Part shown: one piece after another, positions 1 through 64,000 of the stretch
How positions within the stretch are numbered: position 1 is the stretch's first letter
Layout of the letters: the number at the start of each line of letters is the position of its first letter
From: Anaerolineae bacterium
GTDB taxonomy: Bacteria; Chloroflexota; Anaerolineae; UBA7937; B3-Chlor
NCBI GenBank assembly: GCA_034411995.1
Contig: DAOUME010000030.1
Span: forward strand, 47,409 to 111,408
Direction of reading: 5' to 3'
DNA length: 64,000 bases
Made by a program: the position numbers and the translations under genes
The notes under the pieces: generated by a model
What the model saw: the letters and a program-made list of their open reading frames with translations, nothing else
Database searches by the model: none
Told to the model about the DNA's origin: nothing

Positions 1-728
1 AGAGGTGTGCCCAACAGGGCCGCGAAGGACTGGGCAGGCGTGCCATCCTCCAATTCTACACCAGGAAAGATCGGCCTTCCCCCATTGCGGATGTCCACAC
101 CTGCAAAGCCGGACAGGGCATTGATGGCACTGAGGCCGTCAGCACCTCCCTGCTTGGCGGCCGTCCCTATAGGGGTGAGGTCAATGACCTTGGTGTTCAA
201 CTTGGCGATAACCGGAATCCTGACTGCCTCCTTCAGAGCTCTGGTGATTACCATGGTAAGATCGGGATGCATGCCAATGCGCTCGCCAGTGAATACAGGA
301 AAGCCATCTTCTTCTTGATAGATCTGGCAGTTGAGGTCCATCTCGAGCATGTCGGCCCCCGCCTTTTGCAGCGCCAGGGCGTTCTCCACCCAACTGTCCA
401 CAAAGTAGGACTTGCCGATCACGTTGGCTACGACGGGGATACGCAATTCCCTCTTGGCTGTCTTGACCAGCTCTACCCCTTCCTCCAGTGTCAGGCGCCG
501 GTCACCGCCCGCCACGCACCAGGCGCCGTTGCCCAGCACCACCGCCCGATAGGGTTGGCGATCCACCCGTGGGGGAACAGCCGTGGAAGCGAGCTTGGTG
601 ACAACACCTCCGGCACCGGCTTCCTCGAGCTGTCGCAACTTGGTCGGGTGGTTAGTGAGGGAAGAAGAGGCGATGAGCACCGGATTCTTAAACTCCACAC
701 CAGCGAACTCGACTCGCAGATTGGCCAT
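1..728 (-). CDS. Dihydroorotate-dehydrogenase-family TIM-barrel flavoprotein (PreA / dihydropyrimidine-dehydrogenase-B-like). Only the 5' part is present; the gene runs off the left edge.
   Basis: Not in the ORF track because no stop lies in the window. My reverse translation from ATG 728-726 gives MANLRVEFAGVEFKNPVLIASSSLTNHPTKLRQLEEAGAGGVVTKLAS...ADMLEMDLNCQ...IPVIAKL, the N-terminal pattern of class-1 DHOD/PreA-type proteins. AGGAGG lies at 740-735. Confidence 0.55.
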   Translation of the reverse strand, partial: MANLRVEFAGVEFKNPVLIASSSLTNHPTKLRQLEEAGAGGVVTKLASTAVPPRVDRQPYRAVVLGNGAWCVAGGDRRLTLEEGVELVKTAKRELRIPVVANVIGKSYFVDSWVENALALQKAGADMLEMDLNCQIYQEEDGFPVFTGERIGMHPDLTMVITRALKEAVRIPVIAKLNTKVIDLTPIGTAAKQGGADGLSAINALSGFAGVDIRNGGRPIFPGVELEDGTPAQSFAALLGTP

Positions 729-797
729 GAAATGCCTCCTTCCAACGATCCGCAACTTCTTTGTGCTGCCTGTCAGGAATAACCCGACCGGCGATGG

Positions 798-1535
798 TCA
801 GCCAAGCCACTTCCTAGCGGCGCCAATCGTGCCATCGTCGACGCGGCCGGTCCTGCCGAGCATCTTCTTGACCATGCGCAGGTGCTCGCGCATCGCTTCC
901 CGTGCTTGCTCCCTGTCGCCATTCTTGACGGCTTCGAAGATCTCCCTATGGCCCGCCAACGACAGCTCGGTACTTCCTGGCGGTTCAATCGTCACTCGTC
1001 TGCTTTCCCGCAACAGCTCCGCAAGTGGCTTCAACAAAATGGGCAACACCTCATTGTGTGTTGCCCTGGTGAGCAGTTCGTGGAACTCCAAGTCTGCCTC
1101 GACATACTCATCGCGCGAGTCGAAGAGCCCGGCCTCATGCCTAAGGCTTCTCTCCATTTGCTCTTGATCCTCTTGCGTGGCCCTCTCGGCGGCCAAACCC
1201 GCGATTTCGACCTCGAGAATCTCTCTGACTTCCAGGAGAGGCATCAGAGAACTCTCGCTAACCCGAAGGTGGAGCGCCAGCGACTCCGTGACGGCGTCTA
1301 TCGAGGGTTCAGCAACGTACACCCCGCTGCCATGCCTGACCTCGACCAGTCCTCTCTCCTCCAGACTTCTCACCGCCTCTCGCACTACCGTCCGGCTAAC
1401 GTCAAACCCTTTGGTCAACTCACGTTCGGGAGGGAGTTTGTCGCCTGGCCGTAACTGCCGTTGCTCGATGAGCTCCTGGATCTGGCTCACGACCTCTTCA
1501 TGCAGTCTGCCGCGCTTTGCCGCTCGGTATCTCAC
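798..1535 (-). CDS. GntR-family transcriptional regulator with a FadR-type (FCD) C-terminal domain
   Basis: Track ORF is 798..1610. Winged-HTH block LPPERELTKGFDVSRTVVREAVRSLEERGLVEVRHGSGVYV. I moved the start to GTG 1535 because GGAGGAGG lies 7-8 nt upstream; the track start (TTG 1610) has no SD. Confidence 0.85.
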   Translation of the reverse strand: MRYRAAKRGRLHEEVVSQIQELIEQRQLRPGDKLPPERELTKGFDVSRTVVREAVRSLEERGLVEVRHGSGVYVAEPSIDAVTESLALHLRVSESSLMPLLEVREILEVEIAGLAAERATQEDQEQMERSLRHEAGLFDSRDEYVEADLEFHELLTRATHNEVLPILLKPLAELLRESRRVTIEPPGSTELSLAGHREIFEAVKNGDREQAREAMREHLRMVKKMLGRTGRVDDGTIGAARKWLG

Positions 1536-1658
1536 CCAGCTATCCTCCTCCAGGCAATGGCCTCTGGGACAAGTCAGTTCCGAGAGAGCAGCACCGCACC
1601 ACATGGCCAACTCGCGGAATGGTGTGGAGAGGTTATATGGTCATATGATGACATGCTG

Positions 1659-1687
1659 ATTATACAGTCTTTCCGTTCCCCTGTCAA
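1659..1687 (-). promoter_or_regulatory. Consensus sigma70-type promoter TTGACA-N17-TATAAT reading toward the GntR gene
   Basis: Minus strand 1687->1659 reads TTGACAggggaacggaaagactgTATAAT, a 12/12 match with a 17-nt spacer, in a locally AT-rich patch. The near-palindrome TGGTCATATGATGA (1638-1651) lies just downstream of the predicted start site. Confidence 0.55.
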
Positions 1688-2295
1688 GCCCCTGCAGCCA
1701 CTCTGGCACATGTTCCGCAGGCCATTACGCCCAACGGATGGGCGCTGGGCAAACGGATCCCCTCTCAGTCAACAACGCTTAGTCCTGAGTAGGGCCCTCT
1801 CGGAGCCACCGCCAGTACCGCCCCCCAACCGGCGGAGACGGCCAGGATTAGTCCCGGCACGCCTCAGTGTTTCCGTTACGAGGCGGGTCACGGCGCCCGT
1901 CGGCGGGTGGGGGCATGCCCATGGCGCTGAGGCTCTCGCTGGTGCACTGGGCTAACAAGTATGATCCGGGGACCGATTTCCAGGCAGGACGTCGGTGTGA
2001 ATCACCCGGCTGTGTTGTCGGCGGTTCTCACTCGCGCAAGTGGAAAGCCGCTCGGTCAGCGACGCCGGCGGGTCAACTCCGCGTTCCGAACCAACTGCTG
2101 CGGCTCACCGTTCCACGTCGCGAGCCTTCGCGAGGCGCCAACAACTTCGTCACCGAGAGGGCAGTCAGCCTGAATGAACAGATCAGAAGCGTCCTCGCCC
2201 ATTCGGGGTCATGGATGCTCCGCTTCGCCTCGGGGCCACGATGCTACCCGGTTCCCGGCCCACGGCTCAGGGCCTCGCGCACTAGCCTGAACCGC

Positions 2296-3369
2296 CTACC
2301 TTTTCCAGCTATCCTTCAGGACGCGGAACCAGTTCCGATAGGCGATCTTCTCCAGGCTTTCGTCGTCGTAGCCCCGATCCCGCAAAGCGTGGATCAGGTT
2401 GGGCAAACGGGTCACGTCGCCCAGTTCCTGCGGCATCACCGCCCCATCGAAGTCAGATCCCAGGGCCACGTGATCGATGCCAATCCTGTCCACAACGTAG
2501 TCGATGTGGCGCACTATCCCGGTGAGCGGAATGTCCGCCTCGCGCCGCCCATCAGGCCTGGTCATGCTGGGCGCGAGGATGATCCCGACCAAGCCATTCG
2601 ATTCACCAATGGAGTCAATCTGCTCATCTGTGAGGTTCCGGCTCAAGGGGCAGATGGCGTGTACACCAGCGTGGCTAACCACCAGCGGGCCCTCAGACAG
2701 TTCTGCTACGTCCCAGAAGCCTTTCTCGTTCATGTGGGCCAGATCGATCAGAACCCCCATCCGGTTGCAGCCCCGAACGAGCTCTTTCCCCGCCTCTGTC
2801 AACCCGGGACCGGTGTCCGGCGAGTGCGGAAACCTGAAGGGGACGCCGTGGCCGAAGACGTTGGGTCGACTCCACACCAGACCCAATGATCGCAGCCCTC
2901 TCTCGTAGTATGCCTCCATATTGCTCAGATCCTCCTTGATCGCAGCCGCGCCCTCCAAGTGCAAAACGATACTGAGCACGCCCTCCCGGAGATTGCGCTC
3001 CAGGTCCTGGTAATGGCGAACGAGGGCCACCTGCCCATCGGCCTCCTTTTCGAGCTCGTACACAGCGTCGATGATCGATCGTGTGAACTCACTCGAGTAC
3101 TCATGCTCCACGGGGCTGCGAGGACTGACCTCATATCCATCTTCGGTGACCGTTAGGCCATACTGCAAACCCCGTTCTTTCGAGCCCGGCGGTGGCGGGG
3201 TGTAGATGGCGAAGATCCCTCCGATCAGTCCACCCTCTCTCGCTCGGGGCAGGTCGATATGCCCTCTTTCGCTCCTTTCGAGCAAGGAACGCGCTTCCCC
3301 ATCTTCCGGTGCGTACAGGTCGATTAGCGTGTCGTTGTGTCCGTCAAAGATCGGAATTCGAGTCATCAC
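2296..3369 (-). CDS. Membrane (renal-type) dipeptidase, peptidase family M19
   Basis: 357 aa. IPIFDGHNDTL (His-x-Asp metal motif), DLAHMNEKGFWDV, VVSHAGVHAICPLSRNLTDEQ and ALGSDFDG are hallmark M19 blocks. Confidence 0.9.
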   Translation of the reverse strand: MMTRIPIFDGHNDTLIDLYAPEDGEARSLLERSERGHIDLPRAREGGLIGGIFAIYTPPPPGSKERGLQYGLTVTEDGYEVSPRSPVEHEYSSEFTRSIIDAVYELEKEADGQVALVRHYQDLERNLREGVLSIVLHLEGAAAIKEDLSNMEAYYERGLRSLGLVWSRPNVFGHGVPFRFPHSPDTGPGLTEAGKELVRGCNRMGVLIDLAHMNEKGFWDVAELSEGPLVVSHAGVHAICPLSRNLTDEQIDSIGESNGLVGIILAPSMTRPDGRREADIPLTGIVRHIDYVVDRIGIDHVALGSDFDGAVMPQELGDVTRLPNLIHALRDRGYDDESLEKIAYRNWFRVLKDSWKR

Positions 3370-4807
3370 TTGCCTCCATTGCTCATGAACGACATGGTAC
3401 CATCTCCCCGCGCCCGATTTTGCTGTCGGCCCGGGTGCGACCAGCCTCTACGGGTCAGCGTCCATGCCACGGACGCCGCCGCTTGCCCTGAGCAGGAAAT
3501 GAACTCTCACCAGAATGAAGATGGGCAGCCCAGCGGCTCCGGCGGCGAAGTACCCATCGGTCCGTGCGGTCAAGATAACCGGAGCCGTGAGCCGGCGGCC
3601 GATGATGCAGGCGCTATACACAATCCAATCCCAGACTCCCCCGGTACCTCCCATCCCGCTCGACCCTCCTGTCTGCTCCAGGCGACTCCGCCTCTCCGCA
3701 AGGAACTTCCAACACTTCCTGCGCTGCGGCGATACTACCACGATGCGTCGTCCTGGCCAAGGGCTGCCTCCCAACCACCGTGCCCCGCGCTCGTACCGGC
3801 GCGTCCGCCTTCAATGGTGGTAGCGTCGTCCTGCCGTGGGCCACCCAGTCCGTCCTCTGTGCCACGAGGCCCCAGTCTGGAGATCTCCGTTCTACTTCGA
3901 TGAGTGGCTGAGACACATCTCTGATCCCGGCCGTCGTCAACCGGCGCGGTTGCACGAGAGGAAGAGACTCACGCGGAAAGGAGTCCCTCGCTGCCGGGCT
4001 GCGGCAGGCATCACACCAAGACAGCCCGGAGACAAAGCGGCCATACCTGAAGCGGACGCCGGGCGGTTTCGTGGAGGCGATGCCGGCCGCACAAGTCCAA
4101 GGCTGAGGCCCGGTAGAGAGTCCCCCTGGCGATCACCCCGAGTTTCCGCGGCGCCACTGCTTGTGAAGGGCATCCGTCCAGACCGTTGGTCATGATTCGC
4201 ACAAGCTCTACCGACGCCCCACCCCCGACAGGATGGCACATTGCCACCCCCAGTCGTGGCGTTCAGAGCGTTCCCAGACAGCCGCCACGGGTGCGGTACC
4301 TCAGTCCTCACGGGCGCCACTCTCTGTCCGGGGCGCACCAGAGTAGAGTGGAAATGCAGTGCAGGAACCGAGGAATGGGTGAAGCCCAGAATCTCATCTC
4401 TGTGTTCTCCAGACCAGCGAACCGATACTGGCCACTTGACCAGCAAGAAGACTGGCCACCTGGCTACCACGGACATCCCCCAGATGGCCGATGTGTCTGG
4501 CGGCTATTGGTGTACACTGGGGGTGGACGAAGAGCAGGGGCCAGGGCACGGGGCAGGCAGAGGGGCCGTCGCGTGGAAGTGCGGTGTCCGAAGAGCGGCC
4601 CCCTACGGAATGCCATGCAAGCAATGGATGATCCCGTTCACCACGCTGCGGCTCAAGAACACCGCCCCCTGCTTGATCATACACTTCGTGTCGAACGGAA
4701 TCGGTATGTTGATCGTGGTGCCGCCGTTGTTGACCGTATAGCGCAGCCATGCCTTCGAGGCGATCCTCCACGACACGCGCTGTTCTACTTCGGTAAGGAG
4801 GAAAACC

Positions 4808-6979
4808 GTGCTCAAGCGTCATGCCGCAACACTCATCCTAGTCACACTGATTACCCTGGTCTCCGGCTGTGGCTCGGGCGAGCCTTCAGGGTCAGCGTTG
4901 GCGACAACGCCCACGCCACCGACGAGCACCCCCGTGCCATCCCCGACCACGGCCGGGCCAGCGGCCCCGACCGCCCCTCCGCCGGTCGCTGCCCGCAGCG
5001 CCGAGGGCTTGATCGCTTTCGTCTCCACCCGCGATGGCAACGGCGAAATCTATGTGATGAACGCCGACGGCAGCGACGAGCGACGGCTGACGAACTGGCG
5101 CCAGTGGGACGGCTATCCTGCCTGGTCACCCGATGGCCAACAAATCGCCTATTACAGCTATCTCGAGGATAAGGAGTGGGTGATCAAGGTAATGGACGTG
5201 GATGGCGGCACCCCCCGCCAGTTGACCGACAGCGGCAGCTGTGACGCAGCGCCGTACTGGTCGCCCGATGGAACGCGGATCGCCTACACCTCGGCTGCTG
5301 ATTGCACCGCTGAGCATCGTGAAATCTACGTCATGAACGCCGATGGCAGCGACCAGATAAACCTGACTCAGAACGCAGCGGACGATGTGGGCTCCTCTTG
5401 GTCCCCTGACGGCACCCAGCTTGTCTTTTCCTCGAACCGCGACGGCAACTACGAGCTCTATGTCATGGACGCCGACGGCGGCCATGTGCGCCGACTGACA
5501 CACGACGCCGACGACGACCATGCGCCGGCATGGGCACCCGACGGAACCCAGATCGCCTTCTACTCTGAGCGCGATGGCGACGCGGAGATCTATCTGATGG
5601 ACGTGAACGGCGACGAAGATGGCTCGCGCCATCCGCGAAACCTGACCAACAATCCTACCGAAGACTGGTTCCCCCGTTGGTCGCCCGACGGCCGCCAGAT
5701 CACCTTCAGTTCCAGGCGCGACGGGAACCTGGACATCTACGTGATGAACGCCGACGGCAGCGATGTCCGCCGGCTGACAGACAGCCCCCGGAAAGACTTC
5801 AACTCTGTCTGGCAACCTCAGCCGGTGAACGCTGAGGTGGATACCTGTGTGAAGACCTACCCCGGTGATCACAGATGGGCGGCGCTGGACGGGCTGGTCA
5901 CGGATGACGGCGGTTACCTTCTCGTCGGAGCCAGCAACTACAGCCACCAGAACTCCGCGCTGGAGGACATTTACCTGGCGAAGACGGACTCTGCTGGCGA
6001 GATCGTCTGGTACAGGGTCTATGGCGGAGATGACTTCGATCAGGGGAAAGCGACGCTGGAGACCAGCGGCAGTTTCGTCATCCTGGGAGAGACCGCGTCC
6101 ATCGGCAGCGGTGATTGGGATATCTACCTGCTTCAGGTTGACCACGAGGGCAACGAGATCTGGCACCGCACCTTTGGCGGGCCGGGCAAAGAACGGGCCA
6201 ACGCCATCCGCCAGACCGCCGACGGGGGATATATCCTCGTCGGGGAGACAGCATCCTTTGGCGCCCAGGGCGCGGACCTCTACCTGGTCAAGACCGATGA
6301 CCTGGGAGGTGAGACCTGGTCGCGGACCTACGGCGGCGAGTACGACGAAGAAGGATACGATGTCCAGCAAACACCGGACGGCGGGTTTCTGGTCCTGTCC
6401 CAGGTCACGCACGGGGAAGGGGTCTATCAAGACCAGGACCCTGACGTGTACCTATTGCGGACCGACGGCTCGGGTAACGAGCTCTGGTCTCAAGTATGGG
6501 CAGGCCAGAACGTGGAAGGTGGACACGTCCTGCTGCCGGTGTCAGACGATGGGTACGTCATCGTGGGCATCGAAGGGACCGCGGGCAGCCAGTCGGACAT
6601 TGACTTTCTGCTGGCCAAGATAGACGCTGCCGGAAATCAGATCTGGAAAAGGACACTGGGTGACCAGCACGCCCTGGATTATGGCACAGACGCCATCGAG
6701 CTCCCTGGTGAAGACTACCTGCTCGTCGGGATGTCCTCCCGGAGCGGCCGTGGCGCGATTCCACTGCTCAGAACTGACGCGGGCGGGGAGCTTCTCTGGA
6801 CACGGATGCTGGTCGAGGCCCGGGGAAACAAGGTGGGGATGAGGCTATTGCCCACACCGGATGGAGGTTGCCTCATCGTCGGCTTAACAGACGAGTTCGG
6901 CCGTGGGTTCGAGACGATCCTGATCAAGATCAATAGAGAAGGACTTGGACTGCCTGGGGCAGACAACCTTCAGCCCTAG
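4808..6979 (+). CDS. Secreted lipoprotein with six TolB-type PD40 repeats followed by a seven-copy C-terminal repeat domain
   Basis: GTG start with AAGGAGG 6 nt upstream. Signal peptide with lipobox LVSGC, then a Pro/Thr/Ala linker. Six repeats of the form SPDG..IA..S.RDGN.EIYVMNADGS..RRLT, then seven ~45-aa repeats of the form DGGY.LVG.T.S.G...D.YL.K.D..G...W...YGG. Confidence 0.8.
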   Translation: MLKRHAATLILVTLITLVSGCGSGEPSGSALATTPTPPTSTPVPSPTTAGPAAPTAPPPVAARSAEGLIAFVSTRDGNGEIYVMNADGSDERRLTNWRQWDGYPAWSPDGQQIAYYSYLEDKEWVIKVMDVDGGTPRQLTDSGSCDAAPYWSPDGTRIAYTSAADCTAEHREIYVMNADGSDQINLTQNAADDVGSSWSPDGTQLVFSSNRDGNYELYVMDADGGHVRRLTHDADDDHAPAWAPDGTQIAFYSERDGDAEIYLMDVNGDEDGSRHPRNLTNNPTEDWFPRWSPDGRQITFSSRRDGNLDIYVMNADGSDVRRLTDSPRKDFNSVWQPQPVNAEVDTCVKTYPGDHRWAALDGLVTDDGGYLLVGASNYSHQNSALEDIYLAKTDSAGEIVWYRVYGGDDFDQGKATLETSGSFVILGETASIGSGDWDIYLLQVDHEGNEIWHRTFGGPGKERANAIRQTADGGYILVGETASFGAQGADLYLVKTDDLGGETWSRTYGGEYDEEGYDVQQTPDGGFLVLSQVTHGEGVYQDQDPDVYLLRTDGSGNELWSQVWAGQNVEGGHVLLPVSDDGYVIVGIEGTAGSQSDIDFLLAKIDAAGNQIWKRTLGDQHALDYGTDAIELPGEDYLLVGMSSRSGRGAIPLLRTDAGGELLWTRMLVEARGNKVGMRLLPTPDGGCLIVGLTDEFGRGFETILIKINREGLGLPGADNLQP

Positions 6980-7145
6980 GGGCCTTCCGCTGACAAGCCC
7001 CCGGGGTGGCTTGCGCCGTGTGGTTGGCGCAGAGCCTCGTAACGTCTTCGGCAAGCCAGCCTGCCTTCCTTCCGGGGTTGCCTACAGCGCGCACTGTGAC
7101 GCTACCGGACCGACTCAAAGGGCCGGGGCTTGCCCAAGATCACCA

Positions 7146-7760
7146 TCATCTCTCTTTAAGACGATCCGTTCGTTGGCCATACCGTTCCACCAGTGTGCGG
7201 CGGGACATCCACAACCGATACCGCTGCAGGCGCAAGAACCGTTTTCCTCCCAAGCTTCCAGGATTGAAGGTCCACATGAGCGCCCAGGAGTATATGTTCT
7301 CCCAGAAGTGCGTGAACCGCCCCCAGCGCCCTGCCCGAGCGGTCAAGTTGACAACGTCGAAACCCAGCCGCGCCGGCAGACTGGCGAGCACCGGGGAATC
7401 ATCCTTCTCCACAAACGCCATCTGCCCGCCAAGGGCCACGATGTCTTGCAGGTCTTGTGCCGCGAGATAAGCGGCCAGACTCCGCAGAGACTCGACCGCC
7501 AGGCGGTGGAACCTCACCGCCCACCTCAAATCCGGCCCCTCCAGCGGCATCCGCGGTAGGTGTTCATTCCACAAGTGCAGCTCGCATATCTTATCCCCAG
7601 CTCGTATCTTCGTGCCGTCAGAGAGCTCGAAGTCCTTCGGGTAAGTGGTCAGGGCGATACGCAGGATGCACTCTTCGTCCTGGGTGAACTCTTGGACGCT
7701 CCCCTGGCGCTGCAACAGAAGATCCAGGCCCAGCACCATTGCCCGCAGCACGTCTGTCAT
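7146..7760 (-). CDS. Conserved hypothetical protein, possibly YkoP-like
   Basis: Clean 204-aa ORF with ATG start. LSDGTKIRAGDKICELHLWNEHLP and ARLGFDVVNL resemble my recollection of Bacillus YkoP-type proteins. The family call is from memory only and the function is unknown. Confidence 0.4.
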   Translation of the reverse strand: MTDVLRAMVLGLDLLLQRQGSVQEFTQDEECILRIALTTYPKDFELSDGTKIRAGDKICELHLWNEHLPRMPLEGPDLRWAVRFHRLAVESLRSLAAYLAAQDLQDIVALGGQMAFVEKDDSPVLASLPARLGFDVVNLTARAGRWGRFTHFWENIYSWALMWTFNPGSLGGKRFLRLQRYRLWMSRRTLVERYGQRTDRLKER

Positions 7761-7781
7761 CGTGACCTGCTCTGATTCTCC

Positions 7782-8123
7782 CTACCGGCCCAGGGAAACG
7801 ATGAAGATCCCGCTGGTGATCAGCGCCACGCCAAACCATTGCCAGGCGGTGATCGCTTCGTGGAAGAAGAAGCGGGCTCCGAGAATCTCCACCAAGGCGA
7901 AGCCAAAGCCGGCGGTGACGGCCCAGGCCAGATGCAGCGACACCAGGCGTAACAAGAAAGTGAAGGTGATGACCGACAGAAAACCTGCGCTGTTCCCCAC
8001 CACCTGCCACCACAGGAAAGACTGCCATCCAGCGCTGTCAGCCGAGAGCTTGAAGCCGATATTGCTGGCCACGGTGAAGATCAGATTCGACAAAATGAGT
8101 CCGACAATGGATAGAGATCTCAC
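7782..8123 (-). CDS. Small four-helix membrane protein, SMR / EamA (DMT superfamily)-like
   Basis: 113 aa with a GTG start. Four hydrophobic segments (IVGLILSNLIFTVASNIGF; WWQVVGNSAGFLSVITFTFLL; LAWAVTAGFGFALVEILGARFFF; WFGVALITSGIFIVSL). Size and topology fit half-size DMT transporters. Confidence 0.55.
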   Translation of the reverse strand: MRSLSIVGLILSNLIFTVASNIGFKLSADSAGWQSFLWWQVVGNSAGFLSVITFTFLLRLVSLHLAWAVTAGFGFALVEILGARFFFHEAITAWQWFGVALITSGIFIVSLGR

Positions 8124-8471
8124 TCTCCCCGCCTCCTTTCGTTCGTCAGCGTCGCGCTCCGGTTGCGAAATGCTGCCCGCATTGTAGTCTCAGTGGCGTG
8201 CCAATGCCAGAGAGCCAAGAGCGAGCGCGCGGAAAGACGTCTCTCAGCGAGCTGGGTCGCGGGGGGCCGCTCAGGGCTAGCCCAACCTGGCGGTCCTCAG
8301 CCACCTCGCCGCTCAAAGGACCGCAGTGGCCCTCGCAGCTCCTCAGGCGATTTTCGTGGCCGCACCTCCAGCGAGATGCGTCGAAGACCCATTGTGCGGC
8401 TTCTCTTGTTGAGCACGACGACGAATCACAGTGGACCTAGTCTGGACCCATCACGCTTGCATCTTAGAGCG

Positions 8472-10010
8472 CTAGAGATCGAACCCTAGCCGCGCAATCG
8501 CGAAATCATGGTGTCCTGTGATCTCTGCCTTGGTGAGATGCCCATTGGCAACAGCGATGACCTGGCGAAAGATGCGCTGTCCCACGTCCTCTATCATCTC
8601 CCGCCCATCCAGAACCGCTCCGCAGTCGACGTCGATGTGTTCCCGCAGGTGCTCATTAACCTCGCTATTGCTCGAAACCTTGATGACCGGCGATATGGGG
8701 GACCCTGCGGGTGACCCTCTTCCGGTACTGAAGACCACGAGTTGGGCACCCCCTGCCACCATAGCCGTCACCGATGCAGGATCATACCCCGGCGTGTCCA
8801 TGATCACGAGCCCAGTCTGAGTCGGCCGCACTGCGTAGGGGACGACTTCTCGGATCGGCGAGGTGCCTCCTTTTCGGATTGCTCCCAGAGACTTCTCTTC
8901 GATGGTGGTTAGCCCCCCCGCCATGTTCCCCGGTGTTGGCTGAGCGCCGCGCAAGTCCGCTCCTGCGATGGCAGCCTGTCTCTCCCTCTGGGCCACGATC
9001 TGTAGAATACTCTCGCCAAGGACTTCGTTTGCCGCCCTTCTGACCAGCAGCTGTTCAGCTCCAATAAACTCTGGAGTCTCCGAGAGAATCACCGTGCCCC
9101 CATAGGCCACTACCAGGTCACTCGCCAACCCGACTGCGGGATTGGCCGTGAGTCCCGAGAAGGAGTCTGACCCTCCGCACTCGGTACCCATGATCACTTC
9201 GTGTAGATACACTGGCTGCCGCGGCTGCGACACCGCCTCCTGTATTTTCGCCTCGGCCCAGTCTACCGCTTTCTCCACCGTACGCCCGGTTCCTCCTTCC
9301 CCCTGCACCGTCAAGTGAAGCACGGCCTTACCACGGCTCGAGACCTGCTCATGCAACTCTTGCGCCGGTATGGTCTCACACCCTAGACTGACCAGTACCA
9401 CGGCGGCCACATTGGGGTGCGTGGCAAAGCCCAGGAGGACTCTCTTGGTCTGTTCCAGGTCGGCGCCGAGCTGCGTGCACCCATACGGATGAGTGATCGT
9501 CACCGCACCGTCCAGGAGACGGCCGATCCTGCTAGCCGTAGTGTTCGCACAACTGACAGTGGGCAGGATCAAGACATGGTTGCGAATCCCCACGGTTCCA
9601 TCGGGTCTTCGATATCCCATCACCGTCAGGGACTTGGGCATGTCAGCCAGAGGTGAGGGTCGGTCAGGGCCAACGATGGCGGGCGAGAAACCACTGTCGC
9701 TGGCTGGTAGCAGGGGATACTCTTGGCCCACATTTCCAGCATCGGTCACTGAGTGATACGACTGCACGTTGTGAATGTGTGTGTGAGAGCCTTTTTCGAT
9801 GGGGGAAGTGGCTCGCCCTATAGGCGCGCCATACTTGATGATAGGGTCCCGGACCTTCAGGGAGCACAGCGCCAGCTTGTGTCCCAAGGGAATAGCGTCG
9901 TTTAACATGATGACTTCGTCATCAACCCTTACCTCGGTCCCTGCCGTCAGATCGCGCAGGGCAGTGGCCACATTGTCCCCAGGGTCCAGTCTGACGACAT
10001 CACGCTCCAT
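8472..10010 (-). CDS. UxaA-family sugar-acid dehydratase (altronate / galactarate dehydratase-like)
   Basis: SAF-like N-terminus VVRLDPGDNVATALRDL...GHKLAL. C-terminal blocks GTECGGSDSFSGLTANP and VFSTGRGSP. Start set to ATG 10010 (GGAGG 5 nt upstream) rather than the track GTG 10016. Confidence 0.85.
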   Translation of the reverse strand: MERDVVRLDPGDNVATALRDLTAGTEVRVDDEVIMLNDAIPLGHKLALCSLKVRDPIIKYGAPIGRATSPIEKGSHTHIHNVQSYHSVTDAGNVGQEYPLLPASDSGFSPAIVGPDRPSPLADMPKSLTVMGYRRPDGTVGIRNHVLILPTVSCANTTASRIGRLLDGAVTITHPYGCTQLGADLEQTKRVLLGFATHPNVAAVVLVSLGCETIPAQELHEQVSSRGKAVLHLTVQGEGGTGRTVEKAVDWAEAKIQEAVSQPRQPVYLHEVIMGTECGGSDSFSGLTANPAVGLASDLVVAYGGTVILSETPEFIGAEQLLVRRAANEVLGESILQIVAQRERQAAIAGADLRGAQPTPGNMAGGLTTIEEKSLGAIRKGGTSPIREVVPYAVRPTQTGLVIMDTPGYDPASVTAMVAGGAQLVVFSTGRGSPAGSPISPVIKVSSNSEVNEHLREHIDVDCGAVLDGREMIEDVGQRIFRQVIAVANGHLTKAEITGHHDFAIARLGFDL

Positions 10011-10550
10011 ACACACCTCCCGTTACGGGTTGTTACCCGGCATGGATTCTACTGAAAGGACCACGAGTTTCCACCAGCCGCAGCTCCGGTGATCTCGTTC
10101 ACGATTCCCCGTAGGGGGAATCTGCTTGCCCCCAGACGATTGCTGAACAGAGCAGTTCACAGGCAGGCTCGCTAACGGCAGCGTTCGGCCGACGTGACGC
10201 CACTCTCCAGGCAAATGACGGCCCCGCGGCCGTGCAAGATCCTGTAGCACATCCAGATGCCGCCGGCAGCGTGCCAATCTTAGCCCACTCCTGCGACGTG
10301 TGCTACCGCTTACCTCATGCCACAAGAGCGCTCCAGGGCGATTGGTGGTTGCGCGGAGTGATCGGCGATGATAGTCTTAGTGCCGGCGAGCTGACGCTGC
10401 GTTTGTGCCTGCGCGGTTGCTCGCCGACTTATTGATGGGCCGGCCACCTTTGGCCTCCGCTGAGTGGAAGACTCAGCAACCGGTAACGGAGGCATCGCCA
10501 TTCGTGAGGCAGCGAACGAATTCTAAGACAGAGAGGAGCAAGCCAAGAAC

Positions 10551-11123
10551 ATGAAGAAGGTCGACCTGGGGCCAGGGCCGTTCCTGTATCCCAAGCCAGC
10601 TACGCTCGTGGGATCCGACGTACAGGGCAGGCCCAACTACTGCGTGGCCGCTTGTGTAGGGATCGTGAACATGGAACCCCCCACGCTCGCGGTATCGCTG
10701 AACAAGACTCACTACACGACCATGGGGATCAGAGATCACGGCACGTTCAGCATCAATACGCCATCTGCGGACATGATGGAAATCACCGACTACTGCGGAC
10801 TTGTTTCCGGCCACAAAGTGGACAAATCCGACATATTCGACAGCTTCTATGGCCAGACCGGTACCGCACCTATGATCAGAGAATGTCCGCTCAATCTGGA
10901 GTGTAAGGTGGTCCAGACCCTGGAGTTTCCCGGCGAAGTGGCGTTCGTAGGCAAGATTGTGGCGGCGTACGTCGACGAGGCGTGTCTGACGGATGGCAAG
11001 CCCGACATCAAGAAGCTAGATCCTCTGCTGTTCTCGTATGGCGACAACCGCTACCTGCGCGTGGGCGAGCGCATTGGCCGAGCGTGGAGCGTAGGGAAAC
11101 GGCTGATCCACAAGGAGCGATAG
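10551..11123 (+). CDS. Flavin-reductase-like FMN-binding split-barrel protein
   Basis: 190 aa. PKPATLVGS...GRPNY..A.....VN.EPPTLAVSL....T..GI...GTFSIN is the usual flavin-reductase-domain pattern. GAGAGGAG lies upstream of the ATG. Confidence 0.75.
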   Translation: MKKVDLGPGPFLYPKPATLVGSDVQGRPNYCVAACVGIVNMEPPTLAVSLNKTHYTTMGIRDHGTFSINTPSADMMEITDYCGLVSGHKVDKSDIFDSFYGQTGTAPMIRECPLNLECKVVQTLEFPGEVAFVGKIVAAYVDEACLTDGKPDIKKLDPLLFSYGDNRYLRVGERIGRAWSVGKRLIHKER

Positions 11124-11124
11124 A

Positions 11125-12402
11125 ATGGCATCATATCTCAAGAGCTCAAGGCCCAGGCCTCTGCAGGATCTAAGCAAGGTCTCCGAGACTGTAGCAGAGA
11201 TCCTCGAACGCGTTCGCAGTGAAGGCGAGGAAGCTGTGCGTTACTACTCCCGCAAGTTCGACGATTGGGACCCGCCCAGCTTCCGAGTATCCGAGAAGAA
11301 GATCAGGGAGGCGCGTGAGAAGCTGTCACCCGTCGCGCGGCAGGATATCGACTTCTGCCAGGAGCAGATCCGCAACTTCGCAAGAAAGCAAAGGGAGGCG
11401 ATTTTCGAATTCGAGATCGAAACCCTCCCCGGTGTGCACCTGGGACAGAGGATCATACCTGTTGCGGACAGTGGCTCTTATGTGCCAGGTGGCCGTTATC
11501 CGCTCTTGGCTTCGGCCCACATGACCATCATCACACCGAAAGTGGCCGGCGTGGAGCGTGTCATAGCGTGCACGCCGCCCGTTGGGGGTGAGGGGATTCA
11601 CCCGGGCACTCTATACTCCATGGTGGCCGCCGGAGCTGACGAAGTGTATTGCGTGGGAGGTGTACAGGCGCTGGCCGCGATGGCCTTCGGAATGGAGGGC
11701 CTTGAGCCTGTCGACATGATCGTGGGCGCGGGTAACGTATACGTGGCCGAGGCCAAGCGTCAACTCTTCGGGCAGGTGGGAATCGACCTGCTGGCTGGTC
11801 CGACGGAGATTCTCGTGCTCGTGGACGATACTGCGGACCCCTCAGTGGTGGCTGCGGACATCTTGGGACAGGCGGAGCACGATCCCAACTCACGACAGGC
11901 GCTGGTGTCTCTGTCCCACGAGGTAGCCCAGCAGACCATGGACGAGATCGAGCACCAACTCGTGAGCCTGCCGACCCGGCAAGTGGCCGAGCTCTCATGG
12001 AGGGAAAACGGAGAAGTCATGATCGTCAGCTCGCCTGAGGAGGCGGTCGAGGTATGCGATGACTGGGCGCCGGAGCATCTGGAAATCCAGACGCGTGACT
12101 GGCGATACTATCTTGAGAATCTGCGCAACTACGGCTCTCTCTTTCTGGGCGAAGAGACGACCGTAGCCTACGGGGACAAGTCCATCGGCACGAACCATGT
12201 CCTGCCCACGATGCGAGCGGCCCGATACACTGGAGGGCTCTATGTGGGCAAGTTCCTGAAGGTGGTTACCTATCAGTATGCGACTCGTGAGGCCTCTGCT
12301 GGACTGGCAGGCATCTGCGAACGAGCGTGCAACTACGAGAACATGGTCGCCCACGGTATCTCGTGCAGAGTGCGGGCGGAGAAATACGCTACCGACTCCT
12401 GA
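11125..12402 (+). CDS. Histidinol-dehydrogenase-family NAD-dependent dehydrogenase (HisD paralogue outside any his context)
   Basis: 425 aa. AGPTEILV, GQAEHDP (Gln/His metal ligands), APEHLEI (catalytic Glu-His) and GDKSIGTNHVLPT match the HisD family. The ATG lies 1 nt after the flavin-reductase stop, with AAGGAG inside the upstream gene's end. Confidence 0.85.
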   Translation: MASYLKSSRPRPLQDLSKVSETVAEILERVRSEGEEAVRYYSRKFDDWDPPSFRVSEKKIREAREKLSPVARQDIDFCQEQIRNFARKQREAIFEFEIETLPGVHLGQRIIPVADSGSYVPGGRYPLLASAHMTIITPKVAGVERVIACTPPVGGEGIHPGTLYSMVAAGADEVYCVGGVQALAAMAFGMEGLEPVDMIVGAGNVYVAEAKRQLFGQVGIDLLAGPTEILVLVDDTADPSVVAADILGQAEHDPNSRQALVSLSHEVAQQTMDEIEHQLVSLPTRQVAELSWRENGEVMIVSSPEEAVEVCDDWAPEHLEIQTRDWRYYLENLRNYGSLFLGEETTVAYGDKSIGTNHVLPTMRAARYTGGLYVGKFLKVVTYQYATREASAGLAGICERACNYENMVAHGISCRVRAEKYATDS

Positions 12403-12647
12403 CCCCTGTTAGACAAACCGTCCGTGAGAAGCTCAGGTCGCTTCTGTGACCTGTTCCATCAGGGTCAGTCGTGGCGGTGGGAATTCTGTAGCAGGGCCCT
12501 GATCTGACCCCAGGTTGTCAACGCACATGAGACCCCCTGGCAAGTTGGTTGACGTCACATGACGCAGCCGGGCGGTGTAAGGCGGCAGAGTTGAATCAGG
12601 TGGCGCGCAGTGACGAGGGCGACACGATGCGCTGTGCGGAGGATTCC

Positions 12648-13196
12648 ATGGTGAACGCAGTCAAAGGAGTTGTGGTCTATCATAGCCAGTTCGGGCACAC
12701 GGAGAAACTAGCCTACGCCATTGCCGAAGGGGCCAGGGAAGTGGAGGGCACAACCGTGCGCGTGGTGTCAGTCGGTGATGCCTCGCACGCGGATCTCCTC
12801 GAAGCAGACTTGATCTTCTGGGGCTCCCCCAACCATTTTGGCAACATGAGTCTCCCCATGAAGAGATTCGTGGACGGCACCGTGGCTCTGTTTGACGAGG
12901 GTAAGCTGTCTGGCAAGGTTGGCTCCGTCTTCACCTGCAGCGAGGCTCTGCACGGAGACCAGGAATACGCCCTCTGGTCACTGCTGCTTCCCATGCTCCA
13001 GCACGGGATGGTGGTGGTTGGGCTTGATCCCAGGGAACCTGCCAATGACAAGTTCGGGTATCACTTCGGTGTGGGTGCCAGCTCCCTCGGGCGCGAGGCA
13101 GCTGAGAAACCGGACGTGGAAGAACTAGCTGTCGCCCGGGCTATGGGTCGCCGCGCTGCAAGTCTGGCCCAACGCTTGATGAGAGGGCGGGAGTAA
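12648..13196 (+). CDS. WrbA-type flavodoxin-like NAD(P)H:quinone oxidoreductase
   Basis: Track ORF 12549..13196 trimmed to ATG 12648 (GGAGGA 4 nt upstream). VVVYHSQFGHTEKLAYAIAEGA...FWGSPNHFGNMS is the WrbA/flavodoxin-like pattern. Confidence 0.75.
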   Translation: MVNAVKGVVVYHSQFGHTEKLAYAIAEGAREVEGTTVRVVSVGDASHADLLEADLIFWGSPNHFGNMSLPMKRFVDGTVALFDEGKLSGKVGSVFTCSEALHGDQEYALWSLLLPMLQHGMVVVGLDPREPANDKFGYHFGVGASSLGREAAEKPDVEELAVARAMGRRAASLAQRLMRGRE

Positions 13197-13430
13197 CCCT
13201 AGCTGCCCGACCAGCTTGAACACGCACTGAGGACAGTCAGCGCGAAGCGCTCTGCTGCCCGCCATGCCAGCGGAGTGAACAGCTCCGCATGAGGGGTAGA
13301 GGCTTGGCGTTCCCGATTCGCTGCTCGACGCCCGAGGCCCACCAGCCGACGATGCGCGCGGAGGCACCGACAACGTCGGCCGAGGTGTCGGTCTAGGTGC
13401 TGCCGGCAGCGGCAGTTGAAGCTAGACCTC

Positions 13431-14210
13431 TCAGTCCCACCTATAGCCCGCCGTCGCCCCTCCGTCGACCACCAAGGCCGCTCCGTTCATGAAAGATGAC
13501 GAATCGGTAGCCAGGAAGAGAACCGCCTTAGCTATCTCCTGGGGGGTCCCAATGTATCTAAGCGGGTATGGCGCACCGTATCCAGAGGATTCCTCCACTC
13601 GCAGCTTCATCTGCTCCAGCTCACCTTCGAGCATGGGCGTATCCACAGCCCCGGGACAGATACAGTTGACCCGGATTCCCTGGGAGGCGTGGTCTATGGC
13701 CATGGCTCTGGTGAGCAGCACCGCGCCTCCCTTGGAGGCGCAGTAAGCAGCCGCTGAATCACCACCTACGAGTCCGAAGTTTGAGGCGTTGTTGATGATG
13801 ACACCGCCCCCACGGGCGATCATTCCTGGAAGAACGAACTTCGACATGAAATAGATACCCTTGAGATTAGTGTCGAGCGTGAGGTCCCATTCCTCTTCGG
13901 TGCATTCGAGAACTGTGCCGGAGTAGGACACGCCGGCGTTATTGAAGAGGATGTCCACGGGGCCGAGAGTCTGGATCGTCTCCCCCACTGCACGACGACA
14001 GTCCTCGGCGGAGCACACGTCCGCGCTAATGAATATGGCGGTTCCTCCCTCCTCCTCGACGCTGGCTACCACCTGCTTCCCTCGTAGCTTGTTCCTCCCC
14101 GTCAGAGCCACTCTGGCTCCCTCTCGTGCAAACAGCGCCGCCGTCTCACGCCCAATACCAGAGGTGCCTCCGGTGATCAGCGCGACCTTGTTCTGCAAAC
14201 GCATAGACAA
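13431..14210 (-). CDS. Short-chain dehydrogenase/reductase (SDR) family oxidoreductase
   Basis: TGGTSGIGRE dinucleotide motif, NNAG, and the catalytic Y-x3-K block (YCASKGG). SD GGGGGGAGG lies in the 12-nt gap after the upstream stop. Confidence 0.9.
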   Translation of the reverse strand: MSMRLQNKVALITGGTSGIGRETAALFAREGARVALTGRNKLRGKQVVASVEEEGGTAIFISADVCSAEDCRRAVGETIQTLGPVDILFNNAGVSYSGTVLECTEEEWDLTLDTNLKGIYFMSKFVLPGMIARGGGVIINNASNFGLVGGDSAAAYCASKGGAVLLTRAMAIDHASQGIRVNCICPGAVDTPMLEGELEQMKLRVEESSGYGAPYPLRYIGTPQEIAKAVLFLATDSSSFMNGAALVVDGGATAGYRWD

Positions 14211-14222
14211 GCTGCCTCCCCC

Positions 14223-15362
14223 CTAGGTACTGACCCGATACATGATCATCTCGTTGTATCCTGTGACCACCTTCACATAGCCCGTCAACACCTGGTCCAC
14301 AGAGGGGTCGCCAGTATCCACCAGCAGTGGGCGCCCCCGCAGCGAGTGCATCTTCTCCTTGGTTCCCACGACGATAAGGTTGCTCTTCCCGACTCGGCTG
14401 ATCACTTCGTGGCTGACTTGCTGGTTTCCTCGGCCGAAGATGTATCCCTGGCCGCCAATAGGGGTCACGATTATGGTCGCCGGTTTCCCCTGCACCAGGT
14501 CCAGAAGCTGGGACTCGTTCGCGTCTGCCGCCACCACTCTCCCATCTAGCACCACATCCACGCCTATGAGCGTCTTGGGCACCCCGAGTTGGGATGCTAT
14601 GGCCCTCGTGGTCGTGCCGGGGCCGATGATATACAGGTGCTCCCGGCGCATGTTCTCAACGATGTAGCATGCGATAGCCCTCATACTCCCGGCCTCTGTC
14701 GGGCCGCTCGCAGCCTTCGCTCCCTGCACCAGTCGCCTATGGAAAGGGATCCTCAGGAATCCGTACAGTTGCGCCGAGACGACACCAGCTCTGATGGCGT
14801 CTTCATCGATGTCCATCACCTCGGCCTCGCGCAGGGTTGTGATCTCACCCGACAAGAACGACGCGGCGAGAGAGCCTGCTGCCTTGGGACTGGTGGCGTA
14901 GGCCGCAGAATGGATCTTGACCCCCGCCGGGATGCCCAGCACAGAGATGCTGTCCCCAACCGCGTCGTAGATGTCCCGTGCTGTCCCATCACCTCCGGCG
15001 AATAGCAGCAGCTCCACGTTGAGCTCTCTCAACTCTTGGGCGGCCTTCTTCGTATCGCGGGCCGTGGTCCTGCCCCGCTCAATCGCGCCGATGACCGTGG
15101 GCTCGAAGCCAGACCGTCTGACCGCGTCCTCCCCCATCTCACCTGGGTAGGTAATGATCTCCAAATCTGCACCCAGGCCCTTGAGGGCCTCGAGAGCCCA
15201 GACGGTGCGGGTCTCCGCTTGCAGCACAGCGCCGAGCTCTAGCGCTCGGCCCTGGATTTCTACTGTGTCACTTCCCTTGAGCCCGACTCTCCCGCCTATC
15301 CCCGCGAGGGGGTTCACAATCAATCCCAGCCGCCTGAGCCTTCGTGTGGGCATGCCAGCCAC
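14223..15362 (-). CDS. ATP-NAD kinase-family protein (COG3199 / AcoX-like)
   Basis: 379 aa. GLIVNPLAGIGGRVGLKGSD N-terminus and the FAGGDGTARD (GGDGT) motif. The GTG start directly abuts the upstream stop (TGAGTG). Confidence 0.7.
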   Translation of the reverse strand: MAGMPTRRLRRLGLIVNPLAGIGGRVGLKGSDTVEIQGRALELGAVLQAETRTVWALEALKGLGADLEIITYPGEMGEDAVRRSGFEPTVIGAIERGRTTARDTKKAAQELRELNVELLLFAGGDGTARDIYDAVGDSISVLGIPAGVKIHSAAYATSPKAAGSLAASFLSGEITTLREAEVMDIDEDAIRAGVVSAQLYGFLRIPFHRRLVQGAKAASGPTEAGSMRAIACYIVENMRREHLYIIGPGTTTRAIASQLGVPKTLIGVDVVLDGRVVAADANESQLLDLVQGKPATIIVTPIGGQGYIFGRGNQQVSHEVISRVGKSNLIVVGTKEKMHSLRGRPLLVDTGDPSVDQVLTGYVKVVTGYNEMIMYRVST

Positions 15363-16976
15363 TCACTGTCCTGAGGGCCCGTCTTCGAGCTCCTGCACGT
15401 TGCGGACTTTCCTCAGGTACCCCCTCCAACTGACCGCCCATCGAGAGGGATCATCGAGGGCCGTAGCATCAACGGCATGTACAGTGCTCTGGTGAGGCGC
15501 GTTCTTCACAAAAGCAGGGTCGGCATAAGACTCTTTGGAGATTTGAGCCATGATTGAGGCATATTCGTCTAGCTCGTCGCGCGTATATGACTCAGTAGGC
15601 TCCAGAGTGCACGGCTCCGGCACCAGCCAGGGGTGATGGCTGGCGAAGTAGTAAGCGCCAAAGTCGGCCGCTCGCCTTATCACGTCATCCGTGCCAACCC
15701 CCGTGTCTCTGTTCAGTTGTTCCCAGCTATAGCGCACTTGCTCGATTCTGTGCTTGCCCTCGGCGTATGGCGCAGCCATCCCCTTTACTTTCAGCAGCCT
15801 GTTCAGGAGGTAGTTGTTGTTGAGGACAGAGATCTCGGCAACCTCGCGAAGACCATCAGCGCCAAGACTCATCACCCAGGCATAGGACCTCAGAACCACT
15901 GGGGGGACTCCATAGAACGCCCGAATCTTGCCTATTGAGTCAGGCCGATCGTAGTCCAAGGCATAGGTGGTGCCGTCGAACACGACGACTGGGACCGGGA
16001 GAAATCTGGCAAGCCCGTTGCCCACGCCAACTGCACCGACCGCTGGCCCGCTGCAACCGTGTGGTGAGGAGAAGGTCTTGTGCAGATTGAAGTGACAGAG
16101 GTCAAAACCAGCATCGGCCGCCCGTGTAACGCCCAGTATTCCGTTGGCGTTAGCCTGATCGTAGAAACACAACCCACCCGCTTCGTGGACCGCCCTCACG
16201 AATTCCGCGATCTTGGGGTTGTAGATCCCGGTATCCTCAGGGTTGGTGATCATCAGCCCAGCGGTCCGCTCCGAGACCGCTGCCTTCAAGGCCTTCAGAT
16301 CGGGATAGCCATCTTCATCCGGGTAGATGGTGATGACTTTGAATCCTGCTGTCCTGGGGCAGGCTGCGTCAGATGGATGAGAGAAGATGGTCGTGAGCAT
16401 CTCGTCTCGTTGACCTCGCTCACCCCTCGATTCATGGTACGCGCGGATGATGGACGCAGCGGTGTATATGGCCGCCGATCCTCCGCCGGGCTGCAGCGTG
16501 AACTCCTGCATGCCCGAGATCTCTTTCAGCATCTGTTTGAACTCGTACATGATTTGCAGTATGCCCTGGACAGTCTCCACACCCTGCAGAGGGTGGATGT
16601 CCGCCATCTCAGGCATGCGCACAAACTGCTCATTTACCTTGGGACTATACTTCATCGTGCACGTCCCGAGACCGAGATCGATGATCAGATCGGTCCCCAA
16701 GGTTTCCTGAGACAGCCTCAGGTAGTGTCTCAATACCTGGGCCTGCGATAGCTCCGGAAGCCCAGGAGGTGTGGTCCTCCTGAGGTTGTCTGGCAGTGTA
16801 TCCAGCGGATCACCGACCTCCTCCACAATGCCTTCCTCTATCTCCGGAAGAAGGATTCCACGCTGTCCCTCACTGCCCAACTCGAAGATGATGGGTTCGT
16901 CCCACTTGGCCTGATGGAACCGCCTGGGCCATCGTCCACGGCTCGCGTCCTGTCCTGTGCCTGCATCCTCAATCAT
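15363..16976 (-). CDS. gcvPB: Glycine dehydrogenase (decarboxylating) subunit-2-like PLP enzyme (GcvPB family, divergent)
   Basis: 537 aa. The PLP-lysine block reads CHFNLHKTFSSPHGCSGPAVG, where canonical P-proteins read NLHKTF..PHGGGGPG. ATGA start/stop overlap with the upstream gene. Confidence 0.8.
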   Translation of the reverse strand: MIEDAGTGQDASRGRWPRRFHQAKWDEPIIFELGSEGQRGILLPEIEEGIVEEVGDPLDTLPDNLRRTTPPGLPELSQAQVLRHYLRLSQETLGTDLIIDLGLGTCTMKYSPKVNEQFVRMPEMADIHPLQGVETVQGILQIMYEFKQMLKEISGMQEFTLQPGGGSAAIYTAASIIRAYHESRGERGQRDEMLTTIFSHPSDAACPRTAGFKVITIYPDEDGYPDLKALKAAVSERTAGLMITNPEDTGIYNPKIAEFVRAVHEAGGLCFYDQANANGILGVTRAADAGFDLCHFNLHKTFSSPHGCSGPAVGAVGVGNGLARFLPVPVVVFDGTTYALDYDRPDSIGKIRAFYGVPPVVLRSYAWVMSLGADGLREVAEISVLNNNYLLNRLLKVKGMAAPYAEGKHRIEQVRYSWEQLNRDTGVGTDDVIRRAADFGAYYFASHHPWLVPEPCTLEPTESYTRDELDEYASIMAQISKESYADPAFVKNAPHQSTVHAVDATALDDPSRWAVSWRGYLRKVRNVQELEDGPSGQ

Positions 16977-18370
16977 CGGGTGACCTCCTCTAGAGCATCT
17001 GCCAGCCTGTCGATGTCCTGCTTGGTGTGAACCTCAGTCACGCAGTACAAGGCACACCCGGCCAACTCTTCGAATTCCCGCGACAAGCTCTTGCCGCCGA
17101 AGATGCGCCGCTCCAACAGACCCTTGTTCACCTCGTCTACGCTCTTGCCGGTTCCTTCAAAACTCACCACGAACTCCTTGAAGTGGGGCGCCTTGAAGAC
17201 TGGAGCGGTGACACCGTCTATCTTGTTCAACTGCCTCATCGCGTAGTGACATCGGGACATCACATTCTCGCCAAGATCCACCATCCCCTGCGGTCCCATG
17301 AGCGCCAGATAGACGCCAGCTGTGATGCCCCACAGTGCCGCCGCCGTCCCTACCCACTCCTTGCCTTGCTCCCTCACTGCGAAGTGGGTTCTCTCGAAGG
17401 CGACGTCGCCAAAGCCGTACTCGCCCGGTGCTGCTGTAGGAGTGATGCCGAACAGGCGGGACGGGTACTCCCCAACGTATCTCTCGTCGTCGTGAGTGGC
17501 GATGAAGCCCCCCTGACCACCGCCGAAATGCATATGCATGCCCAAGGGCTGAATGTCACCACAGGCGATGTCCGCTCCATACTCGGCTGGCGGGGTGATC
17601 ACTCCCAGGGACGACGGATCCACTCCCACGACACAGAGGGCGCCCTGCTCGTGGGCTATTCCGGCGATCTCCTCTCCCTGAGTCTCCACGAAGCCCAGAT
17701 ATGAAGGGTTCTCGAAGTACACCGCCGCCGTCTTCGAAGAGACCTCTCGCCCCAGCATGCCGAGGTCCATCTGGCCAGTCTGGAGATCGAAGTCCACGAA
17801 CCTGATGTCGATGTTGGGTTTGCAGAAGTCCTTCACTTTGAGGACCATGTCGCAGCCAAGACCTCTCGTCAATACGACCTCGCGCCGACCCGTGATTCGG
17901 CACGCCATGCATAGGGAGGTGGCTGCAGCCTGAAGCCCATCGTAGGTGGGCACGTTGACCACCTCCATGTTGAGAAGCTCAGCCATCATGCTGGTATACT
18001 CGAAGAGAGCCTGATACTTGCCGTGGTCTGTGTAGGGTCCACCCTCGTACGCAGTCAAGAACTCGCCTCGCTGGTTCACCTCGTCACACACGGCAGGGAC
18101 ATAGTGCTGATAGCATCCCGCCCCCAGGAAGCTCAGATTCGGCCCGCACGGCTGGTTCTTCCTGAGGATCGACTCGATATGTCGCTTGAGGGCATACTCA
18201 GAGGTGATGGCTTCGGGTAGATTCATCCTGCGCTTGAGCCGGAGTTCCTCGGGCACGTCCTCATAGAACTCGCCAATGGACTCCGCCCCAATCTCTTGCA
18301 GCATCTCTTCTACCGTGGACGGCACTGAATTGGGGATGTAAGGGTGAGCCTTCTTCATGTTACTCTTCAT
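16973..18370 (-). CDS. gcvPA: Glycine dehydrogenase (decarboxylating) subunit-1-like protein (GcvPA family, divergent)
   Basis: 465 aa. YIPNS...EMLQEIG and FLGAGCYQHYVPAV match GcvPA, but the canonical AYTPYQPE(I/V)SQG block reads AYEGGPYTDHGKYQ. Confidence 0.8.
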   Translation of the reverse strand: MKSNMKKAHPYIPNSVPSTVEEMLQEIGAESIGEFYEDVPEELRLKRRMNLPEAITSEYALKRHIESILRKNQPCGPNLSFLGAGCYQHYVPAVCDEVNQRGEFLTAYEGGPYTDHGKYQALFEYTSMMAELLNMEVVNVPTYDGLQAAATSLCMACRITGRREVVLTRGLGCDMVLKVKDFCKPNIDIRFVDFDLQTGQMDLGMLGREVSSKTAAVYFENPSYLGFVETQGEEIAGIAHEQGALCVVGVDPSSLGVITPPAEYGADIACGDIQPLGMHMHFGGGQGGFIATHDDERYVGEYPSRLFGITPTAAPGEYGFGDVAFERTHFAVREQGKEWVGTAAALWGITAGVYLALMGPQGMVDLGENVMSRCHYAMRQLNKIDGVTAPVFKAPHFKEFVVSFEGTGKSVDEVNKGLLERRIFGGKSLSREFEELAGCALYCVTEVHTKQDIDRLADALEEVTR

Positions 18371-18931
18371 CTTCCACTCCCTTTGATCGACCCTCTACCA
18401 TTTCGGTTAAAGATGTGACGCAGACCTTGATCCCACAGCACTCGTAAAGGACACAGGATGTCCGCTATAGATATCAGAGCGACGGGGCGCACGAGCACGG
18501 CGGCGCCCCTCACGTTGGTTCCCTGCTTCCCCTCGCAAGTGCCCCCGAGCCCCTGCCTCGCAGCACAAGGTCTGAACGACTAGCCGGACCGGCTCGACCC
18601 AGAGCTGCAACTGAAGACACAGTACGCACGGACCGCGCGACCAGAGCGTCTGCTCTAACGGTCACGAAGAGACAGGGTCCCCGGGATAACCGACATGTGG
18701 CTGCCTCCGCCCAGTCGATGCCCGATCGACGGTGCGCACGTGTGTCACGGGTTGGCGCAGGCTCCAAGAGACCCGCACCATGAGGATGTCCGGTCGACAA
18801 CCCCACGCCCAGGCACCGTCGGCGGTGACGTGGGCCACCAGCACGGTGTCCACAGTAGTGACCGTTCGTTCGCCAACAGCTAGCTGTCGTGTCTCCTCGG
18901 TGACAGATCAACGAACGGCAGGAGCGCGAGT

Positions 18932-19351
18932 CTACGAATCCTCGGGCAGCAAGCCCACCTGTCTCATGTACGTGGCGTTGTCATAATAGCAGGCGTGGCG
19001 CTTGATCTTGCCGCCCTCAAGCTCATAGATGTCCGCGGTAGGGACGGCAAACTTCTTCTTGGCCTTCTCGCCGGAGGGAAGCTCAACGGTGTCGGTGCCC
19101 ATCATCGTTCCCTCGCTGGCTGCCCACCCGTCGCCAACGAAAATCCGCTTCACCTCTCCCCGAAAATCGGGGAGCTCTGTGAAGGTCTCTTCCAGGTGAG
19201 CCTTGATCTCGTCTTTGCCGTGAAAGACGATGCCCTCTCCCATGTCCTGGTGCACGAAATCGTCGGTCACCAGAGATAGGAGATCTTTCGGATCACCAGT
19301 GCCCCACGCGGCAACATAGTCCCTCACCAATTTCTCGACGTCTACAGCCAT
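18932..19351 (-). CDS. SnoaL-like / NTF2-fold protein (ester-cyclase family)
   Basis: 139 aa. VRDYVAAWGTGDP...DDFVHQD...HGKDEIKAHLEETFTELPDF is typical of SnoaL-like small alpha+beta barrel proteins. Confidence 0.6.
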   Translation of the reverse strand: MAVDVEKLVRDYVAAWGTGDPKDLLSLVTDDFVHQDMGEGIVFHGKDEIKAHLEETFTELPDFRGEVKRIFVGDGWAASEGTMMGTDTVELPSGEKAKKKFAVPTADIYELEGGKIKRHACYYDNATYMRQVGLLPEDS

Positions 19352-19443
19352 TCTTGTCTCTCCTTCCTTCCAATACTCTTCGTTGGGTTATACCCTGGTG
19401 CCACTCCGACACTGAAAGTACTCCACGAGTGTGTGCGAGCTCT

Positions 19444-20475
19444 TCACCCACTTGATGAGCGTGAACAACCTGGGTGACAGGCCACGAAGTGGCCACCCCC
19501 TACGTCCACCAATTGGGGAACCGTCTCTCTACATACGTCCTTGGCCTCCCCGCACCGGGGATGAAAGGCACACCCCGGAGGGGGACTGGCGGGATCTGGA
19601 ACACCCCCACCGAGTATGATGCGGTGCCGGCGCAGCTTGGGATCCAGCTCGGGTGTCGCTGAGAGCAGAGCCTGAGTGTAGGGATGGAGAGGACTGCCAA
19701 AGATCGCGTCGGACTGCCCGCGCTCGACGATTCTCCCCAGGTACATGACGGCAATGAGATCGCTGACATGATGCACCAGCGTCAGGTTGTGTGAGATGAA
19801 GAGATACGTGAGCTCCAGATCACGCTGCAATTGCTTGAGCTGCTCGATGATCTGTGCCTGCACAGATACGTCCAGGGCAGCCGTAGGCTCGTCCAAGATC
19901 AGGAATCTCGGATTCAGTGCGAGGGCGCGGGCAATCGCTATCCGCTGCAACTGGCCACCGGAGAACTCGTGTGGATAGCGATAGAGAAAATCCGCAGAGA
20001 GACCTACCTGCTCCAAGAGCTCGACGACCCTGTCGCGCCTCTCAGCCGACCTCATGGACGTATGTGTGCGAAGCGGCTGGGCAACGATGCGATGGATGCT
20101 CATCCGTCCATCCAACGACGAGTATGGGTTCTGGAATATTATCTGCATGTCTCTCCGGCGCTTGCGTAGCTCGCGAGCTGAGAGTCTCAGAATGTCCTCC
20201 CCTTCGAAGAGAATGTGCCCCGACGTTGGCCTCGTGAGAAGCAGTATGCAACGCGCAAGGGTCGTCTTGCCGCAACCTGACTCACCCACGACCCCCACCG
20301 TGCTCCTGCGCTCGATGTCCAAAGACACGCCATCAACGGCCCGCACCACCCGTGGGTTCCGATCGATGAATCCTCGCGGTTGGATGAAGTGCTTGACAAG
20401 GTCTCTGACCGCTACATGAACGCTGTCCGTCTGCCCACTCTCACGCGTGTGATTCATTTTCCAGTGACTCCGCAT
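19444..20475 (-). CDS. Oligopeptide/dipeptide-type ABC transporter ATP-binding protein (OppF/DppF-like)
   Basis: Walker A GESGCGKTT, signature FSGGQLQRIAIARAL, Walker B LILDEPTAALD, and a C-terminal oligopeptide-type extension (GCAFHPRC). The true start is probably a few codons inside the track ORF. Confidence 0.9.
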   Translation of the reverse strand: MRSHWKMNHTRESGQTDSVHVAVRDLVKHFIQPRGFIDRNPRVVRAVDGVSLDIERRSTVGVVGESGCGKTTLARCILLLTRPTSGHILFEGEDILRLSARELRKRRRDMQIIFQNPYSSLDGRMSIHRIVAQPLRTHTSMRSAERRDRVVELLEQVGLSADFLYRYPHEFSGGQLQRIAIARALALNPRFLILDEPTAALDVSVQAQIIEQLKQLQRDLELTYLFISHNLTLVHHVSDLIAVMYLGRIVERGQSDAIFGSPLHPYTQALLSATPELDPKLRRHRIILGGGVPDPASPPPGCAFHPRCGEAKDVCRETVPQLVDVGGGHFVACHPGCSRSSSG

Positions 20476-21430
20476 ACAGAAAGCAGCACGTGGTGTGCTC
20501 CTCGCCTACGGTGATCGTGGGGGGAACGTCTCCGCATCGCTCCATTCTGTGCGGGCATCTGGGAGCGAAGGCGCATCCCTGGATGGGATCGAGACCGCTG
20601 GGAACCGTACCGGGGATGGCTTGCAGCGATGTGCCACGGCTGCCTCTACGAGGGCTGGCATTCAATAGAGCTTGTGTATAGGGATGTTTTGCAGAATACA
20701 GCACTTGCTCTACAGGGCCTGACTCCAGTACTCGCCCCGCGTACAGCACCGCCACCCGGCGACACATTTCGGCCACGACAGCCAAGTCATGGGTGATCAT
20801 CAAGATAGCTATGCCCTGCGTCTCTCTCAGTCTGCGTAGCAGGTCCAGGATCTGGGCTTGCACAGTGACGTCAAGATCCGTCGTGGGCTCGTCTGCGATC
20901 AGCAACTCCGCCCCACACGACAGAGCCATGGCGATGCATGCCCTCTGTTTCATCCCGCCGCTCAGCTCATGAGGATAGGTATGCAGAATCCTTGCTGGAT
21001 CCGGCAATTCCACGATCCGGAGCAGGTCCAACGCCCGGGTGTTCATCTCCTCCTTGCTCGCTGGCTGGTGCTTGCGCATGATGAAGCCCATCTGCTCACC
21101 GATCGTGAACAACGGGTTCAGTGACGCCCCCGGATCTTGGAAGATCATGGCAATCCGTTTGCCCCTGATCGCTCCGAGGTACGATTGAGGTTTGCCCAGC
21201 AGTTCCTCACCCTCGAAGATAATGCTGCCTGACGTGATCTCTCCGCCCTTGGGCACCAGTCCTAGGAGCGAAAGCCCCGTCATCGACTTGCCACAACCCG
21301 TTTCCCCAACCAGGCCCAGCGTGTCCCCCGCGTAGATGTCCAAGTCGATACCATTCAGGGCGTGTATGACCCCGGCGTACGTGCGAAACTCCAGGCGGAG
21401 ATCGCGGATGGTCACCAGTACCTGGTCCAT
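20441..21430 (-). CDS. Oligopeptide/dipeptide-type ABC transporter ATP-binding protein (OppD/DppD-like)
   Basis: GETGCGKSMTG, LSGGMKQRACIAMAL, LLIADEPTTDLD, GCAFAPRCPHRMERC. Confidence 0.9.
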   Translation of the reverse strand: MDQVLVTIRDLRLEFRTYAGVIHALNGIDLDIYAGDTLGLVGETGCGKSMTGLSLLGLVPKGGEITSGSIIFEGEELLGKPQSYLGAIRGKRIAMIFQDPGASLNPLFTIGEQMGFIMRKHQPASKEEMNTRALDLLRIVELPDPARILHTYPHELSGGMKQRACIAMALSCGAELLIADEPTTDLDVTVQAQILDLLRRLRETQGIAILMITHDLAVVAEMCRRVAVLYAGRVLESGPVEQVLYSAKHPYTQALLNASPRRGSRGTSLQAIPGTVPSGLDPIQGCAFAPRCPHRMERCGDVPPTITVGEEHTTCCFLYAESLENESHA

Positions 21431-22348
21431 CTATCCCCTCCTCCTGGAGCGTGGGTCGAAGACGTCCCGAACCCCGTCTCCCAGAAGATTGAAACACATG
21501 GAGACAACGAGAATGGCAACGCCTGGACAGATAGCGTACCACGGAGCTTCGACCACATACAGACGGGCCGTCGTCAGCATGTTTCCCCAGTCGGGGCGTG
21601 GCGCTTGCACACCGAGGCCAACAAAGCTCAACGCCGCTCCCATGAGAATGGCACCGCCGATGTCCATGGTCCCCTGAACTAGGGCCGGGGTCAGCACGTT
21701 CGGAAGTACGTGCTCGCGCACGATGGTCAGGCCAGAGACCCCGGTGGCTCGCGCTGCCTCGATGAAGGTCTGTTCCTTGAGCGCGACGGCTTGCGCTCGG
21801 GCCAGCCGCGTATACCACGGCCACCAGGTGAGTGCGATGGCGATCATGGCATTGACCAAGCTGGGCCCGAGAGCAGCACTGATGGAAATGGCGAGCAGCA
21901 GCGCAGGAAACGACAAGAAGACGTCCGTGATGCGCATGATGGCCTGATCCAACCACCCTCCGAAGTAGCCGGCAACCGCCCCCAGGGGAGTCCCGATCAC
22001 CATAGCGATGGCGACCACCAGGAATCCAATCCCCAGCGAAGGTCTGCTCCCCAGGAGGATCCGGGACAAGACATCCCTTCCGAGCTCGTCCGTGCCTAGC
22101 ACGTGTGAGGAACTGGGCGCCTGATTCTTTTCCGCAATATTGGCCTTTCCTCTGCCCTGGTCGGGATAGGGAGCCAGAAGCGGGGCAAAGAGAGCCGCGA
22201 GTACGATGACTACAATAACAATGAGGCTAAGGACCGCAAGGTGATCGCGCCGAAAGGCCCGCCACATTAGGCCGTATTCTCGAAATCGAGCCTGCGTTGC
22301 ACTGACAGTGGCTGCCTCGCGACGCTCTAGATCGACGACGCTCATCAT
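21431..22348 (-). CDS. ABC transporter permease (OppC/DppC-like)
   Basis: 305 aa, multi-pass membrane protein. EAA-type loop IEAARATGVSGLTIVREHVLPN. Its stop directly abuts the next start. Confidence 0.9.
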   Translation of the reverse strand: MMSVVDLERREAATVSATQARFREYGLMWRAFRRDHLAVLSLIVIVVIVLAALFAPLLAPYPDQGRGKANIAEKNQAPSSSHVLGTDELGRDVLSRILLGSRPSLGIGFLVVAIAMVIGTPLGAVAGYFGGWLDQAIMRITDVFLSFPALLLAISISAALGPSLVNAMIAIALTWWPWYTRLARAQAVALKEQTFIEAARATGVSGLTIVREHVLPNVLTPALVQGTMDIGGAILMGAALSFVGLGVQAPRPDWGNMLTTARLYVVEAPWYAICPGVAILVVSMCFNLLGDGVRDVFDPRSRRRG

Positions 22349-22363
22349 CCGGCCTCCAAGGTG

Positions 22364-23386
22364 CTATCGCAGACTAATCCGGGGATCGATCCTCGCCTGC
22401 AACAGGTCAAGAGCGAGATTGGTGAAGACATAGAACACGGTGACCACGAGAGTTATGGACAGGACGACGGGAAAGTCAATCACCCTCACAGCGTTGAACA
22501 GGTACGTGCCCAACCCTGGCCAGAGAAACATGATTTCCACTAGCATCGCCCCGGTCAGATTCCACACGAAAGTCAGTCCCAACACCATGAGCGTGGGCAC
22601 GATGGCATTCTTGAGAGCCAACCTGAAGAACACAGTGCGTCGGTCGAGCCCTGATGCCCAGGCTGCGGTGATGTACTTCTCCTCCAAGACTTCCACCATG
22701 CTCGCTCTGGTCATGCGAATGCTCAATCCGATTCCGTAACTAGAAAGCGCCAGACTTGGCAGGATGCTGTGCACCAGCGCCTCTCGGAAATGTAACCAGC
22801 TATGTGCGAGAAGTGCGTCAACCAGGTAGAAACCCGTGATCGGGGTAAGTGGCGAGAAGACCGCAACATCACGGCTGACGCGACCGCCGAGCGGCAGTAT
22901 GCCAAGCTGTCGACAGAAGACCATCTGCAGGGCAAGGGCCAGCCAGAACACCGGGACCGACACACACAGTACCGCGAATACGCGGCTGAAGTGATCCAGC
23001 CAGCTATCCTTCCAAGCCGCCGACAGCACTCCCAGCGGAATGCCGACGATGACAGTGAAGAACATACTGAAAAAGACTAGCTCCAGGGTCGCCGGCAAGT
23101 ATTTCTTCAGGTCATTGACGATCGGCAGATGGGTGAGGACCGAGACACCAAAATCCCCGTGCAGGACTGAACTCATGTAGCGGAAGTACTGCTGGTACAA
23201 GGGCAGGTCCAGTCCCAGCTTGACTCGCGCAGCTTCTATCTGCTCCGGCCTGGCGCGGGGGCCTGCCCACAGGTGCGCAGGGTTCGAAGGCATCAGGCGG
23301 GCAATGACAAAGGTAATCAGCGACACGCCCACTAGGACCATGATTGCCAACAGAATCCGCCGGACGAAGTACTGTGCTCTCTGCAA
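22364..23386 (-). CDS. ABC transporter permease (OppB/DppB-like)
   Basis: 340 aa. N-terminus FVRRILLAIMVLVGVSLITFVIARL and EAA loop AAWASGLDRRTVFFRLALKNA. Confidence 0.9.
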   Translation of the reverse strand: MQRAQYFVRRILLAIMVLVGVSLITFVIARLMPSNPAHLWAGPRARPEQIEAARVKLGLDLPLYQQYFRYMSSVLHGDFGVSVLTHLPIVNDLKKYLPATLELVFFSMFFTVIVGIPLGVLSAAWKDSWLDHFSRVFAVLCVSVPVFWLALALQMVFCRQLGILPLGGRVSRDVAVFSPLTPITGFYLVDALLAHSWLHFREALVHSILPSLALSSYGIGLSIRMTRASMVEVLEEKYITAAWASGLDRRTVFFRLALKNAIVPTLMVLGLTFVWNLTGAMLVEIMFLWPGLGTYLFNAVRVIDFPVVLSITLVVTVFYVFTNLALDLLQARIDPRISLR

Positions 23387-23505
23387 GATGGCACCTCGAA
23401 CGCTTCCGGGGGCCAGCCAATTCGAACAGCGGTTGGCCCCCTGCTACTCCAAAGACCCAGAACTGCGGCGCAGCGCTCGAGAGTCGAGCACCGAGTTACC
23501 GACCT

Positions 23506-25122
23506 CTAGTGTTCAACCCTCAAGTCGTAGAAGAAGACCTCCCCGGGGTAAGCCGGATTGTCCTCGAAGGTAGTAACGCGCGAACTGACGAGCCACAGCA
23601 AGGGCGGGTCAATGGTCGGAAATGCGGGCAGTTCGTCCATCAGCATGTGCTGCGCCTCGATGTACTTCCCTGCGGCGAGATCCAAGGATACACCGGCGTC
23701 CTTATTAGCCTCGTCCAGGAGCGCGTCGAATTCGGGGTTGCACCAATAGCTTAGGTTGTAGAAGAGTTCCTCCTCTTGACACGAGAACATGCTCGTCAGG
23801 GGATCGGCAGGTGTGACCCAGTCGGGCCACCACTGCTCTGGGAAGATGTCCTGTCTGTCCTCCTCTGGCCCAATGGCTCTCGCATAGACTGACTCGAAGA
23901 CTCCGGGCTCGAGCTTGAGGGTTATCCCCAGCTCAGAGAGGGGCTGTACCCACTCCTCCATCGGCCATGCTACCCCGGGCCAGTCGGGGGCGTAGGTCCC
24001 AATCAGCGTGAAGCCGCCGTCCGGGTATCCGGCCTCGGCCAGCAGATCCCTGGCCTCGTCCAGATCTTGATGATACTGCATACAATCCGTGCAGTTGCCC
24101 CACATAAGCAGAGGGATAAAACCACGCGACAGTTTGTAGATACCCTCGCTCCTGTCGATCACTTCTTGGTAGGGGAAACTCCAAGCGAGTGCTTCCCTCA
24201 CCCGCACGTCATCGAGGGGCGGACGCTTGGTGTTCAGCAACATGAGTGTATGGTAGTATGCGTCAGTGATCACAGAGTATAACCCCTCTGTCTGCCCCAG
24301 TCGGAGAACCGTGTCGGGAGGAGCGCCCAGGTAGAAGTCCCCTTCTCCCGATTCCATCATCTGTACTGCCGTGGGCGGGTCCATCACGATTTCCAAGACG
24401 GCCTTGTCGGGTTGGCCCTCTTCCCAACCACCCCAGTAGTCATCGTACCGCGTCAAGATCATGCGTTCCCCTCTGGTGTATGACTCGATCATGTACGGGC
24501 CGGTACCCACGCAGTTGCCGGCGTTGAACCACTCCGTATCCTTGTCCAGGATGTTGGGGCTCATGATGCCGGCCCCGTACGGCGCGGTCAATATCAGGTC
24601 CATGGGCTGCGGGTACTTGAGGTTGAACTTGACGGTATACTCATCCGCGGCCTCGATGGAGTCCACCCCCGCGTACACCCACGCGTAGCCAGACCCGCGC
24701 GCAATGATGTAGTCGAAGGTAGCCTTCACTGCGTCAGCGTTGAAGGGCGCCCCATCCTGGAACGTTACCCCCTCGCGCAGGTGGAACGTCCATTCCGTCG
24801 CGTCTTCGTTCTTCTCCCAGCTAGTGGCCAGGCCAGGCACGACCTTCTCAGCGCTTCCCGGAGGCGTAGCCCAGACGAGATTCTCATAGCACATGTTCTG
24901 GAAGACGGGCTCGATGGACCACGCATCAGCAGGATTCATGTTGAGAAAGTCTTGCTGCAACAGGAACGTGACCACAATTGGTTCTCCACCCTCCTCCGGT
25001 TTCGCCGTGGCGGCCGGTGGCGGGGCCTCTGTGCCGGCCGGCGCCGCGGCAGGTGCACAGGCTGGCAGCAGAAGCGCGACCAGCAGCGCCAAACTGACTG
25101 CGAAGTTGATTCTCCTAGACAT
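23506..25122 (-). CDS. ABC transporter substrate-binding lipoprotein, family 5 (peptide/nickel/opine type)
   Basis: 538 aa. Signal peptide with lipobox LLPAC. Family-5 blocks PGLATSWE and DGAPFNADAVKATFDY. Confidence 0.9.
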   Translation of the reverse strand: MSRRINFAVSLALLVALLLPACAPAAAPAGTEAPPPAATAKPEEGGEPIVVTFLLQQDFLNMNPADAWSIEPVFQNMCYENLVWATPPGSAEKVVPGLATSWEKNEDATEWTFHLREGVTFQDGAPFNADAVKATFDYIIARGSGYAWVYAGVDSIEAADEYTVKFNLKYPQPMDLILTAPYGAGIMSPNILDKDTEWFNAGNCVGTGPYMIESYTRGERMILTRYDDYWGGWEEGQPDKAVLEIVMDPPTAVQMMESGEGDFYLGAPPDTVLRLGQTEGLYSVITDAYYHTLMLLNTKRPPLDDVRVREALAWSFPYQEVIDRSEGIYKLSRGFIPLLMWGNCTDCMQYHQDLDEARDLLAEAGYPDGGFTLIGTYAPDWPGVAWPMEEWVQPLSELGITLKLEPGVFESVYARAIGPEEDRQDIFPEQWWPDWVTPADPLTSMFSCQEEELFYNLSYWCNPEFDALLDEANKDAGVSLDLAAGKYIEAQHMLMDELPAFPTIDPPLLWLVSSRVTTFEDNPAYPGEVFFYDLRVEH

Positions 25123-25332
25123 CTTGTCCTCCCTCTGATCTCGTGTTACGAAATCGGTTTACTAAGGCGAGCGTTTGGTCTGATCAGTATTCGATGCATC
25201 CACCCCCTTCCTCGGCCCCTCGAGCACCTGCCGAGCACTCCGCAGGTACTTGGACGGTAGTATATTGGCCGGCTTCCCTCGTTGTCAAGGGCGTCCCCAT
25301 CTCCAGTGCCTCATCTCGCGAATGGCTTATTC

Positions 25333-26394
25333 TCAGTACCCACCGACACCCAGTAGCCGACACAGCTCCCTGAGTTCCGGATGAGCATATCTGCCGTGTC
25401 GCTCCAACTCCACTTCGTCAGCCCAGACCGTGGGTCGTAGCACCACCCCGTCACTGTGGGCAGGTGCCTCTGCCCAGGCTGCTCCGATGCCAAACTCCAC
25501 TCCGCCGAAGACACGCTCGTCATGACCGATCTCACCCTTGCAGCGACTCACCCCGGGGTTGAAGCCGTAGCTGCAATGCGCCACCTGATACATGCCCGGG
25601 TGGTCGAAAGCTGCCAGCCAGTCCTCAAAGACCCGCGCCTCGTGATCTCCCTCTATCTTGGTGATCACGCCGCCCCTGATCTCCACCCGCACCGGCTCTC
25701 TGAGAACACCGAGCTCGGCTGGAGGGTACAGCGCACCGTCGAAGACCACTACCCCTTCCACACCGCCAGGCACGTGCCCGAAAGTTGCCTGGCCCGGAGG
25801 CATCTGGCTCCAACCTTCGCCCTCTGTACCGATGACGCCCGGACCCGGCTTGAAGACGTGCCCTTGAGACCTTCCCGGATCAACCTTGACCGTGAGATCG
25901 GTACCCAGCTCGCTGGTGATCCTGATTTCCTTGGCCTTGTTCGACAGCTCGAGCAGTTTTTCGGCCAGTTTCTCCAGCAAGGAGTAGTCGACTCTTCCCA
26001 CCATCCTGACCAGACTGTCTACGTCCCCGCCCAAACTGAGGAACCTGACTCCCGCCCGCATGGCTTCTTTCCATGCGTCACTGTACAGGAGATACGTGTC
26101 GTTGAGCTCGATCCAAGCGTCAGCAGCCCGAAGCGCGGCGGTAACAGGTGCAGGAGGGTTCGCGGTGGCCATGTTCGTGGTGGGGTGTACCACTAGCGTG
26201 GGCACGGCGCCGACTCCGTAGATTGCCTTCACTGTTTCTTGGACCACCCGCCAGTCGGACATCGTGTCGGCTGTGACTACCACATTCTCGCCGGGTTGGA
26301 TGGGAAAGAGCTCCTCCACTATCTTTCTCCCAACCCTCCCCATCTCCATCCAGTACCACTCGGGGGAGGGTTCGAGGGACTTGTCAAGCTGCAT
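25333..26394 (-). CDS. Aminopeptidase-T (M29) / NicX-like protein (weak call)
   Basis: 353 aa, a clean ORF within the operon. GENVVVTADT...VVQETVKAIYGVGAVPTLVV resembles the N-terminal region of M29/NicX-type proteins from memory. Metal ligands were not verified. Confidence 0.4.
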   Translation of the reverse strand: MQLDKSLEPSPEWYWMEMGRVGRKIVEELFPIQPGENVVVTADTMSDWRVVQETVKAIYGVGAVPTLVVHPTTNMATANPPAPVTAALRAADAWIELNDTYLLYSDAWKEAMRAGVRFLSLGGDVDSLVRMVGRVDYSLLEKLAEKLLELSNKAKEIRITSELGTDLTVKVDPGRSQGHVFKPGPGVIGTEGEGWSQMPPGQATFGHVPGGVEGVVVFDGALYPPAELGVLREPVRVEIRGGVITKIEGDHEARVFEDWLAAFDHPGMYQVAHCSYGFNPGVSRCKGEIGHDERVFGGVEFGIGAAWAEAPAHSDGVVLRPTVWADEVELERHGRYAHPELRELCRLLGVGGY

Positions 26395-26495
26395 TCATCG
26401 CCTCCACTGATCTTCTACTGTAGCTGATCTGCACCCGGTTCTCCCCCAGACTCCTCTCCCGCCAAGCGTTCCCTCCCTAAGCCCTGTCAATCGGG

Positions 26496-28400
26496 CTAGC
26501 CTGTGGTCGGGGCCAGGGCCCCGATTCCCAGGAGCTCCAATGTCCTCTCTTCGGGGACCCCAGTGAGCAGGTTCCAGCCGTGCAGGCCGTAGTACTGGTC
26601 TAACATCCCGGCCAGAGTAGCCTCGTCGGTCACAAGCCCTCCCAGGCGACCGGAGCGCACCGGCTCGTTCATCATCCGCCAGGGTAGCTTGTCATGCTCG
26701 CGACGGGCGCCCTCGCGAACGTTGAAGCACCTTTCCAGGGTTACGATCCGCCGCCCGGCCGTCATCAGCTCCTCTTCGCTGAACTCCATGCCCAGGGCGA
26801 GGCCAAACAGCCTGGCCATGTTCTTAGGATTAACTCCGTAGGCCGCGGTCGTACTGAAGGCACAGAAGCCCAAGGCATCGCTGGCGGCATAGCAGTCCTC
26901 GTGCCAGCGGACGATTTCCGCTCTCTTGTCCACGAGGGTAGAATCAGCGTATCGGTCATCCCCCGTAATCTCCCGAATCAGGGCCCGGGCTTCAGGCGTG
27001 CCTCCAAACTCCGCAAGGCACTCCGTCATCAGGTGGTCCGGGCCTCTAGGATTCACGGCGAAGGCCAGCGCATATCCTTTGGCCATCCGCGTGTCCACGG
27101 CTGATTGCTCCAGCCCCTTGGCCTGTACCGCCCATTTCCACGAGTCGCCTTCCACGCGCTGGGCGGCCCGGCGAACTCCGTTGGCCAACAAATCACCCAG
27201 CCCTTGCTCGCGGAGAGCTATCCGCCTGATCAGATCTAGTTCGCTCTCTACATTGCCAAACTGCAGATCCAGGCCATCGCTCCATTCTTCCTTCAACAGC
27301 CCCCTATCTGTGCACTCCATGGCCCACGAGATGACATGACCTGTAGAGATCGTGTCCAAGCCATAGTCGTTGCACAACTGGTTGGCCTTGATCACGCCCT
27401 CTATGTCCACCGTACCGCACTGCGCGCCCAGGGCACAGACGCTTTCGTATTCTGGCCCGGCGTCCTGAACCAGGCCATAGCGATGCTCCTTGGTGCGGAC
27501 ATAGCGATGGCAGGCGATGGAACAAGAGAAGCACGACTCTCGACCGACAAGATAGCCTTGCTGTTCGAGGTACTGTCCACCGATCTTCTCTGCTCCATCG
27601 ATTCCGACACGACTGAAATTGTAAGATGCGAGTTCGCCCGCCTCGTTGGCAGGCGCTACATCGCCCGCGGTGCCCCAGTTGAAGAGCCTCTCCGAGGTAG
27701 TGTCCTCAGCCAGCTCGCTGCGGGTGCGGGCTGCCAAGGTGGCGAATTCCTGTCCTTGGGCCACCCGTAGGCCACCGCTGCCCCGCACAGCAACGGCTTT
27801 GAGGTTCTTCGACCCCATCACTGCCCCGACGCCACCCCGACTCGCCGAGTTGAAGAGGGAGAAGATAATAGAGGCGAATAGCACCCGGTTCTCGCCAGCG
27901 GGTCCGATGACGGCGGTCTGAATCTCCTCATCGCCCAGTTCTTGCTTGATGAGGCGGTCCGCCTCCCGGGTGCCGCATCCCCAGAGGTGACGGGCGTCAC
28001 GGATTGCCACTTCTCCATCGTCTATCCACAGGTAGACGGGATGCACAGCCTGGCCCCTGATCGCGAGGTAGTCATAGCCAGCGTATTTCAACTCGGCACC
28101 CAGATGGCCCCCCGCGCTTACTTTGAGGTAGAGACCCGTGGCGGGACCTTTGCAGGTCACGCAGCTGCGACCGGCAGAGGGCGCACTTGTGCCCGTCAAT
28201 GACCCCGTGCTAAGAACCAACACGTTCTCGGCACCCAGCGGATCTATGCCTGGCGCAAGCCGTTCATACAGGAGCTTGGCAGCAATACCCCTGCCACCCA
28301 GAAAGGTGAGCAAGTCACCAGGCTCAACCCGTTCGACCTTCGTCTCCCGGGAGGTCAATTCCACATTGAGTACTCGCTGTTCCCCCAGGTCTCTGATCAT
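26496..28400 (-). CDS. Aldehyde:ferredoxin oxidoreductase family tungsto/molybdopterin enzyme (canonical motifs)
   Basis: 634 aa. [4Fe-4S] motif CFSCSIAC (C-x2-C-x3-C), GPEYES, LCNDYGLDTISTG, DALGFCAF and the C-terminal YYGLHGWN block. Confidence 0.9.
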   Translation of the reverse strand: MIRDLGEQRVLNVELTSRETKVERVEPGDLLTFLGGRGIAAKLLYERLAPGIDPLGAENVLVLSTGSLTGTSAPSAGRSCVTCKGPATGLYLKVSAGGHLGAELKYAGYDYLAIRGQAVHPVYLWIDDGEVAIRDARHLWGCGTREADRLIKQELGDEEIQTAVIGPAGENRVLFASIIFSLFNSASRGGVGAVMGSKNLKAVAVRGSGGLRVAQGQEFATLAARTRSELAEDTTSERLFNWGTAGDVAPANEAGELASYNFSRVGIDGAEKIGGQYLEQQGYLVGRESCFSCSIACHRYVRTKEHRYGLVQDAGPEYESVCALGAQCGTVDIEGVIKANQLCNDYGLDTISTGHVISWAMECTDRGLLKEEWSDGLDLQFGNVESELDLIRRIALREQGLGDLLANGVRRAAQRVEGDSWKWAVQAKGLEQSAVDTRMAKGYALAFAVNPRGPDHLMTECLAEFGGTPEARALIREITGDDRYADSTLVDKRAEIVRWHEDCYAASDALGFCAFSTTAAYGVNPKNMARLFGLALGMEFSEEELMTAGRRIVTLERCFNVREGARREHDKLPWRMMNEPVRSGRLGGLVTDEATLAGMLDQYYGLHGWNLLTGVPEERTLELLGIGALAPTTG

Positions 28401-28410
28401 GGTTCCGGTT

Positions 28411-28902
28411 TCAGCTCCGGCCCTCGGCTATCACGTAGGTCTCAGCGGTGACTCCAGGCTTATGCTGTGCTACATCCCGGATGGTGACTACCTTCAGCGC
28501 GCCGGGGATACAGTTGGCCACACAGGCAGGTTCCCCGTCGCACAGATCGCAGATCATGGCCACGCCCTTCTCGTCATGGAGACTCACGGCACCTAACGGA
28601 CAGGCCCTAACGCACTCCCCGCAGCCGATACACGCCTCCTCATCGATCCGCACCACGGGCACGGTATGGTCAAGGTAGGCTGCGTGGGAGGGACAGGCCT
28701 GGACACAGGCAAGGCGAGTGCAGCTCACGCAGGCAACCGGGACAGTCACACCTCGATCCATCACACGCACAATGCGTATCCGCGAAAGCGCGGGCGAAAA
28801 GAACCCCTCGTGAGCGAAAGAACACACCAGCTCACACACCCTGCAAGCGGTGCATTTCTCCACGTCGACGCCCAGGCCACTGCTCATGACTCGGAAGCTC
28901 AC
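28411..28902 (-). CDS. Poly-[4Fe-4S] ferredoxin-like electron-transfer subunit (AorA/DmsB-like, four Cys groups)
   Basis: CTACRVCELVC; CVSCTRLACVQACP; CIGCGECVRACP; CDLCDGEPACVANC. GTGA start/stop overlap with the upstream flavoprotein gene. Confidence 0.8.
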   Translation of the reverse strand: MSFRVMSSGLGVDVEKCTACRVCELVCSFAHEGFFSPALSRIRIVRVMDRGVTVPVACVSCTRLACVQACPSHAAYLDHTVPVVRIDEEACIGCGECVRACPLGAVSLHDEKGVAMICDLCDGEPACVANCIPGALKVVTIRDVAQHKPGVTAETYVIAEGRS

Positions 28903-29639
28903 AGCTCGGCGGAAGGGAGTCGGCTCAAGAACGGACCGAAGTTGCCGTCCTCGACCAGCATGTCACGACAGGCCATACCCCCGGCCTGAACGATCATGGC
29001 CACTTGGACGACACGCTTGCCCAGACTCTGCGCCGCCGCCACCGCCGCTTGCGCGTCCAGGTCCCCTTCCTCGTACAGACGGCGTAGGCCATCCTTGCGA
29101 AGCGTGTTGCGAGTCCATCCGGCCGCTCCCAGGTAGGACTGCCACTCATCTCCCGAGACCGGCAGACAACTCATCAGCACTGCGTGATTGATCAGGTAGG
29201 ACATGACTTGTTCCTGTCCGGCGAAGACACAGCCGCCCTGCACGGCGACGCCAACGACTTTGAGGTTCTTGGCGTCGATGGCCTCAGCGCCTCCAGACGC
29301 GTAGACCATGCTATTCCCAAGCCTGTCTATGAAGGCTTTCAACTGGGCCGGTATGGCCATGTTGTACACCGGTACGGAATAGATGATCGCATCCGCCGCA
29401 TGCCATTTGTCTCGAAGCTCCTGGAAGTCGTCCTCGGTCGCACACTCGCCGGTCTTGCTGCAGCGATCACAGGCGATGCACGGCGCGATCTGTTTTCCGG
29501 CTAGCGAGAACGTCTGGGCATCCACAAGGTCAGGAGCGACGGCCACCGCCCCTTTGATCACGCACTTGAGAAGGTAGTTGCTGTTGCCCTTCTTGCGCGG
29601 GCTACCACAGATACCCAGCAGTTTGATGCGTCTCACCAT
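28899..29639 (-). CDS. Iron-sulfur flavoprotein (Isf)-like flavodoxin-fold protein
   Basis: IKLLGICGSPRKKGNS flavodoxin-like N-terminus plus the compact CIACDRCSKTGEC (C-x2-C-x2-C-x5-C) motif. Track ORF 28899..29687 trimmed to ATG 29639 (or GTG 29636), with GGGAGG immediately upstream. Confidence 0.7.
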   Translation of the reverse strand: MVRRIKLLGICGSPRKKGNSNYLLKCVIKGAVAVAPDLVDAQTFSLAGKQIAPCIACDRCSKTGECATEDDFQELRDKWHAADAIIYSVPVYNMAIPAQLKAFIDRLGNSMVYASGGAEAIDAKNLKVVGVAVQGGCVFAGQEQVMSYLINHAVLMSCLPVSGDEWQSYLGAAGWTRNTLRKDGLRRLYEEGDLDAQAAVAAAQSLGKRVVQVAMIVQAGGMACRDMLVEDGNFGPFLSRLPSAEL

Positions 29640-29846
29640 GACCTCCCATCTAGGCCAATGGACCCCCTGGAGGAGGCTCCTGCTCACTGATCGGTAAGGG
29701 AGCGACCCCTATGGCCGCGCAGCAAGGAATAGTCGACTCCGGCCCTCCAATTGTGGGGCGTGTGCAGCCAAACTCAGTCCCCGACACAGCGTCCCGCCTT
29801 GAAGGGGCCCTGGTGCCGGTGACGAGGGAGGACAGACTGGTCCCGC

Positions 29847-30350
29847 CTAGGCACTCGGCAACGCCACCAGGCGTCTTGCGCCCGCCACGTCTCTGAGCCG
29901 ATCTGCTGCCTGCCTCTGCTTCGTGCTACGTTGTTCTTCGACCTCTGCGTACTTCAAGGCTCCATAGACACAGAACCTGACACACAGAGGATCGCCGTCG
30001 CATAGGTCGCATTTGAACACTCGGCTGTGTGTGCTGTCGAAGGCCATCGCGCCGAAAGGGCAGACCGCGATACACATCCTGCAACCGATACACTTCTCAT
30101 AATCGACAGACACCCTTCCCAGGGAGCCGTCACGCGAGATGGCACCTACAGGGCAGATGGAGGCACAAGGGGCAGACTCACAGTGAGCACACGTGATCGG
30201 CACGCCCTGGCCTGGCATCTCCCACTGGATGATCGAGATCCGGCTAAGACTCGGACTGATTGCCCTCTCGTGGTGGATGGAACACGCCATCTCACAAGTC
30301 CGGCAACCAACACACTTCTCGTAGTCGATGACCAGTTGCTTAGGCATCAC
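29847..30350 (-). CDS. Poly-[4Fe-4S] ferredoxin-like electron-transfer subunit (four Cys groups)
   Basis: CVGCRTCEMAC; CAHCESAPCASICP; CIGCRMCIAVCP; CDLCDGDPLCVRFC. Overlaps the upstream AOR stop by 11 nt. Confidence 0.8.
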   Translation of the reverse strand: MMPKQLVIDYEKCVGCRTCEMACSIHHERAISPSLSRISIIQWEMPGQGVPITCAHCESAPCASICPVGAISRDGSLGRVSVDYEKCIGCRMCIAVCPFGAMAFDSTHSRVFKCDLCDGDPLCVRFCVYGALKYAEVEEQRSTKQRQAADRLRDVAGARRLVALPSA

Positions 30351-32268
30351 TTGTTACCTGCTCCCGGGAGTTGTCACCCTGCTCAAGTTGGCGCTCGAAG
30401 GTCTCCCATTCTTGCGAGAGGCCGAGGTTGTGGAAAGTCTCTCTCATGGGCACTCCGTCCTCATCCCACCCACGGAGCGCATAGTACTCGCTGAGCATCC
30501 GCTGAAACTCCGCCGTGTCAAGCCGCTCACCCTTGAACCGCCCCCCCGGCACGGCTGTCTCGAAGAGACGTTTCGGAAAACCGTCGTCTGCTCTGCGTAC
30601 ACCCCTTATAGTGTTGAATGCTCTCTCCAAGGTCTTCACTCTCCTGGCCGCTAGGAGCAATTCGTCCTCGGTAGTATCCTGCCCAGTGGCCAGGGAGAAG
30701 AGCTTCGCGGGAACCTCCAGCGAGCGCGTGATCGACCAGGGGATAAGCCATTGGCACATCCCCAGCAGGTCCACAGCGATACTACGATCCTCGTAGTCCG
30801 CAACCATGGGAGCTTTTTTCTCGTAGGACGTAGGATCTAGCACCCGGCTCGTGCCGTACTGCTGGGCAGCCCAGCGAGCAGCTCCCTCCTGGTCACCCCA
30901 CAAGGCATAGTCGATGCTCCCTCCCTCTGCCTGGTTCCCTGCGTTCACAGCCGCGGCCAGCGCCATCGATTTGTAGGCCCGCACATCATACTGCTCCATC
31001 TCCATACCCTTCACCACCATGGCGCACTCTTCTGCTCCAGGACCAATCTCGCGGGCTGCGGCCTGTACCCCGTTCTTGAAGAGCCGTCCGAACCCCTCTT
31101 GCCTTCCTATCTTGTGTATCGTGGACAAGATGGCCGTCTCATCCCCTCTCTCCATGGGGATGCCATCGGTATCCCTGGCATCTATGATGCCCCTGTGATA
31201 AAGCTCCATCAGGAAGGAGATGATATTGCCGGTGGCAGTGATATCCAGCCCGTAGGCGTTGCAGAGATAGGTAGCGTGAAACATCACCTTGCGGTCGTTG
31301 TTCCACACGTTGCTGGCGAACGACCCCCAACCGTTGCACTTTGTCATACCGTGACCGATGCCGGGAACGTGGAACATGTGGAAGTGATTAACAGGGCATC
31401 CAAAACACCCGTACTGCCCCACGGCAAAACGATCATAGAAACCCTCTGGAGGACCGAAGGATCCCACCTCGTCCCAACTAGCGTCGTCCGTTTCCCAGTT
31501 GCCGAGGGGATCCTCGTTGAGTCCGGACCCCAGAGTATACATGTCGCCTACGCCGCCTGCTGCTTCCCGGCGCATGCCTGGATGATCGCGCAGCCATTTC
31601 TGGGTCTCTCGGCAGGCAGCAACGAACTGTTCCGGCTGGGCAAGTGTGATCTGGCCTGTCCCCCTGATGGCCACGGCCTTCAGGTTCTTGGAACCCATAA
31701 TCGCCCCGAACCCGTACCGCCCGGCGGCACTTCCCATTCCAGTGATCAGACAAGCAAAGTTCACCAGGCTCTCACCCGCGGGGCCTATGGACACGACCTC
31801 TAGGGGGGTCCCCAGCTCCTCCCGTAAGCGTCCGGCCGTCTCCCGGGTATCTTGGTGCCAGAGGTGCTCAGCGTCTCTGATCTCCACCGCTTGATCCTGG
31901 ATGTGCAAGTAGACTGGCACTTCAGACCTTCCCTGGATAGCCAGGGCATCATAGCCGGCGTGCCGAAGCGAGGCGCCCAGAGATCCTCCGATTCCGGCGC
32001 TGCCCATGAGGCCGTGGGGGGACATGGCCATCACTTTGGTCCGAGAAGAAGACGGTGCCAGGGTGCCGCTCAGTACGCCGGGGCCGAAGAAGAGTATGTT
32101 GGCCGGATCGTATGAGCGTACTTCGCGGCCCACCTCATCGAAGAGGATCTTGGCACCTACGCCCCTACCCCCGATCCACGATTTGCTGTAGGGCTGTGTA
32201 TCATCGGCGCTCCAAGACGCGCTAGACAAATCTACCCTAAGGATTCGACCAGACCACCCGTACGGCAT
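30340..32268 (-). CDS. AOR-family pterin enzyme, variant subtype (altered cluster and active-site motifs)
   Basis: 642 aa. AOR-family blocks WSGRILRVDLS, LCNAYGLDITATG, DLLGMCQW and YYALRGWDEDGVP are present. The cluster motif reads CFGCPVNH, and GPEYE is replaced by GMTKCNGWG. Confidence 0.85.
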   Translation of the reverse strand: MPYGWSGRILRVDLSSASWSADDTQPYSKSWIGGRGVGAKILFDEVGREVRSYDPANILFFGPGVLSGTLAPSSSRTKVMAMSPHGLMGSAGIGGSLGASLRHAGYDALAIQGRSEVPVYLHIQDQAVEIRDAEHLWHQDTRETAGRLREELGTPLEVVSIGPAGESLVNFACLITGMGSAAGRYGFGAIMGSKNLKAVAIRGTGQITLAQPEQFVAACRETQKWLRDHPGMRREAAGGVGDMYTLGSGLNEDPLGNWETDDASWDEVGSFGPPEGFYDRFAVGQYGCFGCPVNHFHMFHVPGIGHGMTKCNGWGSFASNVWNNDRKVMFHATYLCNAYGLDITATGNIISFLMELYHRGIIDARDTDGIPMERGDETAILSTIHKIGRQEGFGRLFKNGVQAAAREIGPGAEECAMVVKGMEMEQYDVRAYKSMALAAAVNAGNQAEGGSIDYALWGDQEGAARWAAQQYGTSRVLDPTSYEKKAPMVADYEDRSIAVDLLGMCQWLIPWSITRSLEVPAKLFSLATGQDTTEDELLLAARRVKTLERAFNTIRGVRRADDGFPKRLFETAVPGGRFKGERLDTAEFQRMLSEYYALRGWDEDGVPMRETFHNLGLSQEWETFERQLEQGDNSREQVTSDA

Positions 32269-32483
32269 GTTCCTCTCCGCGCCTGAAAGTCGCTAAGCAA
32301 TTCCATCCCAACAGAGCGCTCCGAATGCTGGCTCTGTGAACCGCTCCCGAGGCTCCCACTCCGGGCTCCTGCTCGGCTGATCATTGGTGCGCTGGCCTGC
32401 ACGTAGGACCCCAATGTTGGAGCGAACAGGCCGACCCATAGCAGTGGCAGCATGCACACCCCTCATAGTCTAAACGCAGCGGC

Positions 32484-34439
32484 CTACGTATCTGTCTGCA
32501 CCCGTTGCGAGAAGTCCTCATTCTGACCAAGAGGACCCTGGAACGTCTCCCATTCGGCAGAGAGGCCAAGCTCGCGGAAAGTCTGCTCAGTGGGTACGCC
32601 CTCTTCGTCCCAACCGCGCAAGGCATAGTATTCGCTGAGCATCTGCTCGAACTTCTCCCTGTCCAGTCTCTGACCTTTGTGCACACCGTCGGGGACCGCT
32701 GTTTCGAAGAGTCGGCGAGGAAGTGTGTGCTGTTTGCGCGCTGTGCCCCTCTTGACGTTAAACGCCCTCTCCAGCGTCTTGATCCTCTGCGCCGCCGCCA
32801 AGAGGTCGTCCTCACTGAAGTCCTTTCCGGTGGCCATGGACAGGAGTCTCGCCGGCAGTTCCAGCGAGGTAGTGATTGACCACGGGATCAGCCAACGGCA
32901 GGTGCCCACGATGTCCACGGCCCGGCACAGGTTTTCATGATCCCAAACCGAGATCGCCTTACCTTCGTACGATGTGGCGGGGGGAACGGTCTCCGATCCG
33001 TAAAGCGCCTTGGCCCATCTCTTCAACTCCCGCTGGTCCACGCCTCCGAACAGAGCGTTGTAGTCAAAGGCGATGCCTTCGGCGACACCACCGCTATCTA
33101 TCGCTGCGATCAACGCCATGGACTTGAACGCTCGAACTTCGCATTGCTCCATTTCCTCCCCATTGACCACCATCGCGCACTCCTCGGCGCCTTTGCCGAT
33201 TTCCTGGGCCGCACCCCGCACGCCGTTCTTGAACAGCCTACCGAACCCCTCTTGCTTCCCAATCTTGTGGATGGTCGAGAGAACCGCACGTTCGTCGCCT
33301 CGCCCCATGGGAATGCCGTCGGTATCCTCTTCGGTGATCATCCCTCGCTGATAGAGTTCCATGAGAAAAGATATGGCACCGCCCGCCGCAGTGATGTTCA
33401 AGCCATAGCGGTTGCACAGGATGTTGGCATGCAACATCAGCTTCCGATCATTGTTCCACACGTTGCCGGCGAAGGTCCCCCATCCCCAGCACTTGGTGGT
33501 TCCACTACCCACACCGGGCAAGTAGAAGACATGAAAATGGCTCACCGGGCAGCCCAGGCAACCATACTGATGCGTGGCATAGTCGTTCCAGAATTCTTCC
33601 TCTCCTTCGAACGCCTTCTGGAAGCCGCCGAGCCGGTCCCAACTGGCATCCACGGCTTCCCAGTTACCTATGGGAAACTGGCCGATCTGCTGCGCATCGC
33701 CCAGCCAATGCCGGTCGCCCCCGTATTCACGGGCCTCCGGTATCATGCCGGGGTGCTCTCTGAGCCACCTGTGGGCTTCCTCGCAAGCCGCCGTGAACGC
33801 CTCGGGATCGGCGACGCGTACCTCTCGAGTTCCGTCGACGGCCACGGCCTTGAGGTTCTTGGACCCCATGACGGCACCCAGCCCATGCCGTCCTGCCACA
33901 CTTCCCATGCCAGTTACTATGGATCCAGATGTCACGAGATGCTCACCGGCCGGCCCGATGCACACGATCTCCACAGAGTTCCCCATCTCTTCCCTGATGA
34001 GCCGTTGCGTCTCCTGCGTGTCCTTGCCCCAGAGTTGGCCGGCATCCTTCAATTCAACGCAGTCATCCCGGATGCGCAGATAGACTGGCCGTTCGGCAGC
34101 CCCTTCGATGATCAGGCAGTCATAGCCAGCCCGTCTTATCGCTGCGCCCGCGAACCCGCCAATGCCAGAACTCGCCACCAAGCCGCTCGGAGCCACGGAG
34201 GTGATCTTCATCCTGGCGGTGGAGGGGGCAAGAGTGCCTGTCAGGACTCCCGGGGCAAGACAGAGCAGATTCTCCGGGTCAAAAGCCGATGTCGTAGGAG
34301 CAACCCCGTCATACATGGCCTTGACGCTGATGCCCCTTCCACCAATGAACAAGGGTGTATACGGCATCGAATCCTCAGTCCAGGATCGGTTTTCCGAGAG
34401 ATTTACTCTTAGTACCTTGCCTGACCATCCTAACGGCAT
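32484..34439 (-). CDS. AOR-family pterin enzyme, variant subtype (tandem paralogue of 30340-32268)
   Basis: 651 aa. It shows the same deviations as its neighbour: CLGCPVSH and GTTKCWGWG. LCNRYGLNITAAG, DIVGTCRW and YYALRGWDEEGVP are retained. Confidence 0.85.
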   Translation of the reverse strand: MPLGWSGKVLRVNLSENRSWTEDSMPYTPLFIGGRGISVKAMYDGVAPTTSAFDPENLLCLAPGVLTGTLAPSTARMKITSVAPSGLVASSGIGGFAGAAIRRAGYDCLIIEGAAERPVYLRIRDDCVELKDAGQLWGKDTQETQRLIREEMGNSVEIVCIGPAGEHLVTSGSIVTGMGSVAGRHGLGAVMGSKNLKAVAVDGTREVRVADPEAFTAACEEAHRWLREHPGMIPEAREYGGDRHWLGDAQQIGQFPIGNWEAVDASWDRLGGFQKAFEGEEEFWNDYATHQYGCLGCPVSHFHVFYLPGVGSGTTKCWGWGTFAGNVWNNDRKLMLHANILCNRYGLNITAAGGAISFLMELYQRGMITEEDTDGIPMGRGDERAVLSTIHKIGKQEGFGRLFKNGVRGAAQEIGKGAEECAMVVNGEEMEQCEVRAFKSMALIAAIDSGGVAEGIAFDYNALFGGVDQRELKRWAKALYGSETVPPATSYEGKAISVWDHENLCRAVDIVGTCRWLIPWSITTSLELPARLLSMATGKDFSEDDLLAAAQRIKTLERAFNVKRGTARKQHTLPRRLFETAVPDGVHKGQRLDREKFEQMLSEYYALRGWDEEGVPTEQTFRELGLSAEWETFQGPLGQNEDFSQRVQTDT

Positions 34440-34556
34440 GGACTACCCCGCTACCAGCGTGCAGTCTGCATCAGTTGGCCAACGTTTGCAGCAGCGGCCC
34501 CATCCAGGGCCCACGTCAGGTCGCCCAGTGTGCCTGCACATTCGATTGAACAACGC

Positions 34557-35231
34557 TCAAGCCTCGCCAGGTGATGAATCCTGGCGGTCATCACCCCTAC
34601 CGAGGATGTCAAGTACCCTCTCTCTCCCGTTGGTCACATGCTCTCGCAGTCGGAGGTTTGCCATTTCTGAGTCCCCCTTCTCGAGAGCCTCGATGATGGC
34701 CTTGTGCTCCGCAATGGAGACGCGAGCACCGCCAGCCGCCTGGTATGCAGGATAGAGGAATCGCGCCAGGGCACTTTGTATCCGCTCCGTCGAGCAGACC
34801 AGGTACCGGTTGCCGGTGCATTGGGCGATCGTGGTGTGGAACTCGACGTCCAACTCGGTGAGCTCGTAGCAGTCCACGTCGTTACTGGCCTCTTCCTGAC
34901 GGGAGACTATGCTGCGCAGGCGTTCGAGTTGTTGCGGCCCGATCCGGCTGGAGACCCGTGCTATGCACGCAGAGCCGATGTCATACATAACGTCATGTAT
35001 CTCCTGGCAGTCCACGATGCTGAGGGGCTGAATCAAGACACCCCTGCGCGGTGGGAGCGTGAGTAGATACTGTTGGCTTAGTTGCTGAAGAGCTTCTCTC
35101 AAGGGGGTTCTGCTACAGCCCAGCGCCTTTGATAGCAGTACCTCGCTTACCAGGCCGCCCGGCGCCAATTCACCTGTGATAATCATCCTGCGAAGCTCCC
35201 GAGCAACGGTGTCGCTAGCTGATCTGCTCAT
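34557..35231 (-). CDS. GntR-family transcriptional regulator with FCD domain
   Basis: 224 aa. wHTH block LVSEVLLSKALGCSRTPLREALQQLSQQYLLT followed by a helical FCD-type C-domain. First gene of the AOR cluster. Confidence 0.85.
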   Translation of the reverse strand: MSRSASDTVARELRRMIITGELAPGGLVSEVLLSKALGCSRTPLREALQQLSQQYLLTLPPRRGVLIQPLSIVDCQEIHDVMYDIGSACIARVSSRIGPQQLERLRSIVSRQEEASNDVDCYELTELDVEFHTTIAQCTGNRYLVCSTERIQSALARFLYPAYQAAGGARVSIAEHKAIIEALEKGDSEMANLRLREHVTNGRERVLDILGRGDDRQDSSPGEA

Positions 35232-35817
35232 CCCTTGCCGCCTTTCGAATCCTCAGTACGCAGCGTGCACAATGGCATCACCAATTATCTGCCTACCTGG
35301 GAGCCGAGAGGCTGGACACCGACGAAGTTGGTCTCGGCGCACCCGACAGTGACGATCGTGCGGTCAGGGATGTCGACCGATTAGGGGCATACCATGGCCT
35401 CTCAGACTTGGATGTTGCCGCTTGACCCGGCATAGTGAGGGTGTGATGACATGTCTCTCAACGAATCTGGGATCTCGGTCCAACTCAAGGGATGAGCGCT
35501 GCTGTCCGGTAGGTTCTACTCGACGAGCCCCTCCCGCCTGGACATCATCCGTCCCATTTCGAAGGGCTGTAACGCGATGGCCGCCCTTGTCCCTGTCTAT
35601 CTGCGCTGCCGGTATAACAGGCCCTCCGCCCTCGGGAGAACGAGCCAGCGGTGGGTGCCGGGGACTGGTGGCTGAAACGATCGAGTGGGGTGCTGGCAGC
35701 ATGGCCGTGGCAGAGACCTCGGGCCCCTCGCTTCTCACGGACGAGCACTGCCGTCCGCACGCCGAAGACACAGCCATCCGCAAATGTCGCCTTTGGATGA
35801 ATCAACAACGGTCCAGA

Positions 35818-35848
35818 GTGCACAAATTATAGTCTATTCTGTGTGCAC
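35818..35848. promoter_or_regulatory. Inverted repeat GTGCACA-N17-TGTGCAC (candidate operator)
   Basis: GTGCACA at 35818-35824 and TGTGCAC at 35842-35848, inside a strongly AT-rich patch and just downstream of the predicted start site of the promoter at 35891-35863. The palindrome TGATTTAATCA on the minus strand abuts the -10 box. Confidence 0.35.
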
Positions 35849-35862
35849 GAATGATTAAATCA

Positions 35863-35891
35863 ATTATACATCAGATCTCAGCGTGTGTCAA
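35863..35891 (-). promoter_or_regulatory. Consensus sigma70-type promoter TTGACA-N17-TATAAT reading toward the GntR/AOR cluster
   Basis: Minus strand 35891->35863 reads TTGACAcacgctgagatctgatgTATAAT, a 12/12 match with a 17-nt spacer. It is the second such element in the window, and both lie upstream of GntR genes. Confidence 0.55.
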
Positions 35892-36237
35892 GCACTTGTC
35901 CATTGCGCACCAACAGGGGTGTCGTCTCCGGCGGTTAGCGGGCGAGGGTACGAGTTCCATTGGGGACGACCCCACTGCCCGTTTGCGACACCCCCTGCTG
36001 TCTCGGCACCGGATGCCCTAAACAGTCGGGCCGCAGGGCCAAGTGGAAGGTCGTGGCCAGCCCCTGACCTGGCCCCCACTCAAGGAGTGCGTTGGGATTC
36101 TGTGCCCTGTCCTGGTGAGCGGTAGCTCTCCCCAGGCTCGTCGTTGGGCACCACAAGGCGAGGGGGGCACGCACTTGCGCCGGGTGGATCATCGCGGAAT
36201 CAGGCCAAGGAGCTACTGCGACGTGGAAGCGACGTGG

Positions 36238-38190
36238 CTAGAGATTCTCAATGGTGACAGGCTTCACAGGTTCGGCCAGCTCGAAACCGAACACCTTCGA
36301 GTAGAAGTACAGCTCGGCATCGAGCGAGCGCTGGATGTTCTCGGCGCGCTTGAAGCCGTGCCCCTCTCCCTCAAACGGGACATAGGCCACGGGAACCTTG
36401 TTGTCGCGCAGTGCCTGGACCATGAGCTCAGTCTGGTTGGGCCGTACGACCTCGTCCTCCAGCCCTTGGAAGAAGATCACAGGTGACTTGATTAGATGCG
36501 CCGAGTAGACCGGCGAGCGCTGGTCGTATAGGTCTCGCCTCTCGGGGTACGGACCTATGATGCTGTCGAAATACCGTGATTCGAACTTGTGCGTCTCCTC
36601 TTCCGAGAGCGCCAAGTTGCTGTCTCCATAGTAGCTGGCGCCAGCGGCGAAGACATCGTGGAAAGCAAGCCCGCACAGGGTACAGGTGCCGCCTGCACTG
36701 CCACCCCTTATTCCGAGGCGGTCTTCGTCTGCCAGGCCTTGCTTCACGAGGTAGAGAGCACCATTCAGGCAATCTGCGACATCCACCACGCACCACTGAC
36801 CTCTCAGCCTCTCTCGAAACGCACGCCCGTAGCCAGTGCTTCCTCCATAGTTGACGTCGAGTACCGCGAAGCCACGGCTCGTCCAGTATTGAATGTCCAG
36901 ACGAAGTGTCGTCCAAGTGGCAGAGGTTGGCCCGCCATGGCTGACGACCAGCAGAGGTGGTAGTTCGCCGGCAGGGGCGGAGTAGTCAGGGTTCTTGGGT
37001 GGGTAGTAGAACGCATGGGCCGCCAATCCATGGTCGGTGGGGAACTCGATGGGCTGAGGAAGGGATACGTACGCCGGATCGACGCTCACATCGGTGGAGC
37101 GGTGGAGCACCCGAAGCTCCGTGCTCTCCAAGTCAACCTCCACGATGGAGGCCGGCTCGGTCGGCGAGCCAGCGGCGAAAAGGGCACGGCCAGGCGCCGC
37201 CCGCACACTCCAGATGTCCGTGTACGGCGTCTCCATAGCTTCAAGATGGCCTCTCTCGGTGTCCAAACTAGCCAAGTGCCAGGTCCCATCTTGTGTGTAA
37301 GCACAGACGATACGATGCGAGGACTCGAAGGCATAGAGCGATAGTCCGAACAACCACTGAGGTGCCCCAAACTCCGCCTTCATCTCGCACAAGGCCTGCG
37401 CCTCACCACCCCGCCAGCGATAGAGGTTCCACCAACCACTGCGATCCGAGACGAAGTACAGGGTCCCATCCGGTGACCATTCCGGCTGGAAGATGGATTC
37501 CTCTGCGCCGCCCGCCACAAGCTGACCCTCGCCCACTGAGCCATCTGGCAGGAACTTACCCACCCAGAGTTCGTTTCCATCGAAGGGCATGTTGGGGTGA
37601 CTCCAGGTCAGCCAGGACACCCGTGAACTATCAGGGCTCACCCGTGGTGAGGAGCAAAAATCGTTCCCAGAGACCAGGACCTGACCCACGTCTTCGCCAT
37701 CGAGGCTGACGCTGACCAGCGTGTTGACCGCTTCGTGGCGGTCGCCAGTGTGGTCCTCGCGTACGCAGATCAGCCGATGCCGCGCCTCGTCAATGGCGAA
37801 GTCCGCGTAGCGCATGTCGCTGTCGGATGTGATCGCCTCAGGAGCGCGCCCCGGATCCTGCCGGTAGACCAGGTTGTCGGTGAAGTTGGAGAAGTAGATC
37901 GTACCATCGTGAACGGTGAATGCACCCCCACCATATTCGTGGACACCGTCGCCAGCGTCGAACGGGACGGGAGTCAGCTCCTTCTTGAGGCCGCCCGGTG
38001 TGTAGCGAACGACGACGTGACGCCCACCCTCAGCCGGGCGAATCTCCAACCAGTAGGTGTCTCTTCCGTCAAGAGCGATCTCACCGAGGCCGAAGAAAGG
38101 TTCGAGCGTACCGATTGTTCTGGTGGCGATGAGTTCTGAGGTAATGGGTGACTTCCACGATCCAAATGGGGCCTTCTTTGCTGCGGACAT
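36238..38190 (-). CDS. S9-family serine peptidase (prolyl oligopeptidase / acylaminoacyl-peptidase type)
   Basis: Track ORF 36238..38421 trimmed to ATG 38190 (GGAGA upstream; MSAAKKAPFGSWKSPIT). The N-terminal half is beta-propeller-like. Catalytic Ser in GGSAGG, Asp in GLEDEVV, His in EGEGHGF. Confidence 0.85.
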   Translation of the reverse strand: MSAAKKAPFGSWKSPITSELIATRTIGTLEPFFGLGEIALDGRDTYWLEIRPAEGGRHVVVRYTPGGLKKELTPVPFDAGDGVHEYGGGAFTVHDGTIYFSNFTDNLVYRQDPGRAPEAITSDSDMRYADFAIDEARHRLICVREDHTGDRHEAVNTLVSVSLDGEDVGQVLVSGNDFCSSPRVSPDSSRVSWLTWSHPNMPFDGNELWVGKFLPDGSVGEGQLVAGGAEESIFQPEWSPDGTLYFVSDRSGWWNLYRWRGGEAQALCEMKAEFGAPQWLFGLSLYAFESSHRIVCAYTQDGTWHLASLDTERGHLEAMETPYTDIWSVRAAPGRALFAAGSPTEPASIVEVDLESTELRVLHRSTDVSVDPAYVSLPQPIEFPTDHGLAAHAFYYPPKNPDYSAPAGELPPLLVVSHGGPTSATWTTLRLDIQYWTSRGFAVLDVNYGGSTGYGRAFRERLRGQWCVVDVADCLNGALYLVKQGLADEDRLGIRGGSAGGTCTLCGLAFHDVFAAGASYYGDSNLALSEEETHKFESRYFDSIIGPYPERRDLYDQRSPVYSAHLIKSPVIFFQGLEDEVVRPNQTELMVQALRDNKVPVAYVPFEGEGHGFKRAENIQRSLDAELYFYSKVFGFELAEPVKPVTIENL

Positions 38191-38849
38191 CAACCGTCTC
38201 CTTCCGTCTATGAGAGCTGGGTCTCCACTCGTGTCTGTGCAGTCCATCGCAGCCAGCGAAGTGTACGACCGTTCAACCGCAGGAGTCAAGCCAGAGACGC
38301 GCCCGATACCACGACGGTGTGTAGGGGATTGATTCCGTGCGTAGGAGGGGGCCAGGGCAGCCTGCCAGAGCGTCCCGCGACATCCGTATCCTGGATCAGG
38401 ATTCGAGACGGCGAGCTGCACCGATCAGCAGAGACCGTGCCCTCCGCTCTGTCTGAACACATGGCCCCTCCAGCCAGGTCGGGTGCGAACCAGACGCAAG
38501 ATTGAACTTGCTCGGCCATCCGCTCGATTGGCCAGCAACTCAGGCGCTTGACCGGACGATGAACGTCAGACTGTCAGGCCAGGGTCTCACTCGCCGCGTC
38601 TTCTAGCATTCCTACCGAGAGTGGCTACCGAATGATCGCGGGACAATGACGCAGTTCCCACAGGTTGGGCGCGCCTGCACACACGGAAGCTCAATAGAAA
38701 CGTCCGCCGGAGGGGCTCCTGCTCTGGGATGTCACCCTCAGCGAGCAGGAGGGGCCTGGCGGCACCTGCGCGGAGCACCGCGATCCTGGCGCAGCAAGTG
38801 GTTGTATGTGCCTCAAGACCCATTCTCGTTTCTGACTCTCCGCTGTCCT

Positions 38850-39740
38850 TCAAGCCAAGAAACGGCGGCAGTGAGCAGCCGAACTGATCACATTAGCCAT
38901 GACTTGGTCGTCCTCCGCTTCGAAGGCATAGATCATCTCGAGAAAGCAGGGAGCACTTTCTAATCTTGCCTCACGCAGTTGCCTCGCGAACTCCCCAACG
39001 TCGAACAAGCCTCTGGGAGCTGGCCAACCCCAGTGCGGGTCACTCTGAAAGTCACTGTTCTGAAGATGGAAGGCGTCCACATACCGCGACAAGGGACTCA
39101 ACCAGGAAGGCAGATCGACGTCCGATCCATACAGGGGCTTGTACATGGCATGCCCCACGTCGATCAGCAGTCGGACCGGAACCTCAGACCGTCCATCTAG
39201 ATCTCTCATCAAGCGCTGGGCCTGCTCAACCGTGTACGGAATCTCGCGTCGAACGGGAGTGATCTCCACCAGAAGGGTATCGAGGCCAGCGACAGCGGCG
39301 CTGTGCCCAAGCTCCTGAAGAGCGTCCAGCAGTTGGCCATACAACCAGGCCCTCTTCGACGAGTCCGAGGCGAACTCTACGCTCACGGCCCCTATTGCCC
39401 CGCCGGTTGCCTGGCAACCCATGGCAGCGGTCAGGTCGATGGCCCGCTTCCACCATTGCAGTGCGGCTTGTCGACCATCCAGGTCCGGGTTCAACAGGGA
39501 GTTGAAACTGTAAGCAGCCAATCCGGTGAAGGTGCTATGGATTTGAATTCCCCACTCGTCCGCCGCCTTGCGAACCTTGCGTGCCATCGAAGTCGCCATC
39601 GGCTCAGGAAACAGAGGATCCAGCAGGTCGAAGGTGAACTGGACGAGCTCTAGCTCCAGCTTTTCACGCACGAAGGCGGCCCAGACCTCGGGCTCAGGCC
39701 AACGCTTGACCGCAAAGCTCAGGTTGATCCCCAAACGCAT
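38850..39740 (-). CDS. Sugar-phosphate isomerase/epimerase (xylose-isomerase-like TIM barrel)
   Basis: 296 aa. MRLGINLSF..., LLIDVGHAMY and AFHLQNSD blocks are typical of the AP-endonuclease-2/xylose-isomerase-like TIM family. Confidence 0.8.
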   Translation of the reverse strand: MRLGINLSFAVKRWPEPEVWAAFVREKLELELVQFTFDLLDPLFPEPMATSMARKVRKAADEWGIQIHSTFTGLAAYSFNSLLNPDLDGRQAALQWWKRAIDLTAAMGCQATGGAIGAVSVEFASDSSKRAWLYGQLLDALQELGHSAAVAGLDTLLVEITPVRREIPYTVEQAQRLMRDLDGRSEVPVRLLIDVGHAMYKPLYGSDVDLPSWLSPLSRYVDAFHLQNSDFQSDPHWGWPAPRGLFDVGEFARQLREARLESAPCFLEMIYAFEAEDDQVMANVISSAAHCRRFLA

Positions 39741-40057
39741 CTTTCATTCTCCTCTCCGCACGCATGGGTTGGTGCCCTGCGGGTCAGTCTGCGCCAACAG
39801 CCGTTCAGGGCTGCGGACTGTGACACCGTGGAAGTGAGCGGTGCTGCTGGCAGCCTCGCGACTCTTGGTCCGTGAGTCTGCGCGAACGGTGAAGTCCCAC
39901 ATGATCTGGGGGAAACCACTGTGGCCTGTCGGCCGCTTCACACTACGCCTGCGCAGCACACGACAGTCAGGAGAGCGCAGTGTGCAGGCACCGTATTACC
40001 TCTTCAGCCCCCGAGTCTCGTCTCATCTCGCCCCCGAGACAGACATGGCTGGCCAGT

Positions 40058-41563
40058 TCAAGGCTCCCGGCTCAATGCCACCCGCGACAGTATTGGGAAC
40101 TCAGGCTTCAGACAATCGTAGGCGTTGCGGTAGACAGTGAACAACTCCTCGTAGGTATCATGTGCGCTCATATCTGGCTCCACAACACCAGCCACGGTGA
40201 CGAAGCGCTCTATGTCTGTCCAGTCTTTGAAAAGCGCAACCCCCTTGCCCGCCACGAAAGCAGCGCCAAGTGACGATCCCGGGTGGCCGACGATCTCCTC
40301 TAGCTCTACTCCCAGAACATCAGCCGTGATCTGCTTCCACAATCCGGATCGCGTCCCACCGTTGCTGACCCGGCAACGAGTCATCCCGAGATCCCGCTCC
40401 GCCAGCACGGCGAGGTGATGGCGAAATCCGTACGAGATGCCCTCTAGAATGGCTCTGTGGACATGGGCGCGCGTATGGGACAGGGTCAGGCCGAGGAGAA
40501 CCCCTCGAGCCAGGGGATCGTTGACGGGAGTCTTCTCACCAAGGAAGTAAGGCAGAAGAACAAGGCCCTGGCTACCCGGCGGAACCGTACTGGCCTCTGC
40601 GTCAAGCGTACTGTACTCAGAGTCAACAGCGAAGTTCTCTTTGAACCATCTGATGATACTGCCGCTCGCGGCCATGCAGCCATTGATGAGGTACTTGCCG
40701 GGGATCACGTGATAGTCCAGGTACAGCCGCGGGTCCACCAGCACGTGGTTCAGATCATACAGAATATCTCCTGCGCCACCAAGCTTTATCAGAAGGTCAC
40801 CTGGGGACTTGATACCGGCCGAGAACGCCGAGGCGATGTGGTCTGCACTGCCGGCAACAACCGGAGTGCCAGGTGCGATGCCGTTGTGTTCCGCCGCTTC
40901 GGGACTCACTTCGCCCACGATATCGGTGGGCCAGCATACCCTGCCCAGCCAATCGCGCGAAATGGTGGCCAGACGAAGCAGATCGTCATCCCAGTCCTCA
41001 CGGTGAAGGTCGAACAGCCCACTCTCCAGAGCCCAATTGCGCTCGCACGAGTAGCTCCCCGTGAGTCTGTGAGCGATGTAGTCGTACGAGCCCATGACGT
41101 GCATGGCCCGATTCATCACCTCGGGCTCATGGCGGCGCAGCCAGAGAAGCTTGGGGCCGATGCTCTGTTGGGTGATTGCGCTCCCGGTTCTCTGCAGCAC
41201 GACGTCACGGTCGACTTGGCCGCGGAAGTACTCAATCTCCTGCTCGGAACGCGCGTCATTCTGCTGAATAGACGGCCGCAGAACTTCGCCTCGCGCGTCC
41301 AGGAGGATGAGCGTGGGCGCCATCCCGCTCGTGCCCACCGCGGCGATATCAGAAGGTCTGACCGCCGCCTCGCCCAGGCAGGCCGCTGTGACCTCTGCCA
41401 CGTTGTCCCACCACTGCCGCGGATCCTCCTCGGCCCAACCAACCTGTGGCGAACGGAGGCGGGAGGTAGCTTGCGCCTCGCATACGATCCCGCACTCCGG
41501 GTGCAACAGAATACCCTTGGTGCCTGTAGTACCAATGTCGATCCCTAAGACGTAGCTGGCCAT
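40058..41563 (-). CDS. FGGY-family carbohydrate kinase (xylulokinase-like)
   Basis: 501 aa. GIDIGTTGTKG phosphate-1 motif, and the C-terminal GGTRSGLWKQITADVLG block. Confidence 0.85.
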   Translation of the reverse strand: MASYVLGIDIGTTGTKGILLHPECGIVCEAQATSRLRSPQVGWAEEDPRQWWDNVAEVTAACLGEAAVRPSDIAAVGTSGMAPTLILLDARGEVLRPSIQQNDARSEQEIEYFRGQVDRDVVLQRTGSAITQQSIGPKLLWLRRHEPEVMNRAMHVMGSYDYIAHRLTGSYSCERNWALESGLFDLHREDWDDDLLRLATISRDWLGRVCWPTDIVGEVSPEAAEHNGIAPGTPVVAGSADHIASAFSAGIKSPGDLLIKLGGAGDILYDLNHVLVDPRLYLDYHVIPGKYLINGCMAASGSIIRWFKENFAVDSEYSTLDAEASTVPPGSQGLVLLPYFLGEKTPVNDPLARGVLLGLTLSHTRAHVHRAILEGISYGFRHHLAVLAERDLGMTRCRVSNGGTRSGLWKQITADVLGVELEEIVGHPGSSLGAAFVAGKGVALFKDWTDIERFVTVAGVVEPDMSAHDTYEELFTVYRNAYDCLKPEFPILSRVALSREP

Positions 41564-41632
41564 GCGACGATCCTTTCGGCGTCCAACGAGCGAAGCATCC
41601 GAGACTGGCTCACGGGGCGCACCCGGCGTCAG

Positions 41633-42439
41633 TTACCTGGCGCTTCGTACTTCATCCATGAACGCCTTCACTCGCTTTGGATCTACCGGGTTCCAGGTGT
41701 GGCCGTCCACTTTGAGACTGGAGCCAACGATCACTCCATCTGCAACGCGCAGGTACTGAGCGATGTTGTCCACCCGCGCGCCGGTGTTGAGAAGGACGGG
41801 TACGGTATCTCCCAATGCCTCCTTGGCCTCGCTTATCAAGCGCACGTCCGGCTCGCTCCCGGCCATGGGGCCCGCTATGAGTATAGCATCCACCAGCGAA
41901 GAGACGACCGCGCTCCTCGCCCGCTGACCCACACTGCGGCTGCCCAAAGGAGAGGCGAACTCTGGTGTCAAGTTGGCGAAAACCTTGACCTCTTGGGCAT
42001 CAATGAGAGTCCGATACCGATAGAGCGCGGCGGCGTCAGGCGCCCAGAGACCCATGTCGCTTTCGTAGACGCCCGTCACAACTTCGCGAATGAAGGCGGC
42101 TCCTGTAGCCTTGGCGACGGCAAGGGGAGCCTTCGCGTCCCATAGGAAGTCGACACCGAAAGGGCGGTCCCGCGGCCGCAACTCAGTCACCACACGGGTC
42201 ATCACCGCTACAGCCTCGAAGCCGGCTCGGAAGGCATAAGGGCGATCGTCCTCGTTGCAGAACAAGATTCCGTCAACGCCACCACGTAGAAGGTGAGAGA
42301 CATCTCGTCGCACCGAGGCCACAATACCCTCCACCCCGAGCGATGCGTCGTACCTGGGGGTGCCAGGCAGGGCCGGAAGGTGCGCCATCGCTATAACCGG
42401 CTTATGGCATCCGAAAATCTCGTGCAGTAAATCGGGCAC
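41633..42439 (-). CDS. BtpA/SgcQ-family TIM-barrel protein
   Basis: 268 aa. KPVIAMAHLPALPGTPRYD and ADGVIVGSSLK blocks. GAGGAGG lies upstream of the ATG. Confidence 0.8.
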   Translation of the reverse strand: MPDLLHEIFGCHKPVIAMAHLPALPGTPRYDASLGVEGIVASVRRDVSHLLRGGVDGILFCNEDDRPYAFRAGFEAVAVMTRVVTELRPRDRPFGVDFLWDAKAPLAVAKATGAAFIREVVTGVYESDMGLWAPDAAALYRYRTLIDAQEVKVFANLTPEFASPLGSRSVGQRARSAVVSSLVDAILIAGPMAGSEPDVRLISEAKEALGDTVPVLLNTGARVDNIAQYLRVADGVIVGSSLKVDGHTWNPVDPKRVKAFMDEVRSAR

Positions 42440-43421
42440 ATTAGCCTCCTCGAAGACTGAAAAGAAAAGACACTAGCAGAGCTGCCCTCGTGGACACCAG
42501 CCCAGAATCGCTGGGTTGGCTGCCCACGTCACTGCTTGGCCACCACGGTCATCACCGCGCCTCCAGGACCTCGGCGACAGAGAGCAAGATGACGCCCCTT
42601 CCTCTCGGAATCGCTGCCGACGACCGTGGCCACAAGCTCTGATCCGTGCATGACGACTGCTGGACAGAATTCGCATTTGCAGGTCGGTGGCCTGACCAGA
42701 CCATCACATGACGGGCCAGCATGCCTGACCACGAGCCTCAGGGGCGCGCGTACAGGTCACGGCCATCCATGACAAACAGACGGTATTCTACAGAGAGGTG
42801 CAAGCTAAGTCAAGTACCAAGGGTATCTGGCCAGAATGACGTACCCAGGGTTCGCGTGCGGGAGGGTCGGGTCAGTCTACAAAGACTGCGCCCGCTCGCC
42901 CTGCGAAGGGAGAAAGGATACACTCCCGCCACAGAGCCAAGGGGCGAGGAACAGGATCAATGGGCGAGGTAACGCTCAAGGAGTACAGACCAGGGCAGGC
43001 TGATGCCTCGACGACGAGACGTGAAGCCAGCGCGGCTCATTCTAGCTGACCTCGGTTCTCCATAGCGTTAGGCACGGATCGCGCATACACTCTTCTTCCT
43101 GGAGGGACCCATGCCTTCGAGCTAGCGGTCACGGTGGACAACGGTATGCAAGAGAGGGAGGCCACGGCACCGGCAAGATGTGCGGCCGCTGGGGCTCTAG
43201 CATTGAAGGCAGGCTGAGGAGCATCAGCCAACGGAAACACCAGGGCCTGATACCGCATCGGCACACTCCAGGTGACGTCGGCATCTTGCAGCAGGAGGAC
43301 ACGATCGTGTATGACGAAAGAGAGTAGCATCATCGTGGACAAGTCGGCAGGCCAGGTGGATTTTCCCACTCGCTCACCATAGATGGTGAAGCTGCCCAGA
43401 CAACGGAGAGGACATAGGATT

Positions 43422-44687
43422 GTGAGCTATACGGAACTCTATCGCATCAGGCAGAGATTCTCTGAACAAGCATTGGAAGACGTCGAAGCGGCGCTGGAGG
43501 CCGAAGTCGCCAGAACCTCATTGCTCGAGGGGATTGGGCAGGGGTCTAGGGTGGTCATTGGCGCTGGTTCGCGTGGAATCCCGAACTACCCTACAGTAAT
43601 CAGAAAGCTCGTGGAGCTTGTGGAGGACAGAGGAGCTTCGGCACTCATCTTGCCAGCCATGGGCTCCCACGGGGGCGGGCATGGCGCCGGACAGGTGCAG
43701 GTGCTGGCAGAGCTGGGCATCACCCCTGAGAGTGTGGGAGCCCCTATCGTGGAGACGATGGTGGTGACGTCCCTCGGCGAGACGCCGAGCGGGATCCCTG
43801 TCTTCGCAGACCAAACGCTCACAGAAGCAGACGGCGTGATCATCGTAAACAGGATCAAGGAACATACCGAGTTCTGCGGGCGCATCGAGAGCGGTCTGCT
43901 CAAGATGATGGCTATCGGACTGGGAAGGTATCGAGGCGCTGTGGCAACTCATGAATACGCTGTAAAGCTTGGATACGAGCAGGCCATCAGAGAAGTGTCG
44001 CTCAGGTGCGTTGAGGAACTTCCCCTTCTCGGGGGGATCGCTCTCGTGGACACGCCTGACAGCAGGACCGCAGCGCTCGAGGCCGTGTTGCCCGCAGACA
44101 TGGAGGCGGCGGAGACCAGGCTCTTGCAGCTAGCTCACCAACTGACACCGAGACTCCCGCTGGATGCGGTGGACGTGTTGATCGTCGACCAGATGGGAAA
44201 GAACGTGAGTGGTACGGGGATGGACACCAAAGTGATCGGGCGGGTCATGAACATCTACGAAGAAGAACCAACCAATCCCCACATCACCCGCATCCTCGTA
44301 AGGGACTTGACACCAGAGACGGCTGGAAACGCGCTAGGGATTGGATTGGCAGACTACACGACACAGAGGCTAGTCGACAAGATCGATTTCGAGGTCACTG
44401 TCCTGAACGCCCTCACGGCCATCGCCCCGGAGAAGGCGCGGGTGCCGATCACCTTCTCAAATGACCAGCAAGCCCTGACTGCGGCTCTACGGACCATCGG
44501 GCCCAAGGATGAGGATTCCATCCGCCTGCTTTGGATACGGAACACTTCCTCCTTGGTGGAGCTGGTGGTGTCGTCGGCAGCGTATGCTGCCATCGACCCT
44601 GCCCGGATCGCCAGCGTACAGGGTCCCATGCCGATGAGGTTCGACGAGGAGCACAACCTGATCCCACCAACGGCCATTGGCCCGTAG
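43422..44687 (+). CDS. LarA-N (DUF2088) 'lactate racemase domain'-like protein
   Basis: Track ORF is 43383..44687; the likely start is GTG 43422 (GGAGAGGA 9 nt upstream). GAGSRGI, LPAMGSHGGG..GQ...LAELGIT and NRIKEHTEF.GRIESGLLKMMAIGLG match my recollection of this family. Catalytic LarA motifs were not verified. Confidence 0.5.
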   Translation: MSYTELYRIRQRFSEQALEDVEAALEAEVARTSLLEGIGQGSRVVIGAGSRGIPNYPTVIRKLVELVEDRGASALILPAMGSHGGGHGAGQVQVLAELGITPESVGAPIVETMVVTSLGETPSGIPVFADQTLTEADGVIIVNRIKEHTEFCGRIESGLLKMMAIGLGRYRGAVATHEYAVKLGYEQAIREVSLRCVEELPLLGGIALVDTPDSRTAALEAVLPADMEAAETRLLQLAHQLTPRLPLDAVDVLIVDQMGKNVSGTGMDTKVIGRVMNIYEEEPTNPHITRILVRDLTPETAGNALGIGLADYTTQRLVDKIDFEVTVLNALTAIAPEKARVPITFSNDQQALTAALRTIGPKDEDSIRLLWIRNTSSLVELVVSSAAYAAIDPARIASVQGPMPMRFDEEHNLIPPTAIGP

Positions 44688-45171
44688 ACCTCCTCCACTA
44701 TCGTCCTCGTGCCAACCTGAGAACTACCTCACCCCAACAGCAGAACGTGGGCGAGAGGTACTCGGACGCTGGAACCGATCGTCGAGAAGCCGGACCATCT
44801 CGAGAGCTGGAGTACGGAACAGATCTTCGTGCCGGGCCCGACCTACTCACGGGTACTGCACAGCAAGAGCCGTGATACAAGCGCCTGCCGACAGTGGGGC
44901 CTCGTTCCACTCTCAGCAGGCTGGCCTGCTCACTACGATGGGCAACAGATGACGATCGTTCGTATCGGCCATCTGATGCCAGGCGGCGGTGACGCAAGTC
45001 GCCAAATGTGGTCACTGGATAGACTCACCGTGGTGCAGCCCTGGAGGAGCGGCTAAGAGGCACCATCGAGCGGGCCGTTGACGGTCAAGCCTATTCACTA
45101 CGAGGCCGGAAATCAGTTGGCGCTCCGCTGCCGTGAGGAGTCGTATCCGACCGGCCCGGCCTCTGACGCGG

Positions 45172-46494
45172 TCACGCCTTCAAGTGGAGCCGGGTCTCGA
45201 GGAAGGCTTCCAGCTCAGCCGTCATCTGCGCATCATCCCACTCCCGCGCATCGACGGTGTCTGCCCGGAGCTCCAACACCGGGATGCCGACGTCCTCGAA
45301 GGTCTTCCTTATGAAGTAGGAGCCCTGGACCGCCTGCGTGCAACTGTTGGAGACCAAATGCACCACGCCGTCGATCCCGCTGTTCCGGGCCTCCTTCAGG
45401 TACCACTCGGTGTTCCAGGGTGGCATGTGCAGCATGTCCTCCATCCCCACGAACCGGCTGGCCAGAGCCCGGAGCGGCTCACCTCCGTACCGAGCATAAG
45501 CATCTGCCGCGAGGGCCAGATAGATCGACCACACGAAAACCGCCCCGTAGCGCTCCTCGAAGTGCTGATAGAAGCCGAGGTTGAACCAGAGGCCGGTCCC
45601 CAGCCACATGAGACGGACGAGCTCGTTCTCGCAGGCAACCAGACCCCGCTGCACCAGGTCCCTCGTCTCTTCGTAGAATCCGCAGGCGGCATCCACCGCC
45701 CACTGCGTGCCACGATGCCACTGGGGGATCATCACGCTGGGCATCTGATCCGTGACAGTGAGGGGCGCCGGTACCGTCTTGGCAATCAGATCGCGCGTCC
45801 GCACGTTGTACTCTTCTTGCTCATTGACCAGTTCCATAACCCGCCGGAATCTGGTCTCGCTGAAAGCCTTCCCGGTGGTAGCCTCCAGGAAGCGGATCAG
45901 TCCCTCCAGCTCTTCTACCATCACGTCCAGGCGGTGCGGCTCGAAGAGTTCCTCCCACTCCCACGCCGTCTTCTCCCACCACCTCTCGGGGACCTCCAGC
46001 GGCACGGTGCTCTCCAGCGGGTAGAACGGTATCCCAAACTCTCGCGACCAGAGCTCGAAGATCTTGGCCTGAGCGTCGCAAGTGAGGCGCGCGACCGCCA
46101 GGGTCGGTCGGGGCAGTCCGCCCCAGGGACCGTTCTCAGGATGAGGATCAAAGGCGGAGGCCAGAGAGAGCGAGCAGTAGCGACAGAGATCCTGGCGATA
46201 GCCCCTCCCGTTCAGAAGGCCCAGGTAGTACGGAGACATCTGCTTGGCCGAGCAGACCGCCGCCCACCACTGGTTGACCACGTAGGGGATGTCCATCGCG
46301 CGGAAGATCTCCTGGGGAACGTCGGCGTTGACGATGGCGAGAGGCTCACCCTCCGATACCCGTTCCCGCGTCCGCGCGAACCACTCTCTCTGGTAGTTGT
46401 TCGCCTCAGTGGCCGAACGTAAGCGCTTGACACTCGCACGACCGCTCCAGTTAGCGTTTCGTGTGTCTGGTGCCGAGTTCGCCCGCTCACTCAT
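45172..46494 (-). CDS. 2-hydroxyacyl-CoA dehydratase / benzoyl-CoA reductase BcrC-BadD-HgdB family protein (subunit 2)
   Basis: Track ORF trimmed to ATG 46494 (ATGAGTGA overlap with the upstream stop). IVNADVPQEIFRAMDIPYV and CRYCSLSL are typical family blocks. Confidence 0.8.
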   Translation of the reverse strand: MSERANSAPDTRNANWSGRASVKRLRSATEANNYQREWFARTRERVSEGEPLAIVNADVPQEIFRAMDIPYVVNQWWAAVCSAKQMSPYYLGLLNGRGYRQDLCRYCSLSLASAFDPHPENGPWGGLPRPTLAVARLTCDAQAKIFELWSREFGIPFYPLESTVPLEVPERWWEKTAWEWEELFEPHRLDVMVEELEGLIRFLEATTGKAFSETRFRRVMELVNEQEEYNVRTRDLIAKTVPAPLTVTDQMPSVMIPQWHRGTQWAVDAACGFYEETRDLVQRGLVACENELVRLMWLGTGLWFNLGFYQHFEERYGAVFVWSIYLALAADAYARYGGEPLRALASRFVGMEDMLHMPPWNTEWYLKEARNSGIDGVVHLVSNSCTQAVQGSYFIRKTFEDVGIPVLELRADTVDAREWDDAQMTAELEAFLETRLHLKA

Positions 46495-47665
46495 GACTCG
46501 ACACCTCACGACCCGCTCCTCGAGCAGGCTGGTCCCCTCCAGCGATGGACTTGACAAAAGCCTCCACCCGGTCGCGCAACTCGTCTGTCTTGACAAGCTT
46601 GTACGGTTGGCGATCGAGGAGCAGCACCGGGATCCCCTCCGACTCCAGCGCCCGCCGCTGCTCGGGGAAGTCCCACGACGGCGCATCGTCGGCATCGTAG
46701 ATGAAAGCGATCACGCCCTGGGCATCGGTGGCGTGCACGCCCTCCAACAACGCAGTGACCCGCTCCGACACCGTGGACTGGTGCGCACCTGGCTGTCGCA
46801 GGTGGTAGCGATCCACGATGCCGTCGATGGGGTCCGGGCTGATGTCGATCTGGCCAGCCGAATGCCTGTCGCCCCAGTCGTGGTCCTCGCCCACCACGAC
46901 CGCTCCGCACGACTCCACCAACTCATAGAACTGCACATGGTCTTGCGCGCTGCCAGTGACGAAGATCCGCACCCCAGAAAGCGGATCGCTCGCCCCAGCC
47001 TCCTCCAAGAACGCGGCCAGGAGACGGCTATGGCCGTGGCGTGGCAAGAACATCGACGCGCCGATGACCTCTAGCGCTTGTACGCCGCTCACGCGCGGAG
47101 GGCCGGGCGCACGCAACCCCGCCAGTTCCCGCAGCAAGCGGCGGTTTTCCTCGAAAACCCCGATAGCCTCGACGACCTCCTCATCGGCGATTTCTCGCCC
47201 ACACCACTGCTCGATCACGGACTTGAGATCGCGCGCGCGTTCGCGGTTGTATAGAGTGCTGGTTCGACGCCGTGTGTGGAGAAGATCGAAGAAGTACAGA
47301 TCGGGGATGGGGAGACTCGACTCGGCCATACGCAACGCGCGCAGGTAGTAGAACATCCGGACCAGCGCATCCGAGGAGCTTGCCACCACGAGGTGGTCCA
47401 GGTACGAATACGACCCATCGATGATCCGCAAGAACTGCGATCTCGCGCGAGGGTCAAAAGCCTGCTCTATGTAGCGATCAGCAACGTGGAGGTCACTTTC
47501 GGGATCGCCGCACACGCGGACCGGCAGTATCCCGGCGGCGAGCAGCAACTCCTCAGGGACATCGCTTCCCAAGCAGCCCGCCACCTGGCCGCCTTGTTCC
47601 TTCCACTCCAGAGCGGCCCGGTCTCTTTGTCGGTAGGCGCGGGCCAGCTCCCGCAAGACGCTCAC
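46487..47665 (-). CDS. 2-hydroxyacyl-CoA dehydratase / benzoyl-CoA reductase BcrC-BadD-HgdB family protein (subunit 1)
   Basis: 392 aa. The WKEQGGQVAGCLGSDVPEELLLAAGILPVRV N-terminus is typical of the family. The GTG start has no SD of its own and overlaps the stop of an 18-codon upstream ORF (GTGA). Confidence 0.8.
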   Translation of the reverse strand: MSVLRELARAYRQRDRAALEWKEQGGQVAGCLGSDVPEELLLAAGILPVRVCGDPESDLHVADRYIEQAFDPRARSQFLRIIDGSYSYLDHLVVASSSDALVRMFYYLRALRMAESSLPIPDLYFFDLLHTRRRTSTLYNRERARDLKSVIEQWCGREIADEEVVEAIGVFEENRRLLRELAGLRAPGPPRVSGVQALEVIGASMFLPRHGHSRLLAAFLEEAGASDPLSGVRIFVTGSAQDHVQFYELVESCGAVVVGEDHDWGDRHSAGQIDISPDPIDGIVDRYHLRQPGAHQSTVSERVTALLEGVHATDAQGVIAFIYDADDAPSWDFPEQRRALESEGIPVLLLDRQPYKLVKTDELRDRVEAFVKSIAGGDQPARGAGREVSSHE

Positions 47666-47931
47666 GGCGTCACCAGCAGCGCCTGGGGAAGAGAATCGGC
47701 GGTTTCCACTTCAGTCATCTGAGTTGTTCCTCTCCTTGCGGGATAGGCTGCCATTTTTAGATGCAGCCCTTGCCCGCCCGTCCCGCCATGGCGCTAGAGC
47801 CTTGGTGGGACGATTACTCTGGGCGGGCACACTGATCCGTGCCACTTCTCACAAGAGATCAAGCTGGCCCGATGCGTCCAGCTCGATCAACCGTTGGGGA
47901 CCACGAGGGGCGCATCCTCGACGAGGCCCGG

Positions 47932-50334
47932 CTAAGCCATCAACTCATGCTGGGTGCGAGCGATGATCTCGTCTTGTACGCTCCTCGTCAGTTGCACGAA
48001 GTAGGCGCTGTAGCCAGCCACTCTGACGATGAGATCACGGTATCTCTCCGGATGCTTCTGGGCATCCACCAGTGTGTCCTGGTCGATGACATTGAACTGC
48101 ACATGCTTTCCCCCGAAGCTGAAGTAGGTTTTGACCAGGGCCGCTAGCTTCCTGAGATCCTCTATGCCCTTCAATGCCGACGGATGGAACTTCATGTTCA
48201 GCAACGTGGCCTGAAACGGGACCTGGTCTATGGCCATGGCACTCCTCAGCACCGCCGTGGGCCCATGAGTGTCGCGGCCCTGTGCCGGCGACATCGTCCC
48301 GTCCGCCAATGTCTCACCGGCGTACCTGCCGTCGGGCGTCGCTCCTGTCAACGCTCCGCCGGGTGCGTGTGCGGTGATAGAGATACCAGTCGGCTTCGTC
48401 GTACCCCCCCAGATGGTGGGAAATGTCACCGCGGTGTCAGCCCAGAACTGGTAGAGTTCTGCAGCTATGGAGTCCACATACGGGTCACCGTTACCGTACT
48501 TAGGCGCAGCCAGACACACCTTCCGGATCTCTGCGTGCCCGTCCCCGTGCCAGTTGGCCTTGAGCGCGGCTGCCAGTTGCGCCTTGCTGACTCGCCCCTC
48601 GTCGAAGACCAGTTTCTTCATCGCCGCCAGAGAGTCAGCCACGTTTACCATCCCCACAACGTTCAGGGCAGAGCCATTCTCGAAGGGCAGCGTGCGGTCC
48701 AGGGCATCCCGGCCCACCTTGATCGCATCCATCATGAGGGCAGAATGCACGGCGTCGGGGAAGAGCTCCCTCTGCGCCTGCAGGAGGGTGTTGTGCTCCT
48801 CCGCAGCCAATCCCATGAAATGCGCAAGCTGTTCCTTGAAGGCGTTCATGAACTCATCGAAGGTCTCGAGGGACTCGAATTCTCCCGTCCGGGGCCCGAG
48901 TTGCCTCCCCGTCCGCGGCTCGACCCCGTTGTTGATGGTGATCTCCAAGACCAGCGGGGCGATGAACATCCCGAAGGCGTTGATGCGTGACCTGCCCGGG
49001 ATGTTGACGTCGAGGCATCCCGCCAGAGCGTAGTCTCGTGCTTCTCGAAGGGGGACACCCTGGCTGACCAGATATTCGATGTACGACTTGTCCCCGACGA
49101 AGGCGGGCATGCCGATCCCTGTCTTGACTACCTCCAGAGCTTTCACCATCAACGCTTCGGGCGTGCCCTCGTGGACCCTGACGGTTATGGTGTGATGAGG
49201 AGTCTGACAGTCCCGTGCCGCTTCTAGAATGAGGTACGACAGTTCGTTGGTGGCATCTTCGCCATCCGGGGTCACACCGCCGATAACCCAGTTGTGCCAC
49301 CTCGCCATCCCCGCCCACTTCTGCCTCTGGAGCTTCCCACCTCCCACGAAGTTCAACTGCATGACCTTGATGCGGAGACATTCCAGCAACTCCAGTACTT
49401 CCTCGTCGGTGATCACCCCTCGTTCCTGGTCCCGCCTGTAAAAGGGGTACATGAACTGGTCGAATCTGCCGCCCGGAGTGGTCCCGCTGGCGATCATCAC
49501 CCAGATGAACCAGAAAGACTGGACGGCCTCACGGAAGGTCCGAGCCGGGTTACCAGGCACCCATCGACAGGTCTCCGCTATCCTTTCCAGTTCCCTCTTT
49601 CGCACCGGATCCTCTTCAGAGGTAGCCATCTCCGCCGCCAGGTTGGCGAAACGCTCAGCGATGCGCAGGATGGCTTCGTAGGCTATGATCACCGACTTGA
49701 GGAAATCCGCCTTTTTCACGGCATCGGCATCCGTGAACCTCAGGCTCCTGAGCTCTTCTTCCGCTTCTGCCACTATGGCGTTCAGCCCTTCGTTCAGCAC
49801 CTTGGCATAGTCCACTACGATCAGACTCAAGCCCAGGCCCAGGCCCCATCCCACGCCGGCAGCTCCGGTCCCGCGCCCTTCCACTTTGTCTTTCCACGGC
49901 GGGCAAAGGATTCCAGACTGAATAAAAGGCCACAGTCTCTCGTCATCGTAGAACTGCCCCTGTCTCTCGTCCAGAGTCCTGCCCTGGCCCTTCCAGTAGT
50001 CGTCCATCGACCTGAGCAGGGCTTCGTCCTCCCGGGAGATGTCGAGGCCCGCCTCTCTCAACTCCTCCATGTCGTCTTCGGGCCATGTGGGGCCCAGAGA
50101 TCCAGCCTCCAGCCCCATCGGCTTGCTGGCGATGTTGCCAACGATGAGTTCATCATCTTCAATGAATATCGTCTTGTTCTCCAGGTAGTGTGCGGTGGCT
50201 TTCGCTCTCCTCACGATCTGCGGCAAGCCTTCCGTCTGTCTGTACGACTCCATGACCAGACGCACCTTCTCCACACAGATCGGGTACCTCTCCGGCTGAA
50301 GCCTTTCTCTCAACCGCTGTGCACGCTCGTTCAT
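47932..50334 (-). CDS. Glycyl-radical enzyme, PFL2/glycerol-dehydratase clade, unassigned specificity
   Basis: Glycyl motif RVAGYSAYFV near the C-terminus. Thiyl loop AGCLDV (nt 49020-49009). N-terminus ERAQRLRERL...CVEKVRL. Start set to ATG 50334, 52 nt after the activase stop; the track start is 50394. Confidence 0.9.
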   Translation of the reverse strand: MNERAQRLRERLQPERYPICVEKVRLVMESYRQTEGLPQIVRRAKATAHYLENKTIFIEDDELIVGNIASKPMGLEAGSLGPTWPEDDMEELREAGLDISREDEALLRSMDDYWKGQGRTLDERQGQFYDDERLWPFIQSGILCPPWKDKVEGRGTGAAGVGWGLGLGLSLIVVDYAKVLNEGLNAIVAEAEEELRSLRFTDADAVKKADFLKSVIIAYEAILRIAERFANLAAEMATSEEDPVRKRELERIAETCRWVPGNPARTFREAVQSFWFIWVMIASGTTPGGRFDQFMYPFYRRDQERGVITDEEVLELLECLRIKVMQLNFVGGGKLQRQKWAGMARWHNWVIGGVTPDGEDATNELSYLILEAARDCQTPHHTITVRVHEGTPEALMVKALEVVKTGIGMPAFVGDKSYIEYLVSQGVPLREARDYALAGCLDVNIPGRSRINAFGMFIAPLVLEITINNGVEPRTGRQLGPRTGEFESLETFDEFMNAFKEQLAHFMGLAAEEHNTLLQAQRELFPDAVHSALMMDAIKVGRDALDRTLPFENGSALNVVGMVNVADSLAAMKKLVFDEGRVSKAQLAAALKANWHGDGHAEIRKVCLAAPKYGNGDPYVDSIAAELYQFWADTAVTFPTIWGGTTKPTGISITAHAPGGALTGATPDGRYAGETLADGTMSPAQGRDTHGPTAVLRSAMAIDQVPFQATLLNMKFHPSALKGIEDLRKLAALVKTYFSFGGKHVQFNVIDQDTLVDAQKHPERYRDLIVRVAGYSAYFVQLTRSVQDEIIARTQHELMA

Positions 50335-50386
50335 GTCTATTCCCCACCTCGACCCGTAGTCCGGGGACCAGAACGGTGCTCGCGGC

Positions 50387-51322
50387 TCACCCACCCAAAT
50401 GGACGATCAAGCCGAAGGATTCGAAAACCTCCCCTATTTCCTCCATGTGTTCTTCGCTGGGTGGCTGGGCGGCAATGGACTTGCCAGGCTGCTCCATTCT
50501 GTCGTGCTTGGCCTCGCCGAGCCTGTGATAGGGAAGCAAGTGAACCTCGACTGAATCTCCGAGCTGAGTGGCTACGAATCGACCCGTCGCCGCGAGATTC
50601 TCGACCGTATCATTGTAGCCCGGAATCACCGGTACCCGCGCAAGCATCGGGATGCTCAGTTCACGATGGATTCGCTCTGCGTTCTCCAAGATCAGCTCGT
50701 TGGATACTCCGGTGTATCTCTGATGTTGCTCCGGGTCCATGTGTTTGAAGTCGTACAGTACGAGGTCGACGTGCTCCAGCACCTGCCGCACAGTCTGCCA
50801 AGGCGCGTATCCACAGGTGTCCAGGGTGGTGTGTATGCCGCTTTCTCTGCAGAGCCTGAACACCGCCGCGGTGAATTCGGGTTGGGCCAACGGCTCGCCA
50901 CCGCTCAACGTTGCGCCACCTCCCGATCTCTGGTAGAAGATGTCATCCGCCGCGACCTCATCGAACACCTCTCCGGCAGTGATCTGTCGTCCCATGAGGC
51001 TTCTGGCCTCGTTGGGACAGACCTCCGCACATTTGCCGGCACCTCTGCACCGGTCGCGGTCGGTGCGCGAACGCTCCCCCACGACCTCGATGGCTCCTTC
51101 GGGACAAGCGCGCACACACGCTCCGCATCCTGTGCAGTTCTCGGCCACGAAGAAGACCTCCGGTCGCGCGGTCTGCGATTCCGGATTCTGGCACCAGAGA
51201 CAGTGCAGAGGACATCCCTTGAGGAACACCGTGGTCCGGATCCCTGGACCGTCGTGTATAGAATAACGTTGCACGTTGAAGATCACACCTGGCGTGTCTC
51301 GTGCATCAGTCAGTCCCATCAA
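50387..51322 (-). CDS. Glycyl-radical-enzyme activating protein (radical SAM, with two auxiliary ferredoxin-like clusters)
   Basis: CPLHCLWC (C-x3-C-x2-C), CTGCGACVRACP, CRGAGKCAEVCP and GGGATLSGGEP. Confidence 0.9.
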   Translation of the reverse strand: MMGLTDARDTPGVIFNVQRYSIHDGPGIRTTVFLKGCPLHCLWCQNPESQTARPEVFFVAENCTGCGACVRACPEGAIEVVGERSRTDRDRCRGAGKCAEVCPNEARSLMGRQITAGEVFDEVAADDIFYQRSGGGATLSGGEPLAQPEFTAAVFRLCRESGIHTTLDTCGYAPWQTVRQVLEHVDLVLYDFKHMDPEQHQRYTGVSNELILENAERIHRELSIPMLARVPVIPGYNDTVENLAATGRFVATQLGDSVEVHLLPYHRLGEAKHDRMEQPGKSIAAQPPSEEHMEEIGEVFESFGLIVHLGG

Positions 51323-51362
51323 CGTTCCCGCTCTTCGTCTCCACGATCCGGCTCAGATGGAG

Positions 51363-52916
51363 CTAATGAATCCTCCGCTCCTCATCTCTCCAGTACTCTT
51401 CCCTTATTTCCGCCTTCTTGATCTTGCCACTGCCTGTCTTGGGCAACGCTTGCCTGAACTCCACTGATCTGGGCTTCTTGTAGCTGGCCAGATGTGCCTT
51501 GCAGAAGTCGATGAGCTCTTCTTCGGAAGCTTCCACCCCGTCTTTGAGCACCACGACCGCCTTCACAGACTCGCCCCACTTCTTGTCCGGCACCCCCACC
51601 ACCGCAGCCTCAAGCACTGCGGGGTGCATGTACAGGACGTCCTCTACCTCCCGAGAGTAGATGTTCTCTCCCCCGCTGATGATCATATCCTTCTTTCTGT
51701 CTACCAGGTAGACGTAGCCATCCTCATCCAGCCTACCCACGTCCCCCGTGTGCAGCCAGCCGTCCTCTTCTATTGTTTCGGCCGTCTGCTGAGGCATTCC
51801 CCAGTACCCTGTCATCATTCTGTCACTGCGCGCGAGTATCTCTCCCACACCTCCGGGCGGAACGTCGCGGCCCTGGTCGTCCACGATTCTCATCTCGCCC
51901 TGCCCAAAAGGCCGGCCTGCCGACTGCAATCTCTGGAGCTCCCTCGGTGAACCCTCCAGTTTGTGGTCCTCTTTCTTCAGCACTGCTATGTTCAAGCTCT
52001 CGGTCTGCCCGAACAACTGGCTGAAAACCTGGCCAAACCGCTCGAGGCCTCTCCTCAACGCCTCTGGAGGCATGGGCGCCCCTACGTACATGATGGTGCG
52101 CAAGCTGCTGAGGTCGTAGTCACCCAGGTGGGGATGCTCCAACAGCCGCATGATCATGGCCGGTACCAGACCCACGTAGGTCACCTTCTGCTTCGCTATC
52201 GCCTCGAGGACATCGGTCTCATTGAAGCCCTTATGGATCACGCTCGTAGCGCCGTAGGCGAAAGCAGGGAACAGGTGGGCCGCAGAGCCGCCGACGTGGA
52301 AGAAAGGCATCACACACAGGACGACGTCGTCGGGGGCAAAACTGCCTTGGTGAACCCCGATCTCCGCCAGCAGGCTCTTGTGCGTGTGAGTGGCACCCTT
52401 GGGATGTCCCGTCGTGCCGCTCGTATAGTAGAGAGCGGCTGGGTCATTCGGAGTCACTTCGTCCGACGGCTCGTCTGAGGGATAACCGGCGATCAACTCC
52501 TCGTAGCTGATCATGCGCTCCACATCTGCATCGAGACAGATCAGGTTCCTGATCGTGCCCAGCTCGTGCCGGATGGGGCTGACCACGTCCACGAACCCGC
52601 GCCCCACGATCAGAGTGTTGATCCCGGAGTTGTCTATCAGATAGGCAAGCTCCCTGCCCACGGACCTGTGGTTCAGCGGCACGCACACTCTGCCCGCTTT
52701 GGCCAAACCGAAGACCTCGAAATACTGCGGACAATTGTAGGCCAGTATCCCTACGCGGTCTCCTTTGCCAACACCGTGGTCCGCTAGGGCGTTCACCAGG
52801 CTGTTGATCCTCCGATTCACCTCATCGAAGGTATAGCTTCTGTCCTCGCCGACAAGGGCGATCTTATCGCCATATCTCTGAGCGTTGGCATTGATCATCT
52901 CTTTGAGAGTCTGCAT
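51363..52916 (-). CDS. ANL-superfamily acyl-CoA synthetase (AMP-forming)
   Basis: 517 aa. YTSGTTGHPKG, MTGYW, DGYVYLVDRKKDMIISGGENIY and the C-terminal GKIKK. Confidence 0.9.
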   Translation of the reverse strand: MQTLKEMINANAQRYGDKIALVGEDRSYTFDEVNRRINSLVNALADHGVGKGDRVGILAYNCPQYFEVFGLAKAGRVCVPLNHRSVGRELAYLIDNSGINTLIVGRGFVDVVSPIRHELGTIRNLICLDADVERMISYEELIAGYPSDEPSDEVTPNDPAALYYTSGTTGHPKGATHTHKSLLAEIGVHQGSFAPDDVVLCVMPFFHVGGSAAHLFPAFAYGATSVIHKGFNETDVLEAIAKQKVTYVGLVPAMIMRLLEHPHLGDYDLSSLRTIMYVGAPMPPEALRRGLERFGQVFSQLFGQTESLNIAVLKKEDHKLEGSPRELQRLQSAGRPFGQGEMRIVDDQGRDVPPGGVGEILARSDRMMTGYWGMPQQTAETIEEDGWLHTGDVGRLDEDGYVYLVDRKKDMIISGGENIYSREVEDVLYMHPAVLEAAVVGVPDKKWGESVKAVVVLKDGVEASEEELIDFCKAHLASYKKPRSVEFRQALPKTGSGKIKKAEIREEYWRDEERRIH

Positions 52917-53385
52917 TTCGTCCCCTCCAGCGGAACAGAGCTCCTCCCAGATCCATCGTGGAGCCGTTACAACCGCCTGCCGGTCGGCGATGAACCGAGC
53001 TTGCTGACCGCGTCGCTCGCCCTTTGCTCACGCGCCGGGCGAAAGCCGCAAGCGCTACGTCATCAACAGTGCCGGCATCGGGATGCACAGGTGCACCGTC
53101 GTGAACACCCTCGAAATCCGGAACATGGGCCATGGACCCGTTGGCGAGAGCCGCCATGAGGGCGGGTACCTTGGCCCTAGAGTCCAGGATCGAACTCTCC
53201 TGGGCGCCGGCTTCGGCCATCGCCAGGTCGACAAAGGCGCGACATCCCTCGCCAGGCGTGCTCGCGGCCAGGGTTACGCCTAGCGCCTCCAAGGAGCTTC
53301 TCTTGGCAGCATCCACAAGGTTATCGGGTATGTCATCGTAGCCGACGTCAGCTACGTTCTGGGCCAGGACCAACAATGCGTTCAT
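52864..53385 (-). pseudogene. MmgE/PrpD-family N-terminal fragment (truncated remnant)
   Basis: ATG 53385 overlaps the upstream ABC stop (ATGA). LAQNVADVGYDDIPDNLVDAAKRSSLEALGVTLAAS...ALANGSMAHVPDFEGVH...VHP matches only about the first 115-135 aa of ~450-aa PrpD-type proteins. The frame then decays into Arg/Ser-rich sequence and runs into the acyl-CoA ligase start. Confidence 0.6.
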
Positions 53386-54353
53386 TGCCGGAGATGATGC
53401 CAGCATTTGACCTGGTGGTCGTCATCGAGCACCGACAGGGGAGGCTCATCTTGTATGCACTGGTCATCTGATCGTGTACAGCGAGGAGCGAACCTACACC
53501 CGGTGGGCAGCCGGTCAAGCCGAGGGGGCTGCCCCGCAATAGAAACCAGTCTGTCTATCTTGGTCTCCAGCTTGGGCACGGCCTTCAACAACGAAGCCGT
53601 GTAGTGATGGGCCGGCCTGTAGAAGATCTCCGTCACGGGCGCGCTCTCTACGATCTGGCCTGCGTACATCACCGACACGCGATCACACATATTGGCCACG
53701 ATACCGAAATCATGAGTGATGAAGATGAGCGACATGCCCAATTCGCGCTGCAGGTCCCTCAGAAGCTCCAGATACTGGGCCTGGATGGTCACATCAAGGG
53801 AAGTCGTCGGCTCGTCGGCTATGAGCAAGCGAGGACGGCAGGATATGGATATGGCGCCCACGACCCTCTGCTTCATGCCACCGCTCATCTGGTGCGGATA
53901 GGCGGTGATCCTCGTCTCGGGGGATGGGATATTGACCTGTCTCAGCATCTCAACCACCCTGTCCACAAGGGCGGCCCCCTTGAGCTTCAGATGAGTGGAT
54001 AGCGATTCCGCTATTTGGTCGCCCACCGTGAACACAGGGTTCAGGGAGGTCATGGGATCCTGAAGAATCATGGAGATCTTCTCGCCGCGGACCTTCCGCA
54101 TCTCTCTGTCACTCTTACGCAAGAGATCCTCGCCCTCAAACAGAATCTTGCCGCTGACGATGCGACCAGGTCTCGGCACGAGCCTCAAGATCGACAGGCA
54201 CGACATGGTCTTGCCGCACCCTGACTCTCCGACCAGGCCCAGGGTCTCGTTATCATCGACGTGAAAGCTCACCCCGTCCACGGCCTTGACGACCGTGTTC
54301 TTCCTCACGAAGTAAGTCTTGAGATCCTGCACCGCCAGCATCCTGGTTCCCAT
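53382..54353 (-). CDS. Oligopeptide/dipeptide-type ABC transporter ATP-binding protein (OppD/DppD-like)
   Basis: GESGCGKTMSCLS, MSGGMKQRVVGAISI, LLIADEPTTSLD, GCRFAPRC. Confidence 0.9.
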   Translation of the reverse strand: MGTRMLAVQDLKTYFVRKNTVVKAVDGVSFHVDDNETLGLVGESGCGKTMSCLSILRLVPRPGRIVSGKILFEGEDLLRKSDREMRKVRGEKISMILQDPMTSLNPVFTVGDQIAESLSTHLKLKGAALVDRVVEMLRQVNIPSPETRITAYPHQMSGGMKQRVVGAISISCRPRLLIADEPTTSLDVTIQAQYLELLRDLQRELGMSLIFITHDFGIVANMCDRVSVMYAGQIVESAPVTEIFYRPAHHYTASLLKAVPKLETKIDRLVSIAGQPPRLDRLPTGCRFAPRCTRSDDQCIQDEPPLSVLDDDHQVKCWHHLRQ

Positions 54354-54555
54354 CTCAGTGCTTCACCCCTCTCGGCCAGACACTCTCCGGAGCCATCTAG
54401 AGGATCCTGTCCTCCGTCCAAGGGTAGCCGACTCTCACAGCGCAAGTCGCCTGTAGGTCCCGCCCCTCATCCCGGTTATCGATCCCGTCGTCACATCCAT
54501 GCCTACGCACCCCACCACTATCGTGCTGAAAGGAGCTGCGCCCATGGTCGTCTCA

Positions 54556-55527
54556 TCATCGGTCGTAGTGCAGACAGGCCACGGAATGCCCCAATGCCAC
54601 CTCTCTCAGAGTGGGCTCATTCTCAGAGCACCGTTCCTGGGCTCCTGGGCACCGGGGGTGGAAACAGCAGCCGCTGGGGGGATCGATGGGGCTGGGCACC
54701 TCACCAGGGAGGACACTCTTGGCGTGCTCCGCATCGGGTCTATCGGGCAGGCTGGCCGCGAAGAGCGCTCTGGTGTAGGGATGCAACGGCTCCGTACACA
54801 GGTCATCGCCCGGCGCACTCTCCACTATCTTGCCCAGATACATCACACTGATCCTGTGACTCATGTACCTTACGGTCGCCAGATCGTGAGCGATAAACAG
54901 GAAACCGAGATCCCTCTGCTTCTGCAGATCCTTGAGCAGGTTGAGTAGCTGAGCGCGAATGGAGACATCCTGGGAAGACACCGGCTCATCAAGGATGATC
55001 AGCCTGGGATCACAGGCCAGGGCTCGGGCAATGGCTATCCTCTGCCTCTGCCCTCCACTGAACTCGGCCGGGTATTGCCTCACGGCGCCGGCGTCCAGTC
55101 CCACCGCCTCCAGCGCGGCAAGAACCCTCTCTCTAGTCTCCCCCCTGTCGCAAGTCCTGTTCGCCACCAGCGGTTCTGCTACGATGCCGCCCACCTGCAT
55201 CCTGGGATTGAGAGAGGAGAAAGGGTTCTGGAAGACTACTTGCACCGATCTCCGGTAGCGGGCCAGATCTTCCCCGTTGAACTCAGTCACGTCCTGCCCG
55301 TCGAACAGGATGCGGCCCTCGGTCAGGCTCTCCAGCAACAAGATGAGCCTGGCTATGGTCGTCTTGCCGCAGCCGGACTCACCCACCAGCCCCAAGGTCT
55401 CGCCCGGCTCGATGGAAAGATCGACACCATCGACCGCTTTCACCCAGGCCACGGTCCTGGAGAACAATAGTCCCTTGATGACCGGAAAGTGCTTCTGTAT
55501 CTCTATCGTTTGCAATACTGGTGGCAT
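54556..55527 (-). CDS. Oligopeptide/dipeptide-type ABC transporter ATP-binding protein (OppF/DppF-like)
   Basis: GESGCGKTT, FSGGQRQRIAIARAL, IILDEPVSSQD, GCCFHPRCPGAQERC. Confidence 0.9.
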   Translation of the reverse strand: MPPVLQTIEIQKHFPVIKGLLFSRTVAWVKAVDGVDLSIEPGETLGLVGESGCGKTTIARLILLLESLTEGRILFDGQDVTEFNGEDLARYRRSVQVVFQNPFSSLNPRMQVGGIVAEPLVANRTCDRGETRERVLAALEAVGLDAGAVRQYPAEFSGGQRQRIAIARALACDPRLIILDEPVSSQDVSIRAQLLNLLKDLQKQRDLGFLFIAHDLATVRYMSHRISVMYLGKIVESAPGDDLCTEPLHPYTRALFAASLPDRPDAEHAKSVLPGEVPSPIDPPSGCCFHPRCPGAQERCSENEPTLREVALGHSVACLHYDR

Positions 55528-55716
55528 CCCTATGACCCTGCTTCCAGACTACCCCTGCAGGCTTCCTGTGCATATCGAGATGCCCATGGCCGCAGCCTGG
55601 GATCTGCCTGCAGTAAGGCAACTTCTCTGCTCGGATTAGCCACCCGACGCGCGCACGGCTTGCTGGCCGTTGCGGGAACGGCTCCGTGCTTGATCTGGCT
55701 CTTGGCTCCCTACACA

Positions 55717-56556
55717 TCATGCCTGGAGAGCCGGATTCAGTATCTCGGTGAGCGTGTCTCCCAGAAGGTTAAAGGAAAGCACCGTGGCCACAATGGCTAC
55801 CCCGGGGACCACCGATAGCCACCATGCGGTCACCACGTAGGACCGGCCTTCGGCGATCATGGAGCCCCAGTCCGGCGTGGGGGGAGGCACGCCCACCCCC
55901 AGGAAACTCAAGGAAGACTCCATGATGATCACGATACCGACCTGCAGGGTGGCCAGAACGATCAGCGAACTGGCCACGTTGGGCAGGATGTGTCGCATCA
56001 TGATCTTAGTCTTAGACACCCCCGCAACCTGAGCCAGGGCCACAAAGTCCATTTCCCTGACTTTCAATGTCTCCCCCCTGGCCATGCGCGCGTACTCCGC
56101 CCACAGCACCAGGCTGATCACGAAGATGATGTTAAAGAAGCTTGGCCCAACCACCACCGCAAGCACCATGGCTAGCAGAATCGCGGGGAACGAGAAGGCC
56201 AGGTCCACCGCCCGCATGATGACTATGTTCAGCCAACCACCAAGGTAACCTGCCACTGCGCCCAGCAAGGATCCCGCGACGCCCGAGACGAGGATGGCCA
56301 GCACAGCCACGGCCAACGAGGTCCTGGCTCCGTAGACTAGCCTGCTGAGAGTGTCCCTGCCGAGCAAGTCGGTTCCCAGCAAATGGGCGCTGCTGCCTCC
56401 CTCCTGCCAGGCAGGCGGTGTCAGGCGGTCGCTCAAAGCACCCTTCGTTGGGTCATAGGGCGCGACGAATGGAGCAAACACCGCCACAAGCACCAACAGG
56501 CCGATGATCACCAGCCCTATGATGCTCATCACCATGGAGGATAGACCAATCCTCAT
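55717..56556 (-). CDS. ABC transporter permease (OppC/DppC-like)
   Basis: 279 aa, multi-pass membrane protein. EAA-type loop VALAQVAGVSKTKIMMRHILPN. Confidence 0.9.
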   Translation of the reverse strand: MRIGLSSMVMSIIGLVIIGLLVLVAVFAPFVAPYDPTKGALSDRLTPPAWQEGGSSAHLLGTDLLGRDTLSRLVYGARTSLAVAVLAILVSGVAGSLLGAVAGYLGGWLNIVIMRAVDLAFSFPAILLAMVLAVVVGPSFFNIIFVISLVLWAEYARMARGETLKVREMDFVALAQVAGVSKTKIMMRHILPNVASSLIVLATLQVGIVIIMESSLSFLGVGVPPPTPDWGSMIAEGRSYVVTAWWLSVVPGVAIVATVLSFNLLGDTLTEILNPALQA

Positions 56557-56656
56557 CTAGCCACCCCTGCTGACACTGACTCAAGCAGCCCATCGAGGCA
56601 GACATCCTGTGGTCGTGCAGGATGAACTGCTGGCCCAACCCCCGAACCACCAGGCG

Positions 56657-57577
56657 CTAGGAATACCTAATGCGCGGGTCAATATAAGCATAGAGGACAT
56701 CGACCACCAGATTGATCACCAGGAACACCGTGGCCATAAACAGGACCACCGCTTGAAGCACAGGATAGTCGCGGACCATCACCGAGTCGAACGCGAGACG
56801 CCCGACCCCCGGCCAGGCGAAGACCGTTTCCACGACCACGGTTCCGGTCACCATACGTCCAAAGACCGTGCCCAGGTACGTGATAACGGGGATCAGGCTG
56901 TTTCGCAAAGCATGCTTCCAGATTACCGTCGTCTCTGACAGTCCCTTTATCCGGGCCAGCTTCACATACTCGCTGTCGAGAGCCTCCAGCATTCCAGCGC
57001 GCGTCAGACGCAGGAAGGCGGCGACCATGAAGGCGCTCAAGGCAAACACAGGAAGGACGAACTGTTCTGGCCTTCCATATCCCGATGTCGGCAGCCAACC
57101 CAACTGTACGCCGAAAACGTACATGGCCACGATGCCCAGCCAAAAGACAGGAGTCGCCTGCCCGAGCAGGGCCAAGACTCGGGAAATCGTGTCCACAAAC
57201 GACCCCTTTTTCACGGCCGCCAACACCCCTAGCGGCAGTCCGATGAGGATACTGACCGTGACGGATATCGAGGCCAGTTGCACGGTGGCCGGAAGCCTTT
57301 CCAGAACCAGCTCGAGGGCGGGAGCTCGCTCGCCTCTGATCGATCTGCCCAGGTCCCCTCTGACTGCATTCCACACGAATATCGCATATTGCTCCACCAG
57401 GGGCTTGTCCAAGCCCAACTGGCGAGTGAGCATCTGCTGATCCTCCTCTGTGCTGAACTCGCTCAGCAGCAGAGCCACCGGGTCGCCAGTCAGTCTTCCC
57501 AGAATGAAGACGATTATGCTAACCAAGAACAGCGTTACCAGGCCCTGCATCAGGCGCCTGACAATGTATCGTTGCAT
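56657..57577 (-). CDS. ABC transporter permease (OppB/DppB-like)
   Basis: 306 aa. N-terminus IVRRLMQGLVTLFLVSIIVFILGRL and EAA loop YVKLARIKGLSETTVIWKHALRNS. Confidence 0.9.
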   Translation of the reverse strand: MQRYIVRRLMQGLVTLFLVSIIVFILGRLTGDPVALLLSEFSTEEDQQMLTRQLGLDKPLVEQYAIFVWNAVRGDLGRSIRGERAPALELVLERLPATVQLASISVTVSILIGLPLGVLAAVKKGSFVDTISRVLALLGQATPVFWLGIVAMYVFGVQLGWLPTSGYGRPEQFVLPVFALSAFMVAAFLRLTRAGMLEALDSEYVKLARIKGLSETTVIWKHALRNSLIPVITYLGTVFGRMVTGTVVVETVFAWPGVGRLAFDSVMVRDYPVLQAVVLFMATVFLVINLVVDVLYAYIDPRIRYS

Positions 57578-57882
57578 ACCTGTCCCGCTTTAGCTCACGC
57601 CCGTTGGCCCGTTGCGCATCCGTTCGCTGGCGCTGCCTCGCCCGACCCTCGGCCAGGCAACGACTCCCGCCGCCAGGTTTCTCCGGCACCTAGGGACTAT
57701 AGCAGATCGATGGAGAGCGGACTACTCCGGCAGAGGCTCTGCGCCTATTTGTGCCACCAAGGCCAGACCTCCGAGGCCTCCCGAGGCTCAAACCAGCCAG
57801 CGCCATGTGTCTACGGCTCATTCGCCGGCCGAGACCTCGGAGGTCCCACCCCGCGCACAGACTTCGACTTGCTGGTACGAAG

Positions 57883-59538
57883 CTACGGTCGAGTTATCAA
57901 CTCGATGTTGAACGGCCTCATACGTATGGTCGGCCAATTCCCAATCTGGTCGCTAGCACCGTAAGGCTCGTTGGCATACACGAGGAAAACTCCAGCCGCG
58001 TCATCATGAAGCAGTTGGCCGAACTCCCGGGCTAGTTCTTCTCTCTTCCCAGCATCGAGCTCGGTCAGCATTTGATTCAGCAAAGCCGCGCTTTCCTCTG
58101 TCGCATAAGATGTGAACTTGCCCTGGGGGTCATAGAAGATAGTCGCTGGTGTCAACGCTTCAGCGAAGGGCTGGCCTCTCTGAGTAAAGAGATAGTCGTT
58201 TGCCTGACCGGCCAGCAACTCATCTCTCACAGAACCCCAGTCCGTGGGCACTATGGTGACATCGATCCCGATCTCCTGCCAGTACATGGCCACAGCCTCG
58301 CCGATGGTGGGAAGCTCGGCCCCCGGATTCATGGTGAGGGTCTTCAGGCTGAGCGGAAAGCCATCAGGGTAGCCAGCCTCCGCTAGCAGCTGTTTCGCCA
58401 CATCTGGATCGTAAGGATAGGGTTCTATGTCGATCCACCCAGGAACAGGGTTGGAGGAACCTGCTGGTATCGCTTCACCGTGGAATATGGTCTCAGCGAT
58501 GGCTTCCCTGTCCACCGCGTAATTGAGGGCCTGGCGAACCCTCGTGTCTGCCCACGGCTGATCCGCGACGTAGCGTTCAGACTGGCTCTCGACGACCCCG
58601 CCAAACCAGATCAGTGGCACCCAGCTTCCAGGGATAGAAACCACACTGAGTCCCGCCCCGGTGACCGCTTCCACAGAGTCATAGGAGATAGGGGCCAGAT
58701 CCACCTCGCCCGCCAGCAGCATCGCTACCCTGGTTGCTTCCTCCGGCACGAGCAGGAAGGTAACAGTCTCAAACTCGGGTGTTACCCGCCAGTGGTTCTC
58801 GATACCCTCGATCGTCTTCAACACGATCGGCCCTGCTGCCTGATGCTCCTCCGCGAGAGTGTAGGGACCGGTCCCGATCGGGTGGGAGTTTGCCTCTTCG
58901 TCACCCACGGATTCCACATACTTCTTGCATACGATCATCCCTCCAGCGTTGTAGTCCATCAGTAGGCTGGGGACAAGCACAGCGTATGGCTTTTGGAGGT
59001 GAAGAACGACCGTATAAGGGTCTGAGACCTCGATGGTGTCGATCAGTGCCCGTAGCTGCCCCGCCGGGCTGCCAATCGAGTCCTCACCGATCATCCTTTC
59101 CCAGCTATACTTGACATCCTCGCCGGTCATTTCGCCCCAGCCCTCATGGAACTGAACACCCTGGCGTAGATGGAAGGTGTACGTCATCCCATCCGGTGAC
59201 ATCTCCCAACTCGTGGCCAGCCCGGGTTGAGGCTCCGCCGTCTCTGGATCCGCGTACGCCAGGAACTCGTAGATCAGACCCAGATATGTCTGGCGTGCCA
59301 CGCCCCCGTTCCAGGGCAAGAAGGTGTCCTCCGCAAAGGAAGACAGGGCCACAGTCAAGCTGCCCGTCGGTCCTGCTGGAGTTGGAGTGGAAACTGGAGT
59401 TGGCGGTGCGGTAGGGGCTGCAGTAGGAGGCACAGTGGGGGCTGCAGTGGGGACAGGCGTTCCACAGGCACCCAGCAGCATTACACCCACGAGCATCGCC
59501 GCCAGCAAGGTGAACCTAAGCGACTTGACCTCTCTCAT
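57883..59538 (-). CDS. ABC transporter substrate-binding lipoprotein, family 5
   Basis: Track ORF 57883..59625 trimmed to ATG 59538 (GGAGGGAG upstream). Signal peptide with lipobox LLGAC, a Pro/Thr/Ala linker, and the family-5 block PGLATSWE. Confidence 0.9.
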   Translation of the reverse strand: MREVKSLRFTLLAAMLVGVMLLGACGTPVPTAAPTVPPTAAPTAPPTPVSTPTPAGPTGSLTVALSSFAEDTFLPWNGGVARQTYLGLIYEFLAYADPETAEPQPGLATSWEMSPDGMTYTFHLRQGVQFHEGWGEMTGEDVKYSWERMIGEDSIGSPAGQLRALIDTIEVSDPYTVVLHLQKPYAVLVPSLLMDYNAGGMIVCKKYVESVGDEEANSHPIGTGPYTLAEEHQAAGPIVLKTIEGIENHWRVTPEFETVTFLLVPEEATRVAMLLAGEVDLAPISYDSVEAVTGAGLSVVSIPGSWVPLIWFGGVVESQSERYVADQPWADTRVRQALNYAVDREAIAETIFHGEAIPAGSSNPVPGWIDIEPYPYDPDVAKQLLAEAGYPDGFPLSLKTLTMNPGAELPTIGEAVAMYWQEIGIDVTIVPTDWGSVRDELLAGQANDYLFTQRGQPFAEALTPATIFYDPQGKFTSYATEESAALLNQMLTELDAGKREELAREFGQLLHDDAAGVFLVYANEPYGASDQIGNWPTIRMRPFNIELITRP

Positions 59539-59809
59539 TTCTCCCTCCTCTTCTCTGTGTAGATTTGGCCTTGCCGACCCTAAGCTTTTCATCTCTTCCT
59601 CCCTTTCTCCGTGTTGATTCCACATCGCCTGTTAGAGTTTTGTCATCTCTCCCTCCCGATCTTCCGATCCTCGTCTAATGCGAATCCACTTCCGTGATGT
59701 AGTTGACAGGGAGCCCCCGCAACTGTCTGTTCGTCCCTCCACACGCGTGCCCAGCGGCCTGTCACAGAAAGGTGTTGCGCACTGAGCACCGCTGACTACC
59801 AGACTTCAC

Positions 59810-62209
59810 TTACAGCGGCTGCCCGTGCTCCGTCCGCCCGATAATCTCGTCTTGGACCGCCTTGGTTAGCTGCACGAAGTAGGCGCTGTAGCCAGCCACC
59901 CTCACCACCAGATCCCGGTGTTGCTCCGGATGTCTTTGTGCGTCCACGAGCGTATCCGCAGAGACGACGTTGAACTGCACGTGCTTCCCCCCGAGGTTGA
60001 AGTAGGTCTTGATCAAGGTCGACAGCTTCTTCAAGTCCTCAGTGTTTTTCAGCGCCGAGGGATGGAACTTCAGGTTCATCAGAGTGGACTGGTAGGGCAC
60101 CTGATCGATCTTTGCCGCGCTCTTGATCAGCGCCGTCGGCCCACGAGTATCCCTACCCCGCATGGCCGACATCGTACCGTCTGCCAAACACTCACCGGCA
60201 CACCGGCCATCCGGTGTTGCCCCAGTCAGCGCGCCCCCGGGCGCCTGCGAGGTGATGGAGATAGCGGCCGGCATATGCCTACCGCCCAGGCGGGTCTCCA
60301 GCGTGGCCGCGGTATCTGCCCAGAACTGGTACAGTTCCTTCGCTACGGAATCCACGTAATCGTCATCATTACCGTACTTGGGGGCCGCCAGGCACTCCCT
60401 ACGCAGCTCCTCGTACCCGTTACCGTGCCAGTTCGCCGCCAACGCCGCTTTGAGTTGCGACATGCTGACCCGTGCCTCGTCGAAGACGAGCTTCTTCACC
60501 GCCGCCAACGAGTCCGCGACGTTGATCATACCCACGAGGTTCAGCACGGCTCCGTTCTCGAAGGGCATCGTGCGATCGTACATGTCCTTTCCCACTTCGA
60601 TGGCGTCGGCCATCAGCGAAGATCGCACCGGATCTGGGAAGAGATCTCTGGCGACGGCCAACTCCACATTGTTGCGCTCGGCCGCCAAGCCCATGAAGTG
60701 GGCCAATTGCTTCTTGAATGCGGCCATCAACTCCTCGAACGAGGAGAAGTCCTCCAGGTCTCCCGTTTCCAGACCCACCCGCAGGCCAGTATTGGGGTCT
60801 ACTCCGTTGTGCATGAAGATGTCGAGAACGAGCGGCACGATGAACATGCCATAGGGTCCAATCCTGGACCTACCCATGATGTTCACATCGAGACATCCGG
60901 TTATGACGTAGTCTCGCGCCGTCCGCAGCGGGACGCCATGGTTGAGCAAGAACTCGATGTAGGACTTGTCTCCCACAAAGGCGGGCATGCCGATGCCGGT
61001 CTTGACCACCTCCAGAGCTTTGAGCATCAGGGCTTCAGGGGTTCGCTCATGCACCCTCAGCGTAATGGTGTGATGCGGAGTGGGGCACTCTAGGGCCGCC
61101 TGCAAGATGAGGTAGGTCAGTTCGTTGGTGGCGTCCTCTCCTTCAGGGGTCACACCACCGATGGTCCAGTTGTGCCACTTGGCCAACCCGGCGTTCTTCT
61201 GGCGCAGGAGCCGACCAGAAGTCCTGTTCAACTGCATATCCTTGATGCGCAGACACTCTAGCAGTTCCAGGACCTGGTCGTCGGTGATGCTGTCCTCTTC
61301 CCTATCCCTCTTGTAGAAGGGGTACATGTACTGGTCAAACCGACCCGCAGCGGCGGTCGTCTGCGGGTTCGTGACCAGGAACATATACCAGAAAGACTGC
61401 ATGGCCTCGTGGAAAGTTCTCGCTGGTTCAGCGGGGACCCGGCGACACATCTCGGAGATATGCACTAGCTCAGCCTTGCGGTTCGGATCTCGCTCTGTGA
61501 CCGCCATTTCCGCGGCCAAATCCGCGAACCTGTTGGCGAAACGGATGATGGCCTGATGTGCTTCAATCACTGACCACAGAAAGTAGGCCTTGCCTGCCGA
61601 GTCTACCCCCCCGAATCTCGTGCGGGCCAGTTCGGCTTGAGCTTCTGCGATGATGCTGTCGAGGCCAGAGTTCAGCACTTTGGCAAAGTCGTACCCGCAC
61701 AGAACGAAGCCAGGGCCCAGACCCATGCCCCCCTGGGCGTATCCTCCGCCGCTGCCCTCCTCCCTGTTCTTCCAGGGAGGAAGCACTACGCCGGACTGCA
61801 TGAAGGGCCAGAGCCTCTCGTCGTCGTACAGCTCCCCCGTTCTGGCGACGAGGTTGCTGTGCCTCCAGTAGTCGTTGAGCTCCCTCAGTTCTGCTTCGTC
61901 CTTGTCTGAAGCTGTGAACCCCTCTTGCTTCAGAGCATCTATCTCGTCCTGGGGCCAGATGGCGACGTCGCAGTCGAACTCCACCCCCATGGGTTTGCTG
62001 GCAGCGTTGCCAACTATCAGTTCATCTTCTTCGATGAATATCGGTATGTTGTCCAGGACATTGGCCAAAGCCTCGGCCCGTCGCAGGATCTGGGGCTCGC
62101 CCTCAGTCTGCCTCAACGACTCGGTGAGAAGCCTGATCTTCTCGACGCAGAGGGGATACTGGTCCACGAAAAGGCGTTCTCTCAGTCTCTCTATTCTCTC
62201 CTTGCCCAT
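59810..62209 (-). CDS. Glycyl-radical enzyme, paralogue of 47932-50334
   Basis: 799 aa. RVAGYSAYFV and thiyl loop TGCLDV (nt 60898-60887). It is about two-thirds identical to the other GRE over the blocks I aligned by eye. A 29-nt identical DNA stretch covers the glycyl motif (59871-59899 versus 47993-48021). Confidence 0.9.
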   Translation of the reverse strand: MGKERIERLRERLFVDQYPLCVEKIRLLTESLRQTEGEPQILRRAEALANVLDNIPIFIEEDELIVGNAASKPMGVEFDCDVAIWPQDEIDALKQEGFTASDKDEAELRELNDYWRHSNLVARTGELYDDERLWPFMQSGVVLPPWKNREEGSGGGYAQGGMGLGPGFVLCGYDFAKVLNSGLDSIIAEAQAELARTRFGGVDSAGKAYFLWSVIEAHQAIIRFANRFADLAAEMAVTERDPNRKAELVHISEMCRRVPAEPARTFHEAMQSFWYMFLVTNPQTTAAAGRFDQYMYPFYKRDREEDSITDDQVLELLECLRIKDMQLNRTSGRLLRQKNAGLAKWHNWTIGGVTPEGEDATNELTYLILQAALECPTPHHTITLRVHERTPEALMLKALEVVKTGIGMPAFVGDKSYIEFLLNHGVPLRTARDYVITGCLDVNIMGRSRIGPYGMFIVPLVLDIFMHNGVDPNTGLRVGLETGDLEDFSSFEELMAAFKKQLAHFMGLAAERNNVELAVARDLFPDPVRSSLMADAIEVGKDMYDRTMPFENGAVLNLVGMINVADSLAAVKKLVFDEARVSMSQLKAALAANWHGNGYEELRRECLAAPKYGNDDDYVDSVAKELYQFWADTAATLETRLGGRHMPAAISITSQAPGGALTGATPDGRCAGECLADGTMSAMRGRDTRGPTALIKSAAKIDQVPYQSTLMNLKFHPSALKNTEDLKKLSTLIKTYFNLGGKHVQFNVVSADTLVDAQRHPEQHRDLVVRVAGYSAYFVQLTKAVQDEIIGRTEHGQPL

Positions 62210-62300
62210 CTGTGGCCCCTATCGGTCGCCTCAGCTTGCCTACTGAAACTGCTGAAAGGACAAGTGCATCTCGACCAGCACACCAGCGAATCGCGCTGCT

Positions 62301-63545
62301 TCAGTACACTCCATACTCTCTGGTGGCATCCACCCACACCTTGACCAGCTCCGGGTCCGCCTCGGCCATGGATGAACTGGAGCCCATGACGAAACCGCCA
62401 CCTTTGCCTACGACCTCGATCAGTTCCCTGGTCAGAGCCCGAATCTGCTCTGGAGTTCCGCCTCGAAGCAACGACACCGGGAACCCGGCCATGATGCACA
62501 TGGTATCGCCCAGCACGTCCTTCACCTTGAACAGATCGCTGCGGTCGAACCGACCGATGGTCTTGCCCCTCGGCAATTCGCGCAGATACTGAAGGCGCTG
62601 GTCGTAGCTGCCCTCGTAAAAGACATGAGGAGTGACCCCGCCATCGATCAGGCCCAACAACATGGCTTTCAAGGATGGCCAGTAGAAGGTCTCGAACTGC
62701 TCCAGGGACATGAACCCGTCGGAGCCACGATGGAGAGCGACGAAGCAATAGAGACTCCCACTCGCCTTCGTAACAGCCACCGTGTGGTTCACGAGTATCG
62801 GCAGCACCTTCTCCTGCGCGGCCAAGAGCTTGTCCGGACAACGATACATGTCCAGCATGATGCCCCGCATACCCCTCAGGGTATCGGACAAGAAGTCGAA
62901 GGGAGCGGTGAGATAAGCGCCACTTCTCAGCGACATGGGAAACCCCAGGGCCTCCATCCTCTGCGCGGCGACCTTCCTGGCAGCCCTGGTCCGCACCATC
63001 TCCTTGCTCGTCTCCAGGAGCGCCTCCAATGAGGCCATGACGCTAGGCTCGTCCAGCACTCTGACGTTGGGCAGCGCGGGGTAGCCCATCAGCATGATGG
63101 GCAAACGCGGCAGCTCTGCAAAGCCCTCCAGGGCAGAATAGGCCCGCGGCAAGAAGGTACGTAAGGTGAAGTCAGTGGGATCGTCCAGGAAGGCATCGTA
63201 TTCCTCTGCCTTGAGGTACTCCCCTTCGACGAACTGGAAGGTCCCGTTGGGGCCCAAGCCGTAGCCCGGCCACTTCGTCTGCCTGTCGCCCAGCAGCACG
63301 CTGGGCAGTGGCGAGAATGTCGCCCCTCGGGCTATGTCGGGCTCGAAGTACAGCGCGTACTTTTCCAGGAGCGCCTGAGCCTTGTCATGGTCGCGCTCCA
63401 ATTCCTCGTAAGTGATCCCGCCCAGGCGAGCCAGCATGTATCCAAAGTTGAGATCGATGGGCACGCGATCCGGCACCCTCAGCTCGTAGGCATCCTTAAC
63501 ACGCTTGGTTCGCTCGGCCAGCAACTCTTCAGGCGTCTTGGGCAT
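62301..63545 (-). CDS. Uroporphyrinogen-decarboxylase (URO-D) family protein (MtaA/CmuA-like fold, function unknown)
   Basis: The APFDFLSDTLRGMRGIMLDMY and HVFYEGSYD..LQYL blocks resemble the URO-D/methyltransferase TIM-barrel family. The start is ambiguous (ATG 63545, 63584 or 63611). I chose 63545 because MPKTPEELLAERTKRV looks like a family N-terminus and it avoids overlap with the MFS gene. Confidence 0.55.
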   Translation of the reverse strand: MPKTPEELLAERTKRVKDAYELRVPDRVPIDLNFGYMLARLGGITYEELERDHDKAQALLEKYALYFEPDIARGATFSPLPSVLLGDRQTKWPGYGLGPNGTFQFVEGEYLKAEEYDAFLDDPTDFTLRTFLPRAYSALEGFAELPRLPIMLMGYPALPNVRVLDEPSVMASLEALLETSKEMVRTRAARKVAAQRMEALGFPMSLRSGAYLTAPFDFLSDTLRGMRGIMLDMYRCPDKLLAAQEKVLPILVNHTVAVTKASGSLYCFVALHRGSDGFMSLEQFETFYWPSLKAMLLGLIDGGVTPHVFYEGSYDQRLQYLRELPRGKTIGRFDRSDLFKVKDVLGDTMCIMAGFPVSLLRGGTPEQIRALTRELIEVVGKGGGFVMGSSSSMAEADPELVKVWVDATREYGVY

Positions 63546-63597
63546 CCGCCTGCCTTCTTCTGCTCTCCTGGCGAACCGACGCATAGCCTCTACTGGC

Positions 63598-64000
63598 TCA
63601 GCTTGGACCATCGGCCCCAGCCTTCCGCCTACTCTTCCGGAAACGCCCCAGGCTCACATACCCTACGAAGCCCCCCAGACCCAGGAGCGGGGCGCAGCCG
63701 CCTACTCTGAACGCGCCTCCGTATCCCCAGACAGGCACCATCTGACCAGCAGCAGCAGATCCTGCGCTGACTCCCAGGTCAAGCATGGCTCAGTAGGTGG
63801 CCATCGCCGAGCCTCGGTGATCTGGCTCGGCAACATCCATCACCAGAGCCTGGAGGGCCGGGTCCGCACTCGCCAAGCCGATGCCGCACACAGCCCCTGC
63901 CAGGGCCAACATGCCCGTGGACGAGGCGTGGGCGACCAACATGAGGCCAGCGCACACCAACAACATCCCTGGGACGATGGAGACCGAACGGCCGTAGCTG
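63598..64000 (-). pseudogene. MFS-type transporter, C-terminal part, interrupted by one in-frame TGA (63792-63790). The 5' end lies outside the window.
   Basis: My translation of the minus strand from the right edge gives ...GMLLVCAGLMLVAHASSTGMLALAGAVCGIGLASADPALQALVMDVAEPDHRGSAMATY*AMLDLGVSAGSAAAGQMVPVWGYGGAF... Both halves are in the same frame, and together they form the usual MFS '..P..RG.A.G.Y......G...G' region. Confidence 0.6.

Follow-up and report, generated by a model that had tools for sequence, protein, structure and literature searches.

We have analyzed a pair of tandem genes in the window, a 64,000-nucleotide stretch of DNA from an Anaerolineae bacterium. The best explanation, to which we give a probability of about 0.7, is that they encode two functional paralogues, AOR-A and AOR-B, belonging to an unstudied clade of bis-pyranopterin enzymes of the AOR/WOR family. 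A search of the literature found no paper on this clade.

Two paralogues, their clade and their gene cluster

Both open reading frames were found where the initial annotation had placed them, on the minus strand, and encode full-length AOR/WOR-family proteins. AOR-A (32484..34439; 651 aa) and AOR-B (30340..32268; 642 aa) are both large subunits of His-type, Cys-ligand character. They are 58% identical, and PF02730 and PF01314 span the full length of each. The AF2 model of AOR-A has pLDDT = 93.6 and pTM = 0.94, and Foldseek matched it with TM = 0.82-0.86 to the AOR and BamB structures 9mqx, 9g7j, 1aor, 4z3w and 8c0z. Compared with their orthologues from a related MAG of the Chloroflexota, AOR-A has dN/dS = 0.09 and AOR-B 0.14. 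Purifying selection acts on both genes.

The clade was sampled as the 115 full-length sequences among the best 120 homologues, with 43-93% identity to AOR-A; one homologue is labeled 'putative oxidoreductase YdhV' in GenBank. In a neighbor-joining (NJ) tree with bootstrap, the His group is monophyletic (bootstrap 100). All Cys-ligand types form a superclade (bootstrap 94) that includes the His group, BamB and YdhV, with the His group lying outside both the BamB and the YdhV clades. The initial annotation had allowed that the two proteins might fall within a clade of known function, but no characterized clade holds them in this tree.

The gene cluster, all on the minus strand, is headed by a GntR/FCD-family transcriptional regulator (34557..35231; PF00392 and PF07729), which is found at the same place in L066, a locus of a related MAG. 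Between AOR-A and AOR-B lies a polyferredoxin relic of 24 codons (LRLDYEGCACCHCYGSACSLQHWG; 32408..32479), the remnant of a gene that separates the AOR pair in relatives. It is 50% identical over 24 aa to the 174-aa polyferredoxin of L066 (tblastn), and L063, L064 and L066 each have an intact copy of this gene. AOR-B is followed by a complete polyferredoxin resembling the WorS/AorA small subunit (29847..30350; 167 aa, 16 Cys, four cluster motifs), the first 11 nt of which are shared with the end of AOR-B. A homologous gene adjoins His-type AORs at 10 of the 11 other loci inspected. Next come an FMN_red/Flavodoxin_2 flavoprotein (28899..29687) with a compact CIACDRCSKTGEC motif of the iron-sulfur flavoprotein type, present also in L064, L066 and L071, and a second polyferredoxin (28411..28902; 163 aa, 16 Cys, likewise of four clusters) immediately upstream of a canonical AOR large subunit (26496..28400; 634 aa). 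The two motifs that the initial annotation had ascribed to this canonical neighbor were both located, CFSCSIAC at 27510-27533 and GPEYES at 27441-27458. It has the equivalents of Thr243, Glu313 and His448 of Pyrococcus furiosus AOR (PfAOR), with Val at the position of Tyr427.

The conserved neighborhood comprises genes for a peptide ABC transporter, S9, M19 and M20 peptidases, ATC-hydrolase, S-Me-THD, hydantoinase-type proteins and amino-acid enzymes. No tup, mod or Moco genes were found in the window. The nearest CoA-type genes, HGD-D (45172-46695) and a CoA ligase (51363-52916), belong to other gene clusters at a distance of 11-17 kb. The initial annotation had proposed to check for co-occurrence with CoA ligases or BcrBC-like genes; such genes do not recur beside homologues at the 11 other loci inspected.

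A histidine in the cluster motif and a cysteine at the metal-ligand position

The cluster motif reads CLGCPVSH in AOR-A (residues 294-301; 33537..33560, minus strand) and CFGCPVNH in AOR-B (residues 288-295; 31384..31407, minus strand). The fourth cluster cysteine lies in GTCRW (residues 512-516; 32892-32906) and GMCQW (residues 503-507; 30748-30762), respectively. Might the apparent replacement of the third motif cysteine be an insertion artefact, with a cysteine at the true ligand position? Both pairwise HMMER and the 185-sequence MAFFT alignment place the contiguous C-x2-C-x3-H without gaps against C288-x2-C291-x3-C295 of PfAOR, so that His301 of AOR-A stands at the position of Cys295, as the initial annotation had read it. 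The residue here is His in 106 of the 115 clade members and Arg in the other nine. In all nine Arg variants an extra Cys follows at a distance of two or four residues (eight of them read CxxCPxxRxxxC), an argument for the need of a fourth ligand. Four cysteines alone are invariant in the clade: the CxxC pair, that of the TKC block described below and the distal one. Judged from these alignments, the conservation of the histidine is not due to chance. The [4Fe-4S] cluster would then be held by three cysteines and a histidine, the predicted ligands being C294, C297, H301 and C514 in AOR-A, and C288, C291, H295 and C505 in AOR-B.

Where aldehyde oxidoreductases carry GPEYE, the paralogues have GTTKCWGWG (AOR-A, residues 313-321; 33477..33503, minus strand) and GMTKCNGWG (AOR-B, residues 307-315; 31324..31350, minus strand). 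The initial annotation had likened this to the tungsten-ligating cysteine of BamB, and the comparison holds: Cys317 of AOR-A is homologous to BamB Cys322, and the column is Cys in 115/115 members of the clade. It is preceded by Lys in 103/115, compare MKC in BamB. BamB Cys322, on tungsten, and YdhV Cys336, on molybdenum, are metal ligands, and the sole protein ligands of W or Mo reported in the family (PMC12096430). YdhV Cys336 occupies the same alignment column; the initial annotation had listed YdhV merely as an alignment target, without a tie to this cysteine. By homology, the metal (W or Mo) would be bound by four dithiolene sulfurs together with Cys317 in AOR-A or Cys311 in AOR-B.

The initial annotation had also taken the pterin-region blocks and the fourth cluster cysteine to be kept. 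The latter is indeed invariant (115/115), and conservation within the clade is 100% for Arg76, Gly492 and Cys494, 98% for Asp343 of the GLD block and 95% for Asp489, with Lys194 and Lys197 (AOR-A numbering) invariant. However, AOR-A itself departs from the pterin-region pattern, having GLN in place of the GLD (PfAOR Asp343) found in 98% of the clade and in all canonical members.

This unusual GLN is one of several observations that would fit a non-ligand histidine, with a [3Fe-4S] or incomplete cluster and paralogues that are perhaps poorly active or regulatory. WOR4, with Gly for one Cys ligand, has such a [3Fe-4S] cluster, and no activity of it is known (PMC12096430), nine clade members have at the His position an arginine that is incapable of ligating iron, and the polyferredoxin gene belonging to AOR-A has decayed. 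We nevertheless regard this as unlikely. The histidine is retained in sequences spanning 43-93% identity, each Arg variant has acquired a Cys close by, purifying selection on both copies is strong and the remaining cofactor residues are all conserved; moreover YdhV, which binds bis-MPT (PMC12096430), likewise has Asn at the GLD position.

Loss of the aldehyde second shell and a proposed function

The residues that form the second shell for aldehyde oxidation in PfAOR fare differently. In the clade the Thr243 position has become Asp in 66% of sequences, that of Glu313 is variable, and His448 is lost along with a two-residue deletion. Tyr427 is kept in just 41%, being Cys in AOR-A and Tyr in AOR-B. 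On the alignment, most of this second shell is gone from AOR-A and AOR-B, and loss of aldehyde chemistry is thus plausible.

Could they nonetheless be ordinary aldehyde:ferredoxin oxidoreductase isoenzymes with neutral motif variation, the three AORs dividing amino-acid-derived aldehydes between them? Family, fold and polyferredoxin partner match the aldehyde-oxidizing Class II/III enzymes, a canonical AOR and genes of amino-acid catabolism belong to the same gene cluster, and aldehyde oxidation is typical of most characterized family members (PMC12096430, PMC13328260). Yet three of the four second-shell residues are lost, every clade member has Cys at the metal-ligand position of BamB and YdhV, and bootstrap values of 94-100 set the clade apart from every canonical type. 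In BamB this cysteine and a water fill the first coordination shell of the metal, screening off the substrate (PMC12096430), and the Cys-type CsWOR41 oxidized none of 46 aldehydes (PMC13328260). We consider the isoenzyme explanation quite improbable.

The chemistry of these two members of the unstudied clade therefore probably differs from aldehyde oxidation, to judge from their residues, and the substrate would be something other than an aldehyde. There is precedent in CsWOR41, and in BamB, which reduces benzoyl-CoA. Electrons would move between the AOR cluster and the adjacent four-cluster polyferredoxin, in a WorL-WorS unit of 'Class II' type. From the polyferredoxin they may pass on to the iron-sulfur flavoprotein and the canonical aldehyde-oxidizing AOR of the same gene cluster. 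The conserved peptide, amino-acid and hydantoinase-type neighborhood points to a substrate from the breakdown of peptides, amino acids or N-heterocycles. Our best guess, and the least secure step, is that AOR-A and AOR-B might act as low-potential reductases fed by electrons from the canonical AOR. The initial annotation had proposed an uncharacterized subfamily with reductive rather than aldehyde-oxidizing chemistry. The separate clade and the plausible loss of aldehyde chemistry agree with that; its reductive part is more conjectural, drawn from the likeness to BamB and the setting of the operon.

The neighborhoods of more distant clade members are heterogeneous, including UbiD/UbiX, old-yellow-enzyme-type flavoproteins (Oxidored_FMN), CCG/HdrB-like proteins, glycyl radical enzymes and MTTB. 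Given this variety, several substrates are probably used across the clade, and the link to peptides may be restricted to the subclade of AOR-A and AOR-B.

Comparison with known systems

BamB has the AOR-family fold (TM = 0.84-0.85, Foldseek) and shares with AOR-A and AOR-B the Lys-Cys dipeptide, of which C322 ligates tungsten, the loss of the aldehyde second shell (PMC12096430) and membership of the Cys-ligand superclade. Genes for UbiD/UbiX, old-yellow-enzyme-type flavoproteins and CCG-domain proteins adjoin a few distant members of the clade, recalling anaerobic aromatic degradation. It is very unlikely, however, that the pair are BamB orthologues, serving as catalytic subunit in a class II reductase of benzoyl-CoA (or another aryl-CoA) that needs no ATP. 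BamB is only 26% identical and occupies a separate branch, and AOR-A scores 234 bits against it, below the 239-300 bits against five ordinary AOR/FOR structures. BamB has a normal cluster motif (CYNCPMKC). Its Zn-site and proton-conduit residues Glu251, His255, Glu257 and His260 are absent from the pair (W/A/Q/Q in AOR-A) and unconserved in the clade. Its partners are the three-cluster BamC, in place of a four-cluster protein, and the BamDEFGHI bifurcating module. The initial annotation had reported BamD-I-type genes absent; none turned up in a search of the window, nor are BamDEFGHI-type genes present at close homologous loci.

YdhV of E. coli is a Mo-bis-MPT protein without assigned function (Class V WOR, clade 41). 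It too lacks the AOR second shell, with Asp at the Thr243 position, and shares the Cys ligand and, with AOR-A, the GLN variant. The top NCBIfam match of the pair is the YdhV model PRK09849, consistent with the GenBank name mentioned above. Orthology with this molybdenum-preferring, membrane-associated enzyme is nevertheless extremely improbable. The PRK09849 scores of 269 and 252 bits fall some 600 bits short of the cut-off (868 bits), with the strongest part of the match limited to the N-terminal domain. YdhV has 700 aa with large insertions (compared with 642-651 aa), has the normal motif CHSCPIRC and occupies another branch of the NJ tree. It is membrane-linked and its operon includes YdhY, W, X, U and T, whereas AOR-A and AOR-B lack homologues of YdhW, X, U and T, a Tat signal and a membrane subunit.

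The nearest relatives with a normal motif, at 39-42% identity and 453-487 bits to AOR-A, form a deltaproteobacterial clade (L003-L011 and L033, from Syntrophobacter, Desulfomonilaceae and Desulfatiglandales MAGs) that is also uncharacterized and is sister to the His clade (NJ bootstrap 66). They too have Cys at the ligand position, as T/S-C, with a polyferredoxin of four-cluster type next to them. In contrast, their CFCCPNRC keeps the third Cys, and Glu-Pro-Trp follows the ligand Cys. L003 co-encodes HdrA-like, MvhD, hydrogenase-small-subunit-like and small sulfite-reductase-like genes; as against this locus and BamB, no electron-bifurcating HdrA/MvhD or NuoEFG module that could supply very low potentials is found here, a point against the best explanation.

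AOR sensu stricto, represented by P. furiosus AOR (1AOR), Aromatoleum AorB (8C0Z) and Clostridium autoethanogenum AOR (9G7J), agrees with the pair in domain architecture, in the blocks that bind pterin and Mg, in the distal Cys494 and in the position of the cluster motif, and its bacterial forms also have a polyferredoxin subunit. It differs in having W without a protein ligand, all four cluster cysteines (PMC12096430), and conserved Thr243, Glu313, Tyr427 and His448.

Two further P. furiosus enzymes bear on the cluster. WOR5/ASOR, which has a four-cluster WorS partner, carries Asp at the first motif cysteine (DYGCPVNC), and in WOR4 one Cys position is taken by Gly (PMC12096430), indicating that altered cluster ligation is tolerated in the family. 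Unlike AOR-A and AOR-B, both have another position replaced, by another residue, and no Cys ligand to the metal (PMC12096430), and WOR5 has a Glu/His second shell of Tyr199, Glu328, His446 and His469 (PMC12096430).

Organization of the AOR gene cluster

The AOR-family genes are contained in a single minus-strand gene cluster spanning 26.5-35.2 kb of the window. It opens with a GntR/FCD regulator (34557-35231, minus strand), followed by AOR-A (32484-34439, minus strand, 651 aa) and AOR-B (30340-32268, minus strand, 642 aa). Next come a polyferredoxin of 167 aa (29847-30350, minus strand), the start of which overlaps the AOR-B stop, an FMN_red/Flavodoxin_2 protein (28899-29687, minus strand) whose compact CIACDRCSKTGEC motif is characteristic of iron-sulfur flavoproteins, a second polyferredoxin (28411-28902, minus strand) and the canonical AOR (26496-28400, minus strand). 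An M29-like protein and a peptide ABC transporter lie after the cluster. AOR-A and AOR-B share 58% identity, and each is about 34% identical to the canonical AOR. Both polyferredoxins have 16 cysteines arranged in four cluster motifs; the 167-aa protein beside AOR-B thus provides the adjacent four-[4Fe-4S] small subunit that is a feature of Class II WOR enzymes (WorL plus WorS), as defined in the scheme of PMC13328260. The iron-sulfur flavoprotein would offer an electron route other than ferredoxin, and a gene of this kind is also found beside AOR genes at the homologous loci L064, L066 and L071. The window contains no metal-transport genes.

The 215-bp gap between AOR-A and AOR-B holds a relic of a polyferredoxin gene, comprising 24 codons (LRLDYEGCACCHCYGSACSLQHWG; 32408-32479, minus strand). 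In the close relatives L063, L064 and L066 an intact polyferredoxin gene separates one AOR gene from the other. It appears that some 460 bp have been deleted from the gap in the window, with the consequence that AOR-A and AOR-B share the one remaining polyferredoxin.

AOR-A and AOR-B both contain full-length AFOR_N (PF02730) and AFOR_C (PF01314) domains, with E-values of 1e-65 to 1e-86, and the canonical AOR likewise has both domains at full length. An AlphaFold2 model of AOR-A, constructed from a 72-sequence alignment, has a mean pLDDT of 93.6 and a pTM of 0.94, and adopts the three-domain AOR fold. Comparison using Foldseek gave TM scores of 0.82-0.86 with the top seven solved members (AOR, FOR and BamB), with values of 0.84-0.85 for BamB and 0.78-0.79 for WOR5; no structure outside the AOR family was matched at E below 0.5. 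The closest genome is that of a Chloroflexota MAG (JAUWLF010000002.1), the orthologues of which have amino-acid identities of 88% for AOR-A and 83% for AOR-B. The corresponding dN/dS values of 0.09 and 0.14 reveal purifying selection, indicating that both copies have been maintained.

The initial annotation held that both copies keep the pterin-region blocks. This is fully true of AOR-B, where the pterin/Mg blocks are complete (Arg76, G-L-D at Asp343 and D489-x-x-G-x-C494, in the numbering of P. furiosus AOR, PfAOR). It is true of AOR-A with one exception, an asparagine replacing the pterin-binding Asp343 (YGLN, residues 345-348; 33396-33407, minus strand), so that GLD becomes GLN. The GLD sequence is present in AOR-B, in all canonical AORs and in 98% of the related proteins described below, in which Arg76, Gly492 and Cys494 are conserved at 100%, Asp343 at 98% and Asp489 at 95%. 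YdhV, the Mo-bis-MPT protein of E. coli, has an asparagine at the Asp343 position like AOR-A, and binds its bis-MPT cofactor.

The cluster motif and the metal-ligand position

A histidine in place of the third cysteine of the cluster motif had been noted in both proteins, CLGCPVSH in AOR-A and CFGCPVNH in AOR-B, and the positions of both motifs are confirmed. The proteins were aligned pairwise to three solved AORs using HMMER, and within a MAFFT alignment of 185 sequences. The C-x2-C-x3-H motif is unbroken and matches Cys288, Cys291 and Cys295 of PfAOR in a gap-free stretch; the histidine is not an artefact of alignment. The fourth ligand, corresponding to PfAOR Cys494, is present in AOR-A and in AOR-B. 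The family motif of four cysteines, C-x2-C-x3-C ... C, is thus altered in these proteins rather than absent.

The 120 best database hits for AOR-A included 115 full-length sequences (43-93% identical to AOR-A), and these were used to compare its relatives, which we term the His clade. Nearly all derive from Chloroflexota/Dehalococcoidia metagenomes or MAGs, with some from Deltaproteobacteria. The first, second and fourth cluster cysteines are invariant (115/115). The third position is histidine in 106 sequences and arginine in nine, and these nine form a single subclade (P0060, P0070, P0077, P0080, P0089, P0092, P0097, P0099 and P0112). All nine arginine variants have a new downstream cysteine, four residues further on in eight of them (CxxCPxxRxxxC) and two residues further on in P0060. 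Such a gain would be expected if this site must supply the cluster with a fourth ligand, and from the sequences the combination of arginine and downstream cysteine appears to be a second way, independently arrived at, of providing the third cluster ligand.

There are precedents within the family for altered cluster ligation. WOR5 has an aspartate at the first position of the cluster motif, while WOR4 has a glycine at one motif position and a [3Fe-4S] cluster. By analogy with other histidine-ligated clusters, the histidine of the AOR-A and AOR-B cluster could shift its potential or couple electron transfer to protons.

The second unusual feature is a cysteine in place of the GPEYE block (GTTKCWGWG in AOR-A and GMTKCNGWG in AOR-B), which had been likened to the tungsten-ligating cysteine of BamB, which is the W subunit in benzoyl-CoA reductase of class II. 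The comparison stands, since the cysteine falls in the same column of the multiple alignment as BamB Cys322. For BamB (PDB 4Z3W), residues 6-637 were taken from the alignment to the sister-clade protein L003, and the numbering was checked on landmarks (BamB C322; PfAOR C288, C291, C295, C494, T243, E313, Y427 and H448; YdhV C336). The column is cysteine in AOR-A (C317), AOR-B (C311), YdhV (C336) and all 115 members of the His clade. Cys322 of BamB coordinates W as its fifth sulfur ligand and Cys336 of YdhV coordinates Mo; PMC12096430 states that such protein ligands are restricted to the clades of BamB and YdhV. The absence of a protein side chain on the metal, which characterizes the aldehyde-oxidizing AORs, would therefore not extend to AOR-A and AOR-B, where the invariant cysteine is predicted to be a ligand.

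The residue preceding the cysteine is lysine in BamB and in 103 of the 115 clade members. We considered whether arginine at the histidine position covaries with aspartate in place of this lysine, each being found in nine sequences. However, the aspartate variants all have the histidine and the arginine variants all have the lysine.

Most of the AOR second shell is missing. At the positions of Thr243, Glu313, Tyr427 and His448, AOR-A has D, W/C, C and V, and AOR-B has D, N/C, Y and Q; the canonical AOR has T, E, V and H. Across the clade Thr243 is replaced by aspartate in 66% of sequences, Glu313 is variable and Tyr427 is retained in 41%, while the loss of His448 is accompanied by a deletion of two residues. 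The second shell found in aldehyde-oxidizing enzymes is missing from the BamB and YdhV clades as well (PMC12096430).

Genomic neighbourhoods and possible function

The genomic context was analyzed at eleven other loci with His-type genes. A polyferredoxin of 149-174 aa adjoins the His-type AOR at ten of the eleven, and is thus a conserved partner, and tandem AOR-family genes are usual (two to four). L063, L064 and L066 have a layout like that of the window, comprising a regulator, S9 peptidases, His-AOR, polyferredoxin, His-AOR and then a peptide ABC transporter; in L064 and L066 the flavoprotein, polyferredoxin and canonical AOR lie ahead of the transporter. Near these close-relative loci there are also genes for ATC-hydrolase, S-Me-THD, an M20 peptidase and an aminotransferase. 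The neighbours of more distant members include S-Me-THD, hydantoinase A/B, CN-hydrolase, an Asp/Glu-type racemase, MTTB and saccharopine dehydrogenase, together with CCG plus Fer4_8 pairs, UbiD/UbiX, flavoproteins of the old-yellow-enzyme type (Oxidored_FMN), glycyl radical enzymes and transporters for amino acids. A theme shared by these neighbourhoods is the degradation, under anaerobic conditions, of peptides, amino acids and related N-compounds. The theme does not hold uniformly, and so the His clade probably spans several substrates.

Some genes recur within a few kb of His-type AORs at L063, L064, L067, L068, L069, L070 and L071. S-Me-THD (DUF917) and saccharopine dehydrogenase are each found at three loci, as are CCG (HdrB-like) plus Fer4_8 pairs, with a CCG fragment at a fourth; MTTB, CN-hydrolase, hydantoinase A/B, ATC-hydrolase and MMPL/DUF1302 also recur. 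These neighbours may hint at the class of substrate.

Elsewhere in the window, a separate minus-strand cluster (47932-63611) contains two PFL-like glycyl radical enzymes (47932-50394 and 59810-62209, minus strand), an activase (50387-51322, minus strand), an AMP-binding CoA ligase (51363-52916, minus strand), a 180-aa ORF in which a PrpD/MmgE domain is represented by its N-terminal part alone (52864-53406, minus strand), a second peptide ABC system and a URO-D-like protein. In L065 and L073, too, glycyl radical enzymes adjoin His-type AORs. A lone HGD-D (2-hydroxyacyl-CoA dehydratase/BcrBC-like) component (45172-46695, minus strand) has no recognizable partner or activator nearby; the adjoining gene gives a weak match to a LarA N-terminal domain (43383-44687, plus strand). 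At 15363-18370 (minus strand) and 2296-7559 there are split genes for the glycine-cleavage P protein, an M19 dipeptidase and a PD40/DPP-IV-like protein, which further suggest the genome of an anaerobic member of the Chloroflexota that ferments peptides.

These observations point to a most likely mechanism. AOR-A and AOR-B would each carry a W- or Mo-bis-pyranopterin centre with the cysteine as fifth sulfur ligand, beside which there would be a [4Fe-4S] cluster coordinated by three cysteines and one histidine. Electrons would be exchanged with the four-cluster polyferredoxin, which would in turn connect the two proteins to the iron-sulfur flavoprotein and to the canonical AOR. The substrate is predicted not to be an aldehyde, and we might guess that the two proteins have a reductive role that is fed by aldehyde oxidation within the gene cluster. 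A more far-reaching reading, to which we assign a probability of only about 30%, is that the His clade constitutes a third functional type of Cys-ligated W/Mo pyranopterin enzyme after BamB and YdhV. It would be a soluble WorL-WorS reductase in which the 3Cys/1His proximal [4Fe-4S] cluster tunes or proton-couples electron transfer, carrying out an undescribed low-potential reduction of a substrate derived from peptides, amino acids or N-heterocycles in anaerobic Chloroflexota; the aldehyde-oxidizing AOR of the same operon would feed in electrons, giving a Stickland-like internal redox loop. The clade is a candidate for unassigned anaerobic redox steps in the degradation of peptides and amino acids by abundant subsurface Chloroflexota.

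Relationship to BamB, YdhV and other family members

Phylogeny was analyzed by neighbour joining (NJ) with bootstrapping on 185 sequences. The His-type sequences are monophyletic (bootstrap 100), and the Cys-ligand types are jointly monophyletic (bootstrap 94). Besides the His clade, the latter superclade takes in BamB and YdhV, one group from Coriobacteriia, one deltaproteobacterial group and several small groups. The deltaproteobacterial group (L003-L011 and L033; CFCCPNRC, T/S-C-E-P-W) is probably sister to the His clade, with a bootstrap of 66. AOR-A and AOR-B fall in no clade of known function, BamB (grouping with L021) and YdhV being placed on separate branches. Among 1.84 billion representatives at 50% identity, a search revealed only about eight His-type clusters, and dozens of others in which a K/S-C ligand block is combined with a normal C-x2-C-x3-C motif. 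Thus a TKC block does not by itself distinguish the His clade; the cysteine ligand is widespread and old, and the histidine is a later change within one compact clade.

The nearest clade with a normal cysteine motif has its own gene set. In L003 (2563-13659; also L004-L011 and L033) this comprises a 1218-aa HdrA-like flavoprotein, MvhD (FlpD), an Oxidored_q6 hydrogenase-small-subunit-like protein, a 446-aa protein without a Pfam hit, a polyferredoxin and two small NIR_SIR (sulfite-reductase-like) proteins. Such a locus may encode an unstudied electron-bifurcating W-enzyme complex, and the context fits low-potential redox chemistry in this region of the tree.

We also considered whether AOR-A and AOR-B form an ancient obligate heterodimer. 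This is contradicted by the clustering of the tandem copies together within one subclade in different genomes (P0005 and P0007 being sisters), and by a copy number that ranges from one to three or more across genomes.

A physiological role has been defined in only five of 92 AOR/WOR clades (PMC13328260). Full-text literature searches found no description of a histidine at the third position, of a His-type AOR clade or of BamB-like enzymes in Chloroflexota, and the supplements of two recent family-wide reviews contained no Dehalococcoidia or MAG Chloroflexota sequences. In GenBank, members of the clade have generic names or are called 'hypothetical', with one termed 'YdhV'; the label 'aldehyde ferredoxin oxidoreductase' on His-clade genes is probably wrong. 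What is new is an uncharacterized clade inside the Cys-ligated branch of the known AOR/WOR family. With the window locus and its relatives, this branch is much broader than the BamB and YdhV clades of PMC12096430. The clade is well delimited, mostly in uncultured Chloroflexota/Dehalococcoidia with some Deltaproteobacteria, and the predicted change of its proximal cluster to 3Cys/1His provides a natural experiment on the effect of histidine ligation on electron or proton transfer beside a pyranopterin centre.

AOR-A and AOR-B differ in several respects from YdhV, which represents the molybdenum-preferring Class V WORs (clade 41). With the YdhV model PRK09849 (NCBIfam equivalog) they scored 269 and 252 bits, below its cut-off of 868 bits, the best stretch covering only the N-terminal domain, and none of the ydhW, X, U and T partners (membrane/Tat components of the E. 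coli YdhV operon) was found among the window genes. The differences from BamB extend to both protein and partners. Invariant BamB residues Glu251, His255, Glu257 and His260, which form the Zn site and proton conduit, are W, A, Q and Q in AOR-A and are unconserved in the clade, using an ungapped register from the shared G-x ... N-W anchors. BamC, the partner of BamB, has three clusters, whereas the window polyferredoxin has 16 cysteines and four. BamB is encoded with BamC and BamDEFGHI (HdrA/BC-, MvhD- and NuoEFG-like); as the initial annotation had stated, there are no BamD-I-type genes in the window (HdrA, HdrBC/CCG, MvhD and NuoEFG types, 0 of the 53 larger ORFs), nor were BamDEFGHI-type genes found in L063, L064 and L066. 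As a simple two-subunit Cys-ligated enzyme, the His-type protein should be easier to study than either the 1-MDa BamB complex or the membrane-linked YdhV.

Follow-up and report, generated by a model that had tools for sequence, protein, structure and literature searches.

A glycyl radical enzyme cluster in an Anaerolineae bacterium as a candidate modular pathway for the anaerobic catabolism of an imported organic acid

The window analysed here, a stretch of 64,000 nucleotides from an Anaerolineae bacterium, carries on its minus strand a set of 14 genes that may be one instance of a modular cluster, widespread among bacteria, for the anaerobic catabolism of an organic acid taken up from outside, a reading to which we assign a probability of about 0.5. 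The original prediction had proposed that the same genes form an undescribed anaerobic pathway, and as a whole it is partly supported.

Gene content and extent of the cluster

All 14 genes of the original prediction are present with the domains claimed for them, as judged from open reading frames, Pfam and NCBIfam; its list follows the order of transcription, i.e., descending window coordinates (Table 1). Counted from M21 of its ORF, GRE-A has a true length of 800 rather than 820 amino acids, and the ORF of the URO-D-like protein offers alternative starts at 63584 or 63611. The cluster probably extends beyond position 64000, since its closest relative, locus L171, carries a GntR/FCD gene and a family III CoA-transferase gene upstream of an MFS gene, which itself occupies the equivalent position upstream of the URO-D-like gene.

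At the other end, a LarA-like gene is convergent with the HGD pair and could be an accessory gene; its link to the cluster is conjectural, because no LarA-like match occurs in the related loci screened. Aldehyde oxidoreductases (AORs) encoded 11 kb away had been read as BamB-like variants, a proposal that is not supported, as they match true AORs (3e-88) better than BamB (3e-68).

Table 1. Features of the cluster and its flank in window coordinates
Feature	Position	Strand	Evidence
MFS transporter, 3' part, runs off the window end	63598..64000	-	Pfam MFS_1 7.5e-16, translation
URO-D-fold protein	62301..63545	-	Pfam URO-D 5.6e-14
GRE-B, B-type CxD paralogue, 799 aa	59810..62209	-	Pfam PFL-like 8.4e-167 and Gly_radical
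Family-5 solute-binding protein, Opp/Dpp-type ABC importer	57883..59625	-	Pfam SBP_bac_5 3.3e-74
Two ABC permease genes	56657-57577 and 55717-56556	-	ORFs
Two OppD/F-type ABC ATPase genes	54556-55527 and 53382-54353	-	ORFs
MmgE/PrpD-family remnant	53006..53406	-	Pfam MmgE_PrpD_N, model positions 3-102 of 244 only
AMP-forming acyl-CoA ligase, 517 aa	51363..52916	-	Pfam AMP-binding 1.3e-87
GRE-activating radical SAM enzyme	50387..51322	-	TIGR02494 358.8 bits (cutoff 174); Pfam Radical_SAM and Fer4
GRE-A, A-type CxD paralogue, 800 aa	47932..50334	-	Pfam
Intergenic gap (266 nt) holding the "uORF" (47662-47754, 30 aa)	47666..47931	-	
HGD-D family beta-like subunit, BzdN/HadC-like, 392 aa	46487..47665	-	Pfam HGD-D 5.8e-50
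HGD-D family alpha-like subunit, MbdO/BzdO/HadB-like, 440 aa	45172..46494	-	Pfam HGD-D 4.4e-52
LarA-like nickel-pincer-cofactor-dependent isomerase (group 22)	43383..44687	+	NF052515 460 bits (cutoff 400)

Glycyl radical enzymes of the CxD clade

The two glycyl radical enzymes (GREs), which are 66% identical to each other, belong to a large clade, termed CxD, that is without assigned function. As originally claimed, both contain a G-C-L-D cysteine loop (AGCLDVN in GRE-A, TGCLDVN in GRE-B), and both end in the glycine motif RVAGYSAYF. Species-representative genomes hold 377 stretches matching a CxD GRE, and the protein clusters that are at least 71% identical to GRE-A number more than 120. The earlier view that this GRE subtype has no assigned function holds: neither enzyme reaches an NCBIfam equivalog cutoff, the scores fall below those of every arylacetate decarboxylase and amount to 599 on the TIGR01774 subfamily (cutoff 678), and none of the classes in a GRE review of June 2026 fits (PMC13450708).

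The CxD clade is divided into two old groups of paralogues, A and B, that frequently occur together with a single activase and are co-located in at least 12 loci. GRE-B clusters with B-type group 9. Only one activase is found in the window by BLAST, and it harbours the motif CPLHCLWC and two ferredoxin-like cluster motifs.

The best sequence matches of the window enzymes are GRE eliminases and isomerases (B12-independent glycerol dehydratase, CutC, PD dehydratase, IslA/IseG, HpsG/HpfG, HypD, HplG, YbiW/PflD). They share with these the fold and domain pair, the RVAGYS-YF glycine motif, a single catalytic Cys that matches Cys433 of glycerol dehydratase 1r8w in the alignment, and a dedicated activase of the two-ferredoxin type. 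The structure 1r8w is the best solved relative of GRE-A (2e-155), followed for the CxD GREs by 9f3w (8e-147) and 5i2a (2e-145). However, the Glu of the C-x-E motif, kept in all characterised GRE eliminases and isomerases (PMC13450708), is an Asp in the CxD clade, where 111 of 116 aligned enzymes have a G-C-[LIVM]-D loop. Relative to 1r8w, GRE-A carries Asp for Glu435, Leu for His164 and Ala for Asp447, and His281 is deleted. With Asp in the place of the usual general base Glu, and without the residues that bind the diol in glycerol dehydratase, the window GREs do not appear to belong to a known eliminase type. Their partners differ as well: CxD GREs are accompanied by carboxylate transporters and CoA enzymes, the eliminases by aldehyde dehydrogenases or microcompartment shells.

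Two other GRE systems invite comparison. The hydroxyproline-isomer systems HypD/HplG/HpyG/HpzG combine several paralogous GREs for related isomers with epimerases, and the CxD A and B paralogues likewise co-occur with PGA_cap and PrpD genes, for which an epimerase role is conjecture; by sequence the window GREs are not members of this group (516 on NF043068, cutoff 1100). The bss/bbs toluene pathway follows a similar logic, with a GRE catalysing a difficult first step that is followed by beta-oxidation-like breakdown. Of the bbs products, the family III CoA-transferase, the ETF-linked acyl-CoA dehydrogenase and the thiolase, which comes with a DUF35 zinc-ribbon protein, all belong to families that are also found near CxD GREs. 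Yet X-succinate synthases match the window GREs much more weakly (4pkc 2.5e-89, 9o8u 1.4e-94), there is no room for small subunits beside the GRE genes, and the acid importers of the window would be needless for a hydrocarbon substrate.

The HGD-like alpha-beta pair

The original prediction combined two radical enzyme classes, the second being a ketyl-radical-type dehydratase or reductase, and this part is weakened. The best solved relative of the beta-like subunit is BzdN (8s02_B, 4e-33; compare 3o3m_B, 8e-22) and that of the alpha-like subunit MbdO (9g87_A, 4.8e-20), so that for the pair BzdN and MbdO rank ahead of HadC and HadB. The alpha-like subunit keeps C104, C139 and C385, aligned with Cys residues of MbdO, plus C107, and all four are conserved in 42 of 60 aligned homologues. 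The beta-like subunit lacks the Cys columns common to BzdN and HadC in the family alignments and reads SSSDAL and DADDAP instead. In no locus of this HGD-like subfamily, which is also present in aerobes, does an activator ATPase gene of the BcrAD/HgdC type lie 10 kb or less away; the actinomycete copies sampled lack the alpha cysteines, too. Loss of the beta cysteines, the missing ATPase nearby and the occurrence in aerobes make an ATP-driven ketyl-radical mechanism unlikely. An activator ATPase could be encoded at another site in the genome.

Two adjacent HGD-D subunits are likewise found in the 2-hydroxyacyl-CoA dehydratases FldABC and HadBC with HadA. The arrangement of the CoA-transferase FldA with FldBC is mirrored by the usual operon of the HGD-like subfamily, which comprises PGA_cap, the alpha-beta pair and a family III CoA-transferase, the last in one operon with the pair in 75-77 of 80 loci. 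In contrast to these systems, the subfamily lacks an ATPase of the HgdC/FldI/HadI type within 10 kb, the beta-like subunit is depleted of the Cys columns of HadC, orthologues occur in aerobes, the window has a ligase instead of the CoA-transferase, and the score on the 2-hydroxyacyl-CoA dehydratase equivalogs is 82 (NCBIfam cutoff 750). The class I benzoyl-CoA reductases BzdNO/MbdNO (BcrBC), to which both subunits are closest among solved structures, similarly act on a CoA ester made by a ligase. The window differs from them in lacking a BzdPQ/BcrAD ATPase module and the beta cysteines, and its scores on TIGR03190 (120) and TIGR03191 (76) stay far from cutoffs of about 450.

Importer, ligase and methyltransferase-like protein

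The solute-binding protein has a Pro/Thr-rich N-terminal linker and only weak NCBIfam matches; members of its family lie near a GRE in 15 loci and near an HGD module in 23. The permease genes are colinear with those of two Anaerolineae relatives (L001 and L002) at 82-83% DNA identity, and the OppD/F-type ATPase genes have BLAST matches in related loci. The CoA ligase scores 530.7 bits on NCBIfam PRK06187 (cutoff 476) and has family members near a GRE in 12 other loci.

The URO-D-fold protein has relatives among the MT-I proteins, the substrate-specific methyltransferases of corrinoid-dependent systems, and its homologues are mostly 414-415 amino acids long. Its gene adjoins CxD GREs in six GRE-family loci (L012, L018, L020, L023, L047, L048) and in L171.

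Several of these proteins could be accommodated in a pathway for plant aromatic acids, in which a methoxylated or hydroxylated acid would be imported, demethylated with the participation of the MT-I-like protein, decarboxylated or modified in its side chain by the GREs, activated by the ligase and finally reduced or dehydrated as an aryl- or arylalkyl-CoA by the BzdNO/MbdNO-like pair. The rank of BzdN and MbdO among the relatives of this pair is in line with the idea. So is the kinship of the URO-D-like protein to O-demethylase MT-I proteins and to CdmB, its best solved relative (9rui, 6.8e-33; PMC13222342), and in Neomoorella glycerini a homologue with 61% identity lies within a corrinoid methyltransferase island, with B12-binding proteins as its neighbours. 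Yet in neither the window nor any GRE-linked locus is a corrinoid protein encoded next to the MT-I-like gene. The ligase has a fatty-acyl-CoA synthase and a feruloyl-CoA synthetase as best solved relatives (8weu and 8wev), the vicinity of the GRE includes carboxylesterases, S15 hydrolases and P450s, and peat, soil, groundwater and herbivore gut are the main sources of the carriers; the commonest transporters, however, are of dicarboxylate/tricarboxylate types. In Dehalococcoidia loci a GRE pair is accompanied by canonical HGD-D genes as well as genes for two BcrAD ATPases, a thiolase and a DUF35 protein, but the Cys-depleted subfamily has no BcrAD/BzdPQ ATPase in its vicinity, and dearomatisation without ATP or a beta cluster is implausible. 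Given also that the GREs miss the arylacetate decarboxylase cutoffs, we regard an aromatic acid pathway as unlikely.

Recurrence and modularity

The window gene order is shared by L001 and L002, and in all three genomes the set is confined to one strand, with little space between the genes. A further Anaerolineae contig (L037 and L048) carries URO-D, GRE-B, Opp, PrpD, activase and GRE-A genes, without a ligase gene in L037. More broadly, an HGD-family gene is located at most 10 kb from a CxD GRE in 13 of 80 GRE loci from Chloroflexota, Bacillota, Acidobacteriota and Proteobacteria, and reciprocally a GRE is present in 10 of 80 loci of the HGD subfamily. The chance expectation for a CxD GRE in a random 20-kb stretch is about 1e-5 (377 x 20 kb / 596 Gb). 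Given the order common to three genomes and the pairing in several phyla, the arrangement is far above chance, in agreement with the earlier claim of a functionally linked gene set rather than a chance juxtaposition.

The pairing of the GRE subtype with the HGD-like pair recurs, but each module is mostly found alone: roughly 84% of the GRE loci are devoid of an HGD gene and roughly 87% of the HGD loci of a GRE. Since each is far commoner without the other, with aerobes among the carriers of solitary HGD loci, the coupling is optional and a fixed linear pathway can only be proposed. Minimal gut loci consist of PucR, GRE, MatC, GRE and activase genes.

These proportions would also suit a catabolic island of independent modules, namely MFS/MT-I-like/GRE-B, Opp importer with PrpD, ligase-activase-GRE-A and PGA_cap-HGD pair, which would have their location in common, and perhaps also a regulator or a broad class of substrate, without forming one linear pathway. 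The GRE partners are highly varied across loci, the HGD pair has a tight operon of its own, in aerobes too, and close relatives vary, as with the ligase missing from L037 and PrpD and PGA_cap from the window. Such independence accords poorly with the specificity of the co-location, as the GREs adjoining an HGD module all belong to the CxD clade except one in L125, with its recurrence in four phyla, and with the CoA ligase or CoA-transferase gene present in each of the 13 joint loci; the compact single-strand layout of the three syntenic genomes likewise points away from it. We therefore consider independent modules less likely.

Lesions and selection in the local copy

The cluster in this genome has three lesions. 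The MFS gene contains an in-frame TGA (63790-63792), most simply derived from TGG, which could also be an assembly error. In the PrpD remnant homology is confined to about the first 117 codons, and at the break in colinearity about 1.1 kb of L001 (6236-7330) is replaced by 62 nt; L001 and L002 have an intact gene for 457-469 amino acids at the equivalent position. Finally, the PGA_cap gene of L001 (12533-13666, in the stretch 12405-13716) has no counterpart in the window, where a deletion of about 1.3 kb removed the whole gene, with the junction at about 47915-47930. The broken MFS gene and the PrpD remnant had been recognised before; the missing PGA_cap gene had been overlooked. The "uORF" in that gap is rejected as a conserved reading frame, the gap being what remained after the deletion.

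PGA_cap (Pfam PGA_cap 8e-68 in L001 and L002) has the epimerase MslH as its nearest named family, and the PrpD family includes iminodisuccinate epimerase. Plausibly, both are epimerases, which is conjecture.

Three lesions within 19 kb, two of them affecting the commonest enzyme partners of A-type GREs, might suggest that the cluster is a non-functional remnant on its way to loss, and the alpha-like HGD-D gene indeed shows a window-branch dN/dS of 0.18, about twice the 0.08 of its relatives. However, dN/dS on the window branch is 0.07-0.21 in every gene tested (0.07-0.10 for the permeases, about 0.10 for the ATPases, 0.10 for GRE-A), far from neutral and indicative of purifying selection. In eleven genes the reading frame is complete and every catalytic motif is retained, many other loci do without PrpD or PGA_cap, and the MFS stop may not be genuine. 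Decay is accordingly quite improbable, and the window cluster is a trimmed version still under selection.

A proposed pathway for an imported acid

The clues to the substrate are at odds with one another. MatC/CitMHS, TctABC and TRAP transporters suggest di- or tricarboxylates. Plant aromatic acids, on the other hand, would suit the MT-I-like protein, the resemblance of the ligase to a feruloyl-CoA synthetase, the Bzd/Mbd-like pair, and the esterases and P450s, while the Opp importer together with peptidases suggests peptide-like compounds.

For the favoured reading of a modular cluster for organic acid catabolism, the predicted order of import, GRE reaction, CoA ester formation and HGD-like step fits the CoA-activating gene in every joint locus; the order of GRE and CoA steps is read from gene content. 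The acid would first be imported and then, as a free acid, be attacked by the GREs, a sequence favoured by the many loci that consist only of GRE(s), activase, transporter and regulator. The ligase would convert the GRE product into a CoA thioester, a role that a family III CoA-transferase may play in relatives. Next, the HGD-like alpha-beta enzyme would act on the acyl-CoA, an elimination or hydration adjacent to the thioester being most likely. Because it lacks the beta cysteines and a nearby activator, it would probably do so without ATP-driven electron injection. Downstream modules occur in relatives, namely acyl-CoA dehydrogenase with ETF, and CoA-transferase, thiolase and short-chain dehydrogenase in Youngiibacter; there the breakdown of the acid would be finished by the two dehydrogenases, the first of them acting with ETF, and the thiolase.

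Architecture and state of the gene cluster

From position 64000 down to 45172 the cluster runs without a break, with all of its genes on the minus strand. The ORF list and the Pfam and NCBIfam scans bear out the gene inventory of the original prediction (see the table).

Coordinates of the gene cluster, in transcription order, and of further features of the window
Feature	Position	Strand	Remarks
MFS transporter fragment with in-frame TGA	TGA at 63790-63792	-	first in transcription order
URO-D-fold protein	62301-63545	-	Pfam, ORF list
GRE-B	59810-62209	-	Pfam, ORF list
Opp-type importer, five genes	53382-59625	-	ORFs; SBP_bac_5
MmgE/PrpD gene remnant, 117 codons	between importer and ligase	-	
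AMP-forming CoA ligase	51363-52916	-	Pfam
GRE activase, radical SAM	50387-51322	-	TIGR02494
GRE-A	47932-50334	-	true start M21; the resulting length of 800 aa agrees with that of all homologues
Gap of 266 nt	between GRE-A and HGD-D pair	-	
Two overlapping HGD-D genes (beta-like, alpha-like)	46487-47665 and 45172-46494	-	PF06050
LarA-like isomerase	43383-44687	+	convergent with HGD-D pair
Three tandem tungsten/molybdenum AOR-family genes, FMN reductase, GntR/FCD regulator	26496-35231	-	
Second Opp-type system	~19.4-25.1 kb		with M29-like peptidase, M19 dipeptidase and PD40/DPP-IV-like protein
Galactarate/altronate-dehydratase-like gene	8472-10016		
Long antisense ORFs (390-480 aa) over real genes	45133-46422, 49294-50748, 59918-61093 and others	+	

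The Opp/Dpp-type importer is complete, with a family-5 binding protein, two permeases and two ATPases as one block, and the identical five-gene block occurs in L001 and L002, two loci from Anaerolineae relatives. Both loci show the order SBP, permease, permease, ATPase, ATPase, PrpD, ligase, activase, GRE-A, PGA_cap, HGD, HGD, and the GRE identities are 91% (L001) and 88% (L002). A lack of synteny in any other genome had been named as a refutation of the original prediction, which withstands this check. Another Anaerolineae contig (L037/L048) carries URO-D, GRE-B, Opp, PrpD, activase and GRE-A, without the ligase. The locus of the closest URO-D-like relative (L171; 91% identity) reads GntR/FCD, family III CoA-transferase, MFS, URO-D, GRE-B, SBP, and the window cluster probably starts beyond position 64000, where a GntR/FCD regulator and a family III CoA-transferase are to be expected.

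DNA colinearity with L001 reveals two clean deletions in the window, where 62 nt (53006-53067) stand in place of most of PrpD (L001 6236-7330) and 16 nt (47915-47930) in place of the whole PGA_cap gene (L001 12405-13716). The in-frame TGA of the MFS gene (context ...ATY*AMLDLG...) is most simply explained by a TGG (Trp) to TGA change and could be a genuine nonsense mutation or an assembly error. A role as regulatory leader was considered for the “uORF” and rejected, since this 30-aa ORF is not conserved and sits in the gap that is the scar of the PGA_cap deletion. Across the whole window no Rfam family reached its gathering score, so no riboswitch or other RNA points to the ligand; a promoter/terminator scan returned fewer matches than shuffled sequence and is uninformative. 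The long antisense ORFs have counterparts opposite the homologous genes of related loci, which cluster among themselves; they are artefacts of high G+C rather than genes.

The deletions and the TGA codon would fit a decaying relic, i.e., a local cluster on its way to loss. Against this stands a three-taxon Nei-Gojobori analysis of nine genes, where dN/dS on the window branch was 0.07-0.21 throughout (GRE-A 0.10, ligase 0.09, HGD-beta 0.21). Purifying selection acts on the retained genes and is at most mildly relaxed in the alpha-like HGD subunit (0.18 on the window branch versus 0.08 in two relatives). Pseudogenisation of the whole cluster is unsupported by these ratios, and we consider the relic explanation distinctly improbable: the cluster in this genome is trimmed, not dead.

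Two glycyl radical enzymes with a divergent catalytic loop

GRE-A and GRE-B, the two glycyl radical enzyme (GRE) paralogues of the cluster, share 66% identity. Both contain the PFL-like barrel (PF02901, 6.8e-168 and 8.4e-167) and the C-terminal glycine-radical domain (PF01228, 9.5e-33 and 5.2e-33), as well as the glycine motif RVAGYSAYF, which fits RVxG[FWY], and a single catalytic Cys within G-C-L-D that aligns with Cys433 of 1r8w. The glycine motif and the Cys-loop Cys are kept throughout the CxD clade, as we term the group of GREs that share a G-C-[LIVM]-D Cys loop with the two paralogues. The activase reaches 358.8 bits on TIGR02494, well within the cutoff of 174, and harbours a CxxxCxxC motif. 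From their sequences, both enzymes are assigned to the PFL-like division of the GRE superfamily.

Neither window GRE reaches the NCBIfam equivalog cutoff for GD/PFL2, CutC, HypD, HpsG or HpfG. The best scores are 599 and 596 on TIGR01774 (PFL2/glycerol-dehydratase, cutoff 678), and on the named eliminase/isomerase equivalogs they amount to 573 versus 1000, 518-549 versus 1050 and 498-516 versus 1100. Equivalog-level similarity to the arylacetate decarboxylases (HPAD, IAD, PhdB, AAD) is not reached either, with 521-525 on the indoleacetate decarboxylase model (cutoff 1100) and 407-409 on the HPAD large-subunit model (cutoff 1150). A known GRE function was rejected, since all NCBIfam equivalogs remain under cutoff and the solved structures include no near relative.

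The catalytic loop sets the two enzymes further apart. According to the June 2026 review (PMC13450708), every eliminase of C-O, C-N or C-S bonds characterised so far keeps a C-x-E motif, as do the isomerases; the Glu of this motif hydrogen-bonds or deprotonates the substrate hydroxyl. Both window GREs carry G-C-L-D in its place, with Cys440 and Asp442 in GRE-A when counted from M21. HPAD and IAD also have C-x-E in their active sites and PhdB has Gln484 (PMC13450708), and the C-x-D of the window GREs is compared here with decarboxylase residues taken from the review description. The best solved relative is the B12-independent glycerol dehydratase 1r8w (2e-155), but residue-level alignment shows Glu435 changed to Asp, His164 to Leu and Asp447 to Ala, and His281 deleted; a glycerol/diol dehydratase was rejected on account of the three substitutions. 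In contrast to X-succinate synthases, which possess small beta/gamma (delta) subunits beside the catalytic one, the window GREs are flanked by gaps of 52, 91, 184 and 266 nt that contain only the non-conserved 30-aa ORF, and their similarity to these synthases (BssA/MasD, 1e-89 to 1e-95) is weaker than that to eliminases. Nothing like the CxD clade or its partners is mentioned in the June 2026 GRE review (PMC13450708), and a literature search that included GRE papers from 2025-2026 found neither an assignment of the clade nor a description of the cluster.

Spread, pairing and neighbourhood of the CxD clade

At an identity of at least 71%, a protein search recovered more than 120 clusters of the CxD clade, with members in Anaerolineae, Dehalococcoidia, Deltaproteobacteria/Desulfobacterota, Spirochaetes, Dethiobacter and Moorellales. 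A profile scan yielded 377 matching stretches in species-representative genomes; its best 79 loci extend the range to Acidobacteriota, Proteobacteria and many Bacillota of gut and rumen, and Geosporobacter ferrireducens IRF9 and Clostridium sp. OM02-18AC are isolates among them. At least six phyla carry the clade, in peat, groundwater, sediment, and the ruminant and human gut, and the Cys loop reads G-C-[LIVM]-D in 111 of 116 full-length GREs from the profile-scan loci. Clustering yields an A-type group of 39 members, which includes GRE-A, and a B-type group of 16 with GRE-B; the gut clade has parallel A-like and B-like groups. A and B members share a locus at least 12 times, as a rule with a single activase. 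Genes of the cluster are carried by several cultured bacteria, among them Youngiibacter fragilis (232.1), Y. multivorans (DSM 6139), Paenibacillus fonticola and Geosporobacter ferrireducens (IRF9, L036), so that the proposed pathway is directly testable. The Youngiibacter locus (L102, L104) has the order MatC, GRE, activase, CitMHS, PGA_cap, HGD alpha-beta, CoA-transferase, followed by ligase, CoA-transferase, thiolase and SDR.

All ORFs of 80 GRE loci were clustered all-against-all, and genes were counted at a distance of up to 10 kb from the GRE. An activase was found in 43/80 loci and a second GRE in 35, while 46 loci contained a carboxylate- or peptide-type transporter (MatC/CitMHS 16, SBP5 15, TRAP 10, TctABC 7). 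PrpD (24/80), PGA_cap (20) and a PucR-type regulator (18) were followed by the ligase and family III CoA-transferase (12 each), family I CoA-transferase (6), URO-D (6) and acyl-CoA dehydrogenase plus ETF (4-5). Any HGD-family gene occurred in 13 of the 80 loci. Many gut loci consist of PucR, GRE, MatC, GRE and activase alone, which suggests a GRE acting on an imported free acid.

A fuller context, benzoyl-CoA-reductase-like or bbs-like, distinguishes three Dehalococcoidia loci (L041, L043 and L044), where canonical, Cys-bearing HGD-D genes and two BcrAD_BadFG ATPases adjoin a divergent CxD GRE pair (~1-7.3 kb in L041). The pair is accompanied by PrpD, PGA_cap, ligase and activase, and these loci also encode an 836-aa Fe-S flavoprotein, a thiolase and a DUF35 zinc-ribbon protein.

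An atypical HGD-D subfamily

The HGD-like pair consists of two adjacent HGD-D subunits (PF06050, 5.8e-50 and 4.4e-52), the genes of which overlap by 8 nt. The best solved relatives of the upstream, beta-like subunit are BzdN (4e-33) and then HadC, those of the downstream, alpha-like subunit MbdO (4.8e-20), BzdO and HadB. In alignments the beta-like subunit shows Ser and Asp (SSSDAL, DADDAP) at the BzdN/HadC Cys positions; these columns have turned to Ser/Thr or Asp/Glu in every GRE-linked member of the subfamily, and canonical Dehalococcoidia HGD-D sequences retain the Cys, as do the canonical sequences of L043 and L065. In the alpha-like subunit three Cys (C104, C139 and C385) align with Cys of MbdO, and C107 is kept as well. 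The pair therefore does not show Cys ligands for an Fe-S cluster in both subunits.

BLAST with two BcrAD proteins detected no such ATPase in the 64-kb window, and among 169 related loci BcrAD was absent except from three Dehalococcoidia loci with canonical HGD-D genes. No locus carrying the HGD-like subfamily encodes BcrAD, though a copy may lie elsewhere in the genome. Partners that would provide a CoA thioester are present: the ligase in the window cluster and, in L171, a family III CoA-transferase that precedes the MFS gene.

A profile scan with the alpha-like subunit matched at least 584 stretches, including Paenibacillus, Bacillus alkalicola, Cohnella, Evansella and many from Amycolatopsis, Streptomyces and Lentzea. 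The subfamily is not restricted to strict anaerobes, as orthologues 52-71% identical are found in these genera and species apart from Evansella. Among the 80 best HGD loci, the beta-like subunit is present in 78, the family III CoA-transferase in 75-77, PGA_cap in 55-56, the Opp ATPases in 48, a CxD GRE in 10, PrpD in 2 and BcrAD in 0; PGA_cap, HGD-beta, HGD-alpha and CoA-transferase constitute the core operon of the subfamily. In an alignment of 61 alpha-like sequences (60 homologues plus the window), all four Cys are kept in 42 other homologues, mostly Bacillota, and absent from 13 actinomycete loci and three others (Chloroflexi, Actinomycetota and Actinomadura loci). The loci L131-L164 (Amycolatopsis, Streptomyces, Lentzea, Prauserella and others) share an operon of ABC transporter, PGA_cap, family III CoA-transferase, HGD-beta and HGD-alpha, and in the sampled copies the four Cys are replaced by E, S, G or a gap. 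The HGD-D enzyme of aerobic actinomycetes is apparently cluster-free.

The loss of the beta Cys, loci without activator, members in aerobes and Cys-free alpha subunits together define an atypical HGD-D subfamily, for which an ATP-primed ketyl-radical mechanism is unlikely. A canonical ketyl-radical dehydratase/reductase was weakened as a candidate by the cysteine and ATPase tests, and so was the claim that the cluster combines two radical enzyme classes, since the HGD-like enzyme is probably no classical radical enzyme.

The low share of GREs among the best HGD loci, and the gut loci with GREs and no HGD gene, would suit independently working modules that share one island. The order conserved in the Anaerolineae relatives speaks for a functional connection, as does a CoA-activating enzyme in 13/13 GRE loci that have an HGD gene. 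Independent modules are possible, although we lean against them.

Neighbouring proteins and candidate substrates

The URO-D-like protein matches CdmB (9rui; 6.8e-33, best-scoring stretch residues 234-427), which serves as MT-I in a corrinoid methyltransferase system close to the O-demethylases, and is a homologue of characterised MT-I proteins. No corrinoid protein or MT-II adjoins its gene in the window cluster, L171, L012 or L048, and no corrinoid protein lies beside it in any GRE-linked locus. A 61% homologue in Neomoorella glycerini, by contrast, belongs to an island (CP046244.1, 470617-491873) that comprises five URO-D-like MT-I genes, several corrinoid-protein genes, six MFS transporter genes and a pterin-binding MT-II.

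The nearest solved relatives of the ligase are a fatty-acyl-CoA synthase and feruloyl-CoA synthetase. PGA_cap has the lasso-peptide epimerase MslH as its nearest named family, and the PrpD family includes an epimerase; we conjecture that both feed differing substrate isomers into the pathway. Convergent with the HGD-like pair lies a gene for a LarA-like, nickel-pincer-cofactor-dependent isomerase (NCBIfam group 22, 460 bits, cutoff 400), to which BLAST found no match in the related loci screened. Given the PGA_cap deletion in this genome, it might replace a lost epimerase.

The three AORs at 26.5-34.4 kb, originally described as BamB-like, are closer to true aldehyde:ferredoxin oxidoreductases (3e-88) than to BamB (3e-68), and that label was rejected. 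Unrelated sugar and peptidase genes separate them from the cluster, and AOR genes occur near CxD GREs in L020 and L041. Besides the systems in the table, the stretch 1-26400 encodes histidinol dehydrogenase, an SDR and a split glycine-cleavage P protein; it is a neighbourhood of general peptide and sugar-acid catabolism.

With respect to the substrate, the transporters favour a di- or tricarboxylate. Plant aromatic acids are suggested by the MT-I-like protein, the ligase and the Bzd/Mbd-like pair, and also by esterases and habitats. A peptide-like substrate is left open by the Opp importer and the peptidases. A specifically aromatic pathway draws on the second set of indications and is at odds with the first, and we regard it as unlikely.

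A proposed modular anaerobic pathway

The reading we prefer, at a probability of about one half, is a modular anaerobic pathway of import, a CxD GRE step, CoA activation and an activator-independent HGD-like step. An organic acid would be imported, the paired CxD GREs would perform a radical step on the free acid, and the product would be converted to a CoA ester, which the activator-independent HGD-like enzyme would then process; in relatives, beta-oxidation-type enzymes may act next. Of the pathway originally predicted, the conserved synteny stands and the combination of two radical classes does not stand as firmly. What remains at the core is a large CxD clade with a divergent catalytic motif, a conserved A/B pairing and a link to an atypical HGD-D subfamily.

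A bolder version, put forward tentatively and in itself rather doubtful, holds that the CxD GREs act on a common (poly)carboxylic or aromatic acid from plants or microbes, and that the reaction type they catalyse is new to the superfamily. A and B would form an obligate pair (a heteromer, or enzymes for two isomers), and the product would pass to a new HgdAB-family CoA-ester enzyme without an ATP-driven activator or beta-subunit cluster, amounting to an unrecognised global route of anaerobic degradation in soil, peat, sediment and the herbivore gut.

In the anaerobic turnover of carbon, nitrogen and sulphur, the reactions that are hardest chemically fall to GREs. To our knowledge, every newly assigned GRE clade has so far led to a new pathway (e.g., for choline, hydroxyproline, isethionate or anhydro-sugars). 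The CxD clade is large, and its Cys-loop motif is unlike that of the characterised eliminases and isomerases. The HgdAB-like subfamily, with no activator in its loci, a beta subunit without the canonical Cys and members in aerobes, challenges the view of HGD-D proteins as always being ATP-primed radical enzymes.

Follow-up and report, generated by a model that had tools for sequence, protein, structure and literature searches.

The locus described here raises the question which reaction is carried out by a glycyl radical enzyme (GRE) that bears an aspartate two residues behind its thiyl cysteine (Cys+2) and is encoded beside an acyl-CoA ligase. The window, the whole stretch of DNA analysed, spans 64,000 nucleotides from an Anaerolineae bacterium. 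In it, the raw open reading frame of the enzyme, GRE1, extends over 47932-50394 of the minus strand, up to a GTG at 50394. Because all 120 homologues are ~800 residues long, the ATG at 50334 is the probable start, which gives an 800-aa protein (47932..50334, minus strand; assigned from Pfam, phmmer searches of the PDB and homologue length) with a PFL-like domain (E=7e-168) and a Gly_radical domain (E=9e-33). The first-pass annotation had read both radical motifs correctly. The glycyl motif RVAGYSAYFV, which includes Gly774 and is conserved across homologues, is the translation of nt 48024-47995, and nt 49026-49006 translate to LAGCLDV, so that the Cys loop G439-C440-L441-D442 lies at 49020-49009, on the same strand. 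In the phmmer alignment against the PDB, GCLD matches the GCVE of glycerol dehydratase (GDH; Cys433/Glu435) column for column, and Asp442 occupies the column of GDH Glu435. Gly774 and Cys440 are shown by alignment to be the canonical radical positions, and GRE1 is predicted to be an intact, functional-looking and oxygen-sensitive glycyl radical enzyme.

Is the aspartate known from other enzymes of this type? The earlier statement that it could not be tied to any characterised GRE stands: no characterised enzyme with C-x-D was found among solved structures, NCBIfam models or in a 2026 review from the Drennan lab (PMC13450708). When the loop segment was searched against all solved structures, the five matches with alignments listed all had C-x-E or C-x-L. 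No NCBIfam equivalog reaches its cut-off on GRE1, which scores 598.8 bits on the subfamily model TIGR01774, under its cut-off of 678.2, and homologues from cultured and gut bacteria carry generic names only. What does not hold is the premise that PFL2-type enzymes are uniformly C-x-E. The review gives C-x-E for the eliminases and isomerases described there, but the arylacetate decarboxylase 7E7L has G-C-V-L, and in phenylacetate decarboxylase Gln484 is essential (PMC13450708). Among uncharacterised representatives of 50% identity clusters, Cys+2 can be E, D, Y, P, G, L, N, M, H, Q, S or T.

G-C-[LI]-D is present in 120/120 of the closest homologues of GRE1 (71-100% identity) and G-C-x-D in nearly all members of the wider family, which comprises ~110 GREs in 83 genomic loci. 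The loop is therefore not due to chance or a sequencing quirk, and from the aligned members the thiyl loop of the clade is G-C-[LIVM]-D. Clustered at 50% identity, the clade falls into 15 or more groups, and it extends through Chloroflexota, Desulfobacterota and Acidobacteriota to gut and rumen Firmicutes, frequently with two to three GRE paralogues per locus. In a neighbour-joining ordering the C-x-D clade is monophyletic, HpyG-like G-C-V-E-T-N-L dehydratases are among its nearest outgroups, and a few members that carry Glu (L043, L045, L046, L047 and P0121) are nested within it. This return of Glu means that Asp likely has an equivalent carboxylate role rather than being a new catalytic device, and most likely it does the same acid/base job as Glu. 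Asp is the signature of a large clade. The lead is worth pursuing, yet it is less exotic than first proposed: GRE1 belongs to a very large, widespread and uncharacterised GRE branch in which Asp replaces the catalytic Glu.

The core of the AlphaFold model of GRE1 is poor (pLDDT <50 for both the Cys and the Gly loop), and the pocket residues given here come from sequence alignment only, with GDH as the explicitly mapped reference. By this homology mapping the pocket would be lined by Trp163, Leu171, Thr285, Trp346, Ala453, Met456/Phe457 and Ile651/Ile653. GDH His164 corresponds to Leu171, Asp447 to Ala453, Tyr339 to Trp346 and Tyr640 to Ile651, and the column of His164 is an invariant Leu throughout the C-x-D family. 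We therefore reject a diol dehydratase identity; with the polar catalytic residues missing, the substrate is predicted to be neither glycerol nor propanediol. Choline lyase and hydroxyproline dehydratase, too, have pockets unlike the one mapped here. The substrate-binding residues of CutC, HypD and IslA were not found at the positions mapped through GDH; these residues we take to be Asp216/Thr502/Tyr506 in CutC and an Arg/Gln/Arg triad in IslA.

Pfam domains and reading frames agree with a PFL2-type GRE that has its own activase and an adjoining ANL ligase. The GRE-activating radical-SAM enzyme (50387..51322, minus strand; Pfam Radical_SAM and Fer4) is the sole activase of the window and scores 358.8 bits on TIGR02494 (cut-off 174). 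It had been described as carrying two auxiliary clusters; the ferredoxin-like insert is there, but besides the CX3CX2C motif it reads CX2CX2CX3C-X18-CX5CX3C, that is 4+3 Cys instead of two full four-Cys motifs. The ligase (51363..52916, minus strand; Pfam AMP-binding and AMP-binding_C) is of the fatty-acyl/feruloyl-CoA synthetase type, with 530.7 on PRK06187 (cut-off 476) and 8weu/8wev as nearest PDB entries (E=1e-90). The gaps are 40 bp between ligase and activase and 52 bp between activase and GRE1, which leaves no room for a BSS/HPAD-type small subunit. Likewise, the annotated ORFs of the window yielded no shell-protein or BcrAD-activator domain, the systematic scan covering ORFs of at least 110 aa, and to this extent the reported absence of small subunits and shell genes stands. 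The three genes do share a strand, as proposed, but the unit does not end at GRE1: it continues into two HGD-D genes on the same strand. The first (46487..47665; Pfam HGD-D E=6e-50) encodes a 2-hydroxyacyl-CoA dehydratase/BzdN-like subunit with weak matches to BzdN/HadC models in NCBIfam. The second (45172..46695; E=7e-52) encodes a BzdO/MbdO/HadB-like subunit whose nearest PDB entries are 9g87, 8s02 and 3o3m; its true start is probably near 46494.

The position of the ligase had implied that GRE1 acts on a CoA thioester. The single-strand arrangement with short gaps, CoA-linked enzymes of some kind in 24 of the 83 loci and the precedent of PFL for the use of CoA by a GRE would fit this. However, the ligase/activase/GRE order is shared by just L001 and L002, the closest two relatives within Anaerolineae (ligases 88% and 79% identical), and another contig of a close Anaerolineae relative (L040/L048) has PrpD-activase-GRE without a ligase. 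Further ligase orthologues occur only in Dehalococcoidia (~45% identity), so they are confined to Chloroflexota. Across the family, any CoA-activating enzyme is found in 19/83 loci, and 64/83 have neither ligase nor CoA-transferase within 10 kb; an ANL ligase is present in 12 loci, and HGD genes in 13. Where such ligases and transferases are present, they belong to one of three unrelated families, as would be expected if downstream processing varied, and the transporters that adjoin the GREs point to a free small solute. We consider a CoA-thioester substrate very improbable; judged by these orthologues, the ligase is a lineage-specific add-on and not family-defining.

The conserved companions of the clade are instead a PrpD-like protein, a CapA/MslH-like metalloenzyme and carboxylate-type transporters, and it is the first two, along with the second GRE paralogue and the HGD genes, that were overlooked in the first-pass annotation. 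Over the 83 loci, an activase is found in 47, an MmgE/PrpD-family gene in 24, a CapA/MslH-like gene in 20, and transporters of the MatC/CitMHS, SBP5, TRAP and TTT types in 19, 12, 10 and 5, respectively; many loci consist of GRE, activase and transporter, and nothing more. Between phyla, the PrpD- and CapA-like proteins keep 55-76% identity. IRG1 and cis-aconitate decarboxylase are the closest relatives of the PrpD-like protein, with iminodisuccinate (IDS) epimerase scoring about as well, and the nearest solved relative of the CapA-like metalloenzyme is the lasso-peptide C-terminal epimerase MslH. Nothing in the searchable literature links either protein with a GRE.

At the window locus both genes have been lost when compared with the closest relative, L001. 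The PrpD gene is cut to a remnant (52864..53406, minus strand; partial Pfam MmgE_PrpD_N) with homology over only about its first 120 residues (tblastn: residues 17-119); it is short by ~1.03 kb, window 53068..53005 aligning with L001 6235..7331, and overlaps the start of the ligase. Between the GRE and HGD genes, an intergenic scar (47666..47931) marks the site of the CapA/PGA_cap-like gene, and window 47931..47914 aligns with L001 12404..13717, which contains the CapA-like gene (12533-13666). The pathway may thus be impaired in the source organism. We regard it as quite improbable that what remains here is a locus in decay, with a dead pathway but GRE frames still intact. Two clean deletions did hit exactly the two most conserved partners, and the PrpD remnant runs into the ligase. 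Yet GRE1, GRE2, activase, ligase, both HGD and the transporter genes are full length with intact motifs, 54/83 family loci likewise have neither PrpD nor CapA, and further copies could sit beyond the window on the 141-kb source contig.

The second paralogue, GRE2 (59810..62209, minus strand; translation, Pfam, NCBIfam), lies 9.4 kb upstream of GRE1. It is a 799-aa C-x-D enzyme with the loop TGCLDVNI and no activase of its own, 66% identical to GRE1 and 64% to the L001 orthologue of GRE1. Beside it, a divergent URO-D-like protein is encoded (62301..63611, minus strand; Pfam URO-D E=6e-14), which recurs next to GRE2-type genes in L010, L014, L024, L027, L048 and L084. A Dpp/Opp-type ABC importer, syntenic in L001/L002, fills 53382..59625 on the same strand. 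Its binding protein (57883-59625; Pfam SBP_bac_5) has DppA as nearest solved relative; the permeases (56657-57577 and 55717-56556) and ATPases (54556-55527 and 53382-54353) were read from translations.

Our best guess, held with slightly less than even confidence, is that GRE1 acts on an imported organic acid in the manner of an eliminase or isomerase. The Cys440 thiyl radical would take a hydrogen from the substrate. Asp442 would then take the part that Glu has in C-x-E eliminases and isomerases, serving a substrate heteroatom as acid/base partner and promoting the breaking of a neighbouring bond. The imported acid would probably have a non-polar part and be used free, not as a CoA ester. PrpD- and CapA-like proteins may act ahead of the GRE or behind it, in steps of isomerase, epimerase or decarboxylase type. 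In the lineage of the window, ligase and two-subunit HGD/BzdNO-type Fe-S enzyme were presumably added as a downstream module that would carry the acid product into CoA-dependent metabolism, and the PrpD- and CapA-like genes were deleted after this gain. An aldehyde dehydrogenase gene in the same-strand run as the GRE of L010 and three AOR genes within the window fit an aldehyde- or ketone-forming eliminase. Against elimination speaks that a Leu stands where diol dehydratases have their general acid, His164, and that the apolar, aromatic pocket predicted here would equally suit a decarboxylase; the PrpD/IRG1- and URO-D-family partners also hint at decarboxylation.

This leads to a possible, if rather unlikely, alternative, in which the clade consists of radical decarboxylases of aryl- or alkyl-substituted carboxylates, for example substituted di- or tricarboxylates. 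Here, the Cys thiolate would get its proton back from Asp442, a role that has been proposed for Glu505 of HPAD, and the ligase, which is of a monocarboxylate type, would activate the resulting monocarboxylate. Besides the pocket and the partner families, 7E7L is the best PDB match to the 70-residue loop segment of GRE1 (fifth overall), the NCBIfam model for indoleacetate decarboxylase scores about level with those for CutC and HypD, and di-/tricarboxylate carriers (MatC/CitMHS, TRAP, TTT) adjoin the GREs. However, GRE1 is overall closer to dehydratases, an HPAD-type small subunit is absent, the PrpD family includes epimerases, and Cys+2 varies (E, Q or L) in characterised decarboxylases, whereas the acid is strictly kept in the C-x-D clade.

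Less likely still is a GRE reaction type not yet known, in which aliphatic polycarboxylates or N-substituted amino diacids would, for example, undergo radical rearrangement or C-C cleavage or formation, and for which obligatory PrpD- and MslH-like proteins would supply the right stereoisomer. The lack of a link between these partners and a GRE in the searchable literature and their nearest solved relatives (IDS epimerase, IRG1, MslH) are consistent with it. Pocket positions 163, 443, 453 and 457 differ between the paralogues of loci with two to three GREs, and some loci hold CoA-transferase III, acyl-CoA dehydrogenase with ETF, and thiolase with a zinc-ribbon protein, resembling a post-XSS beta-oxidation module. 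This support is purely gene context, though, and the many loci with GRE, activase and transporter only argue against it, as do the weak similarity to X-succinate synthases and the missing small subunits. The carboxylate kept at Cys+2 and its Asp/Glu swaps suggest a known acid/base mechanism.

Taken together, eliminase- or isomerase-type chemistry remains our preferred reading, and among known systems the best sequence and fold matches of GRE1 are GDH of C. butyricum (1R8W/1R9D) and 1,2-propanediol dehydratase (5I2G, 9RCO), with E=2e-155 (1r8w, the top match), 4e-145 and 7e-138 at ~33-37% identity. Like GRE1, they are ~800 aa long, carry the Gly motif and a single-Cys loop, are served by an activase with ferredoxin insert and have no small subunit. 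They have C-V-E where GRE1 has C-L-D, and GRE1 differs further by its swapped polar pocket residues and by having no microcompartment context. CutC, HypD and IslA/IseG (E=1e-125 to 1e-146) have the same PFL2-type fold and an acidic Cys+2, which is C-x-E in contrast to C-x-D. The arylacetate decarboxylase AAD (7E7L; ~33% overall identity) resembles GRE1 in its apolar pocket and lack of a small subunit and differs by Leu at Cys+2; HPAD and IAD carry Glu at this position, and HPAD, unlike GRE1, requires a small subunit. Of the PFL2-type enzymes, the X-succinate synthases BSS and MASS match GRE1 least well (E=1e-89 to 1e-95), and their beta, gamma and delta subunits are absent at the GRE1 locus, although XSS-like downstream modules occur in some family loci. 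The HpyG-like dehydratase, at ~35% identity, has Glu instead of Asp and other gene contexts, but shares with the GRE1 clade the Asn at Cys+4 (G-C-V-E-T-N-L compared with G-C-L-D-V-N-I/L).

The minus strand of the window carries an uninterrupted run of genes from 63611 to 45172. It opens with a divergent URO-D-like protein (62301-63611), which precedes GRE2 (59810-62209), the first glycyl radical enzyme (GRE) of the run, with the loop T-G-C-L-D-V-N-I. Next come a Dpp/Opp-type ABC importer, with its SBP_bac_5 protein at 57883-59625 and a pair each of permeases and ATPases reaching to 53382, and what is left (180 codons, 52864-53406) of an MmgE/PrpD-family gene. An ANL acyl-CoA ligase (51363-52916), a radical-SAM GRE activase (50387-51322) and GRE1 (47932-50334) follow, and a pair of HGD-D family genes (46487-47665 and 45172-46695) closes the run. 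The first-pass annotation had described ligase, activase and GRE1 as one unit. Its coordinates enclose these three genes, and LAGCLDV is translated from exactly the nucleotides it named. All three members of the unit are present, but the run extends further, into the HGD genes. A promoter and terminator scan yielded fewer matches than in shuffled controls and was uninformative about operon structure. GRE2 has no activase of its own; it is 66% identical to GRE1 and 64% identical to the GRE1 orthologue in L001, the closest related locus. The pairing of a URO-D-like protein with a GRE recurs in L024, L027, L048 and L084, and is found near GRE1-type genes in L010 and L014.

GRE1 matches the PFL-like domain PF02901 (E=7e-168) and the glycine-radical domain PF01228 (E=9e-33). 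The previously noted glycine radical motif RVAGYSAYFV (pattern RVxG[FWY]) is present and conserved in the homologues. Cys440 aligns on Cys433 of the B12-independent glycerol dehydratase (GDH) and is invariant in 108 family sequences. In a phmmer search against all solved structures (E=2e-155), G-C-L-D falls on the G-C-V-E of GDH (Cys433/Glu435), which bears out the initial reading of the loop. Where the 1,2-eliminases and isomerases are defined by C-x-E, with a Glu that hydrogen-bonds the heteroatom of the substrate, GRE1 has C-L-D, a conservative replacement of Glu by Asp at Cys+2. GRE1 scores far below the NCBIfam equivalog cut-offs for CutC, HypD, HpsG/HpfG, IAD, HPAD and PFL (for instance 571.8 against 1000 for HpsG and 517.9 against 1050 for CutC), and it reaches none of the other NCBIfam cut-offs either, that of the generic PFL2-3 subfamily included (598.8 against 678.2 bits). 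An identity as PFL was rejected, as GRE1 has a single Cys and no C-C pair, and the PFL match reaches just E=8e-35. We likewise rejected an X-succinate synthase, to which similarity is weakest and for which the small subunits are absent, and a microcompartment-associated GRE, as shell genes were not seen among the annotated ORFs of the window. The reported lack of small BSS/HPAD-type subunits was confirmed: the gaps of 40-52 bp between the genes are too short, and ORF calling gave no small frame there. A gap of 266 bp downstream of GRE1 (47666-47931) is a deletion scar.

The activase lies 52 bp upstream of GRE1, scores 358.8 bits with TIGR02494 (cut-off 174) and contains the CX3CX2C motif, which marks it as the cognate radical-SAM activase of GRE1. 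It had been described as carrying two auxiliary clusters. Its ferredoxin-like insert has 4+3 rather than 4+4 cysteines, in what may be two cluster motifs. This pattern of seven (CX2CX2CX3C-X18-CX5CX3C) is common to 17 family activases including that of the window; others have the canonical eight.

A G-C-[LI]-D loop is present in all 120 of the closest database homologues (71-100% identity), whose sources include Anaerolineae, Dehalococcoidia, Deltaproteobacteria/Desulfobacterota, Spirochaetes, Dethiobacter and Moorellales. A single-protein locus search returned only two family loci and HpyG-like genes, and an alignment-based search was needed. Scanning one genome per species in this way gave 80 loci, and contigs found by exact protein look-up brought the set to 83 non-redundant loci. 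These contain ~110 family GREs, nearly all of which read G-C-[LIVM]-D. In one search, 2,635 of 8,000 scored candidates matched GRE1 at E<1e-50, with the loop checked in part of them. When 50%-identity cluster representatives were searched exhaustively, most of the closest full-length clusters (at least 12, at 42-51% identity) had C-x-D, and the clade spans at least 15 such clusters. Ordered by neighbour-joining, the C-x-D sequences group in a single block, and the nearest outgroups include HpyG-like dehydratases with G-C-V-E-T-N-L. The C-x-D loop is hence meaningful, and G-C-[LIVM]-D-x-N is a signature by which the clade can be recognised.

Gut and rumen Firmicutes contribute members at 54-62% identity (Blautia, Oscillospiraceae, Intestinimonas and Faecalibacterium MAGs). 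Cultured strains with a clade GRE are Geosporobacter ferrireducens IRF9 and Clostridium sp. OM02-18AC, MCC353 and chh4-2; homologues of GRE1 from cultured bacteria bear generic names only. Two or three C-x-D paralogues are found in many loci. Among gut, rumen and other Firmicutes this applies to L051, L053, L054, L063, L065, L066, L069, L074, L087 and L091, where each paralogue typically has a PucR-type regulator in divergent orientation and a carrier of the MatC/CitMHS type beside it. Some of these loci also encode a CoA-transferase, an ANL ligase, an acyl-CoA dehydrogenase and ETF, and DUF4037/DUF4125 proteins recur nearby.

Glu is found nested inside the C-x-D clade, as G-C-L-E in three Dehalococcoidia loci (L043, L045, L046) and in L047, and as G-C-I-E in one further member, P0121. 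Asp and Glu at Cys+2 are thus interchangeable over evolutionary time. The Glu-type genes of L043, L045 and L046 each form a divergent pair with an Asp-type paralogue and adjoin genes for PrpD, CapA, ANL, HGD, BcrAD ATPases, a thiolase and a zinc-ribbon protein.

The analysis shows that GRE1 has the GRE fold and both radical residues (Gly and Cys), that a cognate activase accompanies it, and that the carboxylate at Cys+2 is invariant. We tentatively favour an eliminase- or isomerase-type chemistry, to which we give slightly less than an even chance. In such a reaction, the thiyl radical would take a hydrogen from a carbon that bears a heteroatom, Asp442 would remove a proton from this heteroatom, and a neighbouring bond would then break. 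This reading draws on the interchange of Asp and Glu within the clade, on the Glu being universal and essential in eliminases and isomerases, and on dehydratases being the nearest relatives. It is also consistent with an aldehyde dehydrogenase encoded on the same strand in the gene run that holds the GRE of L010, and with three aldehyde:ferredoxin oxidoreductases in the window.

We compared the active sites by reading the pocket residues of GDH off the phmmer alignment, which provides a lead rather than a test. The position list is the one that we take to define the pocket from the GDH, CutC and HypD structures; GDH numbering is that of the 1R9D literature, with His164 also found in the review discussed below. 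Asn156, His164, Ser282, Tyr339 and Asp447 of GDH correspond to Trp163, Leu171, Thr285, Trp346 and Ala453 of GRE1, Phe450/Phe451 to Met456/Phe457, and Tyr640 to Ile651. A glycerol or propanediol dehydratase was rejected, as the residues equivalent to the general acid His164 and to the polar diol-binding Ser282, Asp447, Tyr339 and Tyr640 in this sequence-based mapping all differ. Trp346, Thr285, Asp442, Met456, Arg450 and the Ile651-Ser-Ile-Thr strand hardly vary across all subclades, and positions 163, 443, 453 and 457 differ between paralogues. The pocket so mapped suggests that the substrates of the clade are related and have a non-polar part. An AlphaFold2 model built from a 16-sequence alignment reached a mean pLDDT of 62.5, which fell below 50 at both the Cys and Gly loops and in segments 119-173 and 652-693. 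It placed neither Asp442 nor any alternative Glu, and Foldseek with this poor model matched all PFL2-type GREs about equally (TM ~0.6, rmsd 10-11 A), without discriminating between them.

The apolar pocket would also suit a radical decarboxylase, the main rival to the eliminase or isomerase reading, and the loop of GRE1 resembles that of the arylacetate decarboxylase AAD (7E7L). Further points in its favour come from the surroundings of the GREs: partners belong to families that contain decarboxylases (IRG1/CAD-like and URO-D-like), dicarboxylate carriers lie nearby, and the ligase is of a monocarboxylate type. A decarboxylase nevertheless seems rather unlikely to us. The eliminase or isomerase reading remains the one we prefer.

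To describe these surroundings, we clustered the neighbours within 10 kb of the GREs in all 83 loci and verified the clusters by Pfam. The activase is the most frequent (47 of 83), followed by MmgE/PrpD-family proteins (24), PucR-type regulators (23), PGA_cap/CapA-like proteins (20) and MatC/CitMHS carriers (19). HGD-D proteins were found in 13 loci, SBP_bac_5 ABC importers and ANL ligases in 12 each, URO-D-like proteins in 11 and TRAP transporters in 10. Less frequent are CoA-transferase III (7), acyl-CoA dehydrogenase (6), and ETF, CoA-transferase I and TTT (5 each). The PrpD-like and CapA-like partners are true orthologues, with 55-76% identity from Anaerolineae to Desulfobacterota, Acidobacteriota and Moorellales. 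The nearest solved structures of the former are B. subtilis IRG1, iminodisuccinate epimerase and cis-aconitate decarboxylase, and that of the latter is the lasso-peptide C-terminal epimerase MslH. A new reaction type in which PrpD/MslH-like partners are obligatory is a further reading, which we consider improbable.

As importers of four families flank the GREs, a CoA ester is a less likely substrate than a small solute in free form. Searched against the PDB, the SBP5 and TRAP binding proteins matched generic relatives only (DppA, 4N6D), with no clue to the ligand. Peptidase_S15 (cocaine-esterase family) or carboxylesterase genes adjoin GRE1-type genes in several Dehalococcoidia and Acidobacteriota (L011, L025, L031, L037, L042, L044 and the JGI contig CCL8CH-A), which hints that the GRE substrate may come from an ester or amide.

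That GRE1 might act on a CoA ester is brought to mind by the adjacent ligase. Its identification as an ANL acyl-CoA synthetase stands, with AMP-binding and C-terminal domains in Pfam, PRK06187 above its cut-off, and YTSGTTGHPKG (P-loop) and GSGKIKK (catalytic Lys) in the translation. Orthologues are confined to the two nearest relatives within Anaerolineae (88% and 79%) and to three loci of Dehalococcoidia (~45%), and the ANLs of other family loci are ~30% identical to it. One Anaerolineae contig (L040/L048) has PrpD-activase-GRE with the ligase absent, and 64 of the 83 loci have no CoA-activating gene. The order ligase/activase/GRE is therefore not conserved across the family; it is specific to a lineage, and the ligase link is local. 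CoA-linked enzymes of several unrelated families occur in 24 of the 83 loci, and their recurrence fits a variable downstream handling of an acid product. We regard action on a CoA ester as very unlikely.

This region is collinear with L001, whose GRE is 91% identical, save for two clean gaps in the window. The first removes ~1.03 kb of the PrpD gene (window 53068..53005 corresponds to L001 6235..7331; L001 gene 5882-7291), leaving a 5' remnant that Pfam recognises as a partial MmgE_PrpD_N. The second has taken out the CapA-like gene, which in L001 separates the GRE from the HGD genes, in its entirety (window 47931..47914 against L001 12404..13717; L001 gene 12533-13666). No further PrpD or CapA homologue was found within the 64-kb window. 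The deletions have hit the two most conserved partners of the clade. They could mean that the locus as a whole is decaying, which we judge very unlikely. The window thus holds a trimmed version of the usual locus of the clade, which makes it a less than ideal place to begin experiments.

Three paralogous aldehyde:ferredoxin oxidoreductase genes (26496-28400, 30340-32268 and 32484-34439, minus strand) lie 14-21 kb from GRE1, beside genes for ferredoxin-like proteins (28411-28902 and 29847-30350), an FMN-reductase-like protein (28899-29687) and a GntR/FCD regulator (34557-35231). The enzymes of this cluster could handle aldehydes. A LarA-like gene (43383-44687, plus strand; 460 bits against a cut-off of 400 for the NCBIfam 'nickel pincer cofactor-dependent isomerase, group 22') lies tail to tail with the HGD genes, in convergent orientation. 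Split glycine dehydrogenase (GcvP-like) subunits (15363-18370, minus strand), a second complete SBP_bac_5 ABC importer (19444-25122, minus strand) and M19 (2296-3369) and S9 (36238-38421) peptidases suggest a lifestyle of peptide and amino-acid scavenging.

GREs perform some of the hardest anaerobic reactions, and for several, such as CutC, HypD, IslA and HPAD, a medical or environmental importance emerged when the substrates became known. The C-x-D family is uncharacterised, and the initial finding is real. To it we add the size and distribution of a large and phylogenetically broad clade, from human-gut and rumen Firmicutes to subsurface Chloroflexota, the frequent loci with two to three specialised paralogues, and a conserved partner set not associated with GREs in the literature searched. 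It is conceivable, if rather doubtful, that the clade is a new functional class which, with the PrpD-like protein and the MslH-like metallo-epimerase, carries out a radical transformation undescribed for GREs. The substrates may then be polycarboxylic acids, aliphatic or N-substituted, and the reaction a decarboxylation, a rearrangement or a C-C/C-N cleavage. In that case, an anaerobic catabolic route not seen before would be common in gut, rumen, sediment and groundwater bacteria. With the signature G-C-[LIVM]-D-x-N, the partner set (PrpD-like, CapA/MslH-like, carboxylate importers, PucR regulators) and cultured hosts, the question of the substrate is directly testable.

Searches of the literature, of PDB loops and of NCBIfam models found no characterised C-x-D GRE, and literature on GREs tied to CoA ligases, 2-hydroxyacyl-CoA dehydratases, PrpD, CapA, MslH or Chloroflexota offered nothing relevant. 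A match to 'MmgE' in PMC8163825 was the word 'mmgenome', and the limonene GRE is an ordinary X-succinate synthase. The PDB was also searched with a 70-residue loop segment, a query that should favour any solved C-x-D enzyme; the five matches listed with their alignments were AAD with G-C-V-L, and GDH, propanediol dehydratase 9RCO, HpyG and HplG, all with C-x-E. According to a review from the Drennan laboratory (June 2026, PMC13450708), C-x-E is retained in all six C-O-cleaving eliminases, its Glu being named for CutC, IslA/IseG and HpsG, and three isomerases keep the motif; in PAD, Gln484 is essential. The first-pass annotation had set the C-x-D loop apart from all characterised GREs. In that no characterised enzyme with it was found, this is upheld, but Cys+2 is not uniformly Glu in characterised PFL2-type enzymes, as Leu in AAD and Gln484 in PAD illustrate. 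The position is also very variable among uncharacterised 50% clusters; uncharacterised GRE clades are known to be numerous, and entire clades are without validation (PMC13450708). The simplest reading of Cys+2 in GRE1 is a conserved carboxylate acid/base rather than a new catalytic device, with Asp442 probably the functional equivalent of the Glu of the characterised enzymes.
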